Below, in pieces: positions 1 to 64,000 of a stretch of 64,000 nt of DNA. The notes beneath the pieces were generated by a model. It saw only the letters and a list, made by a program, of their open reading frames with translations. It searched no databases and was not told the origin of the DNA. The DNA comes from Gammaproteobacteria bacterium (GTDB lineage Bacteria > Pseudomonadota > Gammaproteobacteria > QZLD01). Where the stretch lies: NCBI GenBank assembly GCA_033852075.1, contig JAWSVC010000010.1, positions 105,683 through 169,682 on the forward strand, read 5' to 3'. A program made the position numbers and the translations under genes. Within the stretch, counting starts at the first letter, position 1; the number at the start of each line of letters is the position of its first letter.

Positions 1-1506
1 TATTTTTTTATCTGTCCATCAGAATCACAGGTGATATCCAGTAATACTGCTCTTTTATCAGGCTTTTCGTCTAGTTTGTGAATGGGCATTATAGGAAAAA
101 TTTGTTCAATTCCCCAAATGTCAGGCATTGACTGGAAAATGGATAGATTACAAAAAAGTTTATCCGCCAATTTTTCCGATAATTTATTAAATATGTTGGG
201 GGCGTCTTTCCGTATTTCTTTGGTTTCCAGTATTTTTCTGCAGTAGTTGCGATATAGTGTTTCTGCATCCGCCTTAATTTTTAAAGTTAATTTTCCGGTT
301 TTAAACAGATCTTGAATTTGCTTGTAGAGTTTTTGTGTATTTGTAAATGCAGTTTCGATATTGTGAATAGGGGCTAACAATGCTTGTTTGAGTTGCAAAA
401 TAAGTTCGTGAGAATCAGTTATAGATTCAATGTTGGTAATTTCCTGGCGATCAAAGTCTACAGTATTGGTTAGAATAATCGCATGTTGGGCGGTAAGTGC
501 ACGTCCGGATTCGCAGATAATATCTGGTGGTTGGAGTTTGTAACTATTACAGATGTTGGTAATCGGCGATATTATTGCTTCGGCATATTCGGCAATTGAA
601 TAATTGGTCGAGCAAAAGCCGGTAGATTGAGAACCTTCATAGTCAACGCCAAGGCCGCCACCAACATCAATAACTTTAATGTCAACATCCAGTGTAGATA
701 TCTGTTGGAAATAACGAGCTATTTCGGTTGCGCCGGTTTTTATATGATTTAAATCGGTTATTTGTGAGCCGATATGGAAGTGTAATAATTTAAGGGATGA
801 TAGTAGGTCTAGGTTTGATAATTGCTCAAGAGCCAGCAAAATTTGGGCTGTGGTTAATCCAAATTTAGAATCTTCGCCGCCAGAGTTTTGCCAATTGCCA
901 GATCCTGCAGATGCTAATCTTGCTCTTATGCCAAGAAGTGGAGTAATTTGGGTTTGTTTGGCAACATGGTTGATAAGAGGGATCTCTGAAATCTTTTCGA
1001 TGACGATATATACCTTTAGCCCAATCTGTTGCCCTAATAGCGCAAGTCTGATGTATTCTTCATCCTTGTATCCATTGCAGATAACAGTTGAACCCGGAAG
1101 TGATTTTGCTAATACGGCAAGTAATTCAGGTTTACTTCCGGCTTCAAGACCAACGCGCTCTTTACCGTGGGATATTACCTCATCTATAACATCCTGTTGC
1201 TGATTAACCTTGATGGGGTAGATGATCCTGTGTTCTGCATGATAGTTATACTTATTCATTGCAGAGGAGAATGCTGATTCGATTCTATCAATGCGATTAT
1301 GAATAATATCAAGAAAGCGAATAAGTATTGGGAATGTTAGTCCTGATTCGGATAATTTTTTTGAAAGAGAGTTAATGTCGATCTTAACCCCGTTTCGTCC
1401 TGGGGTTACACTTAGGTTGCCGTTTTCACTGATATCGAAATAGCCGTCCCCCCATTTTTCAATGTTGTAGGTTTTACGGCTGTCTGAAATGGTCCAGTTT
1501 GACATA
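1..1506 (-). CDS. speA: Biosynthetic arginine decarboxylase, N-terminal ~500 aa; the 3' end lies beyond the window start
   Basis: The minus-strand translation starting at 1506 (MSNWTISDSRKTYNIEKWGDGYFDISENGNLSV...YPIKVNQQ...GLEAGSKPELLAVLA...VICNGYKDEEYIRLALLGQQIGLKVYIVIEKISEI...RARLASAGSGNWQNSGGEDSKFGL) is collinear with E. coli SpeA. It is absent from the ORF track because the stop is outside the window. Confidence 0.9.
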
Positions 1507-1656
1507 TTTTTCTTTACAAAAATGATTCTTGTATGTAAATAGCATGATAGTTTATTGTGTGAAAACTATAGTGTGATTGCACAGTTTACACTACGTTTGA
1601 GTGCTAATAGCAATTAGTGAATAATATGCCTTTTCGCTCAAGTTGCAACACAAAAA

Positions 1657-2520
1657 TTGGAGCAATTACCAGTGCTAGATAAAAATTGGTTTTCAGAGCC
1701 GTTTAGTGATGAAGGATTGGCTTTCTCGCTTAAAATTACCGAAAAGTTAGAAGAAGTACAGACCCCTTATCAAAAGATAGAAATTTATCAAACTGAGACA
1801 TTTGGTCGTTTGATGGTGATTGATGATTGCGTGATGCTGACTAGTCGCGATAATTTTATCTATCACGAGATGATGTCTCATCCTGCGCTTTCGCTGCACC
1901 CTGATCCGTGCAAGGTTTTGATTATTGGTGGTGGAGATTGTGGAACTATGCGCGAAGTATTAAAACATAAAGGTGTGCAGGAAGTTCATCAGGTTGATAT
2001 TGATGAGCAGGTAACTCGCTTGTCAGAAAAATACTTTCCGGAATTGTGTGATAGCAATAATGATCCTCGTGCTCATCTTCATTTTAAAGATGGGGTTAAG
2101 TGGGTGCAAGATGCAGAAGATAATGCATTCGATATAGTGATTATTGATAGTACAGATCCGGTTGGTCCTGCAGAGGGTTTGTTTAAAGAAGATTTCTTTG
2201 CTGAATGCTGTCGCATTCTTAAAGATAACGGCATTTACGTGCAGCAGAGCGAATCACCATTGCTACATGCAGATACAATAATAAAAAATATGAGAACTGA
2301 TCTACAAAATAGCGGATTTACTAAGGTTCAGACTTTAAACTTTCCTCAGTGCTGTTATCCGTCAGGATGGTGGTCTTGTACTCTTGCAAGCAAAGAAAAT
2401 GATTTGGATCAAATGGTTAACGTTGATGATGGTATTAAAACCAAGTATTACAATGAGAATATGCATCTTGCAGCGAAGGCAATTCCTCAATTTTGTTTGC
2501 AACTTTGGCAGGAAAACTAA
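1657..2520 (+). CDS. speE: Spermidine synthase (aminopropyltransferase)
   Basis: 287 aa with the motifs YQKIEIYQTETFGRLMVIDD, LIIGGGDCG, DIVIIDSTDPVGPAEGLF. It is divergent from speA. Confidence 0.9.
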   Translation: MEQLPVLDKNWFSEPFSDEGLAFSLKITEKLEEVQTPYQKIEIYQTETFGRLMVIDDCVMLTSRDNFIYHEMMSHPALSLHPDPCKVLIIGGGDCGTMREVLKHKGVQEVHQVDIDEQVTRLSEKYFPELCDSNNDPRAHLHFKDGVKWVQDAEDNAFDIVIIDSTDPVGPAEGLFKEDFFAECCRILKDNGIYVQQSESPLLHADTIIKNMRTDLQNSGFTKVQTLNFPQCCYPSGWWSCTLASKENDLDQMVNVDDGIKTKYYNENMHLAAKAIPQFCLQLWQEN

Positions 2521-2631
2521 ATAAAACCTTCTAAAATTATATTTAGCTGAAGTTCATGTTTTAATATGTATCGGGCATGAGCTAGCTAATAGTTGTTAAC
2601 GGAATAAAATAGATACAGAAGGTTAAATTCG

Positions 2632-3876
2632 ATGGGATCGATTATTAAGCTATTGCTTGTGGTTGTATGTTCTTCAGTTCTAATGCTAGCAATTGGAGTG
2701 TACAGCGGTTCTAAGTATTCGGGGCTTGTATCCGAAGCTAAAGAAATGGTGCAGGGTAAGTCTGCTGAAAAGGTCGAACAAGTTTTTGATGAGCTTGAGG
2801 AAGAGATTGGTTCTGCTCAAACTATGTCAGCCATACTGCTAGCGGTAATTGCAGTAGCTACACTAGCTGTATTCTTCTTTGTTGCCAATTTCGCTGTTTT
2901 TGGACAGCTGCAGAAACTTAAAGAATCAATTGTAGGGGCTGAAACGGGAAAGATAGGAGTTAATGAGTCCATTCAGGAATCCTTGTCGGGTGACTTTGCG
3001 CAGATGGCCGGATCGCTTAAAGGATATAAAGACTTTTTAGCAAAACAGCTAGGAGATATTTCTGCATCTGTTGATAAGTGCGCTAGTGCTGTTGGTGGGG
3101 CTAGCGGCAATGAAAAAGGGATGATTCTCGAGCAGAAAGACGAAGTTGATAAGGTTGCAACGGCTATGACAGAAATGTCAGCTACAGTGCATGAGGTGGC
3201 AAGAAATGCTACAGAAGCAGCTGAAGCTGCGCAGCGGGCTGATGAAGAAACAACGAAGGGTAAAATGGTAGTGTCTCAGGCCATTGAAGCAATTGACCTG
3301 CTTGCCAATGAGGTTAATGATGCTGCGCAGGTGATTCATAGGTTGGAACAGGATAGTGACGAGATTGGAGCGGTTCTTGATGTAATTCGTGGTATTGCGG
3401 AACAAACCAATCTTCTGGCTCTTAATGCTGCTATTGAGGCTGCAAGAGCTGGTGAGCAGGGGCGTGGTTTTGCGGTTGTTGCAGACGAAGTGCGAACTTT
3501 GGCTCAAAGAACTCAGCAGTCGACTCAAGAGATTCAGAATATGATTGAAAGATTGCAGTCGGGTGCTCAGGATGCTGTAAAAGCTATGGAGCAGGGAAGG
3601 AGCCGTGCTCAAGTTGGTGTTGAGCAGGCGGCAGAAGCAGGCACCTCGCTAGAAACTATTGCGCAGGCAGTAGGTACAATTTCTGATATGAATACTCAAA
3701 TCGCAACCGCGGCTGAAGAGCAAAGTGTAGTTGCTGAGGAGATTAATCTTAATATTGTAAGTATTTCTGATATGGCAGATAAGATCGCAAGTGAGAGTGG
3801 TGCAGGTGATCTTGGTGCAGGTCAGGTTACTGCTGCATGTGAAGAGATACGTACCGCAGTTAGAATGCTTAGTTAA
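2632..3876 (+). CDS. Methyl-accepting chemotaxis protein with two N-terminal TM helices, a very short periplasmic loop and an MCP signalling domain
   Basis: Highly conserved MCP signalling motif [38 protein letters not shown], with N-terminal hydrophobic segments. Confidence 0.85.
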
Positions 3877-3895
3877 TTATTATTAATAAATACAT

Positions 3896-3927
3896 GAAAA
3901 AGCCTGGTTTTTTTACCAGGTTTTTTT
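3896..3927. terminator. Bidirectional rho-independent terminator between the MCP gene and rpsT
   Basis: aaaaaGCCTGGTttttttACCAGGttttttt: a GC stem flanked by an A-run and a T-run, so it serves convergent genes on both strands. Confidence 0.6.
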
Positions 3928-4066
3928 ATATGCTATGCAATTTATAATTTGTGTCTATAAATAAAATTTGCACGCAAAAAAGCAAGAGTAAGACAAGTTA
4001 CTCTCGCTTTAGAAAACTTTTATACTGCTTTAGGTATATCCAGTCAGATATATAACGATGCAGTTC

Positions 4067-4327
4067 TTAAAGAGCGCGGATTTTAGCGTTCAAGCGGCTC
4101 TTATGACGTGCGGCTTTGTTTTTATGGATAAGACCTTTAGTAGCCATGCGGTCAATAATAGGAACTGCTATTTTGTACGCTTCTTCTGCTGCTGTTTTCT
4201 CTCCAGCTTCAATTGCGTATACGGTTTTCTTGATATATGTTCTTAACATTGAACGCTGACTAGCATTGCGTACACGATTGCTTTCTGCTTGTCTTGCTCT
4301 TTTTTTAGCTTGTGGACTGTTAGCCAA
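4067..4327 (-). CDS. rpsT: 30S ribosomal protein S20
   Basis: 86 aa [34 protein letters not shown]...[19 protein letters not shown]. Confidence 0.95.
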
Positions 4328-4371
4328 TTTTTATCTCCAAAAATAATTATTGGGTCTGTAAAAGGGTGCTT

Positions 4372-4400
4372 ACTATGCTGATTTTCTCGCGTTTTGTCAA
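4372..4400 (-). promoter_or_regulatory. Candidate sigma70 promoter of rpsT (TTGACA-N17-CATAGT on the minus strand)
   Basis: Reverse complement of 4372-4400 reads cTTGACAaaacgcgagaaaatcagCATAGT, which is upstream of the rpsT start. Confidence 0.4.
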
Positions 4401-4539
4401 GTTACTATCCCAAAAAAATATTAAAGATTTGTGAGTTGTTTTAAGGGAATGGGGATAGGGGGGAAATCATCGTGGTTGCTTGTAATATCTTATTGATAAT
4501 TAATATATAATCTGTATTTAGAATAAATAGGAATAGCAA

Positions 4540-5793
4540 TTGAAGAACGTCGGGAAATATTTGCAAAAATACGCTGAACCATTTGCAAGGTTGTCAATTG
4601 AGTTGCCATTTGTATTTGATAATGTGGTGGTTATTCCTGCATTTGATGAGGGGCAGGCATTTCTTGAGCAAAAAAACTTTGCGCAGGGCGGTAGCAATCT
4701 AGTAATCGTAGTAGTTAATGCTCCTGAGCAGGAGGTGGATCAGTCTAGGTTGGATAGAACTAAGTTATTGCTTGAGTATATCTATAAAGAAATGATCATC
4801 TTATGGAAGAATGATTTAGGTATGGCATTGCTTAAAAATGAGAAAATTGGATATTCTTTATTTGTAGTGGATTGTGTATCTATTGGGAGAAGGATTCCAG
4901 ATAAGATGGGGGTTGGAATGGCACGTAAGATTGGTGCTGATATAGCGGTGAATCTTATTTATAGTGCCCAAATTAGGTCACGAACTATTTTCTCAACTGA
5001 TGCAGATGTGCAAATTCCAGATGGATATTTAAAGTCAATAGATGGCCCTGATCTTCGGATTTCAGGATATACATTTCCTTTTTCTCACAATCCTGATTAT
5101 GGGTTTGATATGGCGATGCAGCTTTATGAGTTTTCGTTACATTATTATGTGGTGGGGCTTAAATATGCTGGGTCTGGTTATGCGTTCCATACTATAGGTA
5201 GCTGTTTGGCTTTTGATGTTGAGGCTTATGCGAAGGTTAGGGGGTTTCCTAAGCGGGCTGCAGGAGAGGATTTTTATCTGTTAAATAAGCTGGCGAAGGT
5301 GGGAGTGATTAAGTCTTTAGCAAGGCCTGTAGTTAAAATTGCCGGGCGTGGGTCTGATAGAGTTCCGTTTGGTACTGGGCCGGCAATTACTAAGATAGCT
5401 GGTTTGGAATCACCTTTGGAGCAATATCGCTTTTATAATCCAGCGGTATTTAAGTGCCTTAAAATTTTTTTACAATCTTTGTGGCGGTATTGGAAAACTA
5501 ATGGTTCTGATGTTGTTTTTAATGAATATAATGAGCAGATTGTGGGCGCGTTGCGGGGTATTGGATTTTATTCGGTACTGTATAAGTTGAGAGGGCAGGC
5601 AAAGAGTCAGGAGCAGTTTTTACGTGCGAGTTATGATTGGTTTGATGCCTTTAAAACGTTGAAGTTTATACATTACCTGCGAGATAATTTTTTTTCATCG
5701 GTATTAATAGGTGAACTTCATGGGGGGGAATTTGTCTCAGAATTAGTAAAACAATATCCTGCTTTGTTTAAGCATGAATTAGCAGTACAATAG
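4540..5793 (+). CDS. Family-2 (GT-A fold) glycosyltransferase-like protein of unknown specificity, TTG start
   Basis: VVVIPAFDEG (like the VIPxYNE opening of GT2), an STDAD DxD motif and a GEDFYLLNKL (ED..L) motif. An AGGAATAG ribosome-binding site sits 5 nt upstream of the TTG. There is no in-frame ATG near the N-terminus. Confidence 0.45.
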   Translation: MKNVGKYLQKYAEPFARLSIELPFVFDNVVVIPAFDEGQAFLEQKNFAQGGSNLVIVVVNAPEQEVDQSRLDRTKLLLEYIYKEMIILWKNDLGMALLKNEKIGYSLFVVDCVSIGRRIPDKMGVGMARKIGADIAVNLIYSAQIRSRTIFSTDADVQIPDGYLKSIDGPDLRISGYTFPFSHNPDYGFDMAMQLYEFSLHYYVVGLKYAGSGYAFHTIGSCLAFDVEAYAKVRGFPKRAAGEDFYLLNKLAKVGVIKSLARPVVKIAGRGSDRVPFGTGPAITKIAGLESPLEQYRFYNPAVFKCLKIFLQSLWRYWKTNGSDVVFNEYNEQIVGALRGIGFYSVLYKLRGQAKSQEQFLRASYDWFDAFKTLKFIHYLRDNFFSSVLIGELHGGEFVSELVKQYPALFKHELAVQ

Positions 5794-5820
5794 GGTGTCA
5801 TTTCGGGTTATCTTATTAAG

Positions 5821-6117
5821 GTGTCTATGAAATTTGGTAAATTGCTAAAGTTGATCGCGATACTGTTGGTGGTAATGGTGGTAGTGAAGGTTCTTCCTCC
5901 GCTATTGGGTCCCTATTGGGATGCGTTTTATAATCCAGATTCGGTTTTGATTGAGAAGAAAAAGGAAAATATCAAGGCGCGTAATCAGGAGGATCATGAT
6001 TGGATTGGTGATTCGCTTAATATGGAAAAAAAATTGAATGACTCTAAGGATCAGCGTTATAAAGAGATAGACCCTGTATACGTCCCCCCGGAAGATGATG
6101 AGTGGAACGAAGATTAA
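5821..6117 (+). CDS. Small membrane-anchored hypothetical protein with an acidic C-terminus
   Basis: 98 aa with one N-terminal TM helix (LLKLIAILLVVMVVVKVL) and a PEDDEWNED tail. No recognisable family. Confidence 0.3.
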   Translation: MSMKFGKLLKLIAILLVVMVVVKVLPPLLGPYWDAFYNPDSVLIEKKKENIKARNQEDHDWIGDSLNMEKKLNDSKDQRYKEIDPVYVPPEDDEWNED

Positions 6118-6133
6118 GTGCAATCGTGTATAT

Positions 6134-6799
6134 TTAAAGTATTTTGTTATTGCTTAGCCATTCAACCGCTGTTGGAATTGTCATTATCAGAGTATAACCT
6201 CCAAAGGCAATTAATAGTAATCCACTTATAGATGCTACAATTCTAGGATGTTGGCTGATTATTCCAACCTTTTGGCGAAATGCTTGGGTTGAGTAGCCTG
6301 CTAATAATATCGGTATTGAAAATCCTATTGCGTATACGATTAATAAAGATATTCCATATATCATGCTTTGTTCGGATGCGATTTTGGCAAATACACTGGA
6401 AAGTGTTGGACCAACACATGGTATCCAAATAACTCCTAAAGATAGACCTAAAAAGAATCCGGAAAAATATCCGTTCTCATTGGTTTGGATATTGGATAAA
6501 AATCCTAGACGTTTGAATGGATTAAATCCTAGTAGCATTGTTGCGCCAAATATGCATATTATTCCACCAGAAAATCTTTCCAGCATAACCATGTTGTCGG
6601 TAAGTAGATGAAAAAATGCGCTGCTGATAACTCCCATTATGATGAAGCTAATAGATAATCCCATAACGATAAGTAAAGGACGATGTTTGCTGTCCTCAGT
6701 GCTTCCGGTTACGATTATTGGTAAAACAGGAAGTACGCATGGTGACGCAACGCTAATAAGCCCAGCGCCAATAGCAAAGGCAAAATCAACTGGATTCAT
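6134..6799 (-). CDS. ccdA: CcdA/DsbD-family thiol:disulfide transmembrane electron transporter
   Basis: Polytopic membrane protein with the two conserved Cys motifs ASPCVLPVLP and WIPCVGPTL. Confidence 0.75.
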   Translation of the reverse strand: MNPVDFAFAIGAGLISVASPCVLPVLPIIVTGSTEDSKHRPLLIVMGLSISFIIMGVISSAFFHLLTDNMVMLERFSGGIICIFGATMLLGFNPFKRLGFLSNIQTNENGYFSGFFLGLSLGVIWIPCVGPTLSSVFAKIASEQSMIYGISLLIVYAIGFSIPILLAGYSTQAFRQKVGIISQHPRIVASISGLLLIAFGGYTLIMTIPTAVEWLSNNKIL

Positions 6800-6811
6800 A
6801 GTGTGTCTCGG

Positions 6812-7213
6812 TTATTTTAATTCGTTTAAAGCACTAGTTATTTCGTCTACAGATCTGATTCCTGGAGGAAAGTGCTTAGAAACATTGCCATTTGCATCTA
6901 ATAGTACCAAAGATGGCAGGCTGCGAATGCCATAGCGGCTGAATGAAAAACGGCTCATTGGGTCAGTCGTTGAGATGTAGCTAACGTCGGCTTTGGTAGA
7001 AATTTGTTCCATGCTTTGTTTTAAAATTTTAGCTTGCCGCTGGCAAGGTGCTCCATTTGGATTTAGAAAGAACAATAATGTTCCTTTTTCAATGGCTTTT
7101 TCTATGGTTGTTGTAGGTTTTTCTGTTTCTTGTTTATTTGTTTGCGTGGTTGCAAAGCTAATTGAGCTGATTGAAAGAATAATGGCTGCAAATCCGATAA
7201 GAGTTTTTTTCAT
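6812..7213 (-). CDS. Secreted thioredoxin-fold protein with a single-Cys GAPC motif instead of CxxC
   Basis: Signal peptide present. YGIRSLPSLVLLDANGN aligns with thioredoxin YGIRGIPTLLLF, and LLFFLNPNGAPCQRQ aligns with the WCGPCK region with the first Cys replaced by Gly. It sits immediately upstream of ccdA. Confidence 0.55.
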   Translation of the reverse strand: MKKTLIGFAAIILSISSISFATTQTNKQETEKPTTTIEKAIEKGTLLFFLNPNGAPCQRQAKILKQSMEQISTKADVSYISTTDPMSRFSFSRYGIRSLPSLVLLDANGNVSKHFPPGIRSVDEITSALNELK

Positions 7214-7377
7214 AATTGTTCTCGAAAGTAAGTTAAAAATCCGAAGCTAATATCGTAACAATATTACTGGCTATGGGTCAAGGTTTCTATAGTTTATGAC
7301 TAGGTTTTTATGAAGTTATGTATTTAACTAAAAAAGAGTCTGTGCCGCAGTCGAAAAAAATTAAATAAATATATTGT

Positions 7378-8247
7378 TTAAGCAGAGATAAAAGTTTTAA
7401 GCTTTTTCATTGCATTCTTTTCAAGTTGTCTGATTCTTTCGGCAGAAACATTATATTCGGCAGCTAGATCGTGTAATGTTGCTTTGTCTTCGTTTAGCCA
7501 GCGGCGTTTAAGAATGTCCTGGCTTCTGGCGTCAAGCCTTTCTAAGGCTTCGGTTAGACCGTTTAGTGAATTATTTGCTGATTCGCTGTTTTCTACTAAA
7601 AGAGCAGGGTCAGTGCTGTGATCTTCGAGGTAGTTTGCCGGAGCATAAGTTGTTTGTTCGTCACTATCGTCAGATGGGGCGTCAAATGTAACATCATTGG
7701 CAGCTAGGCGTGATTCCATTTCCAAGACGGTTTCTGGCTTTACGCCCAGATCATTTGCTACTGCTTCAACCTCTTCGTTATTCATCCAGCCCAGACGTTT
7801 TTTGGCTTTGCGTAGATTAAAGAACAGTTTGCGTTGTGCTTTGGTGGTTGCAACCTTAACAATACGCCAGTTTTTAATTACAAAGTCATGAATTTCGGAT
7901 TTAATCCAGTGTACGGCAAAAGATATTAGGCGTACCCCCATTTCTGGGTTGAAGCGTTTAACTGCCTTCATGAGGCCGATATTGCCTTCCTGGATTAGAT
8001 CATTTAGGGCAAGGCCATAGCCTTTAAACCCTTTGGCGATGTGGACTACAAAACGTAGGTGAGACATAACTAGCTTGCGTGCAGCTTCAAGATCTTGCTC
8101 ATAAAAGAATTTACAGGCAAGCTCATGTTCTTCTTCGGCGCTAAGAATTGGGATTTCGCGGATTTGCAGCTGATACGCTTCTTCGCTACCAGCGATTAAT
8201 ACAGGCAAAGTGGATTGGTTTCTTGCTATAAGTGCGGTTCCGGTCAT
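7378..8247 (-). CDS. rpoH: RNA polymerase sigma-32 (heat-shock sigma factor)
   Basis: Collinear with E. coli RpoH ([33 protein letters not shown], RpoH box [21 protein letters not shown]-terminal [13 protein letters not shown]). The start was chosen at MTGTAL, which has the better ribosome-binding site (GGGAAGAG). The ORF could extend to 8277. Confidence 0.9.
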
Positions 8248-8421
8248 TTTTATCTCTTCCCAATTGTAAGTAGCCAATGTCTCTTTTGGACAATTAAGGC
8301 CATGCTATTCTAGCAGGCAAATGATTAGATTTCCACTAGTGGGAAAAGTTCCAACAATATATGTAAAAAAATCACTATATATTGGATAGGTTGCGGGGAT
8401 ATTGCGAACCGATTGATTACC

Positions 8422-9408
8422 TTAACTTGGTTCGATTTTACCCAGATGTTTTCCAACGGCTATCCAAGATCCGGCAAAGCCAAGAGTTGTACTGATAGCA
8501 ATCAGTGTCAAGCTACCATTAAATCCAAGGCCGCTAAGTTCAAAACCACTGCTGTAAAGGCTGGAAAGCTTGCTGACTGAATTTGATAGCAATCCAATGC
8601 TTATGCTGATGAGGATTGAGGCGATAATTCCGCCCAGAAGGCCGTATAGGATGCCGGTGTAAAGGAATGGGCGGCGGATAAATGAGTTGGTGGCCCCGAT
8701 TAGCTTGGTTACCAATATCTCATCGTATCGGTTTTGAATGTCCAGGCGGATGGTGTTGCCGGTTATAAGGATAACTGCAAGGGCCAATAGAGCACCAACG
8801 ATCATAACTCCGCGATTAATGATTTCCATAATCGAATATAGCCGTTTTACCCACTGCATATCCAATTGGGCATGGTCGACAATGGGGTTGTCTTGTAATG
8901 ATTGAACCAGTTGGTTTAATTGTTTCGGAGAACTGGCGTTTATGCCTGGACTGATTACTATAACTGCTGGGAGGGGGTTTTCATCAAGAGCATCCAGAGC
9001 TTGACCAAAACCTGATAGGCGTTTGAATTCTTCCAGTGCAGAATTTGGTGATATGTATTCGGTTTTTTCAACTTGGCTCATCATTCCTATTTGAGATTGA
9101 AAGTTAGTGATTTTATTTTCAGGTACATCTTTTTTTATGAATAGGGAAATTTGTGCGGCGCCATCCCAACCTGCAGTAACGAATTCGATGTTTTTTATAA
9201 GTACATGCATTCCGGCAGGTAGTGCCAGTGAAATGGCAATAACTGCAATGGTCATAAGACTGGATATTGGTGAGCGGCAAATTCTGCCTAAAGCGGCTAA
9301 GCAGACTTGTATGTGGCGTAAGATATAACCTTTTATGGAAAAAGAAGCTTTGTATTCTTTGTTGTGCTGTTTATTAGCTGGTTTGCGATACTGTTGTTTA
9401 TTATTCAT
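8422..9408 (-). CDS. ftsX: Cell-division ABC transporter permease
   Basis: 328 aa with four C-terminal TM segments and the N-terminal basic region typical of FtsX. It directly follows ftsE. Confidence 0.88.
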   Translation of the reverse strand: MNNKQQYRKPANKQHNKEYKASFSIKGYILRHIQVCLAALGRICRSPISSLMTIAVIAISLALPAGMHVLIKNIEFVTAGWDGAAQISLFIKKDVPENKITNFQSQIGMMSQVEKTEYISPNSALEEFKRLSGFGQALDALDENPLPAVIVISPGINASSPKQLNQLVQSLQDNPIVDHAQLDMQWVKRLYSIMEIINRGVMIVGALLALAVILITGNTIRLDIQNRYDEILVTKLIGATNSFIRRPFLYTGILYGLLGGIIASILISISIGLLSNSVSKLSSLYSSGFELSGLGFNGSLTLIAISTTLGFAGSWIAVGKHLGKIEPS

Positions 9409-9426
9409 CTATAACGCCCCCACCAT

Positions 9427-10149
9427 TTAATATCCAGAAATTGAGTTGTTATGGGGTGATTGACTATGAAAGCTTTTAGGAGTGTATCCATACCCGTCGT
9501 AGATGATCTTTCCTTGTTGCAGGGTAATGATTCGTTTGTTCATTTGATTGATTAGATCAATGTCATGGCTGGCAATTAGAATGCATACTCCAACCTGATT
9601 GAATTGTTCAAACAGGTGCATGATTTCGGATGATAGTTCCGGGTCTAGGTTTCCGGTTGGTTCGTCAGCTAGGATAATTGGTGGTTTATGCACGACCGCA
9701 CGCGCAATACCTACACGCTGTTGTTCTCCTCCGGAAAGAGTAACCGGGTAAAGTTTTTCTTTGCTAAGTAGGTTGACTTTGTCTAGAGCGGCGCGGACTC
9801 GACGACCAATTTCCCGGTGTGGAAGCCCTTGAATAACTAGTGGTAGGGCGATATTGTCAAATACGGTGCGATCAAAAAGAAGTTGGTGATTTTGGAAGAT
9901 AATGCCAATATTGCGGCGCAGATAGGGGATCTTGCTCTTTCTAAGCTTGCTGATATTAACGCCATTGACGATAACTTGGCCTCGGGTAGGGCGTTCGATA
10001 CAGGCGATAAGTTTTAGTAGAGTGCTTTTGCCTGCTCCGGAGTGTCCGGTCAAAAAGGACATTTCTCCTTCATTGAGGTCAAAGCTGATGCTGCTCAGGG
10101 CTTCATGCCCCTCGCTGTATCTTTTGGTGGTGTTATCAAATCGAATCAT
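9427..10149 (-). CDS. ftsE: Cell-division ATP-binding protein
   Basis: Walker [13 protein letters not shown] signature LSGGEQQR and Walker [12 protein letters not shown]. ftsY-ftsE-ftsX order. Confidence 0.93.
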
Positions 10150-10172
10150 TCCGTTGTCTTTTTATGATTTAC

Positions 10173-11315
10173 CTATTCAGTGTCACTTTCATTGAAAAGG
10201 GCTGCAACAAACTCATTGCCATCAAATTCGCGCAGATCTTCAATCCCTTCGCCGATACCGATAAAGCGAATAGGTATCCTTAGCTTATCAGCAATTGCAA
10301 AGATAATTCCACCTTTGGCTGTACCGTCAAGTTTGGTCAGGGCTACACCGGTAAGACCAATTGCGGTATTAAAAGTGGTGGCTTGTGATAAGGCATTTTG
10401 GCCGGTAGATGCATCCAGAACCAAAAGAACCTCGTTTGGAGCATCCTCGTCGATCTTCTTGATAACACGCTGAATTTTTTTTAGCTCTTCCATAAGGTTG
10501 TCTTTTGTGTGCAGACGGCCGGCAGTATCAGCGATAAGTACATCTATATTACGAGCCTTTGCTGCCTGAAATGCATCAAAAATAACTGAAGCAGAGTCGG
10601 CGCCGGTGTGTTGGGCTATTACCGGAATCTGATTGCGTTCACCCCAGATCTCAAGTTGTTCAACGGCTGCTGCGCGGAAGGTGTCTCCGGCTGCCAGCAT
10701 TACGCTCTGACCTTGCTGCTGGAATTTTTTAGCTAATTTGCCAATGGTGGTGGTTTTGCCAACACCGTTAACACCAACAACAAGAATTACAAATGGTTTC
10801 TTGGTAGTAACATCCAGCTTTGCCGAGCATGGAGCCAGGATGTTGTTCATCTCGTCACGAAGGGTGTTGATAACTAGGGTGTCATCGTTCAGTTCTTTGC
10901 GGCCCAGCTTTTCGGTAAGGCGGTTAACTATGGTCATGGTTGTATCAACGCCAACATCAGCAAGCAATAGTCTGGTTTCAAGCTCTTCCAGCAGGTCATC
11001 ATCTAATTGCTTTTTTCCAAGAAGCAGATTGGAAAGACCGTCGGTAAGACCATGTCTGGTTTTACTTAATTTTTCTTTCAGGCGAGAAAATAGCCCTTTC
11101 TTCTTTTGAGGAGCCTCTTCGGTTGATGGTTCTGTGGTGATCTTTGATTTAGATTCAGGTTCAACAGTTGGTACCTGAGTCTGTTCTGTTTCTATCTCTT
11201 GAGAAATGGCAGGAGCATCATCGGTTATCTGCTCAGAAACCTGTATATGCTCTTCTTTATGAGCATCTTGAACCTGCTTGGTGTTTTTTTTCTTGCCGCG
11301 TAAAAATTTCAACAT
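10173..11315 (-). CDS. ftsY: Signal recognition particle receptor
   Basis: SRP GTPase motifs GVNGVGKTTTIGKLA, DTAGRLH and TKLDGTAKGG, with an acidic N-terminal domain. Confidence 0.93.
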   Translation of the reverse strand: MLKFLRGKKKNTKQVQDAHKEEHIQVSEQITDDAPAISQEIETEQTQVPTVEPESKSKITTEPSTEEAPQKKKGLFSRLKEKLSKTRHGLTDGLSNLLLGKKQLDDDLLEELETRLLLADVGVDTTMTIVNRLTEKLGRKELNDDTLVINTLRDEMNNILAPCSAKLDVTTKKPFVILVVGVNGVGKTTTIGKLAKKFQQQGQSVMLAAGDTFRAAAVEQLEIWGERNQIPVIAQHTGADSASVIFDAFQAAKARNIDVLIADTAGRLHTKDNLMEELKKIQRVIKKIDEDAPNEVLLVLDASTGQNALSQATTFNTAIGLTGVALTKLDGTAKGGIIFAIADKLRIPIRFIGIGEGIEDLREFDGNEFVAALFNESDTE

Positions 11316-11478
11316 AATCGAGAGCTTTGGTAATAATGATTGTTTACGAAGAGCGTATTATCTTAGATTAATTTGTCATCGGCAAACAAATACCATAAAT
11401 TTAAGGAAATTTTTGTAAAATTTGCGTTTTTGTTGTCATAGGAAGCAGTGAATGGATTTTTTATATGATGAGGATTTG

Positions 11479-11574
11479 CTGGATACCGGCCTTCGCCGGT
11501 ATGACGTATTAAGGCTTTAGTGCAGATTTATTTATACTACAACGTGCGTCATTCCCGCGAAGGCGGGAATCCAG
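11479..11574. repeat. Two REP-like hairpin units: GGAT-accggccttcgccggt-ATGACG, and CGTCAT-tcccgcgaaggcgggaat-CCAG
   Basis: Perfect stem-loops with a conserved GAAGG/CCTTC loop and CGTCAT/ATCCAG flanks. The same family recurs at 23447, 33302, 47577 and 56179-56259. Confidence 0.7.
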
Positions 11575-11649
11575 AGAATCTTGTCGTGCAAAGATTATAT
11601 TTTCACTTTTTTGGGAATAGTGAATAAAAGGGTATGGAGTAAATTATTA

Positions 11650-13071
11650 ATGATTAAGTTTTTACCGGGTTTAATGGTTGTCGTGGTGCTATTCACTGCA
11701 TCATGTCGGGCGGTTAAATCTGAAGATATTAAGAGTAGTGAACAGGCGCAAGCAGAGCAACCTACTGCAGCAGAAACAAAAAAAGTAGCCGAATTCAAAC
11801 TTGATAATGGTCTGAAAATTCTGGTTAAAGAGGATCATCGTGCGTCTATAGTTACCTCACAGGTTTGGTATAAAGTTGGTTCCAGTTTTGAGCCTGCTGG
11901 GTTGACCGGAATTTCACATATGCTTGAGCATATGATGTTTAAGGGGACCAAAAAATTTCCATCGGGGATGGCTCGCAAGATTATTGCTGAGAATGGCGGT
12001 AATGAGAACGCCTATACCAGCCGCGACCACACAGTGTATTACCAAAATATAGAAAAGAGTCGTTTGGAGATCTGTTTTGAACTGGAGGCAGATCGTATGG
12101 TTAATCTGCTTTTGGATGATAAAGAATTCCAAAAAGAACGTCAGGTAGTTTTGGAAGAGCGACGTATGCGCACCGAGGATAATCCAAACGCTAAATTATA
12201 TGAGCGCTTTAATGCGGTTGCTTATTTAAGTAATGGTTATGCAACACCTGTGATTGGTTGGCAGCATGATATTGATGGTTATACCATCGAGGATTTAAGA
12301 CAATGGTATCAGGACTGGTATACGCCACAGAATGCAACTTTGGTGGTAGTTGGTGATGTTAATTCACAAGAGGTTTATCAGCTAGCCAAAAAATACTTTG
12401 GTCCAATTAAAGGCAAGCTGGTAAGGCAGGTAAAACCTTCTGTAGAGATAGAACCTCTTGGAAGGAAAGATCTGCAGGTAAAGGCTAAGGCTCAGTTGCC
12501 AATAATAATTGCAGGATATTCAGTACCATCTTTTATTACAGCAAAAGAAGATTGGGAACCATATGCCTTAACTGTGCTGGCTGGAATTATGGATGGAGGT
12601 GCAAGTTCCAGATTTACTTCTCGCTTGGTACGAGGTAAAGAGCTGGCTGTGTGGGCAGGTGTAGGTTATAACCCATTATCCAGACTAGATTCGCAATTTA
12701 GTATTTGGAGTAGTCCTGCTCATGGTGTAGATATAAATGATCTGATTGCTGCGATAAATACCGAAATAGCTGAACTTAAAAAGGAACTGGTTTCTGAGGG
12801 TGAGTTGGAGCGGGTTAAGGCTCAGGTTATGGCAAGTGCTATTTATGAGTTGGATTCTGTAAGTGCTCAGGCTAGGGAGATTGGGCAATTGGAGACTCTT
12901 GGGCTTGGTTGGGAATTTGTTGATGAATACTATCAAAGATTTCAGCAGGTAACTGCAAAGCAAGTGCAAGCAGTTGCTAGAAAATATCTTGTTGATGAGC
13001 GTCTGACATTCGCACGTTTGATTCCTGAAAAAGAGGATATTTCTATGGCTAATGATGGAGGGAAACAATAA
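11650..13071 (+). CDS. M16-family zinc metallopeptidase (insulinase/pitrilysin-like), active subunit
   Basis: Inverted zinc motif HMLEHMMFKGT (HxxEH) and an N-terminal signal/lipobox-like segment. Start chosen at MIKFLPG (ATG 11650). Confidence 0.8.
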   Translation: MIKFLPGLMVVVVLFTASCRAVKSEDIKSSEQAQAEQPTAAETKKVAEFKLDNGLKILVKEDHRASIVTSQVWYKVGSSFEPAGLTGISHMLEHMMFKGTKKFPSGMARKIIAENGGNENAYTSRDHTVYYQNIEKSRLEICFELEADRMVNLLLDDKEFQKERQVVLEERRMRTEDNPNAKLYERFNAVAYLSNGYATPVIGWQHDIDGYTIEDLRQWYQDWYTPQNATLVVVGDVNSQEVYQLAKKYFGPIKGKLVRQVKPSVEIEPLGRKDLQVKAKAQLPIIIAGYSVPSFITAKEDWEPYALTVLAGIMDGGASSRFTSRLVRGKELAVWAGVGYNPLSRLDSQFSIWSSPAHGVDINDLIAAINTEIAELKKELVSEGELERVKAQVMASAIYELDSVSAQAREIGQLETLGLGWEFVDEYYQRFQQVTAKQVQAVARKYLVDERLTFARLIPEKEDISMANDGGKQ

Positions 13072-14414
13072 TGCTGAATCTAAATAAATATTTGTTTTTT
13101 ATTGTTGCCGTATTTTTTGCTAGTCATGTGGTAGCAGCACCAAAGATAGAGGAGTGGTATTCCAGCAATGGTGCCAGGGTATTGTTTGTGCAGGCAGATA
13201 GTTTGCCGATGGTTGATTTCAGTATCTCTTTTGCTGCTGGAGCAGCAAGAGATGGAGAGTTATATGGCCTTGCAGTTGCAACCAATAGCCTTCTTAATGA
13301 GGGGGCTGGAGGTGTTTCAGCTACAGAGATATCTAAACGTTTAGAACAGGTAGGGATAAAATTAGGGGCTGGTGTTAGTAAAGATATGGCCTGGATTGGC
13401 ATGCGTTCGCTTTCTAATAAAGAGAAGTTGCAACATGGTATCGAAGTATTGAATATGATGCTGACCAATCCCGATTTTGGTGAACAGCAGATTGAAAGGC
13501 AGAAAAATTTTATGCGTATTAATCTGGAGCAGATAAAACAGTCTCCAGATAAGATTGCTGGTTTAACGATGTTTGCAAAGCTATATCCGGATCATCCATA
13601 TGGCAGACCTACAGATGGTAATAAAGATACGATTGAACAGATCAAAAGGTCTGATGTTCAAGGGTTCTTTAAGCGTTATTACGTTGCTGAGAATGCAACG
13701 GTAGTAATCGTTGGTGATATTGATTCTGCAGGGGCTCATGAGCTGGTAGAACAGGTTTTAGCTGGAGTCGCTAAAGGGGAAAAGGCGGAAGTGTTGCCGC
13801 AGGTAGAAACCGTAAATGCTGATGATGTTGAGATAGAGTATCCATCGCAGCAAACGCATATCCTGATTGGACAGAATGCAATTAAAAAAGGTGATCCGCG
13901 TTTTCATGCTTTGTATGTTGGAAATTATATATTGGGCGGAGGTAGCTTAATCTCATTATTAGGTGATGAGATCAGAGTAAAACGCGGACTTGCTTATAGC
14001 ATATATAGTTATTTTTCTACAATGCGACAGCGCGGTATATTTATCTTAGGGGCGCAGACCCGGGGTGAACAAGCGCAGCAATCAGTGGAAGTGATGCGGC
14101 AAGTATTGAGAGATTTTATCGAAAATGGGCCGACACAAGAGCAGCTTGATGCCGCCAAGAAAAGTATAACTGGTAGTTATCCGCTTGGAGTTGCCAGTAA
14201 TAGCGATATAGCAGGATTTTTGAAGGTGATAGGATTTTATGATTTGCCGCTGGATTATATGGACACGTTTACCGCAAAAATTGATAAGGTGACTGTAAAA
14301 GATGTGCAAGAAGCATTTGCAGCGGTGGTAAAACCTGAAAACATGGTTACTGTGCTTGTAGGTAGAAAGATTGTTGATGAGGGTGTGAAAAATCAGCAGG
14401 ATGAAGATGAATAA
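13071..14414 (+). CDS. M16-family peptidase, second (probably non-catalytic) subunit
   Basis: 447 aa with a signal peptide and the M16 fold-length. It lacks the HxxEH motif and its start is coupled to the upstream peptidase stop (TAATG). Confidence 0.7.
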   Translation: MLNLNKYLFFIVAVFFASHVVAAPKIEEWYSSNGARVLFVQADSLPMVDFSISFAAGAARDGELYGLAVATNSLLNEGAGGVSATEISKRLEQVGIKLGAGVSKDMAWIGMRSLSNKEKLQHGIEVLNMMLTNPDFGEQQIERQKNFMRINLEQIKQSPDKIAGLTMFAKLYPDHPYGRPTDGNKDTIEQIKRSDVQGFFKRYYVAENATVVIVGDIDSAGAHELVEQVLAGVAKGEKAEVLPQVETVNADDVEIEYPSQQTHILIGQNAIKKGDPRFHALYVGNYILGGGSLISLLGDEIRVKRGLAYSIYSYFSTMRQRGIFILGAQTRGEQAQQSVEVMRQVLRDFIENGPTQEQLDAAKKSITGSYPLGVASNSDIAGFLKVIGFYDLPLDYMDTFTAKIDKVTVKDVQEAFAAVVKPENMVTVLVGRKIVDEGVKNQQDEDE

Positions 14415-14995
14415 TGGCTCGCAGACCAGGTAAACAAAAAACAACAGCAGATAATACTTTGCGAATAATTGGAGGTGAGTGGCGTAGTAGAAAGCTGCAA
14501 TTTCCTGATGCCAATGGCTTGCGCCCAACATCCGGTAAGATTAGAGAAACGTTGTTTAACTGGCTTGGGCATCAGGTAATAGGTTCGAGTGTTCTGGATA
14601 TGTTTGCAGGTAGTGGTGCGCTTGGACTTGAGGCTCTTTCCAGAGGTGCAACACAAGTTATTATGTTGGAAAAGGATCGCAAGGTAGCTGAACAGCTCAA
14701 GCAAAATTGCGCTATTCTTAAGGTTGATAATGCAGCCGTGATAAATTCAGATGCAATGGCATGGGCTTCTGGTGTTAGCTGTGTGTTTGATATTGTATTT
14801 CTTGATCCACCATTTGCTGCTGAAATGGCTCTTCGGTGTCTTGATCTATGTAAATCTGGAATAGTTAAATGTGATGGTTTCGTATATCTTGAAACCGCAA
14901 AAGATCAACAGGTAGAAATACCAGAAGAATTTGAAGTGTTAAAAGATAAAAGCAGTGGTAATGTTAAGTATCAACTTCTACGAAGGATAAAATAA
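14414..14995 (+). CDS. rsmD: 16S rRNA (guanine966-N2)-methyltransferase
   Basis: LRIIGGEWRSRKL, DMFAGSGALGLEALSRGA, VFLDPPF. Confidence 0.85.
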   Translation: MARRPGKQKTTADNTLRIIGGEWRSRKLQFPDANGLRPTSGKIRETLFNWLGHQVIGSSVLDMFAGSGALGLEALSRGATQVIMLEKDRKVAEQLKQNCAILKVDNAAVINSDAMAWASGVSCVFDIVFLDPPFAAEMALRCLDLCKSGIVKCDGFVYLETAKDQQVEIPEEFEVLKDKSSGNVKYQLLRRIK

Positions 14996-15498
14996 TGAGT
15001 GCAGTAGCAGTATATTCAGGAACCTTTGATCCGATTACAAATGGACATGCAGATATTGCAATTCGTGCTGCAAATATATTCGATAAGGTTATTGTTGCAG
15101 TTGCTGATTTTCCTGGCGCTAGTAAAAAGCCAATCTTTTCCGGTGAGGAACGGATTGAATTGGCAAAAATTGCATTGGCTGAAAAAAGAAACATTGAGGT
15201 AGTTACATTTAACTCTTTACTTGTAGATTTTGTAAAAGAGGTTGATGCCAAAGTAATAATACGCGGAATTCGTTCGTTCACAGATTTTGATTATGAAGCT
15301 CAACTTTCTGGTATGAATAATCATTTAGATCCAAATATAGAAACTGTTTATATGAACTGTACTCCAGAGCTGGGATATATCTCGTCGACACTGGTGAAAG
15401 AGGTTGCGTTTTTGGGGAAAGATGTTTCTGAATTATTGCATCCGGCAGTTGCGTATGCGTTAGCGGAAAGAATTATAGAGTTGCAAAATAATAAGTAA
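14995..15498 (+). CDS. coaD: Phosphopantetheine adenylyltransferase
   Basis: AVYSGTFDPITNGHADI, with family length and context (rsmD-coaD). Confidence 0.93.
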   Translation: MSAVAVYSGTFDPITNGHADIAIRAANIFDKVIVAVADFPGASKKPIFSGEERIELAKIALAEKRNIEVVTFNSLLVDFVKEVDAKVIIRGIRSFTDFDYEAQLSGMNNHLDPNIETVYMNCTPELGYISSTLVKEVAFLGKDVSELLHPAVAYALAERIIELQNNK

Positions 15499-15504
15499 TT
15501 AAAA

Positions 15505-15531
15505 GAAAAAACGCCCCGCAGGGCGTTTTTT
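15505..15531 (+). terminator. Rho-independent terminator after coaD
   Basis: aaaaaACGCCCCGCAGGGCGTttttt. Confidence 0.7.
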
Positions 15532-15638
15532 AAATGGTAGATGTTACTAAGCTGTTTTCAGAGATCTAAACCGGACAGTTTATGTGCTACAAGACCGGAC
15601 ATATTATGTGCTTACTACATGGGTAATATAGGTTGTGA

Positions 15639-15995
15639 TTACCAGTCTTTTTCAGGGATTTTCCAAGGATGGTATTTGGCAATAAATTCCGGGTCGTCAA
15701 AGTCTTCTTTGCTAGGTAGATAGCCTTGGTAGTCATCACGGAGGTGCTGAAAAAATACGCATTCAATTATTTCAGCAGGATATTTATGTTTGAAGGTTTC
15801 AATTACTTCATTTAGAGCTTCTTTATGATGTTTGTGTTGTCTATGTGAAAATGGATTGTAATATTCCATATCGCCAGTTTCTATTACTACCTGAAACTTT
15901 ATCTTGTCGAAGTGGCTATCAATCCATTTGTGGATGTCTTTGGCGCTTTCTCCACACAGTTTTTTTGTATTCCTAGCGTGCTGTCGTAACTTCAT
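15639..15995 (-). CDS. Hypothetical His-rich cytoplasmic protein (118 aa)
   Basis: An ORF with no recognisable family (HRQHKHHKEAL segment). Its strand is opposite to the neighbouring genes. Confidence 0.35.
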   Translation of the reverse strand: MKLRQHARNTKKLCGESAKDIHKWIDSHFDKIKFQVVIETGDMEYYNPFSHRQHKHHKEALNEVIETFKHKYPAEIIECVFFQHLRDDYQGYLPSKEDFDDPEFIAKYHPWKIPEKDW

Positions 15996-16107
15996 TGTTT
16001 ATTGTGTCCAATCCTTGTCCGGTTAACCATTATAGTTAGAAAAATTGATTTTGTAATTTTCTTTATAAGTAATAGTATAGGCGGTCAGAGATAATATTGA
16101 GAAAACT

Positions 16108-16572
16108 ATGTTTCATATAGCACTAGCAAATCCAGAAATACCGCCCAATACCGGTAATATAATCAGGTTGTGCGCCAATACAGGCTCACAGCTGCATCTT
16201 ATTCATCCAATAGCATTTCAGTTGGATGATAAAAGATTAAGGCGTGCAGGACTTGATTACCATGAATGGGCGTCAGTAAAAGAGTATTTATGTATGGACG
16301 ATTTCTTGAGGGAGTTTGCTGATAGCAGGATATTTGCATTGTCTACCCATGGAACCAGAACATATTCAGATGTTCAATTTAAAGCAGGGGATGTGTTTTT
16401 ATTTGGATCTGAGACCAGAGGGTTAGGAACCGATTTTTTATCGTCCATGCCGCAAGAGAATGTATTGCGACTTCCTATGCTGGAGAATAGCCGTAGTCTG
16501 AACTTATCAAATACAGCTGCTATTATGTTATATGAGGCATGGCGACAGAATGAGTTTGCTGGAGCAAAATAA
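16108..16572 (+). CDS. trmL: tRNA (cytidine/uridine-2'-O)-methyltransferase, SpoU/TrmL family
   Basis: IPPNTGNIIRLCANTG, FGSETRGL, LNLSNTAAIMLYEAWRQ. Confidence 0.88.
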   Translation: MFHIALANPEIPPNTGNIIRLCANTGSQLHLIHPIAFQLDDKRLRRAGLDYHEWASVKEYLCMDDFLREFADSRIFALSTHGTRTYSDVQFKAGDVFLFGSETRGLGTDFLSSMPQENVLRLPMLENSRSLNLSNTAAIMLYEAWRQNEFAGAK

Positions 16573-16645
16573 AAAGCATGTTATTCCTGCGTAGGTTGGA
16601 ATCTTGATATGACAGAGTGGTTTTTTATTTGTTCTGGATCCAAGA

Positions 16646-17413
16646 ATGAGTTTGGAAACTATTAAGGGAGAAAAAATGGAAAACGATAATTTTGACCAAC
16701 AAGGGATGAATGGGACTGGTTATGATGAACGTAGCAGTCAGCCGCCTCCGCCTCCACTGCCACCAAAGAGTAATGCAGGAAAATATATCGGAATTGGTTG
16801 TCTGGTTATTGTGTTGATATTTATTGGCTTGGGCTATGCTGGTTATCGTATGGTAGTTGGGTTGATGAATGATGTAGTAGCAGAATATACAGATGTTGAG
16901 GCGCGTGAATTGCCAGCGCCAATGGCTTCTAGGGGTGAGTCGGGTGCTACGTTAGATATGTTTGATGAATTTGTATATTCAGTAAAAAATGATGTTGCTG
17001 TTGAATCGCTAGCGCTGGATGCTGAGCAAATTAACCAAATAATAAATTATCATCCAGAATTTGCTGGTGTTGCTGAACACGTTTTTATAAAGATTAATGA
17101 AAATTTAGTGTCGGCAGAGGTTAGCATTCCTCTTGATGGTTTAAAAGAGATGAGCGAGTTATTCGTTGGTCGTTATTTAAATGGGGCTATAGAGCTTGAT
17201 TTGGAACTTAAAAACGAGCGTTTTGAGGTTTATGCTGAGTCAATTGAGGTAAATGGGAAAAAGATTCCTGAAGAGTATATGAGTCAGTTTCGTACAGAGA
17301 ATCTAGCAAAGGATTTTAATAAGAAACGGGAAAATAAAGAGCTTATTGAAAAACTTGAGTCTATTGAAATTGAGGGTGGGGTTGTCACTGTGGTGCCGAA
17401 GAATAGGCTATAA
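16646..17413 (+). CDS. Hypothetical membrane-anchored protein with a proline-rich N-terminus
   Basis: PPPPPLPP segment, one TM helix (IGIGCLVIVLIFIGLGYAGY) and a C-terminal soluble domain of unknown family. The start may be the internal Met at 16676. Confidence 0.45.
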   Translation: MSLETIKGEKMENDNFDQQGMNGTGYDERSSQPPPPPLPPKSNAGKYIGIGCLVIVLIFIGLGYAGYRMVVGLMNDVVAEYTDVEARELPAPMASRGESGATLDMFDEFVYSVKNDVAVESLALDAEQINQIINYHPEFAGVAEHVFIKINENLVSAEVSIPLDGLKEMSELFVGRYLNGAIELDLELKNERFEVYAESIEVNGKKIPEEYMSQFRTENLAKDFNKKRENKELIEKLESIEIEGGVVTVVPKNRL

Positions 17414-17461
17414 ATAGCGTATTTGTTTGGTTAGCGTATAGAAATATTAATATCTAAGAAT

Positions 17462-17490
17462 AAAAAAGGGCCGTTTGGCCCTTTTTTAAA
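17462..17490. terminator. Bidirectional rho-independent terminator
   Basis: aaaaaaGGGCCgtttGGCCCttttttaaa, lying between convergent genes. Confidence 0.7.
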
Positions 17491-17509
17491 TTCAAATTTC
17501 TAACTGATA

Positions 17510-17887
17510 TTAGCCTTGAGCTGCTGTTAGAAATGGAGCTGTCATCTCAGATAGACGAGCAAGATCTTTTTGAGCAAGAGCTTGAATGTCATTAGCAAAA
17601 ACTTCGCCCATTTTTGCTAGAGTTTGTGCATCTTCAGCGATTTTTTTGCTAACAGAAGTAGCAACTTCAGTTTGTTTTTTGATGAAAGCTTGTAGAGATT
17701 CTGCGTCTTTAATATCAGCAGCGTTTTTAAGTTGGTCCATACCAAGATCTGTATATGATTTTACAGCGTTAACTTGGAATTGGCTTAATTTCTCAATGTA
17801 ATCAACAGTTAGAGAGGTGATTTCGCCTACAGGCTCTGCAAATTTTTGGCTTTGCTCAGTAAGTTGAGCTAGAAGTTGTTCGTACAT
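17510..17887 (-). CDS. Phasin-family (PHA granule-associated) protein
   Basis: 125 aa, all-helical and Ala/Gln/Lys-rich, with the composition and length typical of phasins. This is similarity by recollection only. Confidence 0.5.
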   Translation of the reverse strand: MYEQLLAQLTEQSQKFAEPVGEITSLTVDYIEKLSQFQVNAVKSYTDLGMDQLKNAADIKDAESLQAFIKKQTEVATSVSKKIAEDAQTLAKMGEVFANDIQALAQKDLARLSEMTAPFLTAAQG

Positions 17888-18227
17888 AATCCATTGTCTC
17901 CTGAAAAGTAGATTGTTTGATATGGCGCATAGTATACATCAATACTTGTGCGATGCAACAAATAAATTCTTAGCGCGATTTACACTCTAACATCTGTCGA
18001 GATTAAATCAAAGGGTAATAAATAAAAAAAAGCACTTTTTTTTAGGGTTGAAAAATTCAGCTTCACATATGTGTTATTGGTCTTTGTGATAATTAGAACT
18101 TGCTGATATTTTTATAAAAACTTGATGTTGAGCTGAAATAAAAGAGGAGAGGCTTTTGGTGTATAGATTTACTTTAAGGGGCGGTAATTAGTACCGCCCT
18201 GTTTGACATGAATTTTTACCTAACTTT

Positions 18228-18893
18228 TTAAGCCGGTAAGATCTTTTTTATTCCATTCTGGGTTCCCAGCAGTAGAACATTTGCTGCGTTAATTGCAAAA
18301 ATTCCAGTTGTTACTACTCCGGCAATATTATTGATCTCTTTTTCCATTTCCAGAGGATTTGTTATTTGCAGGCCATGAATATCAAGAATAATATTTCCGT
18401 TATCAGTAGTGAATTCTTCACGAAGTTTTGGTTGGCCTCCCATAGCTTCAAGTTTACGTGCTACTAATTTTTGAGCCATTGGAATTACTTCAATAGGTAG
18501 TGGGAATTTACCCATGGTATCTACAAGTTTTGATTCATCGGCAATACAAATAAATTGTTCGCAACTGGCAGCGACAATCTTTTCACGAGTTAATGCACCG
18601 CCGCCACCTTTGATAAGGTTTAGTCCAGCATCAGATTCATCGGCGCCATCAATGTAAACGGGGATGGTTTCATTTACTTCGTTTAGGTTAAATACCTTGA
18701 TGCCGTGTTCTTGCATTCTTTGGGTTGAGGCTTCAGAGCTTGAAACCGCACCTTTGATTTTAAAATCAAGATCAGCTAGACCATCAATAAAAAAGTTAAC
18801 GGTAGATCCAGTGCCAACACCAACTATGGTATTTGGTTTGATATATTCTAGTGCGGCTAAGGCGGTTGCTTTTTTTAGCTGATTTTGATCCAT
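18228..18893 (-). CDS. rpiA: Ribose-5-phosphate isomerase A
   Basis: [29 protein letters not shown]. Confidence 0.93.
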
Positions 18894-19053
18894 GGTGTCT
18901 CCGTATGGTGGTTATGCTTGAATGGGGGTATTTTAAATAGTTCGCACTTTGCAAAGCAAGCAATCATTTTTTAGGCACACATAAATAAGTTTATGTAACT
19001 CCGCTGCCGTTATTCATGCCGTAGACTGTTTTCTAAATGATAGTTTACTTTTT

Positions 19054-19674
19054 TTAGAGAGAATGATGCTCTATATGGGGATGTCTTTTGAGGTTATAAA
19101 CTGACTTTTCAGTAATAACTGCAGTAAGTGGAATATCCCATGGCTCACGTTTAAGTTTGTCTATATGTTGAAATTCATAGGCTAGGCCGATTAGTTTGGG
19201 CTTGTGCAAAGATTTTCGGTTTGCAAGATAGCTGAAAGTACGATCATAAAAACCACCACCCATGCCAAGTCTGTTGCCTTGGGAATCAAATCCGACTAGT
19301 GGCATTAATACAATATCTAGTTCTTTGGCAGTAATAGAACATTTTTTGGCACAGATTATTTCAGGAATACCAAATTTGTTGTTCTCAAATTTTGATTTTG
19401 TAGTGAAACGACAGAAATGCATTGGTTGCCATTTAAAATGGGGTAGGTTTGGCAGGTAAAATTTTACCGGCTGATTGCGGCACTTGTGTATAAGCGGCAA
19501 GGGATTGATTTCGCCGTCAAATGGCCAGTAAATCGCGATTCTTTTGTTGATAAAGATATTGGTTAGACGAGCAACGCGTGCACACATTTGTTTAGACAAG
19601 TGGTCACGTTGCCTTGTGGTAAGGCTGCGGCGTTGTTCGCGGATTTTTTTTCGTAACGATTGTTTGTTGTTCAT
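19054..19674 (-). CDS. ygfA: 5-formyltetrahydrofolate cyclo-ligase (YgfA family)
   Basis: LRKKIREQRRSL, LMPLVGFDSQGNRLGMGGGFYDRT. Start placed at MNNKQS (ATG 19674). The ORF-track N-terminal extension overlaps the 6S RNA gene. Confidence 0.8.
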   Translation of the reverse strand: MNNKQSLRKKIREQRRSLTTRQRDHLSKQMCARVARLTNIFINKRIAIYWPFDGEINPLPLIHKCRNQPVKFYLPNLPHFKWQPMHFCRFTTKSKFENNKFGIPEIICAKKCSITAKELDIVLMPLVGFDSQGNRLGMGGGFYDRTFSYLANRKSLHKPKLIGLAYEFQHIDKLKREPWDIPLTAVITEKSVYNLKRHPHIEHHSL

Positions 19675-19684
19675 ATCAAAAAAT

Positions 19685-19882
19685 GTAGGACATCCTCCGC
19701 TTGTGCCGGTCTGGCCGCTGCCCCTGAACCAACGGTTCAGGTGGGACGGATGAGTTACTTTGCAGGTTTTCCGCACGTGACGGATATACGCAACAAGCAA
19801 AAACACCTAGTGTCCCGTATTTAGTAATTAGGCTCAAGAGGTACCCAGGCCTTGTTCGAACACAGCAGGGGACGTCACTTTT
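19685..19882 (-). ncRNA. ssrS: 6S RNA (SsrS)
   Basis: Minus-strand sequence ...GUGACGUCCCCUGCUGUGUUCGAACAAGGCCUGGGUACCUCUUGAGCC...CACCUGAACCGUUGGUUCAGGGGCAGCGGCCAGACCGGCACAAGCGGAGGAUGUCC aligns with E. coli 6S RNA, including 5'/3' closing-stem complementarity. It is in the canonical zapA-ssrS-ygfA position. Ends are approximate (+/-5 nt). Confidence 0.72.
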
Positions 19883-19936
19883 AGGTTCTTACAAATAGTG
19901 AATAATGTCAATTGAGTGTTTCAAAATATAGAAAAA

Positions 19937-20239
19937 CTACTCAACTTCATCCATGAACAGATCAATTTGTTTTGAGATTTTTTGAATGCGTTCCAATGTC
20001 TTAGAATTATTGGGGTTGTCAATAGAACGATTTTGTAGCATTTCATGAGTGATATTTAATGCTGCCATAATTGCAATACGGTCGGTTCCTATTACCTTGC
20101 CGCCGGCTCTAATTTCGCGCATCTTATCGCTTAAATAATCAGCTGCTTGTAAAAGCCCTTCTTTTTCTTCGGGGGGGCAGGCAATAAGGAACTCTTTTTC
20201 CAGAATTTTAATTTCAACGGGTGTTGGTTCACTGCTCAT
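19937..20239 (-). CDS. zapA: Cell division protein ZapA
   Basis: 100 aa with a ZapA-like N-terminal domain and a C-terminal coiled coil. It lies immediately upstream of ssrS as in enterobacteria. Confidence 0.8.
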   Translation of the reverse strand: MSSEPTPVEIKILEKEFLIACPPEEKEGLLQAADYLSDKMREIRAGGKVIGTDRIAIMAALNITHEMLQNRSIDNPNNSKTLERIQKISKQIDLFMDEVE

Positions 20240-20266
20240 TGCGGATCCTTTACTAAGACTGACAAA

Positions 20267-20485
20267 TTAGCTCTTTTCCATGGTTTTTAAGCGACGGATC
20301 ATCGCTTCTACACGGCTTTTGGCTTGATTGTTCTTTTCTAATAACGCAGCTCTTTCAGAGTTGAGTGCCTGCTGTGAAGCTCGAAGAGATTTGTTTTCTT
20401 CGGAAAGCTTAGTACATAGCGAAGTTAAAGATTCAACTTTATCTGCAAGTGCTGTTATCTCATTGTCGAATGAATTCTTTTCCAT
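20267..20485 (-). CDS. Small coiled-coil protein (ZapB-like, or the TIGR02449-type protein found upstream of zapA)
   Basis: 72 aa, entirely a heptad coiled coil (LRASQQALNSERAALLEKNNQAKSRVEAMIRRL). Confidence 0.45.
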   Translation of the reverse strand: MEKNSFDNEITALADKVESLTSLCTKLSEENKSLRASQQALNSERAALLEKNNQAKSRVEAMIRRLKTMEKS

Positions 20486-20651
20486 GTCAAAAATATAGCC
20501 CTCATATAAGCACTGGTCAATGATTATTCAGAATAGATATATTAGTCTCATTAAAGTAATATGCTTCTTTTTAGTATTTTCTAAATGATTTGGTCAACGT
20601 TATTAGCAATTATTTTTACAATTAAGATCATAGCATACTTAATGCCTACAA

Positions 20652-21227
20652 ATGGAGAAGTTGATGTTTTCTTTTGAATATCAGGACTATATAGATTTGC
20701 AAGACGTACTTGAAGAGGTTAAGGCCGCGACAGGTCCTTCAGAGGCTCAAGGGATATTGTGCGGAATGATTGTGGCTGATGATGAGGATTCAAAGGCAAA
20801 ATGGATGGCTCAGGTTTTAGATAACGCTGAGCTAAAGGGCGAGGTCGCTAAGCAATGTCTGGTTCTATTAGATGCGTTATACACTAAAACTAAGGAGCAT
20901 ATGGCAGATGAACAGTTTCGACTGGAATTATTATTACCTGATGAGGAGCAGTCAATAAGTGAGCGTGTGACGGCAATCTCTTTTTGGTGTCAGGGGTTTT
21001 TGTATGGCTTGGCTGTTGCTGGAGTAGATCTAAATGCAAAAGATTTACCGGAAGAAGCTATGGAGGTAGTTCGTGATCTTGGTGAAATATCAAAGGCGGA
21101 TGATGAGCTTGAAGATAATGAAGAAAATGAACAGGCTTTATTTGATATAGAGGAATTTGTTCGTATGGGAGTGTTGCTGTTGGCGGAGATCTTTAGGGCT
21201 CCCGATCCTGAGCAGGCAGTGCACTGA
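20652..21227 (+). CDS. ygfB: UPF0149 family protein (YgfB-like)
   Basis: EAQGILCGMIVA aligns with E. coli YgfB, and the protein has an acidic C-terminus. ygfB-pepP adjacency divergent from zapA, as in E. coli. Confidence 0.7.
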   Translation: MEKLMFSFEYQDYIDLQDVLEEVKAATGPSEAQGILCGMIVADDEDSKAKWMAQVLDNAELKGEVAKQCLVLLDALYTKTKEHMADEQFRLELLLPDEEQSISERVTAISFWCQGFLYGLAVAGVDLNAKDLPEEAMEVVRDLGEISKADDELEDNEENEQALFDIEEFVRMGVLLLAEIFRAPDPEQAVH

Positions 21228-21402
21228 TGGATTTATAAGTAGGAAAGCGTCATCATTGATTTGGTCCGGGGACCGGCAAATATAGCAAAGCTAATTTTGC
21301 CGCGTAAAGCGCGCATACTAAATCGGTTTATTAATACTATGGATTAACTTCTTCGTGGGAATGACGAATTTTTGATAAATGGTTTTTGGGATATGGTTAA
21401 AA

Positions 21403-22701
21403 ATGGAATTAAAAGAGTTTAAGGCAAGAAGAAAAGAATTGATGCAGATGGTTGGGGAAGACTCCATCGTAATTATTCCTGCAGCCCCTGAGCGTAAGCG
21501 TAATCGAGATGTTTATCATAGGTATCGGCAAGACAGTGACTTTTTTTATCTGACCGGCTTTGTTGAACCAGAGGCTGTGTTGGTGTTAGTGCCTGGGCGT
21601 GAATATGGAGAGGTGCTTATATTTTGTCGGGAAAAGGATCCGCTTAAAGAAACTTGGGATGGTAGAAGGGTTGGTCTTGAGGCGATTTGTGATTTGTACG
21701 CGATTGATGATTCATTTCCAATAAGTGATATAGATGATATTTTGCCAGGAATTATTGAAGGGCGAAATAAGCTTTATTGTACGATGGGGATAGATTCTGC
21801 TTTTGATCAAAAGGTAATGGTTTGGATAAATCATATTCGTGAAAATTCTCGAAAAGGTATGCATCCGCCGCATGAGATAGTGTCGTTAGAAAACATCCTG
21901 CATGAAATGCGGCTTTATAAAAGTTCGTTTGAAATAAAGATGATGAAGCGTGCTGCCAAACTTTCGGCACAAGCTCATATTCGTGCTATGCGGTTGTGTA
22001 AGCCGGGAATGATGGAATATGAGCTAGATGCAGAGATCGTGCATGAATTTATGAAAAATGGAGCTACTTATGCATATCCGTCAATTATCGGGGGCGGTGA
22101 AAATGGGTGTATTCTGCACTATATTGAGAACAACTCACAGCTTAAGGGTGGTGATCTGGTTTTGATTGATGCTGGAGCAGAATTTGATCATTATGCGGGC
22201 GATATTTCTCGTACCTTTCCTGTTAATGGACGGTTTTCAGCAGAACAAAAGGCGGTATATGAGATAGTGCTGGATGCTCAAATGGCAGCGATTGAAGCCG
22301 CGCAACCAAATAATCACTGGAATCAACCTCATGAAGTGGCAGTTCGCATTATTACTCAAGGTCTTATTGATCTGGGGGTTTTGGATGGTACTGTAGATGA
22401 TCAGATCGAACAAAATGGTTATCAGCAGTTTTTCATGCATCGTACCGGGCATTGGTTGGGTATGGATGTTCATGACGTTGGTGATTACAAGGTTAATGGT
22501 GAATGGCGGATGCTTGAAAAGGGTATGGTTTTGACCATAGAGCCTGGAATATACATAACTCCGGCAAAAACCGTTGATGAAAAATGGTGGAATATCGGAA
22601 TAAGAATTGAGGATAATGTGGTTGTTACTTCGAAAGGTAATGAGGTGATAACGAAAGATGCGCCGAAGACAATATCTGATATCGAAGACTTAATGGGTTA
22701 A
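21403..22701 (+). CDS. pepP: Xaa-Pro aminopeptidase
   Basis: Collinear with E. coli PepP (YRQDSDFFYLTGF, HRTGHWLGMDVHDVG, GIRIEDNVVVT). Start placed at MELKEF. Confidence 0.92.
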   Translation: MELKEFKARRKELMQMVGEDSIVIIPAAPERKRNRDVYHRYRQDSDFFYLTGFVEPEAVLVLVPGREYGEVLIFCREKDPLKETWDGRRVGLEAICDLYAIDDSFPISDIDDILPGIIEGRNKLYCTMGIDSAFDQKVMVWINHIRENSRKGMHPPHEIVSLENILHEMRLYKSSFEIKMMKRAAKLSAQAHIRAMRLCKPGMMEYELDAEIVHEFMKNGATYAYPSIIGGGENGCILHYIENNSQLKGGDLVLIDAGAEFDHYAGDISRTFPVNGRFSAEQKAVYEIVLDAQMAAIEAAQPNNHWNQPHEVAVRIITQGLIDLGVLDGTVDDQIEQNGYQQFFMHRTGHWLGMDVHDVGDYKVNGEWRMLEKGMVLTIEPGIYITPAKTVDEKWWNIGIRIEDNVVVTSKGNEVITKDAPKTISDIEDLMG

Positions 22702-22708
22702 TTCGCGC

Positions 22709-22816
22709 CTATTTCCCCAAATACTGCGTTATATCTCCAGACTTATTCGGGCACATATTTCATATATGCTTCCTCATAAGGCTTCGATATGCCTTGTCTT
22801 TGGGAAAATATTCTGC
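22709..22816. repeat. ~105-bp MITE-like intergenic element, copy A, with imperfect terminal inverted repeats
   Basis: About 80% identical to 33058-33166. Termini TATTTCCCCAAA ... TTTGGGAAAATA are inverted repeats, and there is an internal hairpin AAGGCTTCG..GCCTTG. Confidence 0.55.
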
Positions 22817-22887
22817 GAATTAACTGTGCCCGGGCAGTATGTGCGTTTATTTTTTATAAACCGCGCCTTGATCTTGAAAAAATATCC

Positions 22888-23415
22888 TCAGAATTTTGGA
22901 GCTTTATTTGTAAACATCATCTCAAATCCCGGTAAAAACACCTCTATCAAATCCGCCTTATAATCTGCAATGGCAAGAATCGAGCGTCTGCATAACAGCG
23001 AATTACATTTTTTTATTTCAGGGTTGTCCTGGATCTCTGCTGGAAGCAGCTTGATCTGTGTTAGATATCCAAAATCCATCCTGTCTTTGTGAAATTGCCC
23101 ATGCTCAAGCAGGAAAAAACCAAGTGAACTGTTACCAAGCTGGGTTAGTCTAGGTATTTCCTTAACTAATTCTTGTTGGAAATGGGTTTGTGCGTAAATC
23201 AACGGAGTATCACCATTGTAAATGATTGCTTCGCGACAAAAAACGTTTTGGTTTTCTAGGTAATTATTGCTGATGAGCTTGAATCTTGTGGGGAGCTCCA
23301 GTTTGCCCTGTAAGAATTGGGAAACTGGAGAGGTTTTTTGCAACCAAGAGCAAAAAGATTCGTTCTTGTGGGATATGTTGTTGCTTGTCCATTGGATATT
23401 GTTAAGGTTTATCAA
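22888..23415 (-). CDS. ubiC: Chorismate--pyruvate lyase-like (UbiC family)
   Basis: The C-terminus RSILAIADYKADLIEVFLPG aligns with E. coli UbiC [20 protein letters not shown], and GNSSLGFFLL aligns with GKTPLGRYLF. Similarity is moderate. Confidence 0.55.
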   Translation of the reverse strand: MINLNNIQWTSNNISHKNESFCSWLQKTSPVSQFLQGKLELPTRFKLISNNYLENQNVFCREAIIYNGDTPLIYAQTHFQQELVKEIPRLTQLGNSSLGFFLLEHGQFHKDRMDFGYLTQIKLLPAEIQDNPEIKKCNSLLCRRSILAIADYKADLIEVFLPGFEMMFTNKAPKF

Positions 23416-23446
23416 TTTATTACCGGTAGAAAATTATATAAAGTCA

Positions 23447-23474
23447 CGTCATACCGGCAAATGTCGGTATCCAG
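23447..23474. repeat. REP-like hairpin unit CGTCAT-accggcaaatgtcggt-ATCCAG
   Basis: Same flank and stem architecture as the units at 11479-11574 and 56179-56259. Confidence 0.6.
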
Positions 23475-23803
23475 AAAAAAGCAAAGTTATATTGCTTATT
23501 ATATCGATTAGGCCAATGAAAATAATGCAAAAACAACGACCAGGTCAACTTTCTAAGTGGATGAAGCCTTTATTTTGGACTATATATTTTAAGTTGGATA
23601 CTTTTTTGAGCGCGCTCAATATTATGGAAGATATTGGGTAGGAGTGGAAAAACGCTATGTTTTCAAATTCTTATCATTATGGTGTTTGTTGTGCTGCATT
23701 GTGGTAGTGCTAGGTATTGCATTTTTTCCACTTATCGGGAAAAGGGTTGGACGCATCGGAAAACAGCTGTCGGGTAAATAATAAAGTGCTAATAATAGAT
23801 GAT

Positions 23804-24340
23804 ATGAAAAGTTCAAAAGGTTTTACATTGCTGGAGTTAATGATAACGCTGGCTGTTTCGGCAATTCTAATGTTTGTAGCCGTGCCATCTTTTGTGTCTT
23901 TTATCCGTAATAGTCAGATGACTACACAGGCAAATGCCTTTTTTACAGATTTAAGTCTTACAAAAAGTGAAGCAGTTAAAAGAAATGCCAGAGTTTCCAT
24001 TTGCGCAAGCACTAATGGCACTACATGTTCAGGTAGTACAAACTGGGCAACGGGATGGATTGTGTTTACTGATGCATCTGGTAGTTCCGGGGTGCTGGAT
24101 GATTCTGATGAGTTGCTGCGTACTCATGGTGAGATAAAAGGTGAAGCCACATTTACCTCCGGAGGTGACAGTTACGTTCAATTTACCGCTTCTGGTTATT
24201 CAAGTGCTTATAATGATGCTTCTGCTTCAGAGATTGTATTTACCTTAGACCATCCGAGTTGTAGTGGCGATCAAAAGCGGGTTATCTCTGTCGCTCCGTT
24301 TGGAAGGGTAGAGGTTGAGCGTCAGGCTTGTGGAACCTAA
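23804..24340 (+). CDS. fimU: Type IV minor pilin FimU (GspH-like)
   Basis: Prepilin leader plus MKSSKGFTLLELMITLAVSAILMF. First gene of the fimU-pilVWXY1E-type operon. Start ATG 23804 (in-frame internal Met of the ORF-track ORF). Confidence 0.75.
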   Translation: MKSSKGFTLLELMITLAVSAILMFVAVPSFVSFIRNSQMTTQANAFFTDLSLTKSEAVKRNARVSICASTNGTTCSGSTNWATGWIVFTDASGSSGVLDDSDELLRTHGEIKGEATFTSGGDSYVQFTASGYSSAYNDASASEIVFTLDHPSCSGDQKRVISVAPFGRVEVERQACGT

Positions 24341-24356
24341 GTAAGAGGTTGCTGAT

Positions 24357-24860
24357 ATGAGAATTAATAGATGCAAACAGCAAAATAAGATAGAAAAAGG
24401 TTTCGGGATCCTTGAAATTCTTATTACTGTATTTGTGTTGGCGATAGGTTTGCTTGGAATAGCTTCTTTGCAAACTCTTGGGTTTAGAGCCAGTCAGGGT
24501 GCTTATATGCGTACAATCGCATCATATAAAGCATATGAGATGATCGATAGGATGCGTGCTAATCCCGACGGCATATCTGCCGGTAGCTACAATGCGATTA
24601 CCGGAATACCATCTACATCTGATTGTTCTGCACAGTCTTGTAGTTATTCTGAAATGGCTGTTTATGACGCTAATCAATGGAATTCTGAATTGGCAGAACT
24701 TCTTCCTTCCGGGCAGGGAACAGTTGTTGGCTCTGGTTCGGGTTCAGTATTTCAGGTTGTGGTTAGATGGGATGAAAACAGAGAAGGTGCTACAGGATTA
24801 GGATGTGACCCCGATTCAGATACCGACTTGGTTTGTTTTAGTATTAATGTGCAGTTATAG
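24357..24860 (+). CDS. pilV: Type IV pilus minor pilin PilV
   Basis: KGFGILEILITVFVLAIGLLGIASLQ, the PilV-type N-terminus. Confidence 0.8.
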   Translation: MRINRCKQQNKIEKGFGILEILITVFVLAIGLLGIASLQTLGFRASQGAYMRTIASYKAYEMIDRMRANPDGISAGSYNAITGIPSTSDCSAQSCSYSEMAVYDANQWNSELAELLPSGQGTVVGSGSGSVFQVVVRWDENREGATGLGCDPDSDTDLVCFSINVQL

Positions 24861-24901
24861 GGTGGCTTTCTTTATAAGAGATAAAAAAACAAGAGAAAAA
24901 T

Positions 24902-25942
24902 ATGAATATTAAGGCACAAAGGCAAACAAGGATGGATAAAAGTTATAAATTCCAGGATGGGCAAAAAGGGTTATCGTTAGTGGAACTAATGATTGCCATG
25001 GTGATAGGCCTTATTCTTTTAACCGGTATTTTACAGATTACTATTGCCAATAGTGATAATAGCCGTATGCATGAGCAGATGTCACGTGTGCAAGAAGCAG
25101 GAAGATTTGCGATAGATGTACTTTCTAAAGATATACGTATGGCGGATTTTTGGGGATGCATATCATCGGCAACCAAGCTTACGAATAATCTTGATCCATC
25201 AAGTTCTAGTTTTGCAGGGTTGGAATTTGACCGAGGTGTCGGAGGAGAGGATGGCGCTTCCGGAGGCCCTGACTCAATAACCTTGAGTGGTGCCATTGGT
25301 ACGGGTTTGATAGTTCAGCCACCATATGGACCACAAGCGTCATCTAATGTTAAAGTTCCTGCAGGCAACTCACTGGAACAATTTGATATTGTTGTGTTAA
25401 GCGATTGTCTTGCAGGGGATATCTTTGAGATTGTAAATGCCAACCCTGGTGGCAGTGGCACCGTTGATCACAATACTGGTACGGTTGCCGTAGGCCCTGG
25501 AAATTATAACCCTGATCCTACATGTCCTAGTGGTCATTGCCTTTCAAAAGTCTACCGAGGTGACGCGCAGATCTATGGTTTGCAAAGTCTTACCTATTTT
25601 ATTCAGCAAGCTGCATTTGAGGAGCCTAAATTGGTTCGTAGTTTAAATGGAAATGCTCCGGTTGAATTGGTTTCCGGTATTGAAGATATGCAGCTTGAAT
25701 ATGGTGTCGATACTGATGGCAATAGTGTGGCTGATTACTATAAAACAGCAACTCAGATTACTGCTGCAGGGGAGTGGGAAACTGTTATTACAGTTAAGAT
25801 TTCCCTTTTGGTTCGGGCTAAAGAGGCAATAATGCATGAAGCTCAAACTTATAAATATAATGGGGCAACTGTAACCTCAAATGATCGCCGTTTGAGACGG
25901 GTTTTTACTACCGTAGTTACTATTCGCAACAGGACTAAATAG
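24902..25942 (+). CDS. pilW: Type IV pilus assembly protein PilW
   Basis: QKGLSLVELMIAMVIGLILLTG prepilin N-terminus, 346 aa, operon position. Confidence 0.8.
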   Translation: MNIKAQRQTRMDKSYKFQDGQKGLSLVELMIAMVIGLILLTGILQITIANSDNSRMHEQMSRVQEAGRFAIDVLSKDIRMADFWGCISSATKLTNNLDPSSSSFAGLEFDRGVGGEDGASGGPDSITLSGAIGTGLIVQPPYGPQASSNVKVPAGNSLEQFDIVVLSDCLAGDIFEIVNANPGGSGTVDHNTGTVAVGPGNYNPDPTCPSGHCLSKVYRGDAQIYGLQSLTYFIQQAAFEEPKLVRSLNGNAPVELVSGIEDMQLEYGVDTDGNSVADYYKTATQITAAGEWETVITVKISLLVRAKEAIMHEAQTYKYNGATVTSNDRRLRRVFTTVVTIRNRTK

Positions 25943-25969
25943 AAGCAGAACAATATAAAAGGTGTTCGC

Positions 25970-26509
25970 ATGAAAGCAAAAAGATTAATCAATAAATCAA
26001 GAAGGCAAAAAGGCGCTGTGCTTGTCGTGGGGCTTATTATGCTTTTGATAATGACTCTTCTTGGTATAACTACAATGCATACATCAGTTATTGAAGAGCA
26101 TATGAGCGGTAATTTGCGCGACAAGCAACTTGCCTTTCAGGCAGCAGAATCATGTTTGCGTAATGCAGAGCAATTTCTTGAAACCATTGTTTCTACTTCT
26201 GCTCTTGATGGCAGTGGTGGGCTTTACGGTGTTGATAATGATGAACCGGATATTGACAGTGCTTGGGATGACAGTAATTCCAGAGTATATAGTGGTAGCC
26301 TTAGTGGAATAAGTACCCAGCCAAGATACAGAGTTAAATTGATTGGAGAGTTTGGTACAGATACTGGAGCTATCAATATTGGGCGTTATGGCGAGTTAAA
26401 AGCACAAGAAGGGGTGACAGCCTTTTTGATAACAGTGCGCGGAACTGGCGGAAGTGATAATTCAGTAGTCTATGTGCGTTCATATTACGGGCGCAGAATT
26501 AGTGGTTAG
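25970..26509 (+). CDS. pilX: Type IV pilus minor pilin PilX
   Basis: RRQKGAVLVVGLIMLLIMTLLG. PilX-like length and position. Confidence 0.7.
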   Translation: MKAKRLINKSRRQKGAVLVVGLIMLLIMTLLGITTMHTSVIEEHMSGNLRDKQLAFQAAESCLRNAEQFLETIVSTSALDGSGGLYGVDNDEPDIDSAWDDSNSRVYSGSLSGISTQPRYRVKLIGEFGTDTGAINIGRYGELKAQEGVTAFLITVRGTGGSDNSVVYVRSYYGRRISG

Positions 26510-26559
26510 ATTGATTATTACGATAGTTATTAGGTCAGCATGAATTGAGGAGAAGAGAG

Positions 26560-29500
26560 ATGAATATCTTAAATAAAGCAAAGCTTGGTAAGTTGGCGGC
26601 ACTGCTTTTTGTCTGTGGTACGGCTCCGGCAATTCATGCAGATCCTGGCACACTAGCAGACAGCCCGCTGTTTCTATCAACCTCGGTAGAGCCAAATATT
26701 TTTTGGACAGTTGATGATTCCGGTAGTATGGATTGGGAGGTGCTAAGTAGCACAGGTGTTTCGGGTAGGCCTTATTTGCGTAATACATATTCCAATTTCT
26801 ATATTCTACCAAGCGTTAATAATGATTATGATGCGTATTGGATATCAAATCATAATTATTACCCGTATACCATACCTTCAGAGGCATCTGAGGCAGGAGC
26901 GTGGAAAGCACGTAATAGTACATTCAATGCTCTTTATTATAATCCAGAGATAACTTATGAAGCATGGGCCGGCTCAGATATTTCTGGTAACCCTATGTAT
27001 ATGAATGCGAATGCAGCGGCGGCATTAGTTGATCCAACCAATGCTGGGGCAGGAACTTTAGATCTTACAGCTGATATTACCTATAAAAATTGGAGCTTCT
27101 CTGGAGGTAATTGGTACGATGACACTATCTATCCTGCCCAGTATTATACTTGGACAGACACCGATAACGACGGTGTCGTAGAAGATACAGATGCCCATGC
27201 ATTGATAGAAATTAAAAGTGCAAATGCTCCATTTACAGGCAGTTCTGATAGGTCAGATTGTGTTTCAGCTCCGTCTTGTACCTATGCCGAAGAGATTCAA
27301 AACTTTGCTAACTGGTACCAGTATTACCGCAAAAGAGAATATGCAGGGAAGGCTGCAGTTGGAAATATTGTGCAAGGAAACTCTTCTTCCAGAATGGGAA
27401 TGCAGGTATTCAACGATGGGTTGGTGTCAAATGCAACTAGTATGAGCGTTGCTGCTGATAAGGTTTCTCTACTAAGTAGTGTATATGGGCTTTCTATGCC
27501 ATGTACATCTGGGAATTGCCCTGGAACACCAGCCAGAACCTCTTTAAAAAGTGTTGGCGACCTATTTGAAGGTGCAAGTTCCCCGATATTGGGCTCATCT
27601 ACTGGCGGTACATGTCAGCAAAACTTTAATATCCTGATCACTGATGGTTATTGGAACGGAAGTAGCCCAGGCGTTGGCAATACTGATGGTGGAACAAGTA
27701 ATAGTGACTTTGATGGTGGTTATTATGCAGACTCATATTCAGATACGCTAGCTGATGTGGCTATGCATTATTATGAAAGGGATTTGAAAACAACTTTAGA
27801 TAATAGGGTTCCAACTACTCCAGGAGTGGATGAGGCAGATCATCAACACCTTGTGACCTACGCTGTTGCATTTGGTGTATCAGGGTCTTTAGATCATACA
27901 ACTCAGGACCCATCAGATACAGGGTTTGCTTGGCCAGATCCAGAATCAGGAGATATATACAAAGTAGATGACCTATGGCATACGGCTTATAACGGTAGAG
28001 GCCTTTATCTAAATGCACAAAACCCACAGCAGCTGGTTAGCTCTTTAGAGTCAGCTCTAGAGAATATTGATGACCGGTCCGGGAGTGCTGCAGCGGTAGC
28101 GTTTAATACCAATACTCTATCCACCGGTAGTGCTGTCTTCCTGGTTTTATTTAACTCCAACCGTTGGAGCGGTAGCGTATATAAATATGCACTTGATCCA
28201 TTTACTGGTGCTGTGTCAAACACAGTGACTTGGGAGGCATCTGATGTATTGGATAGTAGGAATCTATCTTCTAATTCGCGGGTGATCATGACCCATAATG
28301 GTACTGATGGTGTTCCTTTTCAGTGGGCAAATATCACAACTGCGCAACAAAATGACCTAAAAACAAATCCCGCAGGCGGAACAGATGCTGATGCGAAGGC
28401 TCAGGCTAGACTAAACTATATTCGCGGTGATAGGACCAATGAGGGGTCAGGTTATAACTTCAGAACCAGGTCCAGTCGTTTAGGTGATATTGTACATTCA
28501 AACCCGGTTTATGTAGGTGAGCCATCAATGGCATGGCCTGACTCCTCGCCATTCCCTGATGCAGATACAACAAAGTATTCCTATTGGAAGTCGCTAAGTG
28601 CAGTTAAAAATAGAGAACCAATGCTCTATGTTGGAGCCAACGATGGCATGATGCATGGTTTTAGAAGTAGCGATGGTGCAGAGATGATGGCATATATCCC
28701 ATCTAATCTGTTCTCTACAGATACCAATGGTGGGTTACATTACCTGACTGATCCAGCTTATCTGCATAGATACTATGTTGATCTGCCTCCAACCGTTACT
28801 GATGCCTATGTTAAGGTTGATGCGGCTGGAGCTGTTGGTTGGAGGACGCTATTGCTTGGTGGTCAACGTGCAGGCGGTAGAGGTATATTTGCAATGGATA
28901 TTACCTATCCAACCAGCTTCTCTGAAGCTAATGCGGCCAATACTGTATTATGGGAGTTTACTAGTTCAGATGATGCTGACCTGGGGTACACCTATAGTGA
29001 GCCAACCGTTGCTTTGATGAATAACGGCAAGTGGGCGGCAATATTTGGTAATGGCTACAATGATAGTGGCAGTGGGGAAGCGCAATTATTCATCGTATAT
29101 CTAGAGGGTGGATTAGACGGTGTATGGACTGCTGGCACTGATTATATGAAGATCACTACAGATAGCGGTTCTACAAGTAATAGAAATGGATTGTCAACCC
29201 CTGCAGTAATTGATGAAGATGGTGATGGCACTGCGGACAGAATATATGCTGGAGATTTGTATGGAGATTTGTGGGCTTTTGATATCTCTGATTCCAGTAC
29301 CGCAAAATGGACGGTTGCACATAAATCAGGAAATACGCTTGTGCCGTTATATGATGGATTAAGTACGCAGCCAATAACTGTTGAACCGGTGGTGACTGAT
29401 CATCCAACAGAATCCGGTTATATGGTTTATTTTGGTACAGGACAATATTTAGTCGATACTGATAAAACCAGTACTGATTCGCAGTCGTTCTATGGTGTTT

Positions 29501-30060
29501 GGGATTCTGGAGCTAAACAGCTTGCGCGTACTGACTTGATAGCTCAAACATTTGAGACCGGGTTTGCCAGTAACGTAAGAGTGTTAACCAATAATACAGT
29601 TAACTATGCAGATGGCGATGATGGGTGGTATATCGATTTGCCTACTACAACAGAGAGGATTGTGGTTAACCCAATACTTCGAGGCGAAACTCTATACTTT
29701 AATACACTAATATCTTCAACAGATCCATGTACCTATGGTGGTAGTGGTTGGCTAATGGGAGTGGATATGATGACTGGTGGCAGGCCTGATGCGGATAATC
29801 TTATCTTTGATGTTAATGGAGATAATATTGTTAATAGTGATGATCTATTAAGCAATGGCGATAGTTCTGTATCTAATGCAGCTGCTGGTGGTATTCAGTA
29901 TGCTGAAGGCATACCTGCTGAATCAGCATTCTTGGGTGACTATCAATATACACCTGGAACTAATACAGATGATGGAAGCGATATCAAGGTGAATAAAGTG
30001 CAAGACCTTGGTGATGGTGAGACTGGAAGGCTATCTTGGGAAGAGATCTCGCTAGACTAG
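26560..30060 (+). CDS. pilY1: Type IV pilus tip adhesin / biogenesis factor PilY1, with an N-terminal vWA-like domain and a C-terminal beta-propeller
   Basis: 1166 aa. It has a signal peptide, a vWA MIDAS motif WTVDDSGSMDWE, and a C-terminal PilY1 propeller with the Ca-binding loop DEDGDGTADRIYAGDLYGDLWAFD. Start ATG 26560 has a GAGGAG ribosome-binding site. The ORF-track TTG at 26545 is less likely. Confidence 0.88.
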   Translation: MNILNKAKLGKLAALLFVCGTAPAIHADPGTLADSPLFLSTSVEPNIFWTVDDSGSMDWEVLSSTGVSGRPYLRNTYSNFYILPSVNNDYDAYWISNHNYYPYTIPSEASEAGAWKARNSTFNALYYNPEITYEAWAGSDISGNPMYMNANAAAALVDPTNAGAGTLDLTADITYKNWSFSGGNWYDDTIYPAQYYTWTDTDNDGVVEDTDAHALIEIKSANAPFTGSSDRSDCVSAPSCTYAEEIQNFANWYQYYRKREYAGKAAVGNIVQGNSSSRMGMQVFNDGLVSNATSMSVAADKVSLLSSVYGLSMPCTSGNCPGTPARTSLKSVGDLFEGASSPILGSSTGGTCQQNFNILITDGYWNGSSPGVGNTDGGTSNSDFDGGYYADSYSDTLADVAMHYYERDLKTTLDNRVPTTPGVDEADHQHLVTYAVAFGVSGSLDHTTQDPSDTGFAWPDPESGDIYKVDDLWHTAYNGRGLYLNAQNPQQLVSSLESALENIDDRSGSAAAVAFNTNTLSTGSAVFLVLFNSNRWSGSVYKYALDPFTGAVSNTVTWEASDVLDSRNLSSNSRVIMTHNGTDGVPFQWANITTAQQNDLKTNPAGGTDADAKAQARLNYIRGDRTNEGSGYNFRTRSSRLGDIVHSNPVYVGEPSMAWPDSSPFPDADTTKYSYWKSLSAVKNREPMLYVGANDGMMHGFRSSDGAEMMAYIPSNLFSTDTNGGLHYLTDPAYLHRYYVDLPPTVTDAYVKVDAAGAVGWRTLLLGGQRAGGRGIFAMDITYPTSFSEANAANTVLWEFTSSDDADLGYTYSEPTVALMNNGKWAAIFGNGYNDSGSGEAQLFIVYLEGGLDGVWTAGTDYMKITTDSGSTSNRNGLSTPAVIDEDGDGTADRIYAGDLYGDLWAFDISDSSTAKWTVAHKSGNTLVPLYDGLSTQPITVEPVVTDHPTESGYMVYFGTGQYLVDTDKTSTDSQSFYGVWDSGAKQLARTDLIAQTFETGFASNVRVLTNNTVNYADGDDGWYIDLPTTTERIVVNPILRGETLYFNTLISSTDPCTYGGSGWLMGVDMMTGGRPDADNLIFDVNGDNIVNSDDLLSNGDSSVSNAAAGGIQYAEGIPAESAFLGDYQYTPGTNTDDGSDIKVNKVQDLGDGETGRLSWEEISLD

Positions 30061-30076
30061 TATAGGAGAAAAGATT

Positions 30077-30520
30077 ATGAAAAGGTTAAGATTAATACAA
30101 GGCTTGTTTATAGCGCTATTTGCTTTCTCTCCAATGCTGGCAAATGCAGAGGTCCCTTCCTGGTATCCGCAAACTGGGTACGATATTAGTGGTGTTGTTG
30201 TGCAGATTGATATTCGTAGTAGGGTAATTTTAATTGAAGATGATCAATTGAAGTTATCAACCAGCGTAAAAGCGCACAGTATTGCTGATGAATTTTATTC
30301 CCTTTCGCAAATAAAAGCTGGCGATTTTATTGGAGTAGATGTTTCTGAGTTATCAGATGGCAGTGTGGAAATTGTAGAAATATGGCTGCTTGATAAGGAG
30401 TCTCAATTGCAGGCGTTTCCAGTGCCTCCGGGAACACCTACAGTTTCTTCTAGTACAAAAAAAGATTCTGAGAAAGGTAATAGCCAGGGATTTGGGGTTA
30501 AAAAACAATGGAGAAAGTAA
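30077..30520 (+). CDS. Secreted small protein in the PilY2 position (hypothetical)
   Basis: 147 aa with a signal peptide (FALFAFSPMLANA). It sits between pilY1 and pilE and has no recognisable similarity. Confidence 0.35.
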   Translation: MKRLRLIQGLFIALFAFSPMLANAEVPSWYPQTGYDISGVVVQIDIRSRVILIEDDQLKLSTSVKAHSIADEFYSLSQIKAGDFIGVDVSELSDGSVEIVEIWLLDKESQLQAFPVPPGTPTVSSSTKKDSEKGNSQGFGVKKQWRK

Positions 30521-30939
30521 TGTATAGAAAACATAAAGGGTTTTCGCTGATAGAGTTAATGATTGTAGTTGCAGTAATGGCGATATTGGCAGCTGTAGCA
30601 TTTCCATCATATATGTCACACGTTCAAAAAACCCGTAGAGCTGATGGACAGTCAAAATTGATGGAGATAATGGGGCTGGAAGAGCGCCATTATTCTTTGA
30701 ATAATACTTATGTCGTGCTATCAGGATTGAGTGCCTATGGTAGTGATTCTGTAGATAGTGATGAGGGGTTCTATTCTATATCTGCGGCCGCATGTGGAAG
30801 TGGTCTTGGGAGTTGTGTGCAGTTAACAGCAACTCCGCAAGGTGCTCAGGCTAATGATAGTGAATGTGGAGCTCTTACCTATGATTCGCGAGGTCAAAAA
30901 GGTGAAGGTGGTACAGGATCGGTTGATGATTGTTGGTAA
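30520..30939 (+). CDS. pilE: Type IV minor pilin PilE
   Basis: KGFSLIELMIVVAVMAILAAVAFPSY, a C-terminal Cys pair, and last gene of the operon. Start ATG 30520, coupled to the upstream stop. Confidence 0.8.
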   Translation: MYRKHKGFSLIELMIVVAVMAILAAVAFPSYMSHVQKTRRADGQSKLMEIMGLEERHYSLNNTYVVLSGLSAYGSDSVDSDEGFYSISAAACGSGLGSCVQLTATPQGAQANDSECGALTYDSRGQKGEGGTGSVDDCW

Positions 30940-31032
30940 ATGAAGCCTTAAAAGCGGAACTGTTAGGTTGCAAATAAGATTAGGCATGTCTAATATATTA
31001 AAATAATAGGATGAAATTATAAAGGGTGGCTT

Positions 31033-31200
31033 ATGGCTCCAAATGATAATAACTACATGGGTAAAGAGCGAAGAAATCAGCAGCGGCGTACAGGTCAAGA
31101 TCGTAGGCAAATGGTGCGTTTTAGTGAAAAAGCTGACAGGAGAACCGGAAAAGATCGGCGTAATTTTAGAGGGGTTTGGAATACACGCTGTACTATTTAG
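31033..31200 (+). CDS. Candidate 55-aa arginine-rich micro-protein with tandem RRTGxDRR repeats
   Basis: MAPNDNNYMGKERRNQQRRTGQDRRQMVRFSEKADRRTGKDRRNFRGVWNTRCTI. An AAGGGTGG ribosome-binding site lies 6 nt upstream. It is below the ORF-track size cutoff and has no known family. Confidence 0.25.
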   Translation: MAPNDNNYMGKERRNQQRRTGQDRRQMVRFSEKADRRTGKDRRNFRGVWNTRCTI

Positions 31201-31240
31201 TTAGCTCAAATAATCATTTCAGAATTCTGTTATGCCGGTA

Positions 31241-31368
31241 CAGGTATTAATACCGTTCGTGCTGAGCGCGAAGCAGTCGAAGTATGAAACGGTATTGATG
31301 AAAGGTTTGCAAGCACCCTTCGACTGCTCGTACCTCGCGCTCAGGATGAACGGGATTTTAAGCTTTTA
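31241..31368 (+). repeat. Composite palindromic intergenic element, copy 1
   Basis: CCGTTCGTGCTGAGCGCGAAGCAGTCGAAG ... CTTCGACTGCTCGTACCTCGCGCTCAGGATGAACGG are imperfect ~30-nt inverted arms. About 85% identical to 47577-47736 and to the reverse complement of 37224-37357. Confidence 0.7.
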
Positions 31369-31506
31369 ATACTCTTCATCCATTAATAGCATTAGCAAAT
31401 TTGAATGGGTAATTTATAAGTAAGTGGTTTTTATCTTTAGCTACCAGCAAAATCCCTTCTATGCTACGATCTGCCTTTCTCTGAACGGATTCATTTTAAT
31501 AAAGCA

Positions 31507-33051
31507 ATGAGCAAATCACTTCTAAAATCTTCATTTGTCGTAGCAATAATGACTATGCTTTCACGAGTATTTGGCGTGGTGCGCGATATTGTTTTTTCTC
31601 ACTACCTTGGGGCAACCGGTGGTGCCGATGCGTTTTTTATTGCGTTTAAGATTCCAAATCTGATGCGTCGCATCTTTGCCGAAGGCGCCTTTTCGCAAGC
31701 ATTTATTCCAGTGCTTGCGGATCATAAGCACGAAGGTGATCATGAGTTAACTCGTAGATTTATCAGTGATGTTTGGGGGACGTTGGGAGCAATTCTGTTT
31801 GTAATATCTGTGGCTGGGGTATTTTTGGCTCCAATAATTGCCTTTATATTTGTTCCTGGTTGGTACTTTGATAAGCAGGAACAATATCAGCTAACCGTGC
31901 TGCTGTTGCGCTTTACTACTCCGTATATTCTGTTTATTTCGCTTGTTGCTTGTGCGGGCGGAATACTTAATTCTTATGGTAAGTTTGCGGTGCCTGCGTT
32001 TACTCCGGTACTTTTAAATATCTGCCTGATTCTGGCAACTATATTTATGGCACCGCACTTTTCTAATCCGCAGGTTGGGATAGCTTGCGGAGTGTTTGTT
32101 GCTGGGGCAGTGCAGTTGCTGTTTCAGTTGCCGTTCCTGTTTAAGCTTAATGTGCTTGGTAGACCTGGCTGGGGTTGGAATACCCCGGCGGTGAAAAAGA
32201 TCGTGAAGCTGATGCTGCCTTCTATTGTGGGGTCGTCGGCAGCGCAGATCAATCTGCTGATTGGCAGTATTCTGGCTTCACTGCTGGTTACCGGAAGCGT
32301 GAGTTGGCTTTACTATTCAGATCGTCTTATGGAGTTTCCGGTCGGGGTATTCGGAATTGCCGTATCAACGGTGATTCTACCGAAATTATCTGAGCAGCAT
32401 GTTGGCGATAATCAGGAACATTTTTCGCGCACGTTGGATTGGGCCTTACGTTTGGTTTTGGTTATTGGAACGCCGGCGGTGGTCGGTTTGATTTTTCTTT
32501 CTGAGCCAATAATTGCGACCATATTTGGTCATGGCGCTATTTCTGCGCATGATGTTACTCAGTCATCCAATAGTTTGATTGCCTATGCAATTGGTACGCA
32601 GGGGTTTATTCTAGTAAAGGTGTTGTCACCTGGTTTTTTTGCGCGCAAGGATACCAAGACTCCGATGAAGTTTGGTTTGGTGGCTGTTGTAACAAATATC
32701 GTATTAAGTCTTATCTTGCTGTATCCGCTGCAGCATGTTGGCCTGGCTCTGGCTACTTCTTTAGCTGCAATAGTAAATGCGGGATTGCTGTTTATCACTC
32801 TGTATCGACGCAAGATATATGTCCCGGAACATGGTTGGGGAATTATGATTCTGCGCACCATATTTGCCAATGCGTTTCTGGCCGCATTTTTGATTCACTT
32901 TTCTTCGATCGATAGTCATTGGTTTGATGAGCTATTGCTGGATAAAGTGATTTTTCTGCTGGAGGTGGTAGTTGGTGGCGGTGTGTTGTATTTCTTTGTT
33001 TTAGCTTCATTTGGGTTGCGGCCATCCCACCTAAAAGCCGATATCCACTGA
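31507..33051 (+). CDS. murJ: Lipid II flippase MurJ (MviN)
   Basis: 514 aa with 14 TM segments. N-terminus LTMLSRVFGVVRDIVFSHYLGATGGADAFFIAFKIPNLMRRIFAEGAFSQAFIPVL is diagnostic. Confidence 0.93.
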   Translation: MSKSLLKSSFVVAIMTMLSRVFGVVRDIVFSHYLGATGGADAFFIAFKIPNLMRRIFAEGAFSQAFIPVLADHKHEGDHELTRRFISDVWGTLGAILFVISVAGVFLAPIIAFIFVPGWYFDKQEQYQLTVLLLRFTTPYILFISLVACAGGILNSYGKFAVPAFTPVLLNICLILATIFMAPHFSNPQVGIACGVFVAGAVQLLFQLPFLFKLNVLGRPGWGWNTPAVKKIVKLMLPSIVGSSAAQINLLIGSILASLLVTGSVSWLYYSDRLMEFPVGVFGIAVSTVILPKLSEQHVGDNQEHFSRTLDWALRLVLVIGTPAVVGLIFLSEPIIATIFGHGAISAHDVTQSSNSLIAYAIGTQGFILVKVLSPGFFARKDTKTPMKFGLVAVVTNIVLSLILLYPLQHVGLALATSLAAIVNAGLLFITLYRRKIYVPEHGWGIMILRTIFANAFLAAFLIHFSSIDSHWFDELLLDKVIFLLEVVVGGGVLYFFVLASFGLRPSHLKADIH

Positions 33052-33057
33052 ATTTTT

Positions 33058-33166
33058 TCCTATTTTGTCCAATACTGCGTTATAGCTCCAGACTTGTTCA
33101 GTTACATATTGCAATATGCGCCTTCACAAGGCTTCGCTTTGCCTTGTCTTGGGCAAAATATGCTAA
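33058..33166. repeat. ~105-bp MITE-like intergenic element, copy B
   Basis: Paralogue of 22709-22816, with terminal inverted repeats CTATTTTGTCCAA / TTGGGCAAAATAT. The ORF 33094-33291 inside it is spurious. Confidence 0.55.
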
Positions 33167-33301
33167 AAATTAAAAGTCTACTGTATTGTATTCGCATTGC
33201 GTTTTTTATTCGTAAAATAAGTAGCATGCTGTTGTTCGGAGCAGGTTGGAATGTGGAGTTTATAAGCTGGGTTCAAATAGTAATTAATTAGCAGCTTTTT
33301 T

Positions 33302-33329
33302 TCTGGATTCCCGCCTTCACGGGAACGAC
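33302..33329. repeat. REP-like hairpin unit (inverted orientation, slightly degenerate)
   Basis: CTGGAT-tcccgccttcacgggaa-CGACG. Confidence 0.5.
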
Positions 33330-33426
33330 GGATGCGTAAATGCAAAAAACCCTTAATTTAACTCGCAATTATCCGCTATTTTTAGGATAATCTACGGTTC
33401 TGGTTGTCCGGTACGTCACTTGGGAT

Positions 33427-34356
33427 ATGCACTTAATACGCTCTTTAGAACAGTTCAGGCATCATTATGATGGTTGTGTAGCAACTATCGGTAATTTTGA
33501 TGGCGTCCATCTTGGGCATCAAAAGATGATGCGCGAGCTTAAAGAGAAAGGAAAAGAGCTGAATCTGCCGGTTGTGGTAATAACCTTTGAGCCGCATCCA
33601 AAAGATTACTTTGTACCTCAGTTTGCGCCATCGCGAATTTGCCGTTTGCGCGATAAGCTGGTATTTCTGCGCGATTGCGGTATTGATTACGTATATTTGA
33701 TTCGTTTTAACAGCCAGATTGCGCATATGAAAGCAGGAGCCTTTGTAGATGATGTGCTGGTAAGTGGTTTTGGAATCAAATATCTGGTAGTTGGTGATGA
33801 CTTCAGATTCGGCGCTGCCAGAGAAGGTGACTTTGACCTGCTGGTAACTCAGGGGAAGGATAAAGGTTTTGCTGTATCGCGCATGCCAACCTATCCACTG
33901 GATGGTGCCAGAGTCAGTAGCTCCAGAATTCGTGCCTGCCTTATGGAGAACGATATTGGTTATGCCGCCAAGTTATTGGGGCGGGAATACAGTATTTCTG
34001 GCAGAGTAAGGCATGGTTTAAAGCTGGGCCGAAAGTTAGAATTTCCAACTGCAAATATTGGTATGCCGCAGATGCCATTTCCATTGAACGGTGTGTATTT
34101 TGTTCGGGTTTATGGGCTTGACGATAAATCATATCCTGCTGTTGCCAATGTTGGATGCAGGCCAACAGTGGATGGAACATTGACTGTTTTAGAGGTGCAT
34201 ATACTTGAGTTTGACGAAGATATATATGGACGTTATATTCGAGTTGGTTTTCTCCATTTTTTGCGACCAGAGCAAAAGTTTGATTCCGTAGATGAACTAC
34301 GTAAGCAGATTGAGCAGGATGTTGCTCAGTCGAAAAAGTTTTTTAATTTAAATTAA
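33427..34356 (+). CDS. ribF: Bifunctional riboflavin kinase / FMN adenylyltransferase
   Basis: [11 protein letters not shown], and the riboflavin-kinase C-terminal domain PTANI...GVYFVRV. Confidence 0.93.
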
Positions 34357-34358
34357 AA

Positions 34359-37199
34359 TTGGGTATGCCCGTGACAAAAGACTATAAAGATACGCTAAAC
34401 CTTCCTGAAACCGAATTTCCAATGCGCGGAAATTTGGCTAAACGTGAGCCAGATATGCTGAAAGACTGGCAGGAAAAAGATATCTACAACAAGATTAGAG
34501 AGATATCCAAGGGAAGAGATAAGTATATTCTGCATGACGGCCCTCCGTATGCGAATGGTGATATCCATATCGGTCATGCGGTAAACAAGATCCTGAAAGA
34601 TTTTATTATCAAGAGTAAAACTCTAAGTGGTTACGATGTGCCTTATATCCCAGGCTGGGACTGTCATGGTCTGCCGATTGAAACTCAGGTCGAAAAGAAG
34701 GTTGGCAAGGTTGGTAAAAAAGTAGATGCCAAAGGCTTCAGAGATCTGTGTCGTGAATATGCGGGTAAGCAGGTTGAAGGGCAAAAACGTGATTTTGTTC
34801 GTCTTGGTGTATTTGGTGAGTGGGATAATCCATATTTGACTATGGATTATAGAACCGAGGCCGATATCCTGCGTGTTCTTGGTAAGGTGATCGAAAATGA
34901 TCACTTAGTACGTGGTTTTAAGCCGGTACACTGGTGTATGGATTGTGGCTCATCTCTGGCAGAGGCCGAGGTCGAATACGAAGATAAAGAATCACCAGCG
35001 ATTGATGTTAAGTTTGATGTGGTTGATAAGGCTGCGTTTCTTGAAAAGACCGGTTGTGAAATAAACGGTGTTGATCCTGCCCTAGTTATCTGGACCACAA
35101 CTCCGTGGACACTTCCTGCTAACCGCGCTGTATGTTTGCATCCTGATCTGGATTATGTGGTCGTATCTTTTGTTCAAGAAGGCAATAAACAGCTGGTTTT
35201 GTTGGCAGAGGCACTCTACAGTCAGGCAGTATTGCGCTATGGTGCGGAAGATGTACTGGTGGTTGGCAGATGCCGTGGTTGTGATTTGGAAAATATGGAG
35301 CTTAAACATCCGTTCTACGATCGTATTGTGCCGGTGATTCTTGGTGAGCACGTTACAACCGATACTGGTACCGGAGCGGTTCATACAGCCCCTGGTCATG
35401 GCGTTGACGACTATGTGGTTGGTCAGCGTTACGGTATTGAAGTAGATAATCCGGTTGGTGCTAATGGCTGCTTCCTGGAAGGGACCGAACTGTTTGCAGG
35501 TGAACACGTGTTTAAGGCAAATCCAAAGGTGGTTGAGGTTCTTAAAGAGCGTGGCGCGTTGTTGAAACATGAAAAACTACTGCACAGCTATCCACACTGT
35601 TGGAGACATAAAACCCCGGTGATTTTCCGTGCTACACCACAGTGGTTTATTGGTATGGAAAAGAAAGGTCTGCGCAAAGGCTGTGTTGATGCCATTAATA
35701 ATGTTGAGTGGATCCCAGGCTGGGGTAAGGCTCGTATAGAAGGGATGGTGGAAAAATCTCCGGACTGGTGTATTTCGCGTCAGCGTATTTGGGGAGTTCC
35801 GATTGCGCTATTCGTGCATAAAGAGACTCAAGAGCCGCATCCAGACAGTGTAAAACTGATCGAAGAGGTTGCGAAAAAAGTTGAGCATGGTGGTATCGAT
35901 GCCTGGTTCGAACTGGAAGCGGAAGAGCTTATCGGTGCTGATGCGGAAAGCTATGAAAAGGTACACGATACCCTGGATGTATGGTTTGATTCCGGCGCTA
36001 CCAACTATTCAGTAATTGATCAGCGCGATCAGCTGGAGTTTCCGGCAGATCTTTATCTTGAGGGTTCCGACCAGCATCGTGGCTGGTTCCAAACCTCACT
36101 GAAACTTTCAATGGCAATGCGTGGTAAGCCGCCATTTAAAAATGTTCTGACCCATGGCTTTGTGGTAGATGCTCACGGTAAGAAAATGTCCAAATCTGCT
36201 GGTAATGTAGTGTTGCCACAAAAGGTATTTAACTCATTGGGTGCTGATATCCTCAGACTGTGGGTAGCAGCAACCGATTACACCACCGAGATGCGAGTAT
36301 CGGATGAAATCTTAAAGCGAGCAGCTGATTCTTATCGTCGTATGCGTAATACCTCGCGTTTCCTATTGGCTAATCTTTCTGGATTTGATCCAAAACAGCA
36401 TATGTTGGAATCATCAGAAATGATTGCCATCGATCGCTGGGCTATGGATCGTGCGGCTGAAATTCAGGAAGAGGTAATTAAGGCCTATGATGATTTTGAT
36501 TTTCATCTTATCTACCAGAAGGTGCATAACTTCTGTTCTGTGGATATGGGGGGGTTCTATCTAGATATCATCAAAGACAGGCAATATACAACTGCAACAG
36601 ACAGTGTTGCTCGTCGTTCTGCGCAAACTGCTATCTATCACATTGTTGAAGCGTTGACTCGCTGGTTGGCTCCGATCCTGAGCTTTACCGCAGATGAGAT
36701 TTGGAAAGAGATTCCTGGTGAGCGTGAAGAGTCTGTATTCTTCGTAACCTGGTATGAAGGTTTGCAGCGTCTTGAGCAGGATGGCAAACTTAATAAAGGT
36801 TTCTGGGATAGTCTGTTGGCAGTTCGCGAAGGGGTGAATAACTCTCTGGAAGGGTTAAGATCCGGTAAGCAGATTGGTTCATCGTTGGATGCTGAGGTGA
36901 CTATCTACTGTGATGATACGCTGTTGGAAAAATTGTCTGCGGTTGGTGATGAATTGCGCTTTGCGTTAATTACATCTTATGCGGCAGCAAAACCTCTAAG
37001 TGAAGTAGGTGATGTTGAGATTGTTGAGATCGAAAGTGGCGAGAAATATGCAGTGGCTGCCACAGTATCCAAGCATACAAAGTGTGTGCGCTGCTGGCAT
37101 CATCGCGAAGATGTTGGTGGTGATGCTGAACACCCTGGTCTTTGTTCAAGATGTGTCGAGAATGTTACTACCTGTGGTGAAAATCGGCAGTTTGTGTGA
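34359..37199 (+). CDS. ileS: Isoleucine--tRNA ligase
   Basis: 946 aa with HIGH ([12 protein letters not shown]), KMSKS, and a C-terminal zinc-finger CxxC...CxxC. Confidence 0.97.
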
Positions 37200-37223
37200 T
37201 TAGTATGTTTACTGGTAAAGCAT

Positions 37224-37357
37224 AAAAGCTATTCCGTTCATCCTGAGCGTGAGGTACGAACAGTCGAAGGGTGATAGTAAAAAGCCGAATTAATACCGTT
37301 TCATACTTCGACTGCTTCGCGCTCAGCACGAACGGCATTAATTTCCCCGGACAGCAG
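37224..37357 (-). repeat. Composite palindromic intergenic element, copy 2 (inverted)
   Basis: Reverse complement matches copies 1 and 3, including the flank CATTAATTTCCCCGGACAGCAG. Confidence 0.7.
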
Positions 37358-37448
37358 TGGGACTTGACTCGGTATCCAGTAAAAGAAAGTTTGCAGCGCG
37401 AAGCGCTAATTTTACGTAATATTAATGAATAGGATTCTTTTGGAGTAG

Positions 37449-37949
37449 TTGATGCTTAAGTGGTTATGGTTATCTGTAGTTGTAGTGATTGCCGATCAGA
37501 TAACCAAGATATTGGTTATTCAGAACTTTGAATATCAGGACGCAGTTGCCGTTTTGCCTGTATTTAATTTGGTGCACGTACATAATTTTGGTGCAGCGTT
37601 CAGCTTTTTAAGTACTGAAAGTGGTTGGCAGCGCTGGCTATTTGCCGGATTGGCGATAGTTATCAGCGTAATGATAGTATTTTGGATAAGCCGATTGAAA
37701 ATTGGTGAACGATTCACTGCTATTGGGCTTGCTCTTGTTTTAGGCGGTGCGGTTGGTAATTTGGTTGACCGTATTTATCATGGATATGTTATTGATTTTT
37801 TAGATTTTCATCTTGGAACAAATCATTGGCCTGCGTTTAATGTTGCTGATATTGCTATATCGGTTGGGGTTGTTGCGCTTATTATTCTTTCTTTTTTTGA
37901 TAAGAAGGATGTTATTGATAATAAAAAAGAGATTAACCAGAATGGTTGA
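37449..37949 (+). CDS. lspA: Lipoprotein signal peptidase II
   Basis: 166 aa with 4 TM segments, FNLVHVHNFGAAFSFL and NVADIAISVG. Confidence 0.92.
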   Translation: MMLKWLWLSVVVVIADQITKILVIQNFEYQDAVAVLPVFNLVHVHNFGAAFSFLSTESGWQRWLFAGLAIVISVMIVFWISRLKIGERFTAIGLALVLGGAVGNLVDRIYHGYVIDFLDFHLGTNHWPAFNVADIAISVGVVALIILSFFDKKDVIDNKKEINQNG

Positions 37950-38886
37950 GAAAATTCTGGTAGCCAATCCTCGTGGTTTTTGTGCTGGTGTGCAACGGGC
38001 AATTCAGATTGTTGAAACTGCATTGGCAAAATTTGGAGCACCAATATACGTAAGACATGAGATTGTACATAACCGTTTTGTGGTTGAAGGCCTAAAGGAT
38101 AAAGGGGTTGTTTTTGTCGAAAACGTTGAAGAGGTTCCTGAAGGAGAGATTGTAATATTTAGTGCTCATGGTGTTTCCAAGGAAGTAGAAAATAAGGCAA
38201 TTAATAGGAATCTACGTGTATTTGACGCAACTTGTCCACTTGTGTCTAAGATTCATTCTCAAGTTGTATCTAATGCAAAGGAAGGTAGGGATACGATTTT
38301 GATAGGGCATCCAGGTCATGCAGAGGTGGAAGGAACTCTTGGTCAATTTGCTGGGGCGGTTGCTTGTAGAGCAAAAATTCATGTTGTGGCAAATTTAGAT
38401 GATGTAGATAAGCTTGATATTGATGCTGAGAAGCCACTGGCATATGTGACTCAGACTACCCTATCCGTTGATGATGCAAGAGATATTTTGAGCTCTTTGC
38501 AGAAGAAGTATCCATATATTACTGGTCCTAAAAGTAAAGATATCTGTTATGCGACGCAAAATCGTCAAGATGCTGTAAAGAAGCTATCCAAACAGTCTGA
38601 TGTTATCTTTGTTGTAGGATCTAAAAATAGTTCCAACTCCAATCGATTGCGAGAAATTGGTGAAAAACATGGGGTGATGACATATCTGGTTGATTGTGCT
38701 GATGAAATAGAAGATTTTATGCTGCATGATGTGAAGATTGTTGGTGTTACCGCAGGTGCCTCTGCTCCTGAAGAGTTGGTGCAGGAAGTATTGAAAAAAT
38801 TAAGTAATGATGGGGCGGTTATTGAGCAGTTGGATGGGGTGGCGGAAAAAATAGTATTTTCTTTACCAAAACAATTGTTAAGATAG
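37942..38886 (+). CDS. ispH: 4-hydroxy-3-methylbut-2-enyl diphosphate reductase
   Basis: MVEKILVANPRGFCAGVQRAIQIVE, SAHGVS, and the three conserved Cys. The start overlaps the lspA stop (ATGGTTGA). The ORF-track 5' extension (37813) is an out-of-context reading through lspA. Confidence 0.93.
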   Translation: MVEKILVANPRGFCAGVQRAIQIVETALAKFGAPIYVRHEIVHNRFVVEGLKDKGVVFVENVEEVPEGEIVIFSAHGVSKEVENKAINRNLRVFDATCPLVSKIHSQVVSNAKEGRDTILIGHPGHAEVEGTLGQFAGAVACRAKIHVVANLDDVDKLDIDAEKPLAYVTQTTLSVDDARDILSSLQKKYPYITGPKSKDICYATQNRQDAVKKLSKQSDVIFVVGSKNSSNSNRLREIGEKHGVMTYLVDCADEIEDFMLHDVKIVGVTAGASAPEELVQEVLKKLSNDGAVIEQLDGVAEKIVFSLPKQLLR

Positions 38887-38960
38887 TCAATATGGCTAAA
38901 ATGAATGTTGATGGTTAAATCGCTAATTCGTATATAAAAAAATATAGCAAAGGGATTAAT

Positions 38961-39338
38961 TTGGTTGAAGGCAAAGACAAGACGATCTTAATTGTTGATG
39001 ATAGTAAGCTAGCAAGGCTAATAATCAGTAATATCATTAATGCATGTTATCCTCACTGGAAAATTATTGAGGCTGAGGATGTTGTTGATGCCGCAGAAAA
39101 ATCAAAGGGTAGATCTTTTGATGCTATTTCTCTTGATGTAAATATGCCTGGAGAGGATGGTTTGTCGTTCGCACCAAGGCTTAAAAAGATGTGCCCGGAT
39201 ATTCCAATTGCATTGCTTACGGCTAATATTCAACCTAAGGTGCAGGAAAGGGCAAAAGAATTGGGGCTTTATTTTATACCTAAGCCAATAACTAAAGATA
39301 AACTTGCCGGTTTTATGCAAGTTGTTTTGCAAAAGTGA
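38961..39338 (+). CDS. Single-domain response regulator (CheY-like receiver), TTG start
   Basis: KTILIVDDS, phospho-acceptor region LDVNMPGEDG, LLTAN, and the conserved K in FIPKP. Confidence 0.5.
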   Translation: MVEGKDKTILIVDDSKLARLIISNIINACYPHWKIIEAEDVVDAAEKSKGRSFDAISLDVNMPGEDGLSFAPRLKKMCPDIPIALLTANIQPKVQERAKELGLYFIPKPITKDKLAGFMQVVLQK

Positions 39339-39490
39339 TAAAAAAACTGACATCTTGTGTAAAAAAGCTTGACATTGCTGGTTATCGATACTAGCATTAT
39401 AGTGAATAAGCCTTTGTTTTATAATTCTTTTGTGAAGTTGTTTGGGGACACGCAATTAGGCTTCATTACTTTTTAAAACGAGAGTCATAG

Positions 39491-40933
39491 ATGGATATAA
39501 CAGCGCGCAAGCCATTTAATAACCCTATCTTATGGAATAAATACATTAGAGTATTTAGAAGCTATGTTCCGGCGTGGTTATTGGTGCTTGGTATTATTGA
39601 ACTACTGGTGCTGATGATTATTTCGGTGTTTGCAGCGGCAGAATTTGATTTCTATCAGTTGTTTGCTGCTGATGGTAATTGTTTTTCATGCCTTTTTAAG
39701 GCTGGAATATTTAGTATTACTATTTGGTTGTCTATGATCTCAATGGGATTGTATCAGCGTAGGTTGCGAGAAGGTGCTGCAGGTATTGCGTTGAGAGTTG
39801 TTATAAGTCATATATTTGGAGCAATAGCTCTATTTTGTTTTTATTTCATTATCCCCAATATATCTATTGATTTTAAAATTACTTTTGCCGCATTAATTAT
39901 CTCATATATATCTATATTGATGGTTAGAATTGCCTTTCTGCGTTTGGTGGGTACAGAAGTTTTCAAAAGTAGAGTTATGGTTTTAGGTACTGGAGAAAAG
40001 GCTGGGGGTATAACTCATCTTAAGCGTTGGATTGATACGGTTGGCTATACTTTGGTTGGTTTTATAAATGTTGGTAATAGTGAACCAAAGATAGATATAG
40101 ACCGCATAATAGATTCGAAAGGTAAAACTTTGGCTCAACTAGTTCGTGAATATTGCGTTGATGAAATTGTTATTGCCTTTGATGATCGCCGTCGGCGTAT
40201 GCCTATGGACGATTTGCTTGATTGTAAAATGCTTGGGGTGAGAGTTGTAGATCTTATTACCTTCTATGAAAGGGAAACCTATAAGCTTAAATTAGATGTT
40301 ATGGATCGGAGTTGGTTGATCTTTTCAGATGGATTTCAGCAAGGTGTATATGCTCGGTGGATAAAGCGAATATTGGATATTATTGTTAGTGGTTCAATAT
40401 TGTTAATAACGATGCCTATTATGGTAATCACTGCCATTGCGATAAAATTAGAAAGTCATGGAGGAGTATTTTATTCCCAAAAAAGAGTTGGTTTTGCTGG
40501 TAAGCTATATTCTGTGCACAAGTTTCGCAGTATGGTGGCCAATGCCGAAAAAAACGGAGCTCAATGGGCAACCAAGAACGATAGTCGGGTAACAAAGGTT
40601 GGAGGGTTTATCCGTCTGACGCGGATTGATGAGCTTCCACAATTATGGAATGTATTAAAAGGTGATATGAGTTTTGTCGGGCCACGCCCTGAACGTCCAG
40701 AGTTTGTTGATCAGTTTTGTGAACGGATTGAATATTATGCAGAACGGCATAGGGTAAAACCTGGTATAACTGGTTGGGCACAGGTGTGTTATCCATATGG
40801 TGCATCGGAAAGTGATGCGTTCGAGAAACTTCAATACGACCTTTATTATGCCAAGAATAGCAGCCTGTTTCTTGATCTTATGATTATATTGCAGACAGTT
40901 GAGGTTATAGTTTGGCAAAAAGGGGCTCGCTGA
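39491..40933 (+). CDS. epsB: EPS polyprenyl glycosylphosphotransferase, EpsB-type (PEP-CTERM-system-associated sugar transferase)
   Basis: 480 aa with N-terminal TM helices and a C-terminal bacterial sugar-transferase domain (PGITGWAQV, DLYYAKNSSLFLDLMIILQT). It sits immediately upstream of prsK/prsR/prsT. Confidence 0.75.
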   Translation: MDITARKPFNNPILWNKYIRVFRSYVPAWLLVLGIIELLVLMIISVFAAAEFDFYQLFAADGNCFSCLFKAGIFSITIWLSMISMGLYQRRLREGAAGIALRVVISHIFGAIALFCFYFIIPNISIDFKITFAALIISYISILMVRIAFLRLVGTEVFKSRVMVLGTGEKAGGITHLKRWIDTVGYTLVGFINVGNSEPKIDIDRIIDSKGKTLAQLVREYCVDEIVIAFDDRRRRMPMDDLLDCKMLGVRVVDLITFYERETYKLKLDVMDRSWLIFSDGFQQGVYARWIKRILDIIVSGSILLITMPIMVITAIAIKLESHGGVFYSQKRVGFAGKLYSVHKFRSMVANAEKNGAQWATKNDSRVTKVGGFIRLTRIDELPQLWNVLKGDMSFVGPRPERPEFVDQFCERIEYYAERHRVKPGITGWAQVCYPYGASESDAFEKLQYDLYYAKNSSLFLDLMIILQTVEVIVWQKGAR

Positions 40934-40997
40934 TTTTTTGCAGGGCGTATAGCAATCCGCCAATAATAATTCCGCACGATAGAGAGATATAAATAGA

Positions 40998-43109
40998 ATG
41001 ATAAATCTAACTCTTGTAGCCTACATCGTATGTGCGGTAGCTTACCTGTTTCTTTTTGTTGTCTTGCTTATTGGGTGGCGGGGTAAAAAGGAGGGTGCGG
41101 TATTATTACTTGTCAGCGTACTTACTTTTGTATGGGCAATTTCAGGAATGTTAGTTACCGTTTCTCACGGTCATTTGGTAGCAATATCATTAATAATTGA
41201 AGGTTTAAGAAATGTTGCGATCATTGCTTTTTTGTTAACGTTATTGAAAAAGGTAACCTCTTTAGTTATTGAAGGCGAACATGTAAAGTCTTCACCCTAT
41301 TATTATTCAGTGTTGTCGGTATCAATTTTAATTCTGGCTTACAGTATAGGAATAGATCTGTTAACTAGTTTTACCCCTTGGATTGGTACAGTAACCCCAG
41401 GCATTTCCGGTCACTTGGCGACTTCAGTTTTAATCTTAGCGTTACTTGAACAACTCTATAGAAATACTGCAAATGAAAAGCGCTGGGGAATAAAATATAT
41501 AAGCTTGGCTTTTGCTGGAATATTTGTATATGAATTTTATCTCTATGCAGATTCTTTGCTTTTTAGTCGGATTGAGGCTGGAATTTGGGGCGCGCGCCCT
41601 TGGATTGTGGCTGTAGTATCACCATTAATAGCGGTTTCAGCTGCCAGGAATCCTAAATGGTCGCTCGATGTTTACGTTTCCAGGCAGGCTGTATTTCATA
41701 CTGCAACCCTTATTTGTGCAGGCATCTATTTATTATTAATGTCAATTGCCGGATTCTATATCAAAAAATATGGTGGCGATTGGGGGGCTGTAGCACAAGC
41801 GGTCTTTATTTTTGCGGCAATAATGGGGCTTTTATTAATTGTATTGTCCGGAAAAGCACGCTCATGGTTAAAGGTAACGGTTAATAAACATTTTTTTAAT
41901 TATAAATATGACTATCGTGAAGAGTGGATCAGATTTAATAAAACGCTAACCGCTCTTGATGATATTTTACCAATTCGAAATCGAGCGATTAAATCATTGG
42001 CACAGATAGTAGAGTCGCCAGCCGGACTGTTATTCAGCAAAAACCAGAATGGTGATTATCATCTTGCTGCAAATTGGAATACCCCTTTGCCAAAATCAGA
42101 CCTTATAGAAAGGGATGATCCATTAGCATTATTTATTGAAGAGAAGGAATGGATTATTGACCTGAATGAAAAAGCTAAGACTATAAGGAGCGAAGTTGGA
42201 GGGGGTAAAGGTGATATGAAGTATCAGCATTTGGTAATTGGAGATACCTTAAGTTGTGAAGAATACAGGTTTATAGTGCCGCTGTTAAATGAATCAGAGA
42301 TGTATGGTTTTGTTGTATTAAACGAACCTAGGTCTAAGCGTACCCTTAATTGGGAAGATGTTGATATATTAAAAACAGCTGGAAACCAGGTGGCTAGCTA
42401 TCTTGCTCAATTTGATGCTAATAACCAATTAACTATATCTAGGCAGTTTGAGGCTTATAATAGGCTTTCAACATTTGTAATTCATGATGTAAAGAACCTA
42501 GTAGGTCAGTTAACGCTGCTAAGTGCTAATAGCAAAAAGTTCAGACATAATGAAAAGTTTATTGACGATGCCTTCGAAACTGTAGAAAACGCTGTAGATA
42601 AGATGAATCATTTACTTGAACAGCTACGCAGCGGTATTGAGAAAAAGATTGTAGGAAGAGTCAATATTAGTGAACTGATGAAAACCATTATTCAGTTACG
42701 TAAGGCATCTGGTATTGAGATAGAAATTTATGATGATAGTAGTGCAAACTTTATTAGTGCAGATAAGCAGGAGCTTTCTGCTGTAATTGAGCATATTTTG
42801 CAAAATGCGATTGATGCTACAGTATCAAATAAGGAACAGGCTAAAGTGAAGATCTGTATCAACTCAGATGCAGAATTTTCTACTGTAAAAATTGAAGATA
42901 ATGGAGAGGGAATGAGCAGAGAGTTTATTCGTGATCGTCTTTTTTCTCCATTTGATACAACTAAAGGGGATTCTGGTATGGGGGTTGGTGTATATCAAGC
43001 AAGAGAATATATCACCAGGATTGGCGGTAGGATTGAAGTATGTAGTGAAGTAGGAATTGGTACAACTTTTGAGTTGTATCTGCCACTCGCAGTTTCAAGT
43101 GAAGAGTAA
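40998..43109 (+). CDS. prsK: PEP-CTERM-system sensor histidine kinase PrsK-like
   Basis: 703 aa with about 8 N-terminal TM helices, a central GAF-like region, an H-box region FVIHDVKNLVGQL, and an HATPase C-terminus. It is adjacent to a sigma-54 response regulator and a large TPR protein. Confidence 0.7.
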   Translation: MINLTLVAYIVCAVAYLFLFVVLLIGWRGKKEGAVLLLVSVLTFVWAISGMLVTVSHGHLVAISLIIEGLRNVAIIAFLLTLLKKVTSLVIEGEHVKSSPYYYSVLSVSILILAYSIGIDLLTSFTPWIGTVTPGISGHLATSVLILALLEQLYRNTANEKRWGIKYISLAFAGIFVYEFYLYADSLLFSRIEAGIWGARPWIVAVVSPLIAVSAARNPKWSLDVYVSRQAVFHTATLICAGIYLLLMSIAGFYIKKYGGDWGAVAQAVFIFAAIMGLLLIVLSGKARSWLKVTVNKHFFNYKYDYREEWIRFNKTLTALDDILPIRNRAIKSLAQIVESPAGLLFSKNQNGDYHLAANWNTPLPKSDLIERDDPLALFIEEKEWIIDLNEKAKTIRSEVGGGKGDMKYQHLVIGDTLSCEEYRFIVPLLNESEMYGFVVLNEPRSKRTLNWEDVDILKTAGNQVASYLAQFDANNQLTISRQFEAYNRLSTFVIHDVKNLVGQLTLLSANSKKFRHNEKFIDDAFETVENAVDKMNHLLEQLRSGIEKKIVGRVNISELMKTIIQLRKASGIEIEIYDDSSANFISADKQELSAVIEHILQNAIDATVSNKEQAKVKICINSDAEFSTVKIEDNGEGMSREFIRDRLFSPFDTTKGDSGMGVGVYQAREYITRIGGRIEVCSEVGIGTTFELYLPLAVSSEE

Positions 43110-43122
43110 TAGGCTAGGCATT

Positions 43123-44478
43123 ATGGAACAAGATAATAGAAAACTATTGATCGTAGAAGATGATAAGGGACTTCAAAAGCAGCTGAAGTGGAGCTTTGAG
43201 GAGTTTGAAGTAATTATTGCAGAAAATCGTCAGAGTGCTATCAAAGAATTACGCAGGCATGAGCCTGCTGTTGTTACCCTGGATTTGGGTTTGCCTCCGG
43301 ATAGTAATGGAGCAACGGAAGGGTTAGCAACTTTAACCGAGATTATTCAACTTGCACCACATACAAAAGTGATTGTTGTAACCGGAAATGATGATCGAGA
43401 GAATGCAGTTAAGGCTGTGAGTTTAGGGGCATATGATTTCTATCAAAAACCTGTAGATGCTGAAGTTCTTCAGTTGATAGTTAATCGTGCTTATGCATTG
43501 GCAGAATTAGAAGAAGAAAATCGAAAGCTCAAGAAAGGAGGACCTGATAGTCCTCTGGATGGAGTAGTTGCATCTAGCCCGGAAATGTTAAAGGTATGTA
43601 GAACTGTTGAAAAGATATCGTCTGTAGAAGTGACGTCTTTATTGCTTGGTGAAAGCGGTACCGGTAAAGAGGTTATAGCAAAAGCGATTCATCAGTTAAG
43701 TCCTCGCGCACATAATAATTTTGTAGCGATAAACTGTGCTGCTATTCCAGAAAATCTATTAGAGAGTGAACTATTCGGATATGAAAAAGGTGCTTTTACC
43801 GGAGCGGCCAAAAGAACTATTGGGAAAATAGAGCATGCCAATAAAGGAACATTGTTCTTGGATGAAATTGGTGATTTGCCAATGTCTTTGCAGGCTAAAC
43901 TGTTAAGATTTTTACAGGAGCGAGTGATAGAACGCTTGGGGGGCAGGGAGGAAATTCCTATTGATGTCAGAGTTATTTGTGCAACTAACCAAAATTTGGA
44001 AGAGTTGATAAAAAATAGTGGATTTAGAGAGGATCTTTACTATCGTGTAAGCGAGGTTGTGATAAATCTGCCTCCGCTTAGAGATAGAAAAGGTGATTCC
44101 TTAGTTATAGCTAAAAATTTCCTTAACAGGTTTGCTATGCAATATGGCCGTAAAATCAAAGGATTTAGTTCTGATGGCGTGGTTGCTATTGAAGGGTATA
44201 AGTGGCCAGGTAATGTTAGAGAGTTGGAAAATAAACTTAAACGTGCAGTTGTGATGGCTGATGGTGAATTTATTACCGCTGAGGATTTGGAATTGAGATC
44301 CGACGAAAATGTAGCACAGATGCCGTTTAATCTTAGACAAGTTAGAGATGAGGCAGAAAGGGGATGTATAGTAAATGCATTAGCCTATACTGAAGGGAAT
44401 ATATCTCATGCTGCGGAATTGTTGGGTGTAACCCGTCCAACCTTATATACCATGTTGAATAAGTATGGATTAGGGTGA
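43123..44478 (+). CDS. prsR: Sigma-54-dependent response regulator (PEP-CTERM-box regulator PrsR-like)
   Basis: Receiver domain (LLIVEDDKGL), AAA+ sigma-54 activator domain (GESGTGKE, GAFTGA, ESELFGYEKGAFTG), and a C-terminal HTH. Start at MEQDNRK (ATG 43123). Confidence 0.85.
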   Translation: MEQDNRKLLIVEDDKGLQKQLKWSFEEFEVIIAENRQSAIKELRRHEPAVVTLDLGLPPDSNGATEGLATLTEIIQLAPHTKVIVVTGNDDRENAVKAVSLGAYDFYQKPVDAEVLQLIVNRAYALAELEEENRKLKKGGPDSPLDGVVASSPEMLKVCRTVEKISSVEVTSLLLGESGTGKEVIAKAIHQLSPRAHNNFVAINCAAIPENLLESELFGYEKGAFTGAAKRTIGKIEHANKGTLFLDEIGDLPMSLQAKLLRFLQERVIERLGGREEIPIDVRVICATNQNLEELIKNSGFREDLYYRVSEVVINLPPLRDRKGDSLVIAKNFLNRFAMQYGRKIKGFSSDGVVAIEGYKWPGNVRELENKLKRAVVMADGEFITAEDLELRSDENVAQMPFNLRQVRDEAERGCIVNALAYTEGNISHAAELLGVTRPTLYTMLNKYGLG

Positions 44479-44739
44479 GGGTGTAATATTTAATAACACA
44501 TTTTCCCTTCTCAAATCAAAGTGCTTACAGGCTCAATTTGTAATTTGATTGTTGAGGCTGTTGGGCGGGATTCTTCGATTTTCGAAGGAGAAATCTGTTA
44601 TTATTCATGAGCCTGATATTGTTGATGATATTTTTTCGGGCGGCTGAGAGTGAAGGTTGGTATCCAGTTTTTAATAAGCGTATTAAAACAGAAAAAAGTA
44701 ATAGGAATATTAAATTCTAGAAAGGAACAGGGGTTAAAA

Positions 44740-47508
44740 ATGTTTAAAAAGATAGTCATGGTTCTTATCGCATCATTTTTGATGCAGATGGCAGTTACCG
44801 CAAATGCTGCATCAAAAGAGCAGTATTTGCAGAGTGCAAAGAAGTATTTTCGCGAAAATAAATTTCGTGAGGCCATAATTGAGCTTAAAAATGCTATTAA
44901 GGATGATCCTGAATACATAGATGCCAGAATATTTCTAGGTGATGTAAATGCGGCTACTGGTCAGCCACTTGCAGCAGAAAAAGAATATTTATACGCAAAA
45001 AAAGCAGGAGCAAAGGCATCGCTGTGGATGTTGCCGCTTGGAGATGTTTATATAGGAATGGGGCGTTACGATGAAGTATTATCTCAACTTAAACTTGGCA
45101 CCGATGCCACCCCTGAAGAATTATCGAAATTGTCAGTGCTTCGTGGAATGGCTTATGCTGGCTTGAAAAAGAAAGACAAGGCTGAAGAGGAGTTTGTTCG
45201 TGCTAGTCAGCTAGATGAAAAAAATGCCAGGGCATATCTTGGTCAGGCATCTCTTATGGTTAATCCGGATCAGTTGGATAAGGTGGAAGAGTTTATTTCC
45301 AAAGCTATAGAAGTGGAACCAAAGTTAGTCGATGCTCATCTGGCAATGACCACAGCAAAACTAAGAAGAAAGGATGTTGATGCAGCCATAGTTTCAATCG
45401 AAAAGGCTAGAGAATTATCTCCTTACAATATAAGAGTATTATTGGCAGCATCAGATATCTATCTTCTTAAAGGAAATTTAGATAAGGCTCAGGAAGACGT
45501 AGATACCGTTTTAAAGTCCCATCCATCGTTACCGATTGCAAATCATGTGAAGGCAATGGTTTCATATTCGCGGCAGGACTATGAAAGTGCAAAAAATCAT
45601 GCAGATAAAGTGTTAAGGGTTTCTAAGGACTATTTGCCTGCTATTCGTCTGCTTGGTGCAATTGCCCTTAATCGTGGAGAATATAACTCTGCTCAGGAAT
45701 TGTTACAAAAGGCTCATAGTCTTGCTCCAAAAGATATAAAGGTATTAAGAGCCTTGGCAGATACCCAATATCGGGCCAGTGAATATGCAAAAGCAAAAAT
45801 AAGCTTGAAGAATCTTCTAGAGCTTGATGAGAAAGATGCTGCTGCCATGTCTATGTTAGGTTCTGTTTATCTAAAACTTGGTGAAAAGGAAAAGGGTAAA
45901 CAATATATGGAGCAAGCAGTAAAACTTGATCCGAACGCTGCCAAGCTAAAAACCAATCTGGCTTTGGCCAATATTGCGATGGGGGATACAAAAGGCGCCA
46001 TTAATGCTCTTGAAGCAATAGGTGTAGGTGATGAATCTGCTAGATCTGATGCGTTACTGGCAATGGCATATGCAAAAGATAAGGAATATGACAAAGCTTT
46101 TGAAATTGCAAACAGGATGATAGATGGTGATGTTAGTTTATCTGGGGCTTACAATTTACGTGGTGAGATAAATCTAATGGCCAAAAATAACGAAGCAGCT
46201 CTTGCTGATTTCGCTAAGGCAATAGAAATTAATTCGGATAATAATAAGGCAATGCTAAACCTTGCGCGAACCAATGCAATATTGGGTAAATATGATTTGG
46301 CGCAACAGCAATTTCAGAAGTTACTGGAAAAAAAGAAAGATAATCTAGAGGCTATGCTAGGGCTAGTTGAGATAGCAAGACTAAATAAAAATCAACTTCA
46401 GGTTCAAAGTTGGTTAGAAAAAATCAATGAATTACATCCTACTCATATTCCATCTGCCGGTTTGTTGGTAAGTGTTTATCTGGGCCAAAAGGAATACCTA
46501 AAAGCGCTAGGGGTTTCTAGGAAGCTATATCAGTTATATCCTAAAAATGCTGATGTGATTGCTTTGTATGCAGAGCAGTTGATGCAAAATGGTGAAAATA
46601 AACAAGCTGCAAATTATTTTAAAGATGCATTGGATATAAAAACTGATGATCCGAAATTATATATTAGATTGGCTAGAGCCTATGCCGCAGATAAGGCAAA
46701 TAAAAAGGCCTTAGAAACAATTGATAAAGGTCTTAAGGAGTTGCCGGAAAACATTCCTCTACTTAAGGGTAAGGTGCGTGTATTAAAGCATGATAAGCAA
46801 GATGATAAGGCTTTAGTATTGTGTGAACAGTTAATGAAAAAGTTGCCACAAGATCCATTTGCTTATGATTTTGCAGGAGATATTTATGTTCAGCAAGAAA
46901 AGTATAAAAAAGCGGATGAACTATATCGCAAGACGATAGATCTTCAAGATAATCCGCAAACAAGGATTAAACTTCATAAGTTACTTACATTAAAAGGTAA
47001 AAATGACGAGGCTTTGGATCTTTTGCGAGAATGGTATAAGAAAGATAATGCATCGCAGCAGCTAAATGCCGTGTTTGCTCTTAATTTACAGCAGGTTGGA
47101 GTAAAAGATGAGGCAATTAAGGTTTATGAAGTAATGGTAAAAAATAATCCTAATGATCTTGTGGCACTGAATAATCTTGCCTGGATGTATATGGAAAAAG
47201 GTGATCTGGAGAATGCTCAGAAAACTGGTGAGCAAGCATATAAAATCAATCCGGAAATGGTTGCTGTGCTTGATACCTATGGCTGGATTTTAGTAAAAAG
47301 TGGCAAGATAGATGAAGGACAAAAATTACTGCAGCAAGCAGTTAGTAAGGCTCCACAAGATCGTGATGTCAGATATCATGTTGCTGCGACGTTAGCTAAG
47401 AAAGGGGATGTTAAGGGCGCTGTGATTGAACTGAAACAGGCTCTTTCTGGGGATGTGGATTTTCTGAGTAGGGAAGAGGCGCAGGAATTATTGCAGAAAC
47501 TGCAATAG
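44740..47508 (+). CDS. prsT: PEP-CTERM-system TPR-repeat protein PrsT-like (secreted or lipoprotein)
   Basis: 922 aa made almost entirely of TPR repeats, with an N-terminal signal peptide MFKKIVMVLIASFLMQMAVTANA. Position and size match PrsT. Start ATG 44740. Confidence 0.65.
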   Translation: MFKKIVMVLIASFLMQMAVTANAASKEQYLQSAKKYFRENKFREAIIELKNAIKDDPEYIDARIFLGDVNAATGQPLAAEKEYLYAKKAGAKASLWMLPLGDVYIGMGRYDEVLSQLKLGTDATPEELSKLSVLRGMAYAGLKKKDKAEEEFVRASQLDEKNARAYLGQASLMVNPDQLDKVEEFISKAIEVEPKLVDAHLAMTTAKLRRKDVDAAIVSIEKARELSPYNIRVLLAASDIYLLKGNLDKAQEDVDTVLKSHPSLPIANHVKAMVSYSRQDYESAKNHADKVLRVSKDYLPAIRLLGAIALNRGEYNSAQELLQKAHSLAPKDIKVLRALADTQYRASEYAKAKISLKNLLELDEKDAAAMSMLGSVYLKLGEKEKGKQYMEQAVKLDPNAAKLKTNLALANIAMGDTKGAINALEAIGVGDESARSDALLAMAYAKDKEYDKAFEIANRMIDGDVSLSGAYNLRGEINLMAKNNEAALADFAKAIEINSDNNKAMLNLARTNAILGKYDLAQQQFQKLLEKKKDNLEAMLGLVEIARLNKNQLQVQSWLEKINELHPTHIPSAGLLVSVYLGQKEYLKALGVSRKLYQLYPKNADVIALYAEQLMQNGENKQAANYFKDALDIKTDDPKLYIRLARAYAADKANKKALETIDKGLKELPENIPLLKGKVRVLKHDKQDDKALVLCEQLMKKLPQDPFAYDFAGDIYVQQEKYKKADELYRKTIDLQDNPQTRIKLHKLLTLKGKNDEALDLLREWYKKDNASQQLNAVFALNLQQVGVKDEAIKVYEVMVKNNPNDLVALNNLAWMYMEKGDLENAQKTGEQAYKINPEMVAVLDTYGWILVKSGKIDEGQKLLQQAVSKAPQDRDVRYHVAATLAKKGDVKGAVIELKQALSGDVDFLSREEAQELLQKLQ

Positions 47509-47576
47509 TTCTTTTTGCTATGTAGGGGCGCGGCGTGCCGTGCCCAAATAAGTTTCATCTTTCTGCTAATAGCGTT

Positions 47577-47736
47577 GTCATTCCCGCGAAGGCGTGCTGC
47601 TGTCTGGGGAAATTAATGCCGTTCGTGCTGAGCGCGAAGCAGTCGAAGTATGAAATGGTATTAATTCAGTTGTTTACTATCACCCTTCGACTGTTCGTAC
47701 CTCACGCTCAGGATGAACGGAGATTTTAAGCTTTTT
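47577..47736 (+). repeat. Composite palindromic intergenic element, copy 3, with a half REP unit (GTCATTCCCGCGAAGGCG) at its 5' end
   Basis: Aligns with 31241-31368, and in inverted orientation with 37224-37357. It lies between convergent prsT and the RND gene. Confidence 0.7.
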
Positions 47737-47769
47737 CTCATTCCCAAACTCCACCTGATAACGCATAAT

Positions 47770-50700
47770 TTAATTCTCCACAAACGAAGTTGGTGGATCA
47801 ATTTCAGCATAAACTGGTTTCGTTGTTGCCCTTCTGTGTCCCAGTTTATATCCAAGCATTAACAAAGCCGGTGTCAGGATCAGGGTAAGAACTGTTGCAA
47901 AGGTTAGCCCTCCTGCAACTGCGGTTGCCAACTGTTTCCACCACTGAGAAGATGGGGCATCTATGGTTAAGTGTCTACCGATAAGGTCAATGTTCAGTCC
48001 CAGCATCATTGGCATTAGTCCGAGAATGGTGGTTACAGTTGTAAGCATTACCGGTCTTAATCTTTGGGCCCCGGTACGAATAATTGCCTCAGCAGCTCCC
48101 ATGTTGGTTGTTTCTAAAAGTTGGTTGAAGGTATCAATCAAAACGATATTGTTATTAACCACAATCCCTGCCAGAGATATAACTCCAATTCCACTCATAA
48201 CAATACCAAATGGTGTGCCAGTAATCATGTGCCCAAGTAAAACCCCTGCGGTTGAGAAAACGACCGCACTTAAGATCAGTAGCGACTGGAAGAAGCTATT
48301 GAATTGGGTAACTAGAATAATGGCAATCATAAATATTGCTACCATGAATGCCTTTAATAGGAATATAGTTGCTTTTTGCTGTTCTTCGTTGTCTCCACGG
48401 AAGCGGATGTTGACTCCGTTAGGAAGAATCTGATTTTTTTGTATTAGGCTTCGTATCTCTTTTATCTTTTGGTCCGATGTTACCTTTTCACCATTTTGAT
48501 CGGTTTTGATTATATCTGCCTCAATAGTTAGAACCCTTCTACCATCAACACGCTCTATCTTGCTGATTCTGTTTTTTGGGATCAGCTTTACAAAATTGCT
48601 GGCCGGAATATTTCCGTTTTGGGTTGGAATGCGAATCTTCTTAAGCTGATCAATGCTGCGGTTAACCTCTGGAAAACGGATGCGGATATCAAGTTCGTCT
48701 ACAGAGTCATCTGGGCGGAAAGTCCCGATATTGATGCCATTGGTAACCATCTGTACCGCATTGCCAAGGCTTGTAATATCTGCTCCATATTTGCTGGCTT
48801 CAGCGCGGTCTACTTTTAGTTGCCATTCAATTCCTGGGATAGGGCGTGAGTCGCTTATATTGATCAGCCCTTCAATCTCGTTATGAAACATATTGGACAG
48901 GTCCTCAATTGCAGGAGGAAGTAAATCGTAATCTATTGAATTTATTTCAACCTGGATGGCCTTGCCTTGGCTGGGACCATGTTTTTCTTTTTGAGTTTCT
49001 ATAACGATTCCGTTCAGGTGAACGGTGTTATCACGAATTTCCTGAAAGATCTCTTCTGCTGGTCTGCGGATTTGCCAATCGGCAAATTCAAGTTGAATAA
49101 TGCCGATAACATCTTCAGTTATGCCAGGGCCGCCAAACTTAAGTCCGCTTCTGCTATATACCGTAGTAAATCCTTCGATTTTCAGTACCTGATCTTCAAC
49201 CTCGGCTACAAGCTTGTCTCTTTCATAAATCGAAAGGTCTCCGCGAGCATGAATTAATACCATTCCATTTTCCGGTTCAGCTTCCGGGAACAGTTCAACG
49301 CCATTTCCAAATTTACCATAGAGAACTATGGTGCAAACCAGGATTAATAATATGCTTAAAAGGGTTTTTGCCGGATGTTTTACCGCGGTGGAAAGTACTT
49401 TTATGTATATCTTGGTAAAGCCTGTCATGTGATTTAGATCGCCAGATTCTGCAATAGCAAGGTTTTCCATATTGCGGTCACTATCTGGTGCCCGTTTGCC
49501 AAAGATTGACCCTAGGCTTGGTACAAATATAAGGGCCATAAATAATGAAGCTGCTAGAGTAGTAATCAGGGTTATGGGTAGATATTTCATAAACTCTCCC
49601 ATTATCCCCGGCCAGACAATTAATGGGGCAAAGGCGGCAAGTGTGGTTGCGGTTGATGCGATTATAGGCCATGCCATCCTTTTGGATGCGATCATATATG
49701 CCTGTTTTTTACAAAGCCCTTCGGCCATTTTGCGATCTGCTATCTCTACCACAACAATTGCGCCATCTACCAACATTCCTACCGACATAATAAGGCTGAA
49801 AAGCACTACCATGTTGATAGTAAACCCCATGGCAGCTAGGATTAGAATTCCGGTAACAAAAGATCCTGGTATCGCCATTCCTACCAGCCCAGCCGATCTT
49901 AATCCAAGTGAGGCGATAATAACGATCATTACCAGAATAACTGCAAATATTACGTTGTTCTGTAGTTCGCGCAGCATGTCGTTGATGACTATAGATTGAT
50001 CTTGAGAGAAACCGATATTTATACCTTTAGGCCATAGGCTTTGTTCATTCTTTACCAGCTGCTTTACCTTGGATAAGGTATCAATAACATTGGCACCAAT
50101 CGATTTTGAAACCTCCAGCGCAATTGCTGGTTGGCCATTAACTCTGGCGAACTCTAATGGATCTTTATATATCCTTTGGCCGGTTGCAATGTCACTGAAT
50201 TTTATAACGGTATTGCCATCTACCTTTATGGGGACATCAAGAATATCCTCAATCTCTTCAAATACTCCGGGAACCTTTATTGAGAATCGACCTTCTCCTG
50301 TGTCTAATGCACCTGCAGCAACCAAACGATTGTTGCGTGATACAAACTGGAATATTTCACTTTGAGAAAGGTGATAACTCTCCATTTTTTGTGGGTCGAT
50401 AACAATTTCGATCATCTCATCTTTATCGCCGGCAATGCTGGCTCCGTATACCCCTGATATTGATTCAATCTTGTCTTTAAGGTCATTGGCAATAGTTATT
50501 AAAGTGCGATCAGATACATCTCCTGATAAGGTGATAACTAAAACGGGAAACAGGGCAACATTTACCTCGCTTACCACTGGGTCATCAGATTCTCCAGGCA
50601 GGTCTGATTTGGCGGTATCAACCTTATCACGAACATCGCGCAGGGCTTTTTCACTGTCAAATCCAGCTTGGAATTTAATGGTGATATTTGCATTACTTTC

Positions 50701-50958
50701 TGATGCCGTAGAGGTGATTTCATCCAGGCCTTCAACGCTGCGTAATTCGGTTTCCATAGGGCGAATTAGCAGCCTTTCTGAATCTGTAGCAGATATTCCT
50801 TCGTGGTGAATAGAGACGTTGATTATCGGAATGGCAACATCAGGAAATGATTCCTTAGGTATGGAGATGTAAGAAACCGTTCCTGAAATCAGAATAAGAA
50901 GCAAGATCAGCAGTACTGATCTGGTGTGTCTAAGGGTTGACTGAATAGCTGTGCGCAT
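47770..50958 (-). CDS. RND-family efflux transporter permease (AcrB/CzcA superfamily)
   Basis: 1062 aa with 12 TM segments and two large periplasmic loops. Confidence 0.9.
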   Translation of the reverse strand: MRTAIQSTLRHTRSVLLILLLILISGTVSYISIPKESFPDVAIPIINVSIHHEGISATDSERLLIRPMETELRSVEGLDEITSTASESNANITIKFQAGFDSEKALRDVRDKVDTAKSDLPGESDDPVVSEVNVALFPVLVITLSGDVSDRTLITIANDLKDKIESISGVYGASIAGDKDEMIEIVIDPQKMESYHLSQSEIFQFVSRNNRLVAAGALDTGEGRFSIKVPGVFEEIEDILDVPIKVDGNTVIKFSDIATGQRIYKDPLEFARVNGQPAIALEVSKSIGANVIDTLSKVKQLVKNEQSLWPKGINIGFSQDQSIVINDMLRELQNNVIFAVILVMIVIIASLGLRSAGLVGMAIPGSFVTGILILAAMGFTINMVVLFSLIMSVGMLVDGAIVVVEIADRKMAEGLCKKQAYMIASKRMAWPIIASTATTLAAFAPLIVWPGIMGEFMKYLPITLITTLAASLFMALIFVPSLGSIFGKRAPDSDRNMENLAIAESGDLNHMTGFTKIYIKVLSTAVKHPAKTLLSILLILVCTIVLYGKFGNGVELFPEAEPENGMVLIHARGDLSIYERDKLVAEVEDQVLKIEGFTTVYSRSGLKFGGPGITEDVIGIIQLEFADWQIRRPAEEIFQEIRDNTVHLNGIVIETQKEKHGPSQGKAIQVEINSIDYDLLPPAIEDLSNMFHNEIEGLINISDSRPIPGIEWQLKVDRAEASKYGADITSLGNAVQMVTNGINIGTFRPDDSVDELDIRIRFPEVNRSIDQLKKIRIPTQNGNIPASNFVKLIPKNRISKIERVDGRRVLTIEADIIKTDQNGEKVTSDQKIKEIRSLIQKNQILPNGVNIRFRGDNEEQQKATIFLLKAFMVAIFMIAIILVTQFNSFFQSLLILSAVVFSTAGVLLGHMITGTPFGIVMSGIGVISLAGIVVNNNIVLIDTFNQLLETTNMGAAEAIIRTGAQRLRPVMLTTVTTILGLMPMMLGLNIDLIGRHLTIDAPSSQWWKQLATAVAGGLTFATVLTLILTPALLMLGYKLGHRRATTKPVYAEIDPPTSFVEN

Positions 50959-50963
50959 CAGAA

Positions 50964-52118
50964 TTACCCTCCAGTAACAGATGAAGAGTTAGTGGTGTTA
51001 GTTATCTCTTCAATAGTTGCTTTAACCTGCTCTCCATCTTTTACGAATCCATGACCAATAGTTATTACCTGAACATTGGCAGGCAGTCCGGTAACCCAGG
51101 TTGTATTTGATGATGAGTTGATGATTTCAATTGGCAAAAATTTAACTTTGTTGTCGGAAGTTACAGTCTTTACTCCGATATTTCCAGATGGATCAAGTGA
51201 TATTATTGAAGGGGATATAGTATGGGTAATGATGTCGTCATTGTTAAGACATAGTTCAGCAGTCAACCCTGCAAGGATTTGATTATCCTCATTGATCGCT
51301 TTTAATTCTACAGCAAAGGTTCTGGTTTGTGCATTGGCAATAGATGAAATATAGCTGACTGAGCCTTTAGCATTGATACCGGAAAGAGTGGTTGCTGTTC
51401 CTGTGGTGCCGATTTTTATCTTGGAAATATTTTGTTCGGTTATTGATGTGTCAAAAACAATAGGGGAAATGGTTATTAGTTCTGCCAATGCTTTGCCTGT
51501 GGTTATAAAATCACCTTCTTCGGTATATGTGGTGTTGATAATTCCGTCGAATGGGGCGGTGATAGAAATGTTTTCGATCTCAAGCTTTATTTGCGCAAGC
51601 TGAGTTTTTGCCCCTTCAAGGTTAGCCTTGGCCGCAGCCAAATTGGTTTCTGTAGAAAAATTCTTTTTCTGTAGTTTTTTGGCGACTTGATATTCCAGTT
51701 TAAAGCGTTCAAGTTGAGCTTCTGCCTGAGATTTTCTTTCAATCCGGTCATCAAGATCTATTTTAAAAAGGATATCACCTTTTTTAACGTTATCTCCTTT
51801 GGAGACTAATTTTTTTGATAGTTTGCCCGATACTTCAGCTTTTACCTCAAGTATTTTTGATGGTTTGGTCGTCGCTGTGGTGCATATTTTAGGGGAAAAA
51901 CTAACTTGTTTTAAAATCTGTGTGCGAACATGTTTGATTTCGTCTTTGGTTGGCTTAACTATTGGTTTGTTAATAACGGGCTCAGATGAATAGGCTCCGG
52001 ATGCTATCCAACCAGTAAGTAAAATGGCAATTGTTATAGCAATTATTATTGATTGGTTGGTTTTTATAGCTTTTATCATTGTCGGTACCTTTGTATATCT
52101 CAGATCAGGCTTCGGCAC
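50964..52118 (-). CDS. RND efflux periplasmic adaptor (membrane fusion protein, HlyD family)
   Basis: N-terminal TM anchor, central coiled coil (AEAQLERFKLEYQVAKKLQKK ... LEGAKTQLAQIKLEIE), and beta-barrel and lipoyl-like segments. The real start may be the internal Met at 52079. Confidence 0.8.
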   Translation of the reverse strand: MPKPDLRYTKVPTMIKAIKTNQSIIIAITIAILLTGWIASGAYSSEPVINKPIVKPTKDEIKHVRTQILKQVSFSPKICTTATTKPSKILEVKAEVSGKLSKKLVSKGDNVKKGDILFKIDLDDRIERKSQAEAQLERFKLEYQVAKKLQKKNFSTETNLAAAKANLEGAKTQLAQIKLEIENISITAPFDGIINTTYTEEGDFITTGKALAELITISPIVFDTSITEQNISKIKIGTTGTATTLSGINAKGSVSYISSIANAQTRTFAVELKAINEDNQILAGLTAELCLNNDDIITHTISPSIISLDPSGNIGVKTVTSDNKVKFLPIEIINSSSNTTWVTGLPANVQVITIGHGFVKDGEQVKATIEEITNTTNSSSVTGG

Positions 52119-52145
52119 CGGGTAACTTATTAAACCATATTGGTA

Positions 52146-52952
52146 TTATGCAATGCTACGTCCCGGTTCTAGCTGAGATTTAGATTTTAAAGTTGAGCAT
52201 ACATAAGAGAATGCAGAATCAATACGCTGATTGTCTGGTAGCGTAGCTCGTATCATCTGAAGATAGTCTCTTTGTAAAATAAGCTGTGCAGTTTTATCAT
52301 GATTAATATCGAAAACCCAGCTTAATTGCAACAACTTAAAGTCATTTAATGAATGCAGTTCATTATACTTTATAGGTTTGTGAGAGAAAATGCTATTAAT
52401 CGCTGAATCTGAAATGTGCTTGCTATCTTCAAGTTCTAGTTCAACGGTTTTATTCTTTTCAGTATTGCGGTTTTGATAGTGTTCGGTGACGACTCGGTAT
52501 ATGTCCAGTTTATCTGCATCTCTAAGTAAAGATAAGAAAAACTGAGAGCGTTCGGATAGTCCGGTTGGGAGCTTGGGGAGATTGTGGTGGCGCACGCAGT
52601 CGATGATTATGTGTTTATCTCGTGATTCTACAAAATCGAGGATATTAGAATCTTCAAGAATTTCAGCACCAAATTCTCCGTGACTTACTGAGCGGTTATC
52701 GGCAAAGGTGGAATATTTTACATACTGTTCAAATCTTCCAATATCATGTAAAAGCCCAATTGCCTCCGCCAGTATAAGATCGTTTCTATCAACACCAATA
52801 CTAAGAGCAATTGTGGTGATCTCTTTGCTAACCTTCCAAGAGTGAACCTCTTTTAAGCCAATATTTTTTTTCCAGTCTGGAACGCGATATTTAAAAGACC
52901 GCACATACTCAGTGAATTTGAGTTTTATATCATTTAATTGTTCCAGTTCCAT
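52146..52952 (-). CDS. HD-domain metal-dependent phosphohydrolase
   Basis: H...HD...H...HH...D pattern (LLHDIGRF, VSHGEFG, VRHHNL, RDADKLD). Confidence 0.7.
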   Translation of the reverse strand: MELEQLNDIKLKFTEYVRSFKYRVPDWKKNIGLKEVHSWKVSKEITTIALSIGVDRNDLILAEAIGLLHDIGRFEQYVKYSTFADNRSVSHGEFGAEILEDSNILDFVESRDKHIIIDCVRHHNLPKLPTGLSERSQFFLSLLRDADKLDIYRVVTEHYQNRNTEKNKTVELELEDSKHISDSAINSIFSHKPIKYNELHSLNDFKLLQLSWVFDINHDKTAQLILQRDYLQMIRATLPDNQRIDSAFSYVCSTLKSKSQLEPGRSIA

Positions 52953-52976
52953 CAGAATCTCCTACAACTAATTCCG

Positions 52977-53579
52977 TTAGCCGACGTTATCAAGTATCCG
53001 TTTTCTAAATTTTACATGTCTTTCTGTGGCCAGTTTTTCGCAGGCGTCTATATCGACACCGTTAAGACCTTCGATAGCAGAGGCGGTAACATCATCGATA
53101 TATTTGGGTGCCATCTCAACAAAATCCAACATTGCCTGGTATGATCCAATCATGGCCGGTTGGCAGTGGTGGTTATATACCTTTTCATTTTGAGCATTCA
53201 TTGATATTGATATTGCATCAACACACTCACCAAGCTCAGGTAGTACATTGCGTTTATAGACAAGATTTGCCAATCCATCAGTATTTACACGAACCTTGCC
53301 TCCGTGGTCTTTAATCCAATGCGCAATGGCTAAAAGCTCTTTTAGACGCAAGGTTGGTTCTCCAAATCCGCAAAAAACTATCTCGGTATATTTGGTTGGA
53401 TCGCCAATCGCGGCAATGTAATGCTCGACATCGGTTTTTTCATGTAGTGTTAAATCGTATTTATGAACGATTGGGTGACCTTGGGTTTTAGGACAGAACT
53501 GACATTTAAGTGTGCAGGTGCTATTCAGATTTATATAGCGACGGTCTTCAATATCATAAACCAGAATGTCGTCAGACAT
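52977..53579 (-). CDS. Small radical-SAM protein (4Fe-4S CX3CX2C), QueE/NrdG-sized
   Basis: CTLKCQFC near the N-terminus and a GFGEPTL SAM/Gly-rich motif. 200 aa. It is co-directional with the HD gene, 24 nt upstream of it. Confidence 0.7.
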   Translation of the reverse strand: MSDDILVYDIEDRRYINLNSTCTLKCQFCPKTQGHPIVHKYDLTLHEKTDVEHYIAAIGDPTKYTEIVFCGFGEPTLRLKELLAIAHWIKDHGGKVRVNTDGLANLVYKRNVLPELGECVDAISISMNAQNEKVYNHHCQPAMIGSYQAMLDFVEMAPKYIDDVTASAIEGLNGVDIDACEKLATERHVKFRKRILDNVG

Positions 53580-53711
53580 ATGACCCTCTTAGAGTTAAAA
53601 TAGTAGAGGCTTTTAAAACCTTTTTGATTTCCTAGCAAAATGTGTGAAGCGAGAATTTCGCTGCAATGCAGCATTGTAGCATTGTTTTTGTTGTGAAATC
53701 AATAAGGAAAA

Positions 53712-54740
53712 CTAATTCTCAACCTTCCACTCAATATCTTGTCCAGCCATAAAAGGTACTACTGTGCTGTCTCCAAATGGAAATGAATAAGGTATTGTGT
53801 GCCTTTCTTTAGTTAGAGTTATCTTTTCTTTATTGCGATTAAGTCCGTAATAGTCGGCTCCGTAAAAACTAGTGAAAGCTTCTAATTTATGCAGACATTT
53901 TGCTTCGTCAAATGCTTGGCAATAAAGTTCTAGTGCATTTGCAGCCGTATAAATTCCAGCAGAGCCCCCAGCTTTGATCTTGTTTTCGATTGGATGTGGA
54001 GCACTGTCGGTTCCGGCAAAAAATTTAGGGTTTCCGGATGTGGTTGCAGCAATCAAAGCTTTTCTATCTTCTGCAGTTTTTGCAATTGGCAGGCAATAGT
54101 TATGTGGATTTATTCCTTCATTGAAAATGTCATTCCTGGTTATAAACAGGTGATGTGCGGTAATGGTACAAGCAATATTAGGACCTGCGCGTTCAACGAA
54201 CTGGATCATTTCTTTGGTGGTTGCGTGTTCGCAGATAATTCTAAGTGCTGGAAAATTTTGGGTAAGAAAAGTAAGTTCTCTATCAATAAATACCTTTTCC
54301 CGGTCGAATATATCAATGTTGGGATCTGTTACCTCGCAATGAATGGAGAGCGGCATCCCCATCTCTTGTAATTGATTTAGAAGTAACGAGCATTTTTCTA
54401 TGGCCGAAACACCATGTTCAGAATTGGTGGTTGCTCCAGCAGGGTAGTATTTTACCGCAGCAAAGCCTAAGTCTTTTGCGCGAGTCAGTTCATCAGGTGT
54501 GGTATTTTCTGTCAGGTAAAGGGTCATAAGAGGGTCGAAGTTTTTGTTTTCAACCGCATTCATTATTCTCTGTTTGTATTCCAGGGCGGTATCAACTGAT
54601 GTAACCGGTGGGACGATATTGGGCATTATCATTGCGCGGGAGAATATATTAGCGCTGTGATTAACTACAGATGCCATTGCGTTTCCGTCGCGCAGGTGAA
54701 GGTGAAAATCGTCTGGTTTGGTAATGGTTATGCTGTTCAT
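53712..54740 (-). CDS. pyrC: Dihydroorotase (type II, homodimeric)
   Basis: PDDFHLHLRDG, AVKYYPAGATTNS, and a C-terminus matching E. coli PyrC. Start at MNSITI. Confidence 0.9.
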   Translation of the reverse strand: MNSITITKPDDFHLHLRDGNAMASVVNHSANIFSRAMIMPNIVPPVTSVDTALEYKQRIMNAVENKNFDPLMTLYLTENTTPDELTRAKDLGFAAVKYYPAGATTNSEHGVSAIEKCSLLLNQLQEMGMPLSIHCEVTDPNIDIFDREKVFIDRELTFLTQNFPALRIICEHATTKEMIQFVERAGPNIACTITAHHLFITRNDIFNEGINPHNYCLPIAKTAEDRKALIAATTSGNPKFFAGTDSAPHPIENKIKAGGSAGIYTAANALELYCQAFDEAKCLHKLEAFTSFYGADYYGLNRNKEKITLTKERHTIPYSFPFGDSTVVPFMAGQDIEWKVEN

Positions 54741-54875
54741 CTTATGGTCCTGAAGAAACATTTGCGTTAAATGGTTCTGAAATTAGAATATTTTGGTATC
54801 ATACCTGTTGCTCATAAAGATATGAAGCAAGATAATATCACATTCCGTAAATCTAATTTCTGGAGTCAATTGTAA

Positions 54876-56087
54876 ATGTCCAAGGTTAAGAAAGTCGTAT
54901 TGGCGTATTCAGGTGGTCTGGATACATCTGTAATTCTAAAGTGGTTACAAGAAACATATGATTGTGAAGTTGTTACTTTTACCGCTGATATCGGTCAGCG
55001 AGGAGAGGTAGAGCCAGCACGTAAAAAGGCTGAGGCTTTAGGTATTCAAGAGATTTACATTGATGATCTGTGTGAAGAGTTTGCTAGAGATTTCGTATTC
55101 CCAATGTTTCGTGCCAATGCAATCTATGAAGGTGAATACTTGCTTGGAACATCTATTGCGCGCCCATTGATTGCTAAAAGACAGATTGAGATTGCTAATG
55201 AAACTGGTGCAGATGCTGTATGTCATGGTGCTACTGGTAAAGGTAATGATCAAGTGCGCTTTGAACTTGGTTATTATGGTTTAAGACCTGATATCAAAGT
55301 AATTGCTCCGTGGCGTGAGTGGGATCTGATGTCGAGAGAAAAGATGCTTGCCTATGCAGATAAGAACGGCATTGTGATCGAAAAGCATGGTCAAAAGTCT
55401 CCGTACTCTATGGATGCCAATTTGCTGCATATCTCTTATGAAGGAGGTATTCTTGAAGATCCATGGGCTGAGCCGGAAGAAGATATGTGGAGATGGACCG
55501 TATCTCCAGAGGCGGCTCCGGATGAACCAACCTATATCGAGCTTACTTATGAGAAGGGTGATGTGGTTGCTATCGATGGCGTTGCTAAGACTCCTGCTCA
55601 GGTGTTGAATGAATTAAACGATATTGCAGGTAAAAACGGTATTGGACGTTTGGATATTGTAGAAAATAGATATGTTGGTATGAAGTCACGTGGATGTTAC
55701 GAGACACCAGCAGGAACTGTATTGCTAAAGGCGCATCGTGCGATTGAATCGCTGACTCTTGATCGTGAAGCTGCGCACCTAAAAGATGAAATTATGCCTA
55801 AATATGCGGCGATGGTTTACAACGGTTATTGGTGGAGTGAAGAGCGCAGAATGCTGCAAACCATGATTGATGCTTCGCAGGAATCAGTAAACGGTGTAGT
55901 TAGGCTTAAGCTTTACAAAGGTAACGTTGTCGTGGTTGGACGTATGTCTGAAACCGATAGTCTGTTCGACGAAGATATCGCAACCTTTGAAGATGATGCC
56001 GGTGCATATGATCATACTGATGCACATGGGTTTATTAGACTGAATGCATTACGCCTAAAGCTAGCAGCCAAGAAGAAAGGAAAATAA
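54876..56087 (+). CDS. argG: Argininosuccinate synthase
   Basis: [12 protein letters not shown], with full-length collinearity to ArgG. Confidence 0.95.
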
Positions 56088-56178
56088 AGCTATTGCTCTC
56101 ATGACACTTTTTAGCGTTGCTGAGATCCCTGATATAGGCAGTAATGCTGTTGGGGAAAGATATAATAGCTAAATATAG

Positions 56179-56259
56179 CGTCATACCGGCGAAGGCCGGT
56201 ATCCAGGAAAGTTAAGGATATATTAATAGCACTGGATGCCGGCCTTCGCCGGCATGACG
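56179..56259. repeat. Inverted pair of REP-like hairpin units (CGTCAT-accggcgaaggccggt-ATCCAG ... CTGGAT-gccggccttcgccggc-ATGACG)
   Basis: Two perfect units in opposite orientation, about 25 nt apart, in the argG-mutL spacer. Confidence 0.7.
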
Positions 56260-56396
56260 ATAGGTTGCTTCAAAGGTAGATAAGAAAATGTAGGGTGGGC
56301 AATGCCCGCCTTTTTTGATTTTTCGGACCCTTCGGCTACGCTCAGGGAGCTTAAAAAAACAAGTTACGGATTAAAAAACCAGGAATTAACTACCAT

Positions 56397-58241
56397 ATGG
56401 CAAAACGGATAAACGCCCTTGATCCTCAACTAATAAATCAGATCGCTGCCGGTGAGGTTATCGAGCGTCCGGCTTCTGTGGTTAAAGAGCTTCTGGAAAA
56501 TAGTCTGGATGCAGGATCAACTTGCATAGATATCGATATCGAAGAAGGTGGGAAAAAGCTTATCCGTGTTCGCGATAATGGTCATGGTATTGATAAGGAT
56601 GATCTTGAGTTGGCTCTTTCACGACATGCAACTAGCAAGGTTAGAAGCTTAGGCGATTTGGAACGAATTAGTAGCCTGGGGTTTCGTGGTGAAGCGCTTC
56701 CAAGTATAAGTTCGGTATCGCGGATGAAGATTACGTCCAAGGATGAGGATAGTGATAATGCTTGGGCGATTATTGGTGATGGTAGTCAGATAGGTAATGA
56801 ACTGACCCCTGCATCGCATACTCAGGGAACCACGATTGAGGTGCGCGATCTGTTCTACAATGTGCCGGCTCGACGCAAATTCCTGCGCACGGATAAAACC
56901 GAATTCAATCATATCAAGGATGTAATTGATAAGATCTCTCTTAGTCGTTTCGGTATTGATATAAATCTGAATAATAACGGTAAAAAGATCGCTAGTTTTC
57001 GCAGTGGTGCCAATGCTGATGCTGAGGCCCGTAGGATTGCTGAGGTTTGCGGCAAACCTTTTGTTGAGAGTGCAATCAAAATTGGCTTTGCGGCTGCTGG
57101 CTTGAGCCTTGAAGGGTGGGTTGCCAAACCAACCTTTTCTCGTAGCCAGGCAGATCTGCAATACTTTTTTGTTAATGGCAGAATCGTACGCGACAAGCTT
57201 ATCGTACACGCAATTCGCCAGGCTTACAGCGATGTGATGTATTCTGGGCGTCACCCTGCATTTGTGCTTTATCTGCAGCTTCCTCCAGAGATGGTGGATG
57301 TAAATGCGCACCCAACCAAGCACGAAGTGCGTTTTCGTGAATCACGTTTAGTACATGACTTTATCTTCCGCGCAATCCATAAGTCGATTGCTGAGCAGAG
57401 GCCGGCTCAGGATGAAAATGCATTGAGCATTTCGGCGCAGTCTATCCCGAGCGTAGTCGAGGGACTAAGTGAGTTTGAAAGATCAAAAGCTTCGTTATCA
57501 TTGCACTCCAAATCAAATAATCACCAATACACTACCTTCAGTCAAAGTTCTATGCCTTTGCCGGTCAAAGAGCAGATGGCTGGTTATGATAAACTAACTC
57601 AGGGTTCTTTGGGTATTGTTGCTGAGGAGAGTGGCGGTGAAGCAACTGAGCAGGAAGAACATCCGTTGGGATTTGCGCTGGGGCAGCTCCATGGCATCTA
57701 TATCTTAGCGCAGAATAAAAGCGGTTTGATTTTGGTTGATATGCATGCGGCGCATGAGCGCATTACCTATGAAAAAATGAAGAGAGAGTATGAATCCAAG
57801 GCAATAGTTGCGCAGCCATTGTTGGTCCCAATTACGATTGCCGTCAGCCGTAACGAGGCCAATATCGTAGAGGAATCAAAAGAGTTTTTTCAGGAGATTG
57901 GTTTGGAAGTAGATCGTATGGGAACTGAAACTGTGGTGGTCAGGCAGGTTCCAGCTTATCTGTATAAGGCTGATGCGGTGAGCTTGGTGAAGGATATTGT
58001 CTCTGATTTGGCTGCTGATGGAATGTCTAATCGCGGTCGCGAGGCAGTTAACCATGTATTGGCGACCATGGCGTGTCATGGTTCAGTGCGTGCGCATCGC
58101 CAACTTACTATTCCTGAGATGAATTCGCTGCTGCGTCAGATGGAACGGACAGAGCGAATAGAGCAGTGTAATCATGGTCGTCCGACCTGGACTTCGTTGA
58201 GCATGGATGATCTGGATAAACTCTTCCTGCGGGGGCGATAG
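56397..58241 (+). CDS. mutL: DNA mismatch repair protein MutL
   Basis: GHKL ATPase N-terminus (IAAGEVIERPASVVKELLENSLDAG, RVRDNGHGI) and MutL C-terminal dimerisation domain. Confidence 0.95.
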   Translation: MAKRINALDPQLINQIAAGEVIERPASVVKELLENSLDAGSTCIDIDIEEGGKKLIRVRDNGHGIDKDDLELALSRHATSKVRSLGDLERISSLGFRGEALPSISSVSRMKITSKDEDSDNAWAIIGDGSQIGNELTPASHTQGTTIEVRDLFYNVPARRKFLRTDKTEFNHIKDVIDKISLSRFGIDINLNNNGKKIASFRSGANADAEARRIAEVCGKPFVESAIKIGFAAAGLSLEGWVAKPTFSRSQADLQYFFVNGRIVRDKLIVHAIRQAYSDVMYSGRHPAFVLYLQLPPEMVDVNAHPTKHEVRFRESRLVHDFIFRAIHKSIAEQRPAQDENALSISAQSIPSVVEGLSEFERSKASLSLHSKSNNHQYTTFSQSSMPLPVKEQMAGYDKLTQGSLGIVAEESGGEATEQEEHPLGFALGQLHGIYILAQNKSGLILVDMHAAHERITYEKMKREYESKAIVAQPLLVPITIAVSRNEANIVEESKEFFQEIGLEVDRMGTETVVVRQVPAYLYKADAVSLVKDIVSDLAADGMSNRGREAVNHVLATMACHGSVRAHRQLTIPEMNSLLRQMERTERIEQCNHGRPTWTSLSMDDLDKLFLRGR

Positions 58242-58247
58242 GAAAAT

Positions 58248-59177
58248 ATGCAGGATAAAAAAGTAATCTGTGTTATGGGGCCAACCGCATCCGGCAAGAC
58301 AGGTCTTGGAATCGAACTGATTGAACATCTTAATGGTGAAATTATCAGTGTTGATTCGGCAATGGTTTATAAAGGGATGGATATCGGTACCGCCAAGCCT
58401 AGCAAAGAAGAACTTGCACGCGCCCCGCATCGTCTTATTGATATTATTGATCCTGCCGAGGCTTATTCTGCTGCAAATTTTCGGGAAGATGCAATTCACG
58501 AAGCTGATCAAATCTTTGCCAAGGGTAAAATTCCAGTTTTGGTTGGTGGAACAATGCTCTATTTTAGAGCTTTGCTAACTGGGTTGTCTAATCTACCGCA
58601 GGCAGATGAAGAAATTCGTAAAAGGCTGGAAGATGAGGCTTTGCAAAATGGCTGGGATAAGATGCATGAGCGTTTACAGCAGGTGGATTCAGCTTCTGCG
58701 GCTAGGATTCATCCTAATGACCCGCAACGAATTCAGCGAGCCTTGGAGGTATATGAGATAACAGGAAAACCTTTAACGCAGCTTTTTGAAGAGCAAAAGA
58801 GAGAACAAGCTCCGTTTCAGGCAATTAAGTTGGCGTTGCAACCAGATGATCGAGCCAAACTGCATCAAAAAATAGAGTTGCGTTTCAAGTTGATGTTAGA
58901 GCAAGGATTTATTGAAGAGGTAGAGAGTCTCAGGTCAAGGGGCGATCTTGATCTTAGTAAACCGTCAATGCGAGCGGTTGGTTATCGTCAGGTTTGGGAG
59001 TACCTTGATGGGGTTCGCAGTTATGAAGAGATGTTTGCCAAAGGGGTGGCCGCTACTAGACAACTGGCAAAGCGTCAGATTACATGGCTGCGGGCGGAAG
59101 ATAATCTAACCTGGTTTGATAGTGATAATGCGCAACTTGTTGAAAATGTATTGAGTTTTGTAGACAATTTAGTATAA
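58248..59177 (+). CDS. miaA: tRNA dimethylallyltransferase
   Basis: P-loop GPTASGKT and [16 protein letters not shown]. Confidence 0.93.
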
Positions 59178-59326
59178 AATTAACGTTCGCTTGAAAAAAT
59201 CCCGTTTATCGAGTTTAATACGCGTTGAATGTGCATGCTAGTCACGGATGATGTTAAGGTATGTATCTTGAAGTAAAAGATGGTAAAAGCGATGCTGTAC
59301 AGGTGTCCTAAATGGAATTGTGGACA

Positions 59327-59364
59327 GGCGGAAAAAATAATTTTAAATGTTTCCGCTTTTATTT
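59327..59364 (+). terminator. Candidate rho-independent terminator after miaA
   Basis: GGCGGAAA-(15-nt loop)-TTTCCGC followed by TTTTATTT. Confidence 0.4.
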
Positions 59365-59423
59365 AAACAAATGAGGGGGGATCCTCTCGAATAAGAAAAT
59401 AATTCTTATAAAAGGAGAATAAA

Positions 59424-59699
59424 ATGGCCAAAGGTCAATCATTACAAGAACCTTTTCTAAACGCACTACGTAAAGAGCGCATCCAGGTTGCAATTTACTT
59501 GGTAAATGGTATCAAACTACAAGGTGTTGTTGAGTCTTTTGATCAATTTGTAGTACTACTAAAAAATACTGTAGGTCAAATGGTTTACAAACACGCTATT
59601 TCAACAATCGTTCCTGTTAGAAACGTAAAGTGGCAGACTCCTACGCAGGATGATCAACCAGGGGCTGGTGGTTCGCAGGGCGATATTGGCAACAGATAA
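59424..59699 (+). CDS. hfq: RNA chaperone Hfq
   Basis: [57 protein letters not shown] (Sm1/Sm2 motifs). Confidence 0.95.
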
Positions 59700-61002
59700 T
59701 TCAAATACGTCGCAGCATTCTGCGACGGCGTTATTTGACCGCCCGCAATCTGGAGAGCGGGCGGTTTTAGTTCAGGTAGACTTTGGTCAGGCAAATATTG
59801 AAGAAGATATCGAAGAACTTTCTTCTTTGGCTCTGTCTGCAGGCGCTGATCCTGTTGCATTGTTAACTGCTAAACGAAATGCTCCTGATGCCAGAATCTA
59901 TATCGGTAAAGGCAAACTTGAAGAGTTGCATAGAACTGTTGAGCTTGCTGAAGCTGATGTGGTTTTATTCAATCATGCTCTTTCTCCAAGTCAGGAGAGA
60001 AACCTCGAAAAAGAATTGCGTTGTCGTGTGCTTGATCGCGCAGGACTAATTCTGGATATTTTTGCCCAACGCGCACGTACCTTTGAAGGTAAACTGCAGG
60101 TGGAGCTTGCTCAACTGCGGCATATATCTACCCGTTTGGTTAGAGGCTGGACTCATTTGGAAAGGCAAAAAGGTGGTATTGGTTTGCGTGGCCCGGGTGA
60201 AACCCAGTTGGAAACGGATCGCCGATTACTTGGTATTCGCATTAAACAGCTGCGTAAAAAGTTAGAAAAGGTGCGTAAGCAGCGTGATCAAGGTAGACAG
60301 TCACGGATAAAACATGATCTGCCGACTGTAGCTTTGGTTGGCTATACTAATGCAGGCAAGTCGACTCTATTTAATCATATAACTAATTCTGATGTTTACG
60401 CTGCTGATCAGCTGTTTGCAACGCTTGATCCTACTTTGCGAAAAATTCCCCTTAACGAAACTGATTCGGTGATTTTAGCTGATACCGTAGGCTTCATCAG
60501 CCAGCTTCCTCATGAATTAGTTGCTGCATTTCGTGCTACTTTAGAAGAAACAAGAATGGCAAATTTATTGGTGCATGTAATTGATGCCAATGATGAGCTG
60601 CGTAATGAGCGTATAGATCAGGTTAATGAGGTGCTTGATGAGATCGGAGCCAAAGATGTCCCGCAACTATTGGTAATGAACAAGATTGATCTTATGGAGA
60701 TGCCTGCCAGGATTGATGTTAATGAAGATGGAAAGGCAAAGGTTGTATGGCTTTCTGCCAAAACAGGAGATGGACTGGAATTACTAAAGCAGGCATTAAC
60801 TGAGCATTTAGGGCAAGAAAAGATATGTGGTGAAATCACTCTTACCCCTGCAGAAGGTAGAATCAGGGCCAAGTTATTTGCATTGGATGCTGTTAGTGAT
60901 GAAAAAATTCTCGAGAATGGGGATGTTGTGCTTACAGTTAATACCTCGAAAAAGTCTTATAATCAGTTGTGTAAGGAATTGGGTGTTGATTTGTCTTTAT
61001 AA
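59650..61002 (+). CDS. hflX: GTPase HflX
   Basis: [21 protein letters not shown], and the HflX N-terminal domain. Start is uncertain (ATG 59650 overlaps the hfq tail; GTG 59668 and TTG 59686 are alternatives). Confidence 0.88.
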
Positions 61003-61010
61003 GCTATTGC

Positions 61011-62417
61011 TTAGTTTTCTTGGGTAACCTCTTCGGAAGCGATAATAACTTGATTGCGTCCATTTTCTTTAGCTTCATAGAGGGCGTTATCGGCGCGTTC
61101 AATAAAGTGAGTTGTTGATTCGTCGTCTTGATATAGCGCAGCACCAAATGAAGCTGTTATGTTTATGTCTTTGTCTTCAAGATGTATGGGTTCCATTTCA
61201 ATGGCTCTTCGTAAACGTTCTGCAAGTCCTGCGGCTCCTTCCAAATTACAGTTTGGAAGAATAATTACGAATTCTTCGCCTCCATATCGGCATGGGGTAT
61301 CCATTTTACGAACAATATTTCTAATTCTTTGAGATACTTCAGTAAGAGCGATATTTCCGGATAAGTGGCCATACTGGTCATTAAAGTTTTTGAAGTGATC
61401 GATATCGACAATTATTAAAGATAGAGGCTGTTTGTAATTTGCACGATTATATTCCCGGACTCGTTTGTCGAGTGCTTCCTGAAAGTAGCCAAAGTTTTTC
61501 AAATTTGTGAGTTTGTCTGTGATGGCTTGTATTCTTAATTCTTCATTTAGAGCCTCGATTTCATTATTTTTATCTTGAATTTGATCGCGTTGTTTACAGG
61601 TTGTTTCTAATAGGGATCTCAATTGACCAATAAATTGATTAAAGTTATCCGCAAGATCACCAATTTCATCGTTAGTGGTGCATTTTACCAGTCCGCCGGT
61701 AAGCCCATCTGATAAGTTCATATCCTTGATGGAGGTATTGATTTCGCGGATAGCCTTAAGGACGGTTTTCATTACAATTGCCCCTATGATCAGGATAATT
61801 ATAAGGGTGGCAATCCCTGTGGTAATTGCTGTGGAGATACCTTGCTCTGCTTCTTTTTTGGTGGCGTTGACAGCCTGAGAATGATTACGGATAGAATTTT
61901 CACGGAAAGACCATGTTTTTTGGCGGCACTGTTGAAGCAGTGACCGCATCTTTTGGCGTTCTGGAACTATTTCTTTTAAAAATGAAGGATCTCTGGCTTG
62001 GGTTGAGTTGTCTATAACCTTGATTGAGAGCGGTAATGCAGCTTCATACCATTGGGTGCATGTTTCTTTTATCGAGGTAGATTGCTGACTTATTGCTGAG
62101 TTGCCTATGCTTAATTTATTGAGATCAGAAATAAATGCTTGCCATATGGTTTCTGTGGTATTGGCTAGGTCAATATCGCCGATAGATACTGCTGAATCAA
62201 GGGTGTCAGAGATGCGTTCTAAACGCATATTGTTGGAATTTGCTACCTCGATTGCAGGGGTGTAAATAGATTCAATAGTAGTAAGTCGTGTGTCATTATT
62301 GCTGGCAATTGTATAGGAAGTGATTGTGTATATCATAAATCCAATTGCCGCTACTAAAGGAATTAATCCAAACTTGATTTGGATAGGCCAATCCCTGAAA
62401 TTCCGGAATCTTGTCAT
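61011..62417 (-). CDS. Diguanylate cyclase (GGDEF) with a periplasmic sensor domain, two TM helices and a HAMP-like linker
   Basis: RYGGEEF active-site motif and an RxxD I-site region; N-terminal TM - about 160-aa periplasmic region - TM. Confidence 0.85.
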   Translation of the reverse strand: MTRFRNFRDWPIQIKFGLIPLVAAIGFMIYTITSYTIASNNDTRLTTIESIYTPAIEVANSNNMRLERISDTLDSAVSIGDIDLANTTETIWQAFISDLNKLSIGNSAISQQSTSIKETCTQWYEAALPLSIKVIDNSTQARDPSFLKEIVPERQKMRSLLQQCRQKTWSFRENSIRNHSQAVNATKKEAEQGISTAITTGIATLIIILIIGAIVMKTVLKAIREINTSIKDMNLSDGLTGGLVKCTTNDEIGDLADNFNQFIGQLRSLLETTCKQRDQIQDKNNEIEALNEELRIQAITDKLTNLKNFGYFQEALDKRVREYNRANYKQPLSLIIVDIDHFKNFNDQYGHLSGNIALTEVSQRIRNIVRKMDTPCRYGGEEFVIILPNCNLEGAAGLAERLRRAIEMEPIHLEDKDINITASFGAALYQDDESTTHFIERADNALYEAKENGRNQVIIASEEVTQEN

Positions 62418-63655
62418 TAGAACACCATATTTATAGCAAATGTAAACATATCAACATGGCCTCTGCCATTAGGACTAAATATAAAGTTATTGGTGTTATG
62501 TTTGGCATTGAAACGTCGCAGCTCTGCTTTTATGTCTATACCAGGTTGATAGGCGTAGCGAAAACCAATGGCGCTAACCTCAAGATTTAGATAGCCTACT
62601 CTATATGTGTATTCAACTAGCTCATCTACCGCGCTTTCCAGGCCAAATGTTTCTATGTATCCACCAGCTGGTGCATGGTATGGGTCATGTGATCCTGTGT
62701 TTTTTGAATACCCGTATTCAAAATATGGCATTAGTCTTGGCGTTATGTTCCAACCGGAAACCAGATACCAAACAACCATGTCTGGGCTCAGGCGGCCCCC
62801 TAAATGTTTAGCTAAATGCCCCATTAAATAAAGGTCTTCATCTTCATAGCGAAAACCAATGGCTGGACGACGAAAGAGTGAATCTTCTGAGAAATATGGA
62901 TCGTTTAACATTTCATCACGAATACCTGCAGCATATACCTCAGGGTAGCCATAGCCCAGCAGTGTAGGGTATACGGCGTCATTTATGATAATGTCCCAAG
63001 GATAGGTATCAAATTTATGGGCGCTGTACATAAACCACAGTTCAAGCCAATCTTCTTTTAGTAATGAAAGCTGAAATCCTTTGAATTTTCCATATGACTG
63101 AATGTCGCGATCTTCGAGATAGAATGGATTAAAAATAAGGTCCCAATCTCCTATGGGGCGGCGATAGATGGCATCGACCCCTTTTACTTCTCCCCCAAGT
63201 CCATATAGATCGAATAATGGAAGTGGCCAGGGATAAGCCAGCCCAACATGGCGTACCTGAGAAAGCATAAGAAATGGTGACACCATTTTGCCGGCACGGA
63301 TGGTAAGGTTGTCGGTTGGCTTGTAGGCAAGATAGGCCCATTCCCAGTCAAGCTGCCAATCTTTTCTTCCAAGCACAACTGCTTGGGTGACCAGGCTGAA
63401 ATCATCATATGAGAGAATATGGTGCAATCCCAATGTTGTTGGCCAAACTATATCTAGGTCATCATCCAAAGGTCGTTTAATGTCACCAGATGGGGCACCG
63501 TGAAGTTCTTGATCTGTTCCCCCTACTATTTGTGCTCCCCCTAGAGTTAGAAAGCCGTAGCCTTCAGATCTTATACCATTCCATTCATAATCAAATCTTG
63601 CATAGGAGGTGTTGGTAAAACTTACAGCGATTAGGAGAAAAATTATTTGTTTCAT
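62417..63655 (-). CDS. Outer-membrane beta-barrel (porin-like) protein, hypothetical
   Basis: Signal peptide (LLIAVSFTNTSYA), aromatic-rich alternating strands, and a C-terminal Phe (…FAINMVF). Its stop overlaps the GGDEF gene start. Confidence 0.45.
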   Translation of the reverse strand: MKQIIFLLIAVSFTNTSYARFDYEWNGIRSEGYGFLTLGGAQIVGGTDQELHGAPSGDIKRPLDDDLDIVWPTTLGLHHILSYDDFSLVTQAVVLGRKDWQLDWEWAYLAYKPTDNLTIRAGKMVSPFLMLSQVRHVGLAYPWPLPLFDLYGLGGEVKGVDAIYRRPIGDWDLIFNPFYLEDRDIQSYGKFKGFQLSLLKEDWLELWFMYSAHKFDTYPWDIIINDAVYPTLLGYGYPEVYAAGIRDEMLNDPYFSEDSLFRRPAIGFRYEDEDLYLMGHLAKHLGGRLSPDMVVWYLVSGWNITPRLMPYFEYGYSKNTGSHDPYHAPAGGYIETFGLESAVDELVEYTYRVGYLNLEVSAIGFRYAYQPGIDIKAELRRFNAKHNTNNFIFSPNGRGHVDMFTFAINMVF

Positions 63656-63666
63656 GTTCTTCTCCT

Positions 63667-64000
63667 ATTCAATAGCTAATTTTTTAATGTTGCCATCTGC
63701 TGGATTGCAAGGTATGTACCCTATAGCAGATTCCGCCCCAACCGTTTTTTTCATCTCTTCTTCACTTGCAACCGTTTTGGGTGGCGTAGCAGTTCCTGTA
63801 AATACAGCTCTTGCCCAATAACGTTCCATTTGCTCCGGAGTGCGTTTGAGGATCTTGGTGTAATAGCTGCGCCTGGTTTCTGAATCCCGAGCAAAATCAA
63901 TGGGTTGTACTTTTTGGTTGTCGATTTCAGTTACGCGCCCCAGATATAGTCGTTGAAGATCGGTTAGTTGAATGCTATCTAGCTTAATATTTTTGTTGGC
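63667..64000 (-). CDS. C-terminal 111 aa of a protein of unknown family (possibly a periplasmic substrate-binding domain); the 5' end lies beyond the window end
   Basis: Open minus-strand frame to the window edge, ending ...GYIPCNPADGNIKKLAIE*(TAG 63667-63669). It is co-directional with the porin-like and GGDEF genes. Not in the ORF track because the start is outside the window. Confidence 0.35.

Follow-up and report, generated by a model that had tools for sequence, protein, structure and literature searches.

The 64-kb stretch of DNA analyzed here (the window) contains a type IV pilus minor-pilin operon that includes a ComP_DUS-family pilin, and its intergenic spacers hold six full copies of a 28-nt hairpin unit together with three or four remnants (Table 1). 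All units and remnants lie in non-coding spacers and none in ORFs. The non-coding fraction of the window is 11.5%, which gives P ~2e-4 for four independent loci all falling in spacers. The 28-nt unit is parsed as CGTC, one arm of an 8-bp stem, a GAAG loop, the second arm, and CCAG. The CGTC tag, the 8-bp stem with its 4-nt loop, and the CCA tail are found in 6/6 full units. The stem starts with AT in five units and with GT in one, the loop is AAAT in a single unit (23447-23474), and the truncated unit at 47576 has TGTC in place of the tag. There are two inverted pairs, one in each orientation: the CGTC ends are outside in 56179(+)/56232(-) and inside in 11479(-)/11547(+). A sequence-only reading had listed seven of these sites, and all of them were confirmed to be present. 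Its site at 33302-33329 is shifted to 33303-33330, and its 'half unit' at 47577-47594 exists with a true span of 47576-47594 (TGTCATTCCCGCGAAGGCG, 19 of 28 nt). The hairpin it described stands, but its division into 7-nt stems and a GAAGG loop was slightly off and is replaced by the 8-bp stem and 4-nt loop. Further remnants beyond the seven are located at 21339-21366(-) and 37370-37379, with a weak candidate at 31228-31244.

Table 1. Hairpin units and remnants in the window. Sequences are written tag-stem-loop-stem-tail on the strand given.
Feature	Coordinates	Strand	Sequence and pairing	Context
Full unit	11479..11506	-	CGTC-ATACCGGC-GAAG-GCCGGTAT-CCAG; 8/8 Watson-Crick pairs; fits published SRM motif	Left member of CGTC-inward pair ('TT' dimer in Di Nocera's terms), 40-nt spacer; divergent ftsY / M16-peptidase spacer
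Full unit	11547..11574	+	CGTC-ATTCCCGC-GAAG-GCGGGAAT-CCAG; exactly the NTS consensus CGTCATTCCCGCGMAVGCGGGAATCYRG; ssDNA hairpin -8.9 kcal/mol	Same pair and spacer
Decayed unit	21339..21366	-	CGTC-ATTCCCAC-GAAG-AAGTTAAT-CCAT; 3' stem gone	Between UPF0149 gene and M24 peptidase gene
Full unit	23447..23474	+	CGTC-ATACCGGC-AAAT-GTCGGTAT-CCAG; one G-T pair, variant loop	Divergent ubiC / fimT spacer
Possible degenerate 5' fragment, weak	31228..31244	+	TGTTATGCCGGTACAGG; ~12/16 matches, read by eye	Adjoins a copy of a hairpin repeat (~112 nt, unrelated)
Full unit	33303..33330	-	CGTC-GTTCCCGT-GAAG-GCGGGAAT-CCAG; two G-T pairs	murJ-ribF spacer
3' fragment (unit positions 19-28)	37370..37379	+	CGGTATCCAG	ileS-lspA spacer; ~125-nt hairpin repeat ends 12 nt away
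5' fragment (unit positions 1-19)	47576..47594	+	TGTC-ATTCCCGC-GAAG-GCG	Convergent TPR / acrB spacer; ~125-nt hairpin repeat directly after
Full unit	56179..56206	+	CGTC-ATACCGGC-GAAG-GCCGGTAT-CCAG	Left member of CGTC-outward doublet ('HH' dimer), 25-nt spacer, downstream of argG
Full unit	56232..56259	-	CGTC-ATGCCGGC-GAAG-GCCGGCAT-CCAG	Right member of the doublet

The window was scanned with CGTCNTNCCNGNNNNNNNNGGNANCCAG, allowing at most one mismatch. The matches were the six full units and no others, and 100 dinucleotide-preserving shuffles of the window gave 0 matches. Other genomes contain the identical 28-mer in at least 120 stretches, compared to an estimated ~3e-4 expected by chance in 596 Gb. 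These two comparisons exclude a chance likeness of unrelated hairpins. The stems vary while their pairing is kept. In the window units, pairs 7-22 (UA/AU/GC) and 10-19 (CG/GC) vary on both sides, and 91.7% of the cells are paired compared to 21-44% when the partner is slid. When the pattern put no constraint on either pair, it gave 141 matches in other genomes, 140 of which are complementary at both positions against an expectation of 25%. Although the stem co-varies, the head bases and the C directly after the stem do not change among the window units. The hairpins fold as single-stranded DNA with -4 to -9 kcal/mol, and the 56179/56232 doublet forms a single long hairpin (-34.1 kcal/mol, z -10). 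The spacer placement and the covariation, the latter seen both in the window and in other genomes, bear out the earlier description of a structure-constrained family of intergenic hairpins with co-varying stems that occur singly or as inverted pairs.

The hairpins are a real feature and belong to an already described, very widespread repeat family. The CGTC-1 family, which is the Neisseria dRS3 and the Rickettsia conorii RPE-6 repeat, is defined by a CGTC (or TGTC/CCTC) tag, an 8-bp stem with A,T first, a 4-nt loop, and a CCA tail; its dimers are predominantly of the HH type with the tags outside, and its copies do not flank transposase genes (Di Nocera, De Gregorio, and Rocco 2013, PMC3733652). 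The window units share the head, stem, loop, tail, and tags-outside doublet, likewise adjoin no transposase, and show no structural difference from CGTC-1; the window has one pair of the rare tags-inside type and one unit with GT instead of AT at the base of the stem. The same 28-nt element has the consensus CGTCATTCCCGCGMAVGCGGGAATCYRG in Neisseria, where it is called the Neisseria Transformation Sequence (NTS), and the strict definition allows at most one mismatch (Nat Commun 2025, PMC11893778). Only 11547-11574 of the six units fits the strict definition, and it does so exactly; the others have different, compensated stems. Four more units are within four mismatches of CGTCATTCCCGCGMAVGCGGGAATCYRG, three of them by compensated stem changes and 33303 by two G-T wobbles, and unit 23447 has more than four. 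The broader search motif for Ssn-related motifs (SRM), HGTCWY-N0-2-YYVSBRH-N0-5-WNVSBRG-N0-2-RNCYNB (PMC11893778), is matched by four of the units, whereas 100 first-order Markov randomizations gave 0.12 matches on average and never more than 2. The proposed kinship with the neisserial RS3 repeats is thus upheld by the explicit identity of CGTC-1 with dRS3 (PMC3733652) and by the unit that equals the 28-nt NTS consensus. The window family has in common with NTS/SRM the oriented 28-nt hairpin, the invariance of the enzyme-required head bases and post-stem C, and an almost exclusively intergenic location. It differs from the Neisseria NTS in that most local units have other stems (ATACCGGC, ATGCCGGC) and in its host, an uncultured gammaproteobacterium of roughly 40% GC. 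In the neisserial intergenic mosaic elements (NIMEs), CGTC/dRS3 units alternate with other repeat blocks, as they do in the spacers here. The window has no long arrays of this kind, and its other repeat blocks are presumably unrelated to the neisserial RS elements.

The partner of the NTS is SsnA, a small GIY-YIG nuclease that binds and cuts the hairpins as single-stranded DNA only (PMC11893778). The cut falls a few bases 5' of the CGTC head, on the head-bearing strand only, and neither duplex DNA nor RNA is a substrate; the RNA form of the repeat is not bound (PMC11893778). Cleavage needs the three bases before the palindrome, binding needs the C just after it, and stem mutations weaken binding by the Neisseria enzyme (PMC11893778). 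In N. meningitidis, SsnA makes incoming transforming DNA recombine less if it contains the repeat (PMC11893778). The NTS/Ssn system includes a cd10448-type GIY-YIG gene that is often flanked by the motif, whereas no GIY-YIG/Ssn gene was detected in the 64-kb window by a motif search of all ORFs or by Pfam (ORFs of at least 100 aa plus 10 small spacer ORFs). The GIY-YIG motif search also gave no match among all ORFs of the 120 loci in other genomes, and an Ssn gene was not found in the 24 kb surrounding an exact NTS copy in N. gonorrhoeae. The minor-pilin operon with its ComP_DUS-family pilin is compatible with DNA uptake.

The exact 28-mer copies in other genomes are spread over many phyla, matching the broad distribution published for SRM/Ssn, and are mostly inverted doublets. 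Tags-outside doublets outnumber tags-inside doublets by 69 to 14 among the 120 loci, consistent with the published predominance of the HH type, and the CCA tail is present in 241/255 units. Five spacers were compared with their orthologs in syntenic relatives (85-97% protein identity). Save for one collapsed hairpin, the relatives have no units there, which indicates that copies were recently gained or lost. Six syntenic stretches totaling ~119 kb contain 0 canonical units compared to 6 in 64 kb here (Fisher P = 0.002). The spacer comparisons with these relatives gave no clean filled-versus-empty site, and no target site or duplication is readable because the orthologous spacers are too diverged or carry other insertions.

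Together, the results indicate that the units are probably CGTC-1 REP copies (NTS/SRM) that are seen by an Ssn-type nuclease encoded outside the window, and that they are non-autonomous, turn over quickly, and are not driven by a REP-associated tyrosine transposase (RAYT). Each unit is an oriented 28-nt module in which an 8-bp stem and its 4-nt loop are flanked by two unpaired ends, a CGTC head and a CCA(G) tail; the stem starts with AT and is otherwise free in sequence provided pairing is kept. Recognition would be by a nuclease gene located beyond the 64 kb. The copies in this genome may be selfish or domesticated and would be gained and lost rapidly in spacers, with the inverted doublet as their usual form.

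The sequence-only reading had proposed that these are classical REP/REPIN elements moved by a RAYT encoded elsewhere, which we consider very improbable. The short, GC-rich spacer hairpins look like REPs, the inverted doublet forms one long REPIN-like hairpin, and two GTAG-headed hairpins are also present in the window. Both kinds of element are short extragenic palindromes whose 4-nt tag is unpaired; both form inverted doublets that can fold into a long hairpin, and both probably act as single-stranded DNA. They differ in the tag and the partner, which are GTAG and a RAYT of the HUH/Y1 fold for REP/REPIN compared to CGTC and a GIY-YIG enzyme for the window family. RAYT-linked REPs have a GTAG head; the tag is CGTC in every full unit, and a GTAG tag next to the palindrome is absent, so a RAYT partner is unsupported. 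No Y1 transposase (RAYT) or IS110-type gene was detected in the 64-kb window by Pfam (ORFs of at least 100 aa plus 10 small spacer ORFs). In the 2013 survey, CGTC repeats flanked neither RAYT nor other transposase genes, though many of the hosts encode Y1 transposases (PMC3733652), and it is Ssn, from another enzyme family, that is experimentally tied to this exact motif. A hidden 'REPtron' was rejected as well, since inverted units spaced 0.3-3.5 kb from each other in other genomes enclose no transposase gene; what lies between them is carB, purC, or another housekeeping gene, among them a deacetylase and a peptidase gene, or nothing recognizable. Action at the RNA level, as intrinsic terminators, mRNA-stabilizing hairpins, or small RNAs, is also quite improbable. 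The doublet after argG sits at a 3' end, and 56162-56277 matches Rfam RF02625 WsnRNA46, a Wolbachia sRNA family built on a similar doublet (GTCAT...ATCCAG / CTGGAT...ATGAC), with 45.3 bits (E = 2.6e-6), short of the gathering score of 65.3; the alignment covers the full model, but the stems of the window doublet are shorter. However, no unit has a T-run after it, and none was called terminator-like. The only terminator calls fell elsewhere, on a distinct hairpin at 56292-56312, which is the argG terminator and is kept in relatives without units, and within another repeat at 33120-33141. At two of the four loci the units sit between the starts of divergent genes rather than at 3' ends, relatives do without units at the same spacers, and SsnA does not bind the RNA form (PMC11893778). 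Selection on one strand or on RNA was unsupported in the imperfect units of the 120 loci, where the CGTC strand has no excess of G-T/T-G over A-C/C-A pairs (9 versus 12).

It is likewise improbable that the units serve chiefly as places where other mobile DNA lands or recombines, be it through IS110/Piv-type recombinases, as filamentous phage, or as the ~125-nt hairpin repeat. Such a role has precedents in dRS3, a phage recombinase target in Neisseria (cited in PMC11893778), and in REPs, which are known IS targets (PMC3733652). The ~125-nt repeat adjoins a truncated unit in 3/3 window copies, and two of these units are broken at positions 18-20. Against this idea, recombinase, IS, and phage genes are absent from the window, and the missing half of the unit is never found across the ~125-nt repeat in any copy. 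Three metagenome contigs have the repeat without an adjoining unit, and one (L132) has it as a 132-nt tandem array. The ~125-nt repeat as an NTS-targeting MITE was rejected as a general rule on the same grounds: there is no complementary half-unit opposite, and elsewhere the repeat occurs without the NTS and, in one contig, in tandem. A landing-pad role would be secondary and is compatible with the reading of the units as CGTC-1 copies recognized by an Ssn-type nuclease.

For annotation, these hairpins should be labeled CGTC-1 / NTS-type (Ssn-related) repeats and not RAYT REPs, terminators, or small ORFs. When translated, the units yield spurious peptides that recur, WIPAFAGMT and VIPAKA among them. 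The CGTC-1 reading predicts a gene for a small GIY-YIG Ssn nuclease in this genome, and cutting of single-stranded DNA, incoming or replicating, beside these units. The repeat family is already known, and the modest additional value lies in the contrast with the unit-free close relatives, which points to rapid turnover and offers a place to study the spread of the family. A more speculative and rather unlikely extension is that the units were acquired very recently here along with a lineage-specific, unit-flanked Ssn gene, and that the GIY-YIG nuclease spreads the hairpins as a counterpart of the RAYT/REPIN system. If true, the clade would be a natural before-and-after pair for hairpin spread, and it would answer the question raised in 2013 of what mobilizes CGTC repeats.

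The window holds six full repeat units, and the sequence at the coordinates given in the sequence-only reading is as stated there. A unit parses most naturally into an unpaired CGTC, the two arms of an 8-bp stem on either side of a 4-nt loop (GAAG, and AAAT once), and CCAG. The stem variants among the window units are ATTCCCGC, ATACCGGC, and ATGCCGGC. A pattern built from the shared positions only, with one mismatch or fewer, recovered exactly the six full units in the window and had 0 matches in 100 dinucleotide-preserving shuffles of it. All units and remnants lie outside ORFs, in a window that is only 11.5% non-coding, and 2 of the 4 unit loci are between divergent gene starts. The host is an uncultured gammaproteobacterium of ~40% GC. 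A promoter-like site directed at ubiC (TTGCCG, 16 nt, TATAAT; 10/12 matches) has its -35 hexamer within the unit at 23447.

Repeat units, remnants, and neighboring features in the window
Feature	Position	Strand	Remark
Full unit	11479-11506	-	
Full unit	11547-11574	+	exact match to NTS consensus
Full unit	23447-23474	+	
Full unit	33303-33330	-	
Full unit	56179-56206	+	doublet partner of 56232
Full unit	56232-56259	-	doublet partner of 56179
Decayed unit copy	21339-21366	-	
5′ unit fragment	47576-47594		'half unit' of the sequence-only reading
3′ unit fragment	37370-37379		
Possible unit fragment	31228-31244		weak
~112-125-nt hairpin repeat	31246-31356	+	
~112-125-nt hairpin repeat	37231-37357	-	
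~112-125-nt hairpin repeat	47597-47721	+	
~115-nt repeat	22708-22823		
~115-nt repeat	33059-33173		
GTAG-headed hairpin	47522-47545		GC-rich
GTAG-headed hairpin	56290-56312		GC-rich
Promoter-like site	23433-23460	-	
6S RNA (ssrS)	19690-19874	-	70.3 bits
pilE-like gene	30508-30939		Pfam ComP_DUS, 2e-21

The hairpins are real and their structure is under constraint, as had been claimed. Two stem pairs vary on both sides among the window units, 7-22 (UA/AU/GC) and 10-19 (CG/GC), and 91.7% of cells pair compared to 21-44% with the partner slid. Covariation in other genomes was determined using a search pattern with two unconstrained stem pairs (W..W and S..S). Both free pairs are complementary in 140 of the 141 matches listed, where 25% is expected; this test is stronger than the covariation within the window, and it is unbiased. 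As ssDNA, the fold of a single unit is weak (-4 to -9 kcal/mol), and the 56179/56232 doublet forms a single long hairpin (-34.1 kcal/mol, z = -10).

The window repeats belong to an already described and very widespread family. Di Nocera et al. 2013 (PMC3733652) defined the 'CGTC-tagged' REPs. In their CGTC-1 family, a CGTC head precedes an 8-bp stem with an AT start, the loop is 4 nt long, and the tail is CCA; each of these features is present in the window. CGTC-1 is the same element as Neisseria dRS3 and Rickettsia RPE-6, and most of its dimers have the tags outside ('HH') (PMC3733652). About half of dRS3 copies sit within the 28-nt oriented Neisseria Transformation Sequence (NTS), CGTCATTCCCGCGMAVGCGGGAATCYRG (PMC11893778, 2025), and the window unit 11547-11574 is identical to this consensus. 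The earlier comparison to neisserial RS3 was therefore right. The published expression for the degenerate Ssn-related motif (SRM) fits 4 window units compared to 0.12 expected.

The exact pattern CGTCATWCCSGCGAAGGCSGGWATCCAG was found in at least 120 stretches of a species-representative genome collection. The hosts among the matches listed are alpha-, beta-, gamma-, and deltaproteobacteria, Dehalococcoidia/Chloroflexota, Planctomycetes, Gemmatimonadetes, Nitrospirae, Acidimicrobiia, and one archaeal MAG, and the sequences flanking these matches are unrelated. Inverted doublets whose CGTC ends point outward and whose units lie 10-50 nt apart are the commonest layout among them (69 CGTC outside, 14 CGTC inside, 11 tandem). 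Exact NTS-type units occur in contigs binned as a Bathyarchaeota MAG (L052) and a 'Klebsiella pneumoniae' MAG (L001, an AT-rich contig), which could be mis-binned contigs or genuine transfers.

Syntenic relatives with 85-97% protein identity (L121, L122, L124, L125, L127, and L128) were reached through ArgG and MurJ homologues. The relatives have no unit in the ubiC-fimT spacer (full unit at 23447 in the window) or in the murJ-ribF spacer (375 nt with the unit at 33303 in the window, 69 nt in L125). They also have none in the pilE-murJ spacer (a ~112-nt repeat and a possible fragment in the window), the ileS-lspA spacer (249 nt with a 3′ fragment in the window, 12-26 nt in the relatives), or the TPR-acrB spacer (a 5′ fragment and a ~125-nt repeat in the window). 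The argG-mutL spacer contains nothing in the closest (97%) and the most distant (91%) relative, and two relatives (93-94%) carry one 'double-headed' hairpin there, C(A)TCAT-GCCGGC-CTTC-GTCGGC-ATGACG. In L121 (~11300-11330) and L128 this hairpin, with the sequence CATCAT-GCCGGC-CTTC-GTCGGC-ATGACG, occupies the site of the window's doublet. Its form suggests a collapsed doublet; deletion from one of the doublet's two direct ATRCCGGC stem copies to the other would produce it. There are 6 canonical units in the 64-kb window compared to 0 in ~119 kb of relatives (P = 0.002), so the copies are either recent gains here or recent losses in the relatives. Extrapolated genome-wide, the density in the window would amount to roughly 90 units per Mb. 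None of the spacers compared provided a clean filled-versus-empty unit site. The window also has a local synteny break at 61011-63655 after hflX, where two genes on the minus strand, one for a GGDEF/HAMP protein and one for a 412-aa protein without a Pfam match, stand in place of the relatives' hflK-hflC.

Truncated units adjoin copies of an unrelated ~112-125-nt repeat that folds into a long imperfect hairpin (z = -5.7); the relatives lack this repeat in their orthologous spacers. Three metagenome contigs contain its core, which in L132 forms a 132-nt tandem array. Targeting of units by this repeat was rejected as a general rule: none of its copies has the missing half-unit on the far side, and no unit adjoins it in the three contigs, in one of which it is tandem. 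The best explanation of the adjacency is that different repeat families accumulate in the same permissive spacers. Translation of the repeat gives a recurrent spurious peptide of the 'PFVLSAKQSK' type. The two copies of a third, ~115-nt repeat are 80-82% identical and begin a few bases past a stop codon (an M24 peptidase gene and murJ); the L125 spacers at these sites are only 24 nt and 69 nt. The GTAG-headed hairpin at 47522 is found only in this genome and adjoins the truncated CGTC unit.

A role for the units in RNA was also considered. No window unit is followed by a T-run, and a unit is not the argG terminator, which is a separate hairpin (56292-56312) kept in relatives without units; this is the GTAG-headed hairpin with its T-run. 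Among imperfect units at the loci listed, G-T pairs (9) are no more frequent on the CGTC strand than A-C pairs (12), and thus nothing points to RNA-level constraint. The doublet region (56162-56277) gave a sub-threshold match to Rfam WsnRNA46 (Wolbachia sRNA 46; 45.3 bits, gathering score 65.3). The Rfam consensus is likewise a GTCAT...ATCCAG / CTGGAT...ATGAC doublet, so an Ssn-related repeat seems to underlie this sRNA family. The 6S RNA gene of the window is in the usual zapA-ssrS-5-formyltetrahydrofolate cyclo-ligase order.

The sequence-only reading proposed a REP-associated tyrosine (Y1) transposase (RAYT) as the partner of the repeats. Pfam scans covered the ORFs of at least 100 aa not explained by synteny and ten small spacer ORFs. 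These scans detected no Y1 transposase, IS110-type gene, or GIY-YIG protein in the window, and a GIY-YIG motif search of the window had no match. The Pfam matches are housekeeping genes only (ftsY, M16 peptidases, ubiC, murJ, ribF, acrB, argG, mutL, rpsT, hfq, and others), including a fimT-pilE minor-pilin operon. CGTC repeats, unlike GTAG REPs, have no associated RAYT or other transposase gene (PMC3733652). The genes between inverted units in a small sample of other genomes are carB, purC, and similar genes, which repeats that result. The units at 23447(+) and 33303(-) enclose the fimT-pilV-pilW-pilX-pilY1-pilE operon, with its ComP_DUS-family minor pilin, and murJ. In Neisseria, NTS copies reportedly concentrate near particular important genes, some encoding virulence determinants; the enclosure here may be coincidence.

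The RAYT proposal thus finds no support and is superseded by a link to the Ssn nuclease. NTS and SRM are spatially associated across phyla with SsnA, a 94-aa single-domain GIY-YIG protein (cd10448) that binds and cuts the element in its ssDNA form alone (PMC11893778). It acts on the CGTC strand and not on the other, and the cut lies a few bases upstream (PMC11893778). The three bases before the palindrome weigh most in cutting and the C directly after it in binding (PMC11893778); these positions (GTC, C25) are invariant among the window units, whereas the stems differ. SsnA action lowers the integration of repeat-carrying transforming DNA in N. meningitidis (PMC11893778). A cognate Ssn nuclease is predicted in the source genome, because 81% of genomes with >200 motifs encode one (PMC11893778).

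Follow-up and report, generated by a model that had tools for sequence, protein, structure and literature searches.

A 6S RNA gene (ssrS) between zapA and the 5-formyltetrahydrofolate cyclo-ligase gene of an uncultured gammaproteobacterium

Here, we analysed a 64-kb stretch of DNA (positions 1-64000; hereafter the window) and conclude with great confidence that the evidence as a whole is best explained by a gene for 6S RNA (ssrS) at 19690-19874 on its minus strand, whose product folds as a rod and, by analogy with Escherichia coli, would sequester RNA polymerase. 6S RNA is a small mimic of an open promoter that occupies the housekeeping RNA polymerase. For the interval 19690-19874, membership in the family, structure, covariation and synteny are established, as is the presence of a template arm and of a release hairpin. 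The gene itself is ordinary, a canonical gammaproteobacterial gene of an already known kind.

Results and discussion

Identification of the gene

All 4227 Rfam families were searched for in the whole 64-kb window, with their gathering thresholds as cut-offs. The sole match in the window was RF00013 (6S/SsrS), found on the minus strand only, at 19690-19874, with 70.3 bits (E 7.8e-12; gathering score 46.4) and spanning model positions 1-187 of 187 without truncation. The original prediction, made from the sequence, had placed an ssrS gene on the minus strand at 19685-19882 and had named a search with the Rfam 6S covariance model as a check; this full-length match on the expected strand, well over the curated threshold, bears it out in place and strand, with model limits that lie slightly inside its interval. 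Both arm strings that it had quoted have one exact occurrence each in the window, on the minus strand at 19831-19861 (5' arm) and 19688-19743 (3' arm). Its claim of a match between these arms and E. coli 6S RNA is correct for shared motif blocks but not for overall identity, for which MAFFT gave about 52% in a pairwise and 47% in a multiple alignment. A blastn search in 'distant' mode with 11-base words found no match for 19650-19920 in 5,426 complete E. coli genomes, so that sequence comparison of this kind does not reveal the similarity to E. coli. JGI metagenome contigs were also scanned for exact patterns from the 3' arm and from the 5' arm (39-50-nt pieces of the 6S gene); both scans gave 0 matches and yielded neither closer relatives nor a hint of the habitat.

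The G+C content is 54% within the 6S interval and 38% in its flanks. The MFE folding energy of the interval did not reach significance (z = -1.55, with 16 of 200 shuffles folding equally well). This is no surprise in an RNA with large loops at its core, and we gave the z-score no weight either way. Support for the 6S call comes from the covariance model, covariation and synteny, not from folding energy.

Gene neighbourhood

The gene lies in the following surroundings.

18228-18893, minus strand: rpiA (assigned with Pfam/NCBIfam)
19054-19674, minus strand: 5-formyltetrahydrofolate cyclo-ligase gene (ygfA/fau), 206 aa (PF01812, 142.9 bits, residues 4-189; TIGR02727, 169.2 bits)
19675-19689, minus strand: 15-nt spacer from the 6S RNA to the cyclo-ligase ATG, CCUACAUUUUUUGAU (read from the sequence)
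19690-19874, minus strand: 6S RNA gene (ssrS), 185 nt by the Rfam model limits, with predicted ends
19883-19911, minus strand: candidate promoter, TTGACA with a poor -10 element (from conservation with L003, the closest full-length relative)
19937-20239, minus strand: zapA, 100 aa, immediately upstream of the 6S gene (PF05164, 79.4 bits)
20267-20485, minus strand: coiled-coil ORF of the TIGR02449 family, 72 aa (71.6 bits, cut-off 55.4)

A UPF0149/YgfB gene and pepP are divergently transcribed from the series TIGR02449 gene-zapA-6S-ygfA-rpiA, and the annotated order in E. coli K-12, pepP-ygfB / zapA-ssrS-fau, is the same arrangement. Linkage of ssrS and ygfA has been described as conserved in gamma-proteobacteria (PMC4064990). 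The zapA-ssrS-ygfA context had been put forward as an enterobacterial one: the order is confirmed by Pfam, NCBIfam and E. coli K-12, but it is general to gammaproteobacteria rather than specifically enterobacterial. The source organism is an uncultured gammaproteobacterium of about 41% G+C, not an enterobacterium, and its nearest relatives are uncultured gammaproteobacterial MAGs.

Some further observations concern the surroundings. The TIGR02449 family is uncharacterised, and the ORF at 20267-20485 reaches Pfam ZapB only below threshold; a TIGR02449 gene precedes zapA in L003 too. Downstream of rpiA lies a phasin gene (17510-17887, minus strand; PF09361, 55.9 bits), which hints at polyhydroxyalkanoate storage. 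Of the 32 two-kb bins of the window (1-64000; G+C about 41%), 31 have a positive GC skew, with typical values of +0.1 to +0.28, irrespective of gene orientation. No tRNA genes were found in the 64-kb window.

Relatives

Relatives were found by a scan of GTDB species-representative genomes with the cyclo-ligase protein, the window's own genome not being among them. By amino acid identity of the cyclo-ligase, the nearest were L002 (85%; QZLE01000107, Madre6) and L003 (72%; JAWSVA010000003, BHT14_PHBH_gam1); the remaining matches, from Thiotrichaceae, Porticoccaceae, Competibacteraceae, Chromatiaceae and others, reached at most 45%. A full-length 6S gene stands directly upstream of the cyclo-ligase gene in 16 of the first 20 related loci, with scores of 66-110 bits, a range in which the 70.3 bits of the window lie at the low end. 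The four relatives with no 6S match (L002, L004, L005 and L006) were searched again with permissive Rfam settings. L002 and L006 offer too little upstream sequence for such a search; the contig of L002 starts inside the 6S gene, of which the surviving 3' 64 nt are by eye the same as in the window, making it the seventeenth locus. For L004 and L005 (Thiotrichaceae, Cocleimonas MAGs), the search found no 6S in the 3 kb preceding ygfA at a cut-off as loose as E<=1; ssrS and ygfA are thus no longer linked in that lineage. Their cyclo-ligases are the next most similar to that of the window (44% identity).

In L003, the five-gene order is as in the window, with a zapA orthologue in the matching position. 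The 6S genes of L003 and L002 are orthologues of the one described here and differ in the spacer to ygfA, which measures 47 nt in L003, about 188 nt in L002 and 15 nt in the window. Two contigs labelled 'uncultured Halobacteria archaeon' (L024) and 'Pedobacter sp.' (L039) carry a cyclo-ligase of the gammaproteobacterial type (40% and 37% identity, respectively), and these labels are probably binning or labelling errors in public MAGs.

RNA architecture

Mapped onto the sequence, the Rfam consensus yields a rod-like fold with closing stem, internal loop, downstream helix, central bubble and apical stem-loop, composed of the following elements.

19857-19873, minus strand: closing stem, 5' strand, RNA 2-18 (covariance-model alignment and MFE fold)
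19692-19708, minus strand: closing stem, 3' strand, RNA 167-183, pairing with 19857-19873 (on the same two grounds)
19831-19841, minus strand: downstream helix, lower (5') arm, CCUCUUGAGCC, RNA 34-44; predicted pRNA template
19817-19830, minus strand: central bubble, 5' side, UAAUUACUAAAUAC, RNA 45-58, 14 nt, unpaired in the mapped Rfam consensus
19731-19742, minus strand: central bubble, 3' side, ACCUGAACCGUU, RNA 133-144, 12 nt, unpaired in the mapped consensus; '-10-like' region
19721-19744, minus strand: alternative release hairpin, CCUGAACC-GUU-GGUUCAGG, combining the 3' bubble side with the upper downstream-helix arm
19745-19816, minus strand: internal and apical stem-loop, RNA 59-130, helices 3-6, with G-C pairs adjoining the bubble

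Standard pairs are formed by the window RNA at 46 of the 51 consensus pairs of RF00013 (25 G-C, 12 A-U and 9 G-U). The opposite strand could not form the nine G-U pairs, which identifies the minus strand as the coding one. That the two ends pair into a closing stem had been anticipated in the original prediction, which had also suggested folding as a means of confirming this stem and the central bubble; we find the stem in the MFE fold as well as in the covariance-model alignment, and the bubble in the mapped Rfam consensus. In that consensus, CCUCUUGAGCC (RNA 34-44) pairs with GGUUCAGGGG (RNA 145-154).

Conserved G-C pairs on both sides of the central bubble serve as a criterion for 6S RNAs (Barrick 2005, as cited in PMC4064990). 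All of these bubble-flanking pairs are present in the window RNA; in an alignment of 18 sequences, C-G occurs at columns 46/158 in 18 of 18, and G-C at columns 63/142, 64/141 and 65/140 in 16, 18 and 14 of the 18, respectively. The hairpin CCUGAACC-GUU-GGUUCAGG has an energy of -14.1 kcal/mol when folded alone, appears in the MFE structure as well and was recovered by RNAalifold over the 18 sequences (columns 144-151 with 158-165).

Covariation

The covariation set comprised 18 gammaproteobacterial 6S sequences (the window, 16 relatives and E. coli), aligned with MAFFT, onto which the Rfam architecture was projected from the window row. Standard pairs were found in 79.7% of cells, compared to 37-48% when the 3' partners were slid by 1-3 columns, a control that is inflated by taking the projected structure from a member of the alignment itself. 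Two-sided (compensatory) changes occur in 34 of 51 pairs, and none of 500 shuffles reached any of the five covariation measures. The closing stem (helix 1) shows two-sided changes in 11 of its 17 pairs, with 87.7% of cells paired, and apical helix 6 in all five of its pairs. The downstream helix (helix 2) is paired in 87.6% of cells over the 18 sequences, with an almost invariant GAGCC, and 14-18 of the 18 have G-C at the GGG/CCC pairs adjoining the bubble. Only 51% pairing was obtained for the variable internal stem (helix 4) in the MAFFT alignment, most likely because an alignment by sequence only fails there. An independent RNAalifold prediction has 39 pairs, 22 of them compensatory; it contains the bubble hairpin as well as the closing and apical stems and adds a GGCC helix within the internal loop.

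The cleanest covariation evidence is the pairwise comparison with L003. The two RNAs show 20 differences over 185 nt, namely 19 substitutions and one 1-nt deletion in a stem; ten substitutions fall at unpaired and nine at paired positions, and none of the 19 breaks a pair. Four of the nine paired substitutions make up two full swaps from the window to L003 (C4-G181 to U-A and U87-A108 to C-G). Identity to L003 is 89% inside the RNA, compared to 50% in the upstream and 38% in the downstream flank.

Alternative explanations

Much of the interval is also covered by an open reading frame, which starts with GTG, runs uninterrupted over 19054-19806 and would encode a cyclo-ligase of 250 aa, of which the interval would contribute the N-terminal 44 codons. 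It is extremely unlikely that the interval is protein-coding in this sense. The cyclo-ligase domain models start at residue 4 when counted from the ATG at 19674, the cyclo-ligases of L002 and L003 start at a homologous MNxK, and in L003 a stop codon interrupts the upstream frame five codons ahead of the ATG. Taken together, these points identify the 44-codon extension as an artefact of ORF calling, in agreement with the original prediction, which had regarded it as implausible. L003 further differs by the 1-nt indel inside the interval and by a 32-nt insertion after it, leaving no conserved reading frame, and the substitutions track RNA base pairs rather than codons. A 53-aa minus-strand ORF within the RNA (19676-19837) was considered as well and rejected as coding, having no NCBIfam match. 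For annotation, the interval should be labelled ssrS and the start of the cyclo-ligase set to the ATG at 19674 instead of the GTG at 19806.

One might also read the structure as a cis-acting 5' leader of the cyclo-ligase mRNA or as a decaying 6S relic, either way with no stable trans-acting RNA, given that merely 15 nt devoid of a terminator or Shine-Dalgarno motif separate it from the cyclo-ligase start and that its Rfam score is low among relatives. We consider this very unlikely: the 6S RNAs of E. coli and Coxiella are also located in the 5' region of ygfA and are nevertheless stable and bind polymerase (PMC3299989, PMC4064990), gaps of 16-20 nt are common among relatives with high-scoring 6S genes, and bubble, flanking G-C pairs, template arm and release hairpin are all intact, with selection keeping the pairs, as the exclusively pair-preserving substitutions at 89% identity to L003 indicate. 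The probability that the covariance model matched a locally G+C-rich stretch by chance is smaller still and practically negligible, even with the MFE z-score not being significant, as the E value was obtained for the whole window against all families with full-length coverage of the model, the position is syntenic with 16 of 20 relatives and E. coli, and covariation supports the structure. We thus retain the reading of the interval as a 6S RNA gene.

Transcription signals and spacer

A consensus scan for promoters and terminators called no sigma-70 promoter or intrinsic terminator adjoining the 6S gene on the minus strand. Upstream of the gene, a perfect TTGACA is located at 19911-19906, for which two -10 elements were considered, GAACCT at 19888-19883 (17-nt spacer) and TAAGAA at 19891-19886 (14-nt spacer). 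TAAGAA lies only 14 nt from TTGACA; GAACCT likewise fits poorly, keeping only A-11 and T-7 of the -10 consensus, and would place the start at about 19875-19876. No acceptable -10 hexamer was found upstream of 6S at 16-18 nt from TTGACA. Unlike the sequence around them, TTGACA and a TATTTGTAnGAACCT block are conserved in L003, and a perfect TTGACA with no acceptable -10 element, both blocks being conserved, suggests an atypical or weak promoter. The 6S gene probably has its own promoter at the conserved TTGACA (19911-19906). As the TIGR02449 gene is preceded by stronger promoter-like sites, read-through from zapA is possible.

In the 15-nt spacer (19675-19689), a T6 run at 19679-19684 follows the closing stem; neither a Shine-Dalgarno motif nor, on the minus strand, a terminator was called there. 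The gap between 6S and ygfA ranges among relatives from about 16-20 nt (L014, L016, L011, L013 and L021) to more than 150 nt, and with several relatives at 16-20 nt the tight spacing in the window is not unusual. In E. coli, the transcript extends into ygfA, where it terminates, and is processed to give the 3' end of 6S RNA (PMC3299989). The 15-nt gap, the missing Shine-Dalgarno motif and the T6 run would allow 6S maturation and cyclo-ligase expression to be mutually exclusive fates of one transcript, an idea that we regard as unlikely. 6S RNA would then result if the transcript ended at the T-run or were trimmed at its 3' end back to the closing stem, in which case the cyclo-ligase would stay untranslated, and only unprocessed read-through RNA would be translatable into cyclo-ligase. 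If true, management of the folate pool would be coupled to the level of 6S RNA more tightly than in E. coli with its 75-nt spacer.

Proposed mechanism and significance

A 6S rod with its bubble imitates the DNA of an open promoter complex. For the RNA described here, we infer expression, exact ends, polymerase binding, pRNA start site, promoter and processing as follows. The gene would probably be transcribed from its own promoter, to which read-through from zapA may add, and transcripts would probably run into the cyclo-ligase gene, the ends of the 6S RNA then being set by processing as in E. coli. The RNA of about 185 nt folds as a rod with a long closing stem, an unpaired bubble of 14 + 12 nt and an apical stem-loop and, by analogy with E. 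coli, would sit in the active site of a sigma-70-type holoenzyme, sequestering it as growth slows; binding of the sigma-70 holoenzyme would be expected from family membership (PMC3299989, PMC9670815). Once nucleotides return, the polymerase would take the 6S RNA as template, start at the U at the bubble edge and copy the CCUCUUGAGCC arm into a short product RNA. The opposite arm would thereby be freed and snap into the hairpin CCUGAACC-GUU-GGUUCAGG, upon which sigma would be ejected and the RNA released.

This proposal follows the E. coli system, for which a start at U44, pRNA synthesis, hairpin-driven release, two promoters and processing have been described (PMC9670815, PMC3299989). There, the freed upper arm and the '-10' side of the bubble form a hairpin, sigma is destabilised and the 6S:pRNA duplex is released (PMC9670815, PMC3299989); the E. 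coli -10:DH hairpin (PMC9670815) is the counterpart of the release hairpin at 19721-19744. In the window, pRNA template and alternative hairpin are present as a capacity encoded in the sequence only, consisting of a pyrimidine at the bubble edge, the arm and the hairpin. The CCUCUUGAGCC arm is the putative pRNA template by comparison with E. coli (PMC9670815). In MAFFT alignments, U45 (window position 19830) at the bubble edge aligns with E. coli U44, and we predict the pRNA to start there, with the putative sequence 5'-AGGCUCAAGAGGUACC, beginning 5'-AGGCUCAAGAGG. U48 and U49 are predicted alternative starts, of which U48 would give 5'-AUUAGGCUC.

An uncultured gammaproteobacterial lineage of about 41% G+C thus keeps the complete 6S toolkit of bubble, template arm and release hairpin together with the ancestral order zapA-ssrS-ygfA, as is expected given that 6S RNA has been reported from nearly all bacteria (PMC8414754). 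The finding makes no open question testable.

Comparison with known 6S RNAs

Among the closest counterparts is E. coli 6S RNA (ssrS, b2911; RF00013), which shares with the window RNA the blocks UGUUCG, CUGAGCC and UGAACC...GGUUCA.GGG, the gene order zapA-ssrS-fau/ygfA with divergent ygfB and pepP, a similar length (183 nt in E. coli, 185 nt in the window) and the succession of stem, bubble, downstream helix and apical stem. Both also have a potential release hairpin and a U at the position of the U44 pRNA start. In contrast, the window RNA lacks the GA found before U44 in E. coli, the gap to ygfA is 75 nt in E. coli and 15 nt here, the proximal promoter in the window is off-consensus and ygfA is followed by rpiA instead of sibC/ibsC.

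The 6S RNA of Coxiella burnetii is likewise gammaproteobacterial, about 185 nt long, encoded in the 5' region of ygfA and built from three conserved domains; the gene upstream of it encodes a hypothetical protein, whereas the window has zapA there (PMC4064990). Experiments in Coxiella showed that this RNA accumulates in the stationary or dormant stage and binds RNA polymerase (PMC4064990). The principle is shared by 6S-1 and Ms1, rod-shaped RNAs with a central bubble that bind RNA polymerase. 6S-1 is released by pRNA synthesis and refolding (PMC8876501), and the partner of Ms1 is core polymerase, not the holoenzyme (PMC9130861). Both differ from the window RNA in sequence and genomic context, the latter being a 6S RNA of the proteobacterial type.

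Follow-up and report, generated by a model that had tools for sequence, protein, structure and literature searches.

A hairpin-forming intergenic repeat of about 110 bases in a gammaproteobacterial genome, probably a REPIN-like mobile doublet

A hairpin-forming repeat of about 110 bases is present in three intergenic copies within the window, the 64-kb stretch of gammaproteobacterial DNA analysed here, to which all positions refer. The repeat is organised as a head-to-head heterodimer, its two units being of the REP type and the whole of the BIME/REPIN kind. We believe, with somewhat better than even confidence, that it is a non-autonomous, REPIN-like mobile repeat belonging to an undescribed REP family.

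The three copies share a core of 108-109 nt (ATTAAT...GAACGG, Table 1), with pairwise identities of 87%, 88% and 96%, and over 125 nt copy 2 is 96% complementary to copy 3. The 30-mer CCGTTCGTGCTGAGCGCGAAGCAGTCGAAG occurs in three exact copies, against 0 expected by chance in 100 shuffles, and the 36-mer of the second arm shows 0-2 mismatches across the three copies. All copies were located where the first-pass annotation had placed them, and the gene contexts it gave (pilin/murJ, ileS/lspA, PrsT/RND) were correct. Its estimate of ~85% identity holds for the shared core, but drops to 72-81% over the wider spans it had drawn. Likewise, the flanks it described as conserved are so in two copies out of three: CATTAATTTCCCC(A/G)GACAGCAG accompanies copies 2 and 3 but not copy 1, and copies 1 and 3 carry an exact GATTTTAAGCTTTT, which is not found as such in copy 2. 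The outer part of the first of these flanks, CTGCTGTCYGGGGA, is a separate repeat module; at L045, in another genome, it likewise adjoins a REP of the CGTC type. The accessory module CTGCTGTCTGGGGAA was not found at copy 1, nor at the copy between nifE and nifN that is described below. Copies occur in both orientations relative to transcription, and the six 40-nt units of the window are all intergenic.

Table 1. Positions of the repeat copies, their units and neighbouring features in the window
Feature	Position	Strand	Remarks
Copy 1 core	31246-31353	+	ATTAAT...GAACGG; 55-aa small ORF on one side, murJ on the other
Copy 1 unit A (arm 1)	31253-31292	+	CCGTTCGTG-CTGAGC-GCGAAGC-A-GTCGAAG-TATGAAACGG; insert is a GCGNAGC mini-hairpin
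Copy 1 unit B (arm 2)	31314-31353	- (sense)	CCGTTCATC-CTGAGC-GCGAGGTACGAGC-A-GTCGAAG-GGTG
Copy 2 core	37234-37342	- (inverted)	ileS-lspA spacer
Copy 2 unit A (arm 1)	37296-37335	-	
Copy 2 unit B (arm 2)	37234-37273	+ (sense)	Insert GTGAGGTACGAACA
Copy 3 core	47612-47720	+	Spacer between prsT and the RND permease gene
Copy 3 unit A (arm 1)	47619-47658	+	
Copy 3 unit B (arm 2)	47681-47720	-	
Accessory module CTGCTGTCTGGGGAA beside copy 3	47597-47611	+	Outside the core
Accessory module CTGCTGTCTGGGGAA beside copy 2	37343-37357	-	Outside the core
T-rich tail GATTTTAAGCTTTT, 3' of copy 1	31354-31367	+	14-mer
T-rich tail GATTTTAAGCTTTT, 3' of copy 3	47722-47735	+	14-mer, identical to the tail of copy 1
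Conserved small ORF on one side of copy 1	31033-31200		55 aa
murJ, on the other side of copy 1	31507-33051		
ileS, flanking copy 2	34359-37199		
lspA, flanking copy 2	37449-37949		
prsT, flanking copy 3	44650-47508		Convergent with the RND gene
RND permease gene, flanking copy 3	47770-50958	-	

Other REPs are present in the window. The REP half-site reported to abut copy 3 is indeed there, as half of a CGTC-type REP at 47576-47594, and a GTAG-type REP lies nearby, at 47522-47545. A second GTAG REP was seen at 56290-56310. The genuine CGTC REPs of the window are a family distinct from the doublet.

Each arm of the repeat is a self-folding REP-like unit, in which a 5' CCGTTC(R) tag is followed by NN-CTGAGC-(GNA-loop mini-hairpin)-GTCGAAG-NN. 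Pairing of CTGAGC with GTCGAAG gives two Watson-Crick pairs, tandem sheared G.A/A.G pairs, and two further pairs around a bulged T. A GNA triloop closes the insert, which forms a mini-hairpin of its own and measures 8 nt in unit A (GCGAAGC-A) and 14 nt in unit B (G(C/T)GAGGTACGA(G/A)C-A). The two units are on opposite strands, tags facing outward, and a spacer of ~21 nt lies between them. This spacer is homologous between unlinked copies, meaning that the doublet, rather than the single unit, was copied; doublet and spacer together behave as the replicating unit, with 87-96% identity in the window and 85-90% to the nifE-nifN copy. In form and arrangement the repeat also agrees with REPs and BIMEs in general: an imperfect palindromic unit of 20-40 nt, repeated and intergenic, which is found as singletons, inverted dimers and clusters, the dimers often being heterodimers.

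Covariation was analysed in 233 distinct units from 90+ loci (Colwellia, Thalassolituus, Neptunicella and others). As these loci were chosen by a pattern containing CCGTTC, the tag owes part of its apparent conservation to ascertainment, and the units counted include related copies, so that they are not independent events. Positions -1/+1 and -2/+2 were paired in 227 of the 233 units, a figure reached by none of 2000 shuffles. Within the 14-nt insert, i1/i13 was paired without exception, i2/i12 was C-G in 29 cases, T-A in 14 and T.G in 2, and i5/i9 was G-C in 40 and A-T in 5. A GNA loop was found in 44 of 45 such inserts, and the tandem pairs were near-invariant (G.A 45/45, A.G 44/45). The sole two differences in arm 2 between copy 1 and copies 2 and 3 form a compensatory change, from C-G to T-A, at i2/i12. 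In the 8-nt insert, variation fell mostly at the N of GCGNAGC, which PMC13037366 gives as the consensus of an unusually stable DNA mini-hairpin. Finally, wobble pairs in the units were of the G.T/T.G kind 77 times, against 4 for A.C/C.A, which implies that one strand folds. The covariation shows that the unit hairpins are under structural selection, and on one strand.

The whole element was expected from the first-pass annotation to fold into a long hairpin. RNA folding produced one in every copy and on both strands, at -44 to -54 kcal/mol (z -4.1 to -6.4), and copy 3 folded as DNA gave about -25 kcal/mol (z -5.6 to -6.9). Nearest-neighbour folding favours this long arm-to-arm hairpin, single units scoring weakly (z -0.6 to -2.5), but covariation keeps the unit hairpins at the expense of arm-to-arm pairing. 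The selected structure is the unit hairpin rather than the long one; that each arm folds by itself had escaped the first-pass annotation.

The doublet is a dispersed, multi-copy sequence, missing at orthologous sites and insertion-polymorphic in related strains. Five loci from relatives, with a RibF 86-92% identical in amino acids, were compared. Their ileS-lspA spacer measures 26-34 nt, versus about 250 nt here, where copy 2 sits within about 227 nt missing from the relatives. No element was found in the pilin-murJ spacer of the five relatives, and L094 has an ordinary terminator hairpin 3' of the small ORF, at the place occupied here by copy 1. The doublet was in none of the loci L094-L102. 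The relatives are only 68-86% identical in DNA, so that no clean empty site or target-site duplication can be defined from this comparison. The first-pass annotation had allowed for relatives carrying the same sequence at orthologous sites, as a conserved regulatory sequence would; this is not the case at copies 1 and 2, the two orthologous sites covered, and the element is not such a sequence. Copies also coincide with assembly breaks: among Logan short-read contigs of the same strain, one starts at 31333, in copy 1, and one ends at 37260, in copy 2, which suggests that the source genome holds more copies. No further copy was present in 9.4 kb of this genome beyond one window edge, so that the count is three in the 64 kb of the window and none in the 9.4 kb; REP and BIME repeats typically number tens to hundreds per genome.

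One metagenome strain (L103/L104/L105) carries a fourth copy in the interval separating nifE from nifN, where it falls inside a read-through ORF. In L106, from the same sample and with a NifE 97% identical, nifE and nifN are adjacent and the element is absent, and in L107 the same site holds a different dimer, made of short units. The difference between filled and empty nifE-nifN junctions is one of replaced sequence rather than of a simple insertion. Of the roles first proposed for the repeat, that of a mobile element is favoured by its absence in relatives, its polymorphism at nifE-nifN, the assembly breaks and a widespread REP-like superfamily (see below); terminator or attenuator and sRNA roles appear to have little support.

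The terminator and attenuator roles belong to a broader reading, in which the element is selected by the host at the RNA level, as a terminator or attenuator, a 3'-end mRNA stabiliser or an RNase target, and is kept for that reason. E. coli REPs and BIMEs are known for terminator-, stabiliser- or RNase-target-type effects on RNA. The RNA hairpins are very stable, every copy is intergenic, within or at the ends of operons, copy 1 takes the position of the L094 terminator hairpin, and, read in the canonical orientation, the hairpin has T-rich sequence behind it (GATTTTAAGCTTTT for copies 1 and 3, GTTTTTGC for L104). Considered as intrinsic terminators, which consist of a short GC-rich stem-loop with a U-run directly behind it, the elements were not called by a terminator scan, and their T-rich tail is 3' of the hairpin in one orientation only. 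We regard this explanation as unlikely. Copy 2 is opposite to ileS-lspA transcription, and a strong terminator between the tightly linked nifE and nifN would be harmful. Moreover, prsT has its own terminator-like hairpin upstream of copy 3 (47483-47513), another is found downstream of copy 2, before lspA (37395-37407), and relatives do without the element at the same sites. The preference of covariation for unit hairpins over arm-to-arm pairing also counts against an RNA function, as does GCGNAGC, a hallmark of a DNA hairpin. Rfam covariance models were silent, none matching at gathering score and chance-level matches only (E at least 4) being obtained. RNA effects such as termination or stabilisation are possible, and at the three loci the likely effect is at most a strong hairpin added to the transcripts of neighbours. 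A hammerhead or a kink-turn (CUGA...GAA) was rejected, given misfitting core motifs and the silence of Rfam.

Less probable still is a classical MITE, that is an internally deleted IS with terminal inverted repeats (TIRs) of ~30 nt, a DDE transposase and target-site duplications. The size of ~110 nt, the non-coding and dispersed character, the insertion polymorphism and the imperfect TIRs formed by the arms (CCGTTCGTGCTGAGCG.../...CGCTCAGGATGAACGG) would all suit it. However, no consistent direct repeat surrounds the four copies, TTAA being present on some sides only, each arm covaries internally as a hairpin, and no IS with these ends was found in ~970 kb of loci. In other genomes, single arms occur alone, in tandem arrays and in HH, TT and HT combinations, which is the behaviour of a REP and not of a MITE. 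The segment CGTTCnnnCTGAGCG resembles the Tn3 inverted repeat; this lead was dropped, the match being short and its orientation inside-out.

A loose 21-mer scan of genome contigs detected the superfamily in Colwellia and Thalassolituus, among the matches listed. Its unit core is near-identical (36/36 nt) across several orders of marine Gammaproteobacteria, and the repeat family is, on this sequence evidence, common to many members of this group. Superfamily dimers were HH in 27 cases, TT in 37 and HT in 25, and inverted dimers comprised 54 heterodimers versus 10 homodimers. Units A and B are paired in the same way in Thalassolituus (L005, L080), L109 and the low-GC contigs L108 and L112. Arrays were seen in L030, L080 and L109, with a 132-nt period in the last two. 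The exact subfamily is rare in public data: a subfamily-specific 21-mer gave 0 matches in JGI metagenomes, and the translated element, used as a protein query, hit a single cluster (P0126) among 5.8 billion. The 30-mer of arm 1 was found at 5 metagenome loci. There were 0 matches in viral contigs and 0 in plasmids, hence nothing that points to phages or plasmids as its source. Four diagnostic sequence strings of the family had no match in the full text of the literature; GTCGAAG and CTTCGAC are absent from the REP catalogues of PMC3733652, PMC2817692 and PMC6006769, and CTGAGC from those of PMC3733652 and PMC6006769; the Coxiella REP listed in PMC2817692 has CTGAGC. Judging by these strings, the REP family seems undescribed.

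The arrays of L080 and L109, in marine Gammaproteobacteria, bring to mind an attC-like site, or another recombinase site acting on folded single strands, as do the strand-specific folding and the imperfect palindrome with its variable centre and a fixed bulge that is asymmetric, arm 2 being longer by 6 bases. We consider such a site very improbable: the ends are CCGTTC...GAACGG, not RYYYAAC...GTTRRRY, the attC core consensus, and no cassette ORFs lie between the sites in arrays. The copies are scattered singly among housekeeping genes, and the immediate neighbours of the three copies are housekeeping, pilus, PEP-CTERM and efflux genes, none of them an integrase. As for a conserved cis-regulatory sequence of three operons, or a chance similarity, the position of all three copies at gene boundaries would fit, but shuffles exclude chance, orthologous sites in relatives lack the element, the flanking genes are functionally unrelated and the units turn up at unrelated positions in numerous further genera, so that we give this hardly any credence.

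The enzyme that might move the repeat was searched for in the window and in ~970 kb of other loci, and no transposase linkable to the family was found in either. The window has no RAYT. The only bona fide RAYT of these loci, in L107 (NF047646, 197.6 bits), has classical GTAG REPs (GTAGGGTGGGCAnTGCCCACC) on its flanks instead of CCGTTC-tagged units, and used as a probe it revealed no other RAYT in the window or the ~970 kb. To our knowledge, a mobilising enzyme is known, among REP/REPIN types, for the GTAG type only. REPs and REPINs mobilised by a RAYT typically go with a single-copy RAYT (Y1/HUH) gene that has the same REPs, inverted, on its two sides, and they bear a GT(A/G)G tag 0-2 nt 5' of the hairpin. 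The repeat lacks this tag, its upstream consensus being CCGTTC(R)NN with no GTAG at either end, and it is not a CGTC-tagged (dRS3-like) REP either, a type with a perfect stem of 8-9 bp, a loop of 4-5 nt and a 3-bp tail, as the tag differs and the stem is interrupted. Two weak candidates were discarded. In L082, the sole match of a RAYT-like probe, a 330-aa Y1-like ORF scored below the NCBIfam cutoff, had no Pfam match and had a unit on one side only; in the window, a weak RAYT match at 56364 proved to be the start of mutL.

REPIN movement is thought to go through an enzyme acting in trans, which cuts hairpins and tag in single-stranded DNA. If the repeat is REPIN-like, as we favour, the doublet would spread as a non-autonomous element, its unit hairpins and tag being recognised and cut in single-stranded DNA by a trans-acting enzyme, for which a HUH/Y1 (RAYT-like) transposase is the most plausible candidate. 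Any effect on the genes nearby, be it a hairpin at the 3' end, partial termination or stabilisation of the mRNA, would then be a by-product. A bolder proposal, which we advance tentatively and with well under even confidence, is that of a third REP superfamily, characterised by the CCGTTC tag and by tandem sheared G.A pairs with nested GNA mini-hairpins, and served by a conserved enzyme of its own. The near-identity of the core across orders would imply such a dedicated, conserved single-stranded-DNA-binding enzyme. If the proposal is true, this enzyme would be distinct from the coexisting GTAG-specific RAYT, and would move or maintain the units.

As a very small mobile element without coding capacity, the repeat would be nothing out of the ordinary, even though its family seems undescribed. 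REPs and REPINs are among the most abundant bacterial non-coding repeats, and a family with another tag, a non-canonical hairpin and near-identity across distant genera would offer a useful second test case for how REPs are recognised, spread and kept up. In practical terms, short-read assemblies of the lineage break at these repeats. They also give rise to spurious small ORFs (P0126; 31232-31369 in the window), and annotation pipelines should therefore mask them.

Several known repeats invite comparison. ERIC/IRU and the Correia elements of Neisseria are MITE-like palindromic intergenic repeats of ~100-150 bp, which the doublet resembles in size, imperfect palindromy, transcribed intergenic location and conservation across genera. 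They are, however, single long palindromes with TIRs, with a TA duplication in the case of Correia elements, whereas each arm is independent here and occurs also alone or in arrays; nor do they have any sequence similarity to the doublet. The RAYT-associated REP of Coxiella burnetii, GTAGGTTGGGCTGAGCTTGCGAAGCCCAAC with the similar core GGCTGAGCTTGCGAAGCC (Nunvar et al. 2010, PMC2817692 Table 1), contains the inner motif CTGAGCTTG(T)CGAAG, as do the short-insert members of the superfamily (CTGAGC-TT-GTCGAAG). It differs by its GTAG tag and its GTTGGGC/GCCCAAC outer stem, and the likeness, over 14-15 nt, may be convergent.

The REPINs of Pseudomonas fluorescens SBW25 and others (Bertels and Rainey 2011, PMC3116915, PMC3337134) are likewise inverted REP pairs with a short spacer, copied as a doublet together with this spacer; they are ~100 nt long and intergenic, form a long hairpin, and are present or absent between relatives. 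In contrast to the doublet, they have a GTAG/GTGG tag 5' of the hairpin, and their simple GC-rich stem is replaced here by tandem G.A pairs and GNA mini-hairpins. The doublet further departs from them in being heterodimeric (8-nt versus 14-nt insert), and no flanked RAYT gene was found for its family. The HH dimer with its conserved spacer, the heterodimer and the cluster of mixed REPs have been described as the habit of REPs (PMC3733652). E. coli BIMEs, in which Y and Z REPs alternate, and GTAG- or CGTC-tagged REP dimers (Di Nocera et al. 2013, PMC3733652) share with the doublet the HH arrangement with tags outside, the conserved spacers and heterodimer partners differing in loop length. They also occur as singletons, dimers and clusters, with families mixed in one spacer, as here at 47522-47720. 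What sets the present family apart from them is a CCGTTC(R) tag in place of GTAG or CGTC, a stem with non-canonical pairs and a nested hairpin, and a core that hardly varies among several gammaproteobacterial orders.

All three copies of the palindromic element in the first-pass annotation proved real in exact-match and alignment searches of the window. Each is a doublet, a head-to-head pair of REP-like units. Arm 1 (unit A, 30 nt) is identical in all three and had 0 matches in 100 shuffles, and arm 2 (unit B, 36 nt) shows 0–2 mismatches among copies. The common core, from ATTAAT to GAACGG, measures 108–109 nt with pairwise identities of 87–96%, copies 2 and 3 being 96% complementary over 125 nt. 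The conserved outer flanks that had been described do exist as sequences, but neither is common to all copies: CTGCTGTCYGGGGAA adjoins copies 2 and 3 only, and is a separate module that another genome (L045) has beside a CGTC-type REP, while GATTTTAAGCTTTT is exact only after copies 1 and 3. The REP half-site noted beside copy 3 was recovered as half of a CGTC REP. As anticipated, every copy gave a long hairpin on either strand (−44 to −54 kcal/mol as RNA, z −4 to −6.4; about −25 kcal/mol for copy 3 folded as DNA). Window GC is 40.8%, and the 4-kb bins of 1–64000 all have a positive GC skew (+0.02 to +0.25), so the plus strand is probably leading across the whole window.

Coordinates of the doublets and other features (in the window unless a locus is named)
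Feature	Position	Strand	Remarks
Copy 1	31246-31353	+	3' of conserved small ORF, downstream of pilin gene, upstream of murJ; arm 1 31253-31282 (+)
Copy 2	37234-37342	-	ileS-lspA spacer; arm 1 37306-37335 (-)
Copy 3	47612-47720	+	between convergent prsT and RND permease gene; arm 1 47619-47648 (+)
nifE-nifN junctions with fourth copy	L103 5085-5246; L104 93-254		doublet read through as 53-aa ORF overlapping nifE stop
Small ORF	31033-31200	+	55 aa, Arg-rich, MAPNDNNYMGKERRNQQRR..., between pilin gene and murJ; called gene (47-63 aa) in most relatives' loci
ORF over copy 1	31232-31369	+	45 aa, MPVQVLIPFVLSAKQSKYETVLMKG..., spans whole copy; almost certainly spurious, repeat-created, like P0126
Rest of window-specific ileS-lspA insert	37358-37437		fragment resembling CGTC-REP tail GGTATCCAG
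Terminator-like hairpin AGCGCGAAGCGCT	37395-37407		in ileS-lspA insert; again contains GCGAAGC
Mosaic spacer	47509-47769		terminator-like hairpin, GTAG REP, half CGTC REP, copy 3
Half CGTC REP	47576-47594		
GTAG REP	47522-47545	+	
GTAG REP GTAGGGTGGGCAATGCCCGCC	56290-56310	+	type flanking the L107 RAYT; once in window
CGTC REPs CGTCATnCCnGCGAAGGCnGGnATCCAG	11483-11506, 33307-33330, 56236-56259	-	dRS3-like (PMC3733652)
CGTC REPs CGTCATnCCnGCGAAGGCnGGnATCCAG	11547-11570, 23447-23470, 56179-56202	+	dRS3-like (PMC3733652)
6S RNA	19690-19874	-	RF00013, 70.3 bits
Other repeat, ~115 nt	22708-22823, 33059-33173		~80% identical; unrelated to doublet; second copy directly 3' of murJ, upstream of ribF
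Tandem arrays of unit pieces	L030 3040-3330; L080 7650-8000; L109 5900-6300		
RAYT	L107 3348-3893		within nif gene cluster
nifE-nifN junctions	L106 3996-3998; L107 11386-11526		

A conserved regulatory sequence should recur at the same sites in relatives. The doublet was absent from all nine related loci examined, which supports the repeat-family reading. The nearest relatives in public data are uncultured Gammaproteobacteria of coastal sediment biofilms (e.g. MAG 'Madre6', 41.1% GC), and gene order is the same in five relatives' loci with RibF 86–92% identical. Their ileS-lspA spacers measure 26–34 nt; in the window, copy 2 is part of about 227 additional bases at this place. Between the small ORF and murJ, one relative (L094) has an ordinary terminator hairpin, and another (L099) combines a terminator with one short member of the REP-like superfamily and a CGTC REP. 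Used as a protein query, the translated element retrieved one cluster among 5.8 billion, P0126. It marks a fourth copy between nifE and nifN, 85–90% identical to the window copies and present in three assemblies of the same coastal project. In a co-occurring strain with 97% identical NifE (L106), nifE and nifN are adjacent, with no REP, and in a third relative (L107) short units GGCTGAGCGTAGTCGAAG form a tail-to-tail dimer at their junction. REP content at this junction varies between related strains. Based on the absence at the relatives' sites and on the nifE-nifN presence/absence, the doublet behaves as an insertion-polymorphic repeat and not as a conserved regulatory sequence. Short-read (Logan) contigs of the identical strain start at 31333 and end at 37260, within arm 2 of copies 1 and 2, as expected since de Bruijn assemblers break at repeats.

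Both arms were widespread in a loose scan of species-representative genomes, with Colwellia, Thalassotalea, Neptunicella, Thalassolituus, Thalassocella, Cellvibrio and Bermanella among the matches listed. Thalassolituus pacificus carries the same two-arm composite; its first 36 nt match the window's exactly, and it often lies in tandem arrays of 132-nt period. Metagenome contigs show the same composite and arrays. The arrays of Thalassolituus-like genomes are built from complete doublets with an additional tail; a Colwellia array, of 33-nt period, is made of arm-2 tails. All CTGAGC...GTCGAAG occurrences in the fetched loci were collected (253 matches), and 233 distinct units, falling in four insert classes, were analysed. 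They have a common frame, CCGTTC(R)NN-CTGAGC-[insert]-GTCGAAG-NN, the insert being TT or CT in short-insert members, GCGNAGC-A (8 nt) in the window's arm 1, G(C/T)GAGGNACGA(G/A)C-A (14 nt) in its arm 2, and 16 nt in relatives from other genomes.

Pairs were proposed by reading the unit sequences, then checked for covariation. Positions −1/+1 and −2/+2 were paired in 227 of the 233 units. Inside the 14-nt insert, i1/i13 was paired in every case, i2/i12 alternated between C-G (29) and T-A (14), and i5/i9 between G-C (40) and A-T (5); the tandem G.A/A.G hardly varied at all (45/45 and 44/45), and 44/45 loops were GNA. Partner-shifted controls gave no pairing. Wobbles were G.T 77 times against A.C 4, identifying the CTGAGC...GTCGAAG strand as the folding one. 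In the 8-nt insert, variation falls mostly at the N of GCGNAGC, which matches the consensus given in PMC13037366 for an unusually stable DNA mini-hairpin; the match makes single-stranded DNA the somewhat likelier folding form. Arm 2 of copy 1 has only two differences from copies 2 and 3, and these form a compensatory i2/i12 pair that keeps the unit hairpin and weakens pairing with arm 1. Judging from the covariation and this compensatory change, the unit hairpins are the target of selection. The long arm-to-arm hairpin preferred by folding programs follows from the head-to-head placement of two related units. A 5' CCGNTN was found in 189 of 236 units and its 3' complement in 19, a count partly biased by the presence of CCGTTC in the search pattern; with its complement this rare, the 5' CCGNTN acts as a single-stranded tag.

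The doublet may act at the RNA level as a side effect, given that the hairpin has a T-rich tail after it in one orientation only and that copy 1 occupies the place of a relative's terminator, but the copies are in mixed orientations, one lies between nifE and nifN, independent terminator-like hairpins occur nearby, and an Rfam search returned no match. A MITE of the DDE type is unlikely, since the arms also occur singly and in arrays and no target duplication was seen, at junctions that are not clean enough to define one. An attC-like site is also unlikely, with ends off the attC consensus and no cassette or integrase context among the genes flanking the three copies.

The doublet would rather be a non-autonomous element, mobilised in trans via single-stranded hairpins in the manner suggested for REPINs and RAYTs (REP-associated tyrosine transposases). 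No RAYT was found in the window. The one genuine RAYT detected (NF047646, 197.6 bits versus a cutoff of 80) is in L107, from a related MAG (GCA_033852155.1, JAWSVA010000005.1), with an inverted pair of GTAGGGTGGGCAnTGCCCACC REPs on each side and no doublet-type units in its flanks. The RAYT-associated REP of Coxiella has the inner CTGAGCTTG.CGAAG motif in common with short-insert members of the superfamily, a lead, albeit short of proof.

The window also contains true CGTC and GTAG REPs, which are families distinct from the doublet's. The CGTC REPs include two inverted dimers, one at about 11.5 kb and the other at about 56.2 kb, and the organism probably also has a classical RAYT/REP system. 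Neither tag is present in the doublet's units, whose family lies outside both superfamilies. As a REP-doublet repeat, the element is an ordinary class of object, whose family seems new to the literature: a full-text search found its diagnostic strings in no open-access paper. Mildly unusual are the CCGTTC-tagged hairpin, made of tandem G.A pairs and GNA mini-hairpins, and the near identity of the unit sequence across orders of Gammaproteobacteria. The architecture, with units on opposite strands, tags outward and a co-copied spacer, is of the REPIN/BIME type; by the nomenclature of Di Nocera et al. (PMC3733652) it is an HH heterodimer. Inverted dimers in the superfamily are 54 hetero versus 10 homo, and heterodimers have been suggested to escape hairpin-cleaving nucleases (PMC3733652).

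What the first reader, a model, noticed from the sequence alone, without database searches (positions are those of the whole stretch)
39491..47508. PEP-CTERM/exosortase-type regulatory module (EpsB-PrsK-PrsR-PrsT) without exosortase or PEP-CTERM substrates in the window
Gene sizes and architectures match the described PEP-CTERM system components. These are an EpsB-type priming sugar transferase, a multi-TM GAF histidine kinase, a sigma-54 enhancer-binding response regulator, and a ~920-aa TPR protein with signal peptide. The usual partners are exosortase XrtA/EpsH, EpsI-like amidotransferase and PEP-CTERM proteins. Here the locus ends in a repeat element and a convergent RND pump, so the module may be a remnant. 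Alternatively it may regulate distal targets through sigma-54 promoters with a PEP-CTERM box. The assignment rests on architecture, not on measured similarity.
Basis: partly seen in the sequence, partly recalled or inferred. Interest (0 to 1): 0.5.

Follow-up and report, generated by a model that had tools for sequence, protein, structure and literature searches.

The report
Ordinary PEP-CTERM regulatory operon (epsB-prsKRT)
This is an intact, conserved copy of the known four-gene operon (sugar transferase EpsB, sensor kinase PrsK, sigma-54 activator PrsR, TPR protein PrsT) that controls cell aggregation in bacteria with the PEP-CTERM/exosortase system, and its position away from the exosortase gene is the usual arrangement, so the finding is correct but ordinary.

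Summary
Window 39491-47508 holds four co-oriented genes.
- TIGR03013 EpsB_2: 539 bits (cut-off 393)
- TIGR02916 PrsK: 722 (300)
- TIGR02915 PrsR: 742 (503)
- TIGR02917 PrsT: 628 (312)

The 64-kb window holds no exosortase and no PEP-CTERM tail.

The "remnant" reading is not supported:
- The whole neighbourhood, from murJ through the module to the convergent RND pump, is syntenic in three other uncultured marine gammaproteobacterial species.
- Synonymous sites are saturated, yet dN is only 0.06-0.30, the same range as the flanking housekeeping genes.
- All catalytic motifs are intact.

The downstream "repeat element" is a 125-nt hairpin repeat (MITE-like) with three copies in the window. The relatives lack it, so it was inserted later into an ancestral gene boundary.

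Separation from the exosortase is normal. Haft et al. 2006 found prsKR near EpsH in only 3 of 13 genomes. Here, 1 of 28 PrsK loci with full 10-kb flanks holds XrtA.

I could not show whether the source genome encodes XrtA. Seven look-ups of candidate XrtA proteins all came from other organisms.

Verdict: a known system, correctly recognised, of low interest.

The parts
38961..39338 (+). Stand-alone CheY-like receiver protein (125 aa) just upstream of the operon. It is a neighbour conserved within this clade and may be an accessory phospho-acceptor. It is not part of the published system.
   Evidence: Pfam Response_reg 70 bits. The phospho-acceptor motif SLDVNMP is at residue 57. It occupies the same position in L002-L004 at 68-83% identity and is absent there in more distant loci.
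39357..39397 (+). Conserved promoter block of the operon: GTGTAAAAAAGCTTGACA, followed by a 17-nt spacer and TAGCAT (sigma-70-like, 10 of 12 matches).
   Evidence: It is the best promoter-like site in 38700-47900. The 18-nt block that holds the -35 hexamer is invariant in four genomes, while the rest of the intergenic region has diverged.
39491..40933 (+). epsB (EpsB_2, TIGR03013): membrane polyprenyl-phosphate sugar-phosphate transferase, the priming enzyme of exopolysaccharide synthesis.
   Evidence: TIGR03013 538.6 bits (cut-off 393.35), profile positions 4-443 of 443. Pfam Bac_transf 233.5 bits at residues 292-474. The DELPQ motif is at residue 380, and hydropathy shows four N-terminal hydrophobic segments plus one at 297-315.
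40998..43109 (+). prsK: XrtA/PEP-CTERM system sensor histidine kinase with a multi-spanning N-terminal sensor region.
   Evidence: TIGR02916 722.3 bits (cut-off 300), profile positions 2-679 of 679. Seven hydrophobic segments lie in residues 7-283. The H-box HDVKN is at 496 and the G1 box DNGEGM at 634. HATPase_c scores 69 bits; GAF_3 is weak at 23 bits.
43123..44478 (+). prsR: PEP-CTERM-box response regulator, an NtrC-type sigma-54 enhancer-binding protein.
   Evidence: TIGR02915 741.9 bits (cut-off 502.6), profile positions 1-444 of 445. Pfam finds Response_reg, Sigma54_activat (237 bits), AAA_lid_14 and HTH_8. The receiver Asp lies in DLGLP at 54, Walker A GESGTGKE at 176 and GAFTGA at 223. 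The start at 43123 matches the call on the identical Logan contig.
44740..47508 (+). prsT: secreted TPR-repeat protein of about 900 aa in its mature form. It has a type I signal peptide (…MAVTANA/AS) and no lipobox cysteine.
   Evidence: TIGR02917 627.6 bits (cut-off 312.2), profile positions 5-898 of 899. The N-terminus and RBS were read directly. The same Cys-less signal peptide is present in L002-L004.
47597..47721 (.). 125-nt hairpin-forming dispersed repeat (MITE/REP-like) between the convergent prsT and RND permease genes. It marks the boundary and is not part of the system.
   Evidence: Further copies lie at 37233-37357 (inverted, 96%) and 31246-31356. It folds at -49.4 kcal/mol, z = -5.3. 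It is absent from L002-L004, and the short-read contig L001 ends 39 nt inside both inverted copies.

Best explanation
The region is a functional epsB-prsK-prsR-prsT operon, the regulatory and priming arm of an XrtA/PEP-CTERM exopolysaccharide system, in an uncultured marine gammaproteobacterium. Inferred from the families and from published genetics: PrsK senses an unknown envelope signal through its multi-spanning N-terminal domain and phosphorylates PrsR. Phospho-PrsR binds enhancer sites (the 'PEP-CTERM box') upstream of -24/-12 promoters and uses its AAA+ domain to open sigma-54 RNA polymerase complexes at PEP-CTERM protein genes elsewhere on the chromosome. EpsB primes the exopolysaccharide repeat unit on a polyprenyl phosphate. 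PrsT acts in the periplasm. Together they keep exopolysaccharide bound to the cells, which gives flocs or biofilm. Shown here: the family memberships, the intact motifs, the conserved operon structure with a conserved sigma-70-like promoter, and purifying selection. Inferred, not shown: the distal targets, the exosortase and the signal.
For: All four equivalog or subfamily HMMs match over their full length at 1.4-2.4 times their cut-offs. The catalytic and signalling motifs are intact. The order epsB-prsK-prsR-prsT recurs in 12 other loci from diverse Gammaproteobacteria, and epsB lies directly upstream of prsK in 25. The whole neighbourhood is syntenic in L002-L004. dN is 0.06-0.30 with synonymous sites saturated (pS at least 0.70), the same as for ileS, murJ and the RND pump. 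The promoter block is invariant in four genomes. Literature: the phylogenetic profile of PrsK/PrsR/PrsT exactly matches that of the sigma-54 PEP-CTERM box in the 13 PEP-CTERM-positive proteobacterial genomes, and the genes lie near EpsH in only 3 of 13 (PMC1569441). In Aquincola, transposon hits in epsB2, prsK and prsT abolish flocs, and epsB2-prsK-prsR form a locus apart from the large EPS cluster (PMC9850573). In Zoogloea, prsK and prsR mutants are planktonic, release soluble EPS, and are rescued by overexpressing a PEP-CTERM protein (summarised in PMC9012009). The nearest relative, Madre6, is a MAG from a bioplastic biofilm (PMC6566015), which fits an aggregation system.
Against: No exosortase, PEP-CTERM protein, rpoN or convincing -24/-12 promoter lies in the 64-kb window. 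I could not show that the source genome or its three close relatives encode XrtA: seven candidate XrtA proteins looked up all came from other organisms. PrsT lacks the lipoprotein cysteine in the original family description. No function was tested experimentally in this lineage.
Confidence: 0.85

Rival explanations
1. Remnant: the module is left over from a PEP-CTERM/exosortase locus whose other genes were lost or cut off at the repeat element, and it is decaying or functionless.
For: No exosortase or substrate gene lies in the 64 kb. A repeat element sits directly after prsT. The presence of XrtA in the genome was not established.
Against: All four ORFs are full length against their HMMs, with intact motifs. 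The same module between the same housekeeping neighbours, with the same convergent RND pump after prsT, occurs in three other species that lack the repeat. dN is low while synonymous sites are saturated, as for essential neighbours. The repeat is a dispersed 125-nt hairpin element with three copies in the window, not a truncation scar. Detachment from EpsH is the majority arrangement (10 of 13 genomes in PMC1569441; 27 of 28 loci here).
Confidence: 0.03
2. Repurposed module: this clade has lost the exosortase and PEP-CTERM substrates but keeps EpsB-PrsK-PrsR-PrsT under selection, to control exopolysaccharide or other sigma-54 targets independently of protein sorting.
For: Selection on the module is shown, but its partners are not. 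None of 120 XrtA homologues retrieved could be traced to the clade. PrsT has changed from a lipoprotein to a soluble periplasmic form in this clade. A clade-specific stand-alone receiver gene sits upstream.
Against: The published co-occurrence of PrsK/R/T with EpsH and PEP-CTERM proteins in Proteobacteria is strict. The XrtA search was limited to the 120 best of 322 hits to one distant seed, and to 7 look-ups, so the failure says little. Cys-less PrsT also occurs in other lineages (L012, L018, L054).
Confidence: 0.08
3. Generic genes: an ordinary AtoS/AtoC- or NtrB/NtrC-type two-component system next to an unrelated sugar transferase and a generic TPR protein.
For: PrsR also aligns end to end with AtoC (406 bits) and with NtrC (375 bits). 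PrsT hits many TPR models.
Against: Those hits are below their cut-offs (714 and 559), whereas TIGR02915 scores 742 against 503. PrsK scores 722 on TIGR02916 and at most 86 on any other kinase model. TIGR02917 covers 894 of 899 profile positions.
Confidence: 0.02
4. Mobile cassette: the 10.2-kb segment lspA-ispH-RR-epsB-prsKRT, bracketed by inverted 125-nt repeats, was acquired or is mobilised as a composite element.
For: Inverted copies that are 96% complementary lie at 37233-37357 and 47597-47721.
Against: The same genes in the same order, including the housekeeping lspA and ispH, are present in relatives that lack the repeats. No transposase is present. GC content and GC skew are continuous across the segment.
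Confidence: 0.02

Closest known systems
PEP-CTERM regulatory genes PrsK/PrsR/PrsT as defined by Haft et al. 2006 (PMC1569441), e.g. Thiobacillus denitrificans Tbd_0195-0198 and Hahella chejuensis HCH_02747-02749
   Same: The same three families by equivalog HMMs. prsK and prsR are in tandem, prsT is adjacent, and a glycosyltransferase is next to them. As in T. denitrificans and Nitrosospira multiformis, the locus tags place the module far from EpsH (Table 1).
   Different: Here PrsT has a type I signal peptide instead of the lipoprotein signal in the original description. A stand-alone receiver gene precedes the operon. The host is an uncultured low-GC marine gammaproteobacterium.
epsB2-prsK-prsR locus of Aquincola tertiaricarbonis RN12 (PMC9850573)
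   Same: A TIGR03013 sugar transferase is directly followed by prsK and prsR, in a locus separate from the large EPS biosynthesis cluster. Genetics there show it is required for floc formation.
   Different: In Aquincola, prsT lies at another locus, downstream of the PEP-CTERM gene pepA. Here prsT is the fourth gene of the operon and no pepA-like gene is nearby.
Zoogloea resiniphila MMB PrsK-PrsR/RpoN control of PEP-CTERM genes (Gao et al. 2018, as summarised in PMC9012009)
   Same: This is the presumed mode of action: the two-component system and sigma-54 switch on PEP-CTERM protein genes, which keep exopolysaccharide cell-bound.
   Different: No target gene, rpoN or PEP-CTERM box could be identified in the sequence available here.
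Contiguous XrtA loci, e.g. L086 (prsT-export-chain length-kinase-OM protein...XrtA), L092 and L046
   Same: The same families (PrsT, PrsK, PrsR, Bac_transf) are present.
   Different: In those genomes the regulatory genes adjoin the XrtA/EpsI exosortase and the glycosyltransferase cluster. In the window they sit alone between ispH and an RND efflux operon.
AtoS/AtoC and NtrB/NtrC two-component systems
   Same: PrsR shares the REC, sigma-54 AAA+ and Fis-type HTH architecture and the GAFTGA loop.
   Different: Scores are below the AtoC and NtrC cut-offs. The kinase has a different, multi-spanning sensor domain.

Membership tests
TIGR03013 (EpsB_2, XrtA/PEP-CTERM system glycosyltransferase) | Full-length HMM score above the curated cut-off, and higher than on sister sugar-transferase models | tested here: met
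   538.6 bits against a cut-off of 393.35, profile positions 4-443 of 443. The next model, TIGR03025, scores 412. WcaJ and WbaP are below their cut-offs.
TIGR03013 (EpsB_2, XrtA/PEP-CTERM system glycosyltransferase) | C-terminal Bac_transf (PF02397) catalytic domain with the Asp-Glu dyad, preceded by membrane segments | tested here: met
   PF02397 233.5 bits at residues 292-474. DELPQ is at 380, with hydrophobic segments at 28-148 and 297-315. Assigning the dyad as catalytic rests on my knowledge of the PglC/WbaP family.
TIGR03013 (EpsB_2, XrtA/PEP-CTERM system glycosyltransferase) | Encoded next to prsK, prsR or prsT | tested here: met
   prsK starts 64 nt after the epsB stop. The same adjacency occurs in 25 other loci.
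TIGR02916 (PrsK) | Full-length equivalog HMM score above the cut-off | tested here: met
   722.3 bits against 300, profile positions 2-679 of 679. The best other kinase model scores 86 bits.
TIGR02916 (PrsK) | Multi-spanning N-terminal domain plus a histidine kinase core (H-box, HATPase_c) | tested here: met
   Seven hydrophobic segments in residues 7-283, H-box at 496, G1 box at 634. HATPase_c 69 bits.
   Pfam GAF_3 scores 23.0 bits, below the gathering score of 27, and covers only residues 418-470. A homologue on L092 carries weak GAF_2 and GAF_3 marks.
TIGR02915 (PrsR) | Full-length equivalog HMM score above the cut-off and above AtoC/NtrC | tested here: met
   741.9 bits against 502.6. AtoC scores 405.9 (cut-off 714) and NtrC 374.8 (cut-off 558.6).
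TIGR02915 (PrsR) | Receiver, sigma-54 interaction AAA+ domain with GAFTGA, and Fis-type HTH; encoded next to prsK | tested here: met
   Pfam finds Response_reg, Sigma54_activat, AAA_lid_14 and HTH_8. GAFTGA is at 223, Walker A at 176 and the receiver Asp at 54. The gene starts 14 nt after the prsK stop.
TIGR02917 (PrsT) | Full-length equivalog HMM score above the cut-off | tested here: met
   627.6 bits against 312.2, profile positions 5-898 of 899.
TIGR02917 (PrsT) | Lipoprotein signal sequence (as in the 2006 description and the model name PEP_TPR_lipo) | tested here: not met
   The N-terminus MFKKIVMVLIASFLMQMAVTANAAS has no cysteine, so it is a type I signal peptide. The same holds in L002-L004, L012, L018 and L054, while 8 other homologues carry a lipobox Cys. 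The HMM does not require this feature, so I treat it as a variable trait and not as grounds for exclusion.
XrtA/PEP-CTERM system (whole system) | Exosortase XrtA/EpsH (TIGR03109/TIGR02602) encoded in the same genome | not testable with these tools
   None lies in the window (tblastn with 120 XrtA proteins). Seven XrtA candidates looked up belong to other organisms.
XrtA/PEP-CTERM system (whole system) | PEP-CTERM substrate proteins (TIGR02595 tail) | tested here: not met
   No ORF in the window ends in a PEP motif followed by a hydrophobic stretch and a basic tail. This covers the window only, and substrates are normally dispersed single-gene operons.
XrtA/PEP-CTERM system (whole system) | Sigma-54 -24/-12 promoter with an upstream PEP-CTERM box (motif 1 ending in TTTACA) | tested here: inconclusive
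   No site matches TGGCAC-N5-TTGCW in 10 or more of 11 positions. The best intergenic match scores 9 of 11, at 63721 (-), upstream of an unannotated 412-aa gene. The full motif 1 is published only as a logo, so it could not be scanned.

The most novel reading that the evidence does not exclude
The clade of bioplastic-biofilm gammaproteobacteria keeps a strongly conserved epsB-prsK-prsR-prsT operon but has no exosortase or PEP-CTERM substrates. In that case the two-component system and the now non-lipidated PrsT would control exopolysaccharide retention or other sigma-54 targets independently of protein sorting, possibly with the clade-specific stand-alone receiver as an extra phosphorelay branch.
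Probability: 0.07. Interest if true: 0.45.

Novelty: already known. Interest (0 to 1): 0.12.

Why it matters
It matters little beyond annotation. The locus shows that this uncultured marine gammaproteobacterial lineage carries the regulatory arm of the PEP-CTERM aggregation system. Its nearest relatives were recovered from PHA/PHB bioplastic biofilms, so an aggregation system fits the surface-attached lifestyle. The case is also a useful caution for genome scans. The absence of an exosortase within tens of kilobases of prsKRT is the normal arrangement, and a flanking dispersed repeat is not evidence of locus decay.

Tried and rejected
1. Finding the exosortase of the source organism.
- I obtained an XrtA seed from L046 (TIGR03109 278.6 bits) and searched the protein collection, which gave 322 hits with 120 listed.
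- I ranked candidates by source, amino-acid composition and clustering pattern and looked up seven.
- None came from SRR26541473, QZLE01, JAWSVA01 or JAWSVB01, none carried the window's repeat, and none had close EpsB or PrsT homologues. I then stopped.

2. Sigma-54 promoter scan of the window. There was no strong site and nothing in the module's own intergenic regions. The PEP-CTERM box motif 1 could not be scanned because only its 3' TTTACA is given in text. The reverse strand of the conserved epsB promoter block contains TTTACA, but that hexamer is too common in 40% GC DNA to count as evidence.

3. dN/dS as a ratio. Synonymous sites are saturated (pS 0.66-0.86), so most dS values are undefined. 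I report only dN and the saturation.

4. Composite-transposon reading of the inverted repeats. Rejected on synteny.

5. Rfam scan of the window. It found nothing in or next to the module.

6. Literature search for the accessions. It identified only the Madre MAG paper and nothing on the PJM12 or BHT14 MAGs or on SRR26541473.

Full report
**Observation.** The region 39491-47508 holds four co-oriented ORFs at exactly the reported limits. I scanned them against NCBIfam.

| Window coordinates | Model | Bits | Cut-off |
|---|---|---|---|
| 39491-40933 | TIGR03013 EpsB_2 | 538.6 | 393.35 |
| 40998-43109 | TIGR02916 PrsK | 722.3 | 300 |
| 43057-44478 | TIGR02915 PrsR | 741.9 | 502.6 |
| 44650-47508 | TIGR02917 PrsT | 627.6 | 312.2 |

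The generic rivals fail: AtoC scores 405.9 bits against a cut-off of 714, NtrC 374.8 against 558.6, and no other kinase model exceeds 86 bits.

**Start codons.** Two starts should be moved.
- PrsR starts at ATG 43123 (451 aa), as called on an identical public contig.
- PrsT starts at ATG 44740 (922 aa). This start sits behind an AGGAACAGGGG ribosome-binding site and is followed directly by a signal peptide.

**Anatomy.**
- EpsB has four N-terminal hydrophobic segments, a further one at 297-315, and a C-terminal Bac_transf domain (233.5 bits) with the DELPQ motif at residue 380.
- PrsK has seven hydrophobic segments in its first 283 residues, an H-box (HDVKN, 496) and an HATPase_c domain.
- PrsR has a receiver domain with its acceptor Asp at 54, Walker A at 176, the sigma-54 contact loop GAFTGA at 223, an AAA lid and a Fis-type HTH.
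- PrsT is TPR repeats throughout. Its signal peptide ends …TANA/AS and has no cysteine, so it is not a lipoprotein here, unlike the family's original description. Among 16 homologues in fetched loci, eight have a lipobox Cys. The others, including the three closest relatives, do not.
- A sigma-70-like promoter (TTGACA, 17 nt, TAGCAT; 39369-39397) lies 94 nt upstream of epsB. Its -35 hexamer sits in an 18-nt block, GTGTAAAAAAGCTTGACA, that is invariant in four genomes while the rest of the spacer has diverged.
- A stem-loop with a T-tract overlaps the prsT stop codon (47483-47513).

**Surroundings.** The rest of the window is chromosomal housekeeping:
- Upstream: speE, an MCP, rpoH, ftsXEY, two M16 peptidases, rsmD, coaD, trmL, phasin, rpiA, pepP, a type IV pilus minor-pilin/PilY1 operon, murJ, ribF, ileS, lspA, ispH and a stand-alone receiver protein.
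- Downstream, after the module: a convergent RND permease and adaptor, HDIG and radical SAM genes, pyrC, argG, mutL, miaA, hflX and a GGDEF protein.

No ORF in the window ends in a PEP-CTERM-like tail. tblastn with 120 XrtA proteins finds nothing in the window. The stated absence is real at window scale.

**Source and relatives.** The exact PrsK sequence is on record only on a 10.3-kb Logan contig from SRR26541473. That contig is 100% identical to window 37319-47635. Among one genome per species, the nearest PrsK relatives are:
- MAG Madre6 (77%);
- PJM12_PHB_gam1 and BHT14_PHBH_gam1 (69%);
- Madre5 (about 50%).

All are labelled only as Gammaproteobacteria. Madre5 and Madre6 came from biofilms on PHA bioplastic at a lagoon sediment surface and have 39.7% and 41.1% GC (PMC6566015). 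The window has about 40% GC.

**Remnant or functional.** In L002-L004 the complete order is preserved at 60-93% amino-acid identity: murJ-ribF-ileS-lspA-ispH-receiver-epsB-prsK-prsR-prsT, followed by the convergent RND permease, adaptor, HDIG and rSAM genes. Both boundaries of the module are therefore ancestral. Between the window and these genomes, synonymous sites are saturated (pS 0.66-0.86). Non-synonymous divergence of the four genes is 0.06-0.30, the same range as ileS, murJ and the RND pump. PrsR (93% identity to L002) is as conserved as IleS (92%). This is purifying selection over a long divergence, not decay.

Madre5 carries the same four-gene cassette in a different housekeeping setting (mltF, relA, pcm, lapB, pyrF, nudF). 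The order epsB-prsK-prsR-prsT recurs in 12 loci, and epsB lies directly upstream of prsK in 25.

**The repeat element.** The sequence after prsT contains a 125-nt element (47597-47721). A 96% inverted copy lies between ileS and lspA (37233-37357), and a direct copy of about 88% identity lies before murJ (31246-31356). The element folds into a long hairpin (-49.4 kcal/mol, z = -5.3). It is absent from L002-L004. The short-read contig L001 breaks 39 nt inside both inverted copies, as expected for a multi-copy dispersed repeat. It is a MITE/REP-like insertion into a pre-existing intergenic gap between convergent genes. It is not the edge of a truncated locus, and synteny also excludes a composite mobile cassette.

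**Is separation from the exosortase unusual?** No.
- Haft et al. 2006 report that prsK and prsR are tandem in 12 of 13 genomes, tandem with prsT in 4 of 13, near EpsH in only 3 of 13, and near glycosyltransferases in 12 of 13. Their Table 1 lists, for example, Thiobacillus denitrificans PrsT/R/K as Tbd_0195-0198 and EpsH as Tbd_0290 and Tbd_1792.
- In Aquincola tertiaricarbonis, epsB2-prsK-prsR is a locus of its own, apart from the large EPS cluster and from pepA-prsT.
- In my sample, 28 PrsK loci have full 10-kb flanks. Only L046 holds an XrtA (TIGR03109 278.6 bits).
- Four further loci (L008, L013, L014, L034) run from prsT straight into XrtA-system export genes.
- Contiguous arrangements also exist in loci fetched through XrtA (L086, L092).

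**Exosortase in this genome.** This is the one point I could not settle. From the L046 seed I retrieved 120 XrtA proteins and looked up the seven most plausible by source, composition and clustering. All belong to other organisms. The search lists only the 120 best of 322 hits to a seed that is probably about 30-35% identical to the clade's XrtA, so the failure carries little weight. The expectation that XrtA and PEP-CTERM genes exist elsewhere rests on the published exact co-occurrence of PrsK/R/T with the PEP-CTERM box in the 13 PEP-CTERM-positive proteobacterial genomes and on the selection shown above.

**Mechanism.** Shown here: the families, motifs, operon structure and selection. Inferred from the families and from published genetics:
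- PrsK autophosphorylates in response to an unknown signal and transfers the phosphate to PrsR.
- PrsR binds enhancer sites upstream of -24/-12 promoters and activates sigma-54 transcription of dispersed PEP-CTERM protein genes.
- EpsB primes exopolysaccharide synthesis.
- PrsT acts in the periplasm.

In Zoogloea, prsK and prsR mutants still make exopolysaccharide but release it and stay planktonic, and overexpression of a PEP-CTERM protein bypasses the defect (PMC9012009). In Aquincola, insertions in epsB2, prsK and prsT abolish flocs, and pepA transcription needs RpoN1 (PMC9850573). A crude -24/-12 scan found no strong sigma-54 site in the window and none in the module's own spacers. This fits an operon driven by its conserved sigma-70-like promoter with its targets elsewhere.

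**Verdict.** The remnant idea is rejected, and the distal-regulation idea is simply the known behaviour of this system. Standard annotation pipelines would name all four genes from the same HMMs. The only mildly non-canonical details are the Cys-less PrsT, the clade-specific stand-alone receiver upstream, and a 261-nt prsR-prsT spacer where relatives have about 50-60 nt. Novelty: already known. Interest: low.

Noticed in passing
window 47597-47721, 37233-37357 (inverted), 31246-31356: A 125-nt hairpin-forming dispersed repeat (MITE/REP-like; -49.4 kcal/mol, z = -5.3) has three copies in intergenic gaps of the window. The three related genomes lack it, and a public short-read assembly breaks at two of the copies. 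The two inverted copies bracket 10.2 kb (lspA to prsT) and could in principle mediate an inversion.
   Followed up: partly
window 11475-11578, 23446-23480, 33297-33330, 56176-56262: A second family of short palindromic intergenic repeats (about 28-32 nt, core CGTCATACCGGCGAAGGCCGGTATCCAG) occurs singly or as inverted pairs. It looks REP-like.
   Followed up: no
window 19690-19874 (-): 6S RNA (Rfam RF00013, 70.3 bits) lies directly upstream of the 5-formyltetrahydrofolate cyclo-ligase gene. The mechanical ORF 19054-19806 (GTG start) overlaps it, and the HMM match begins at residue 48, so the real start of that gene is further downstream.
   Followed up: partly
window 38961-39338 (+); L005:7783-8256, L012:7325-7801, L052:7741-8214: A stand-alone CheY-like receiver gene sits just upstream of epsB in the window and its three close relatives. 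In three more distant lineages a small cyclic-nucleotide-binding-domain protein of about 157 aa occupies the same position. A small signalling protein upstream of epsB may be a recurring but variable accessory.
   Followed up: partly
window 44479-44739: The prsR-prsT spacer is 261 nt in the window but only about 50-60 nt in L002-L004. Nothing recognisable was found in it: no repeat, Rfam hit or sigma-54 site.
   Followed up: partly
window 44740-44815; L002-L004, L012, L018, L054: PrsT in this clade and some other lineages has a type I signal peptide without the lipobox cysteine, while eight other homologues have a clear lipobox. The 'lipoprotein' in the family name is therefore not universal.
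   Followed up: partly
window 63706-63721 (-), upstream of 62417-63655 (-): The best intergenic -24/-12-like match in the window (GGGTACATACCTTGCA, 9 of 11) lies upstream of a 412-aa protein with no Pfam or NCBIfam hit. That gene is followed, with overlapping stop and start, by a GGDEF diguanylate cyclase gene (61011-62417).
   Followed up: no
window 23717-30939 (+): A type IV pilus minor-pilin operon (PilV hit, a PilY1/PilC-like protein of 1171 aa, and several small pilin-like ORFs without family hits) lies 8 kb upstream of the module. This is another surface-attachment function in the same neighbourhood.
   Followed up: no
L018 (Madre5, QZLD01000037.1) 8496-16242: The same epsB-prsK-prsR-prsT cassette sits in a different housekeeping context (mltF, relA, pcm, lapB, pyrF, nudF upstream). 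The four genes therefore travel or persist as a unit independent of their flanks.
   Followed up: partly
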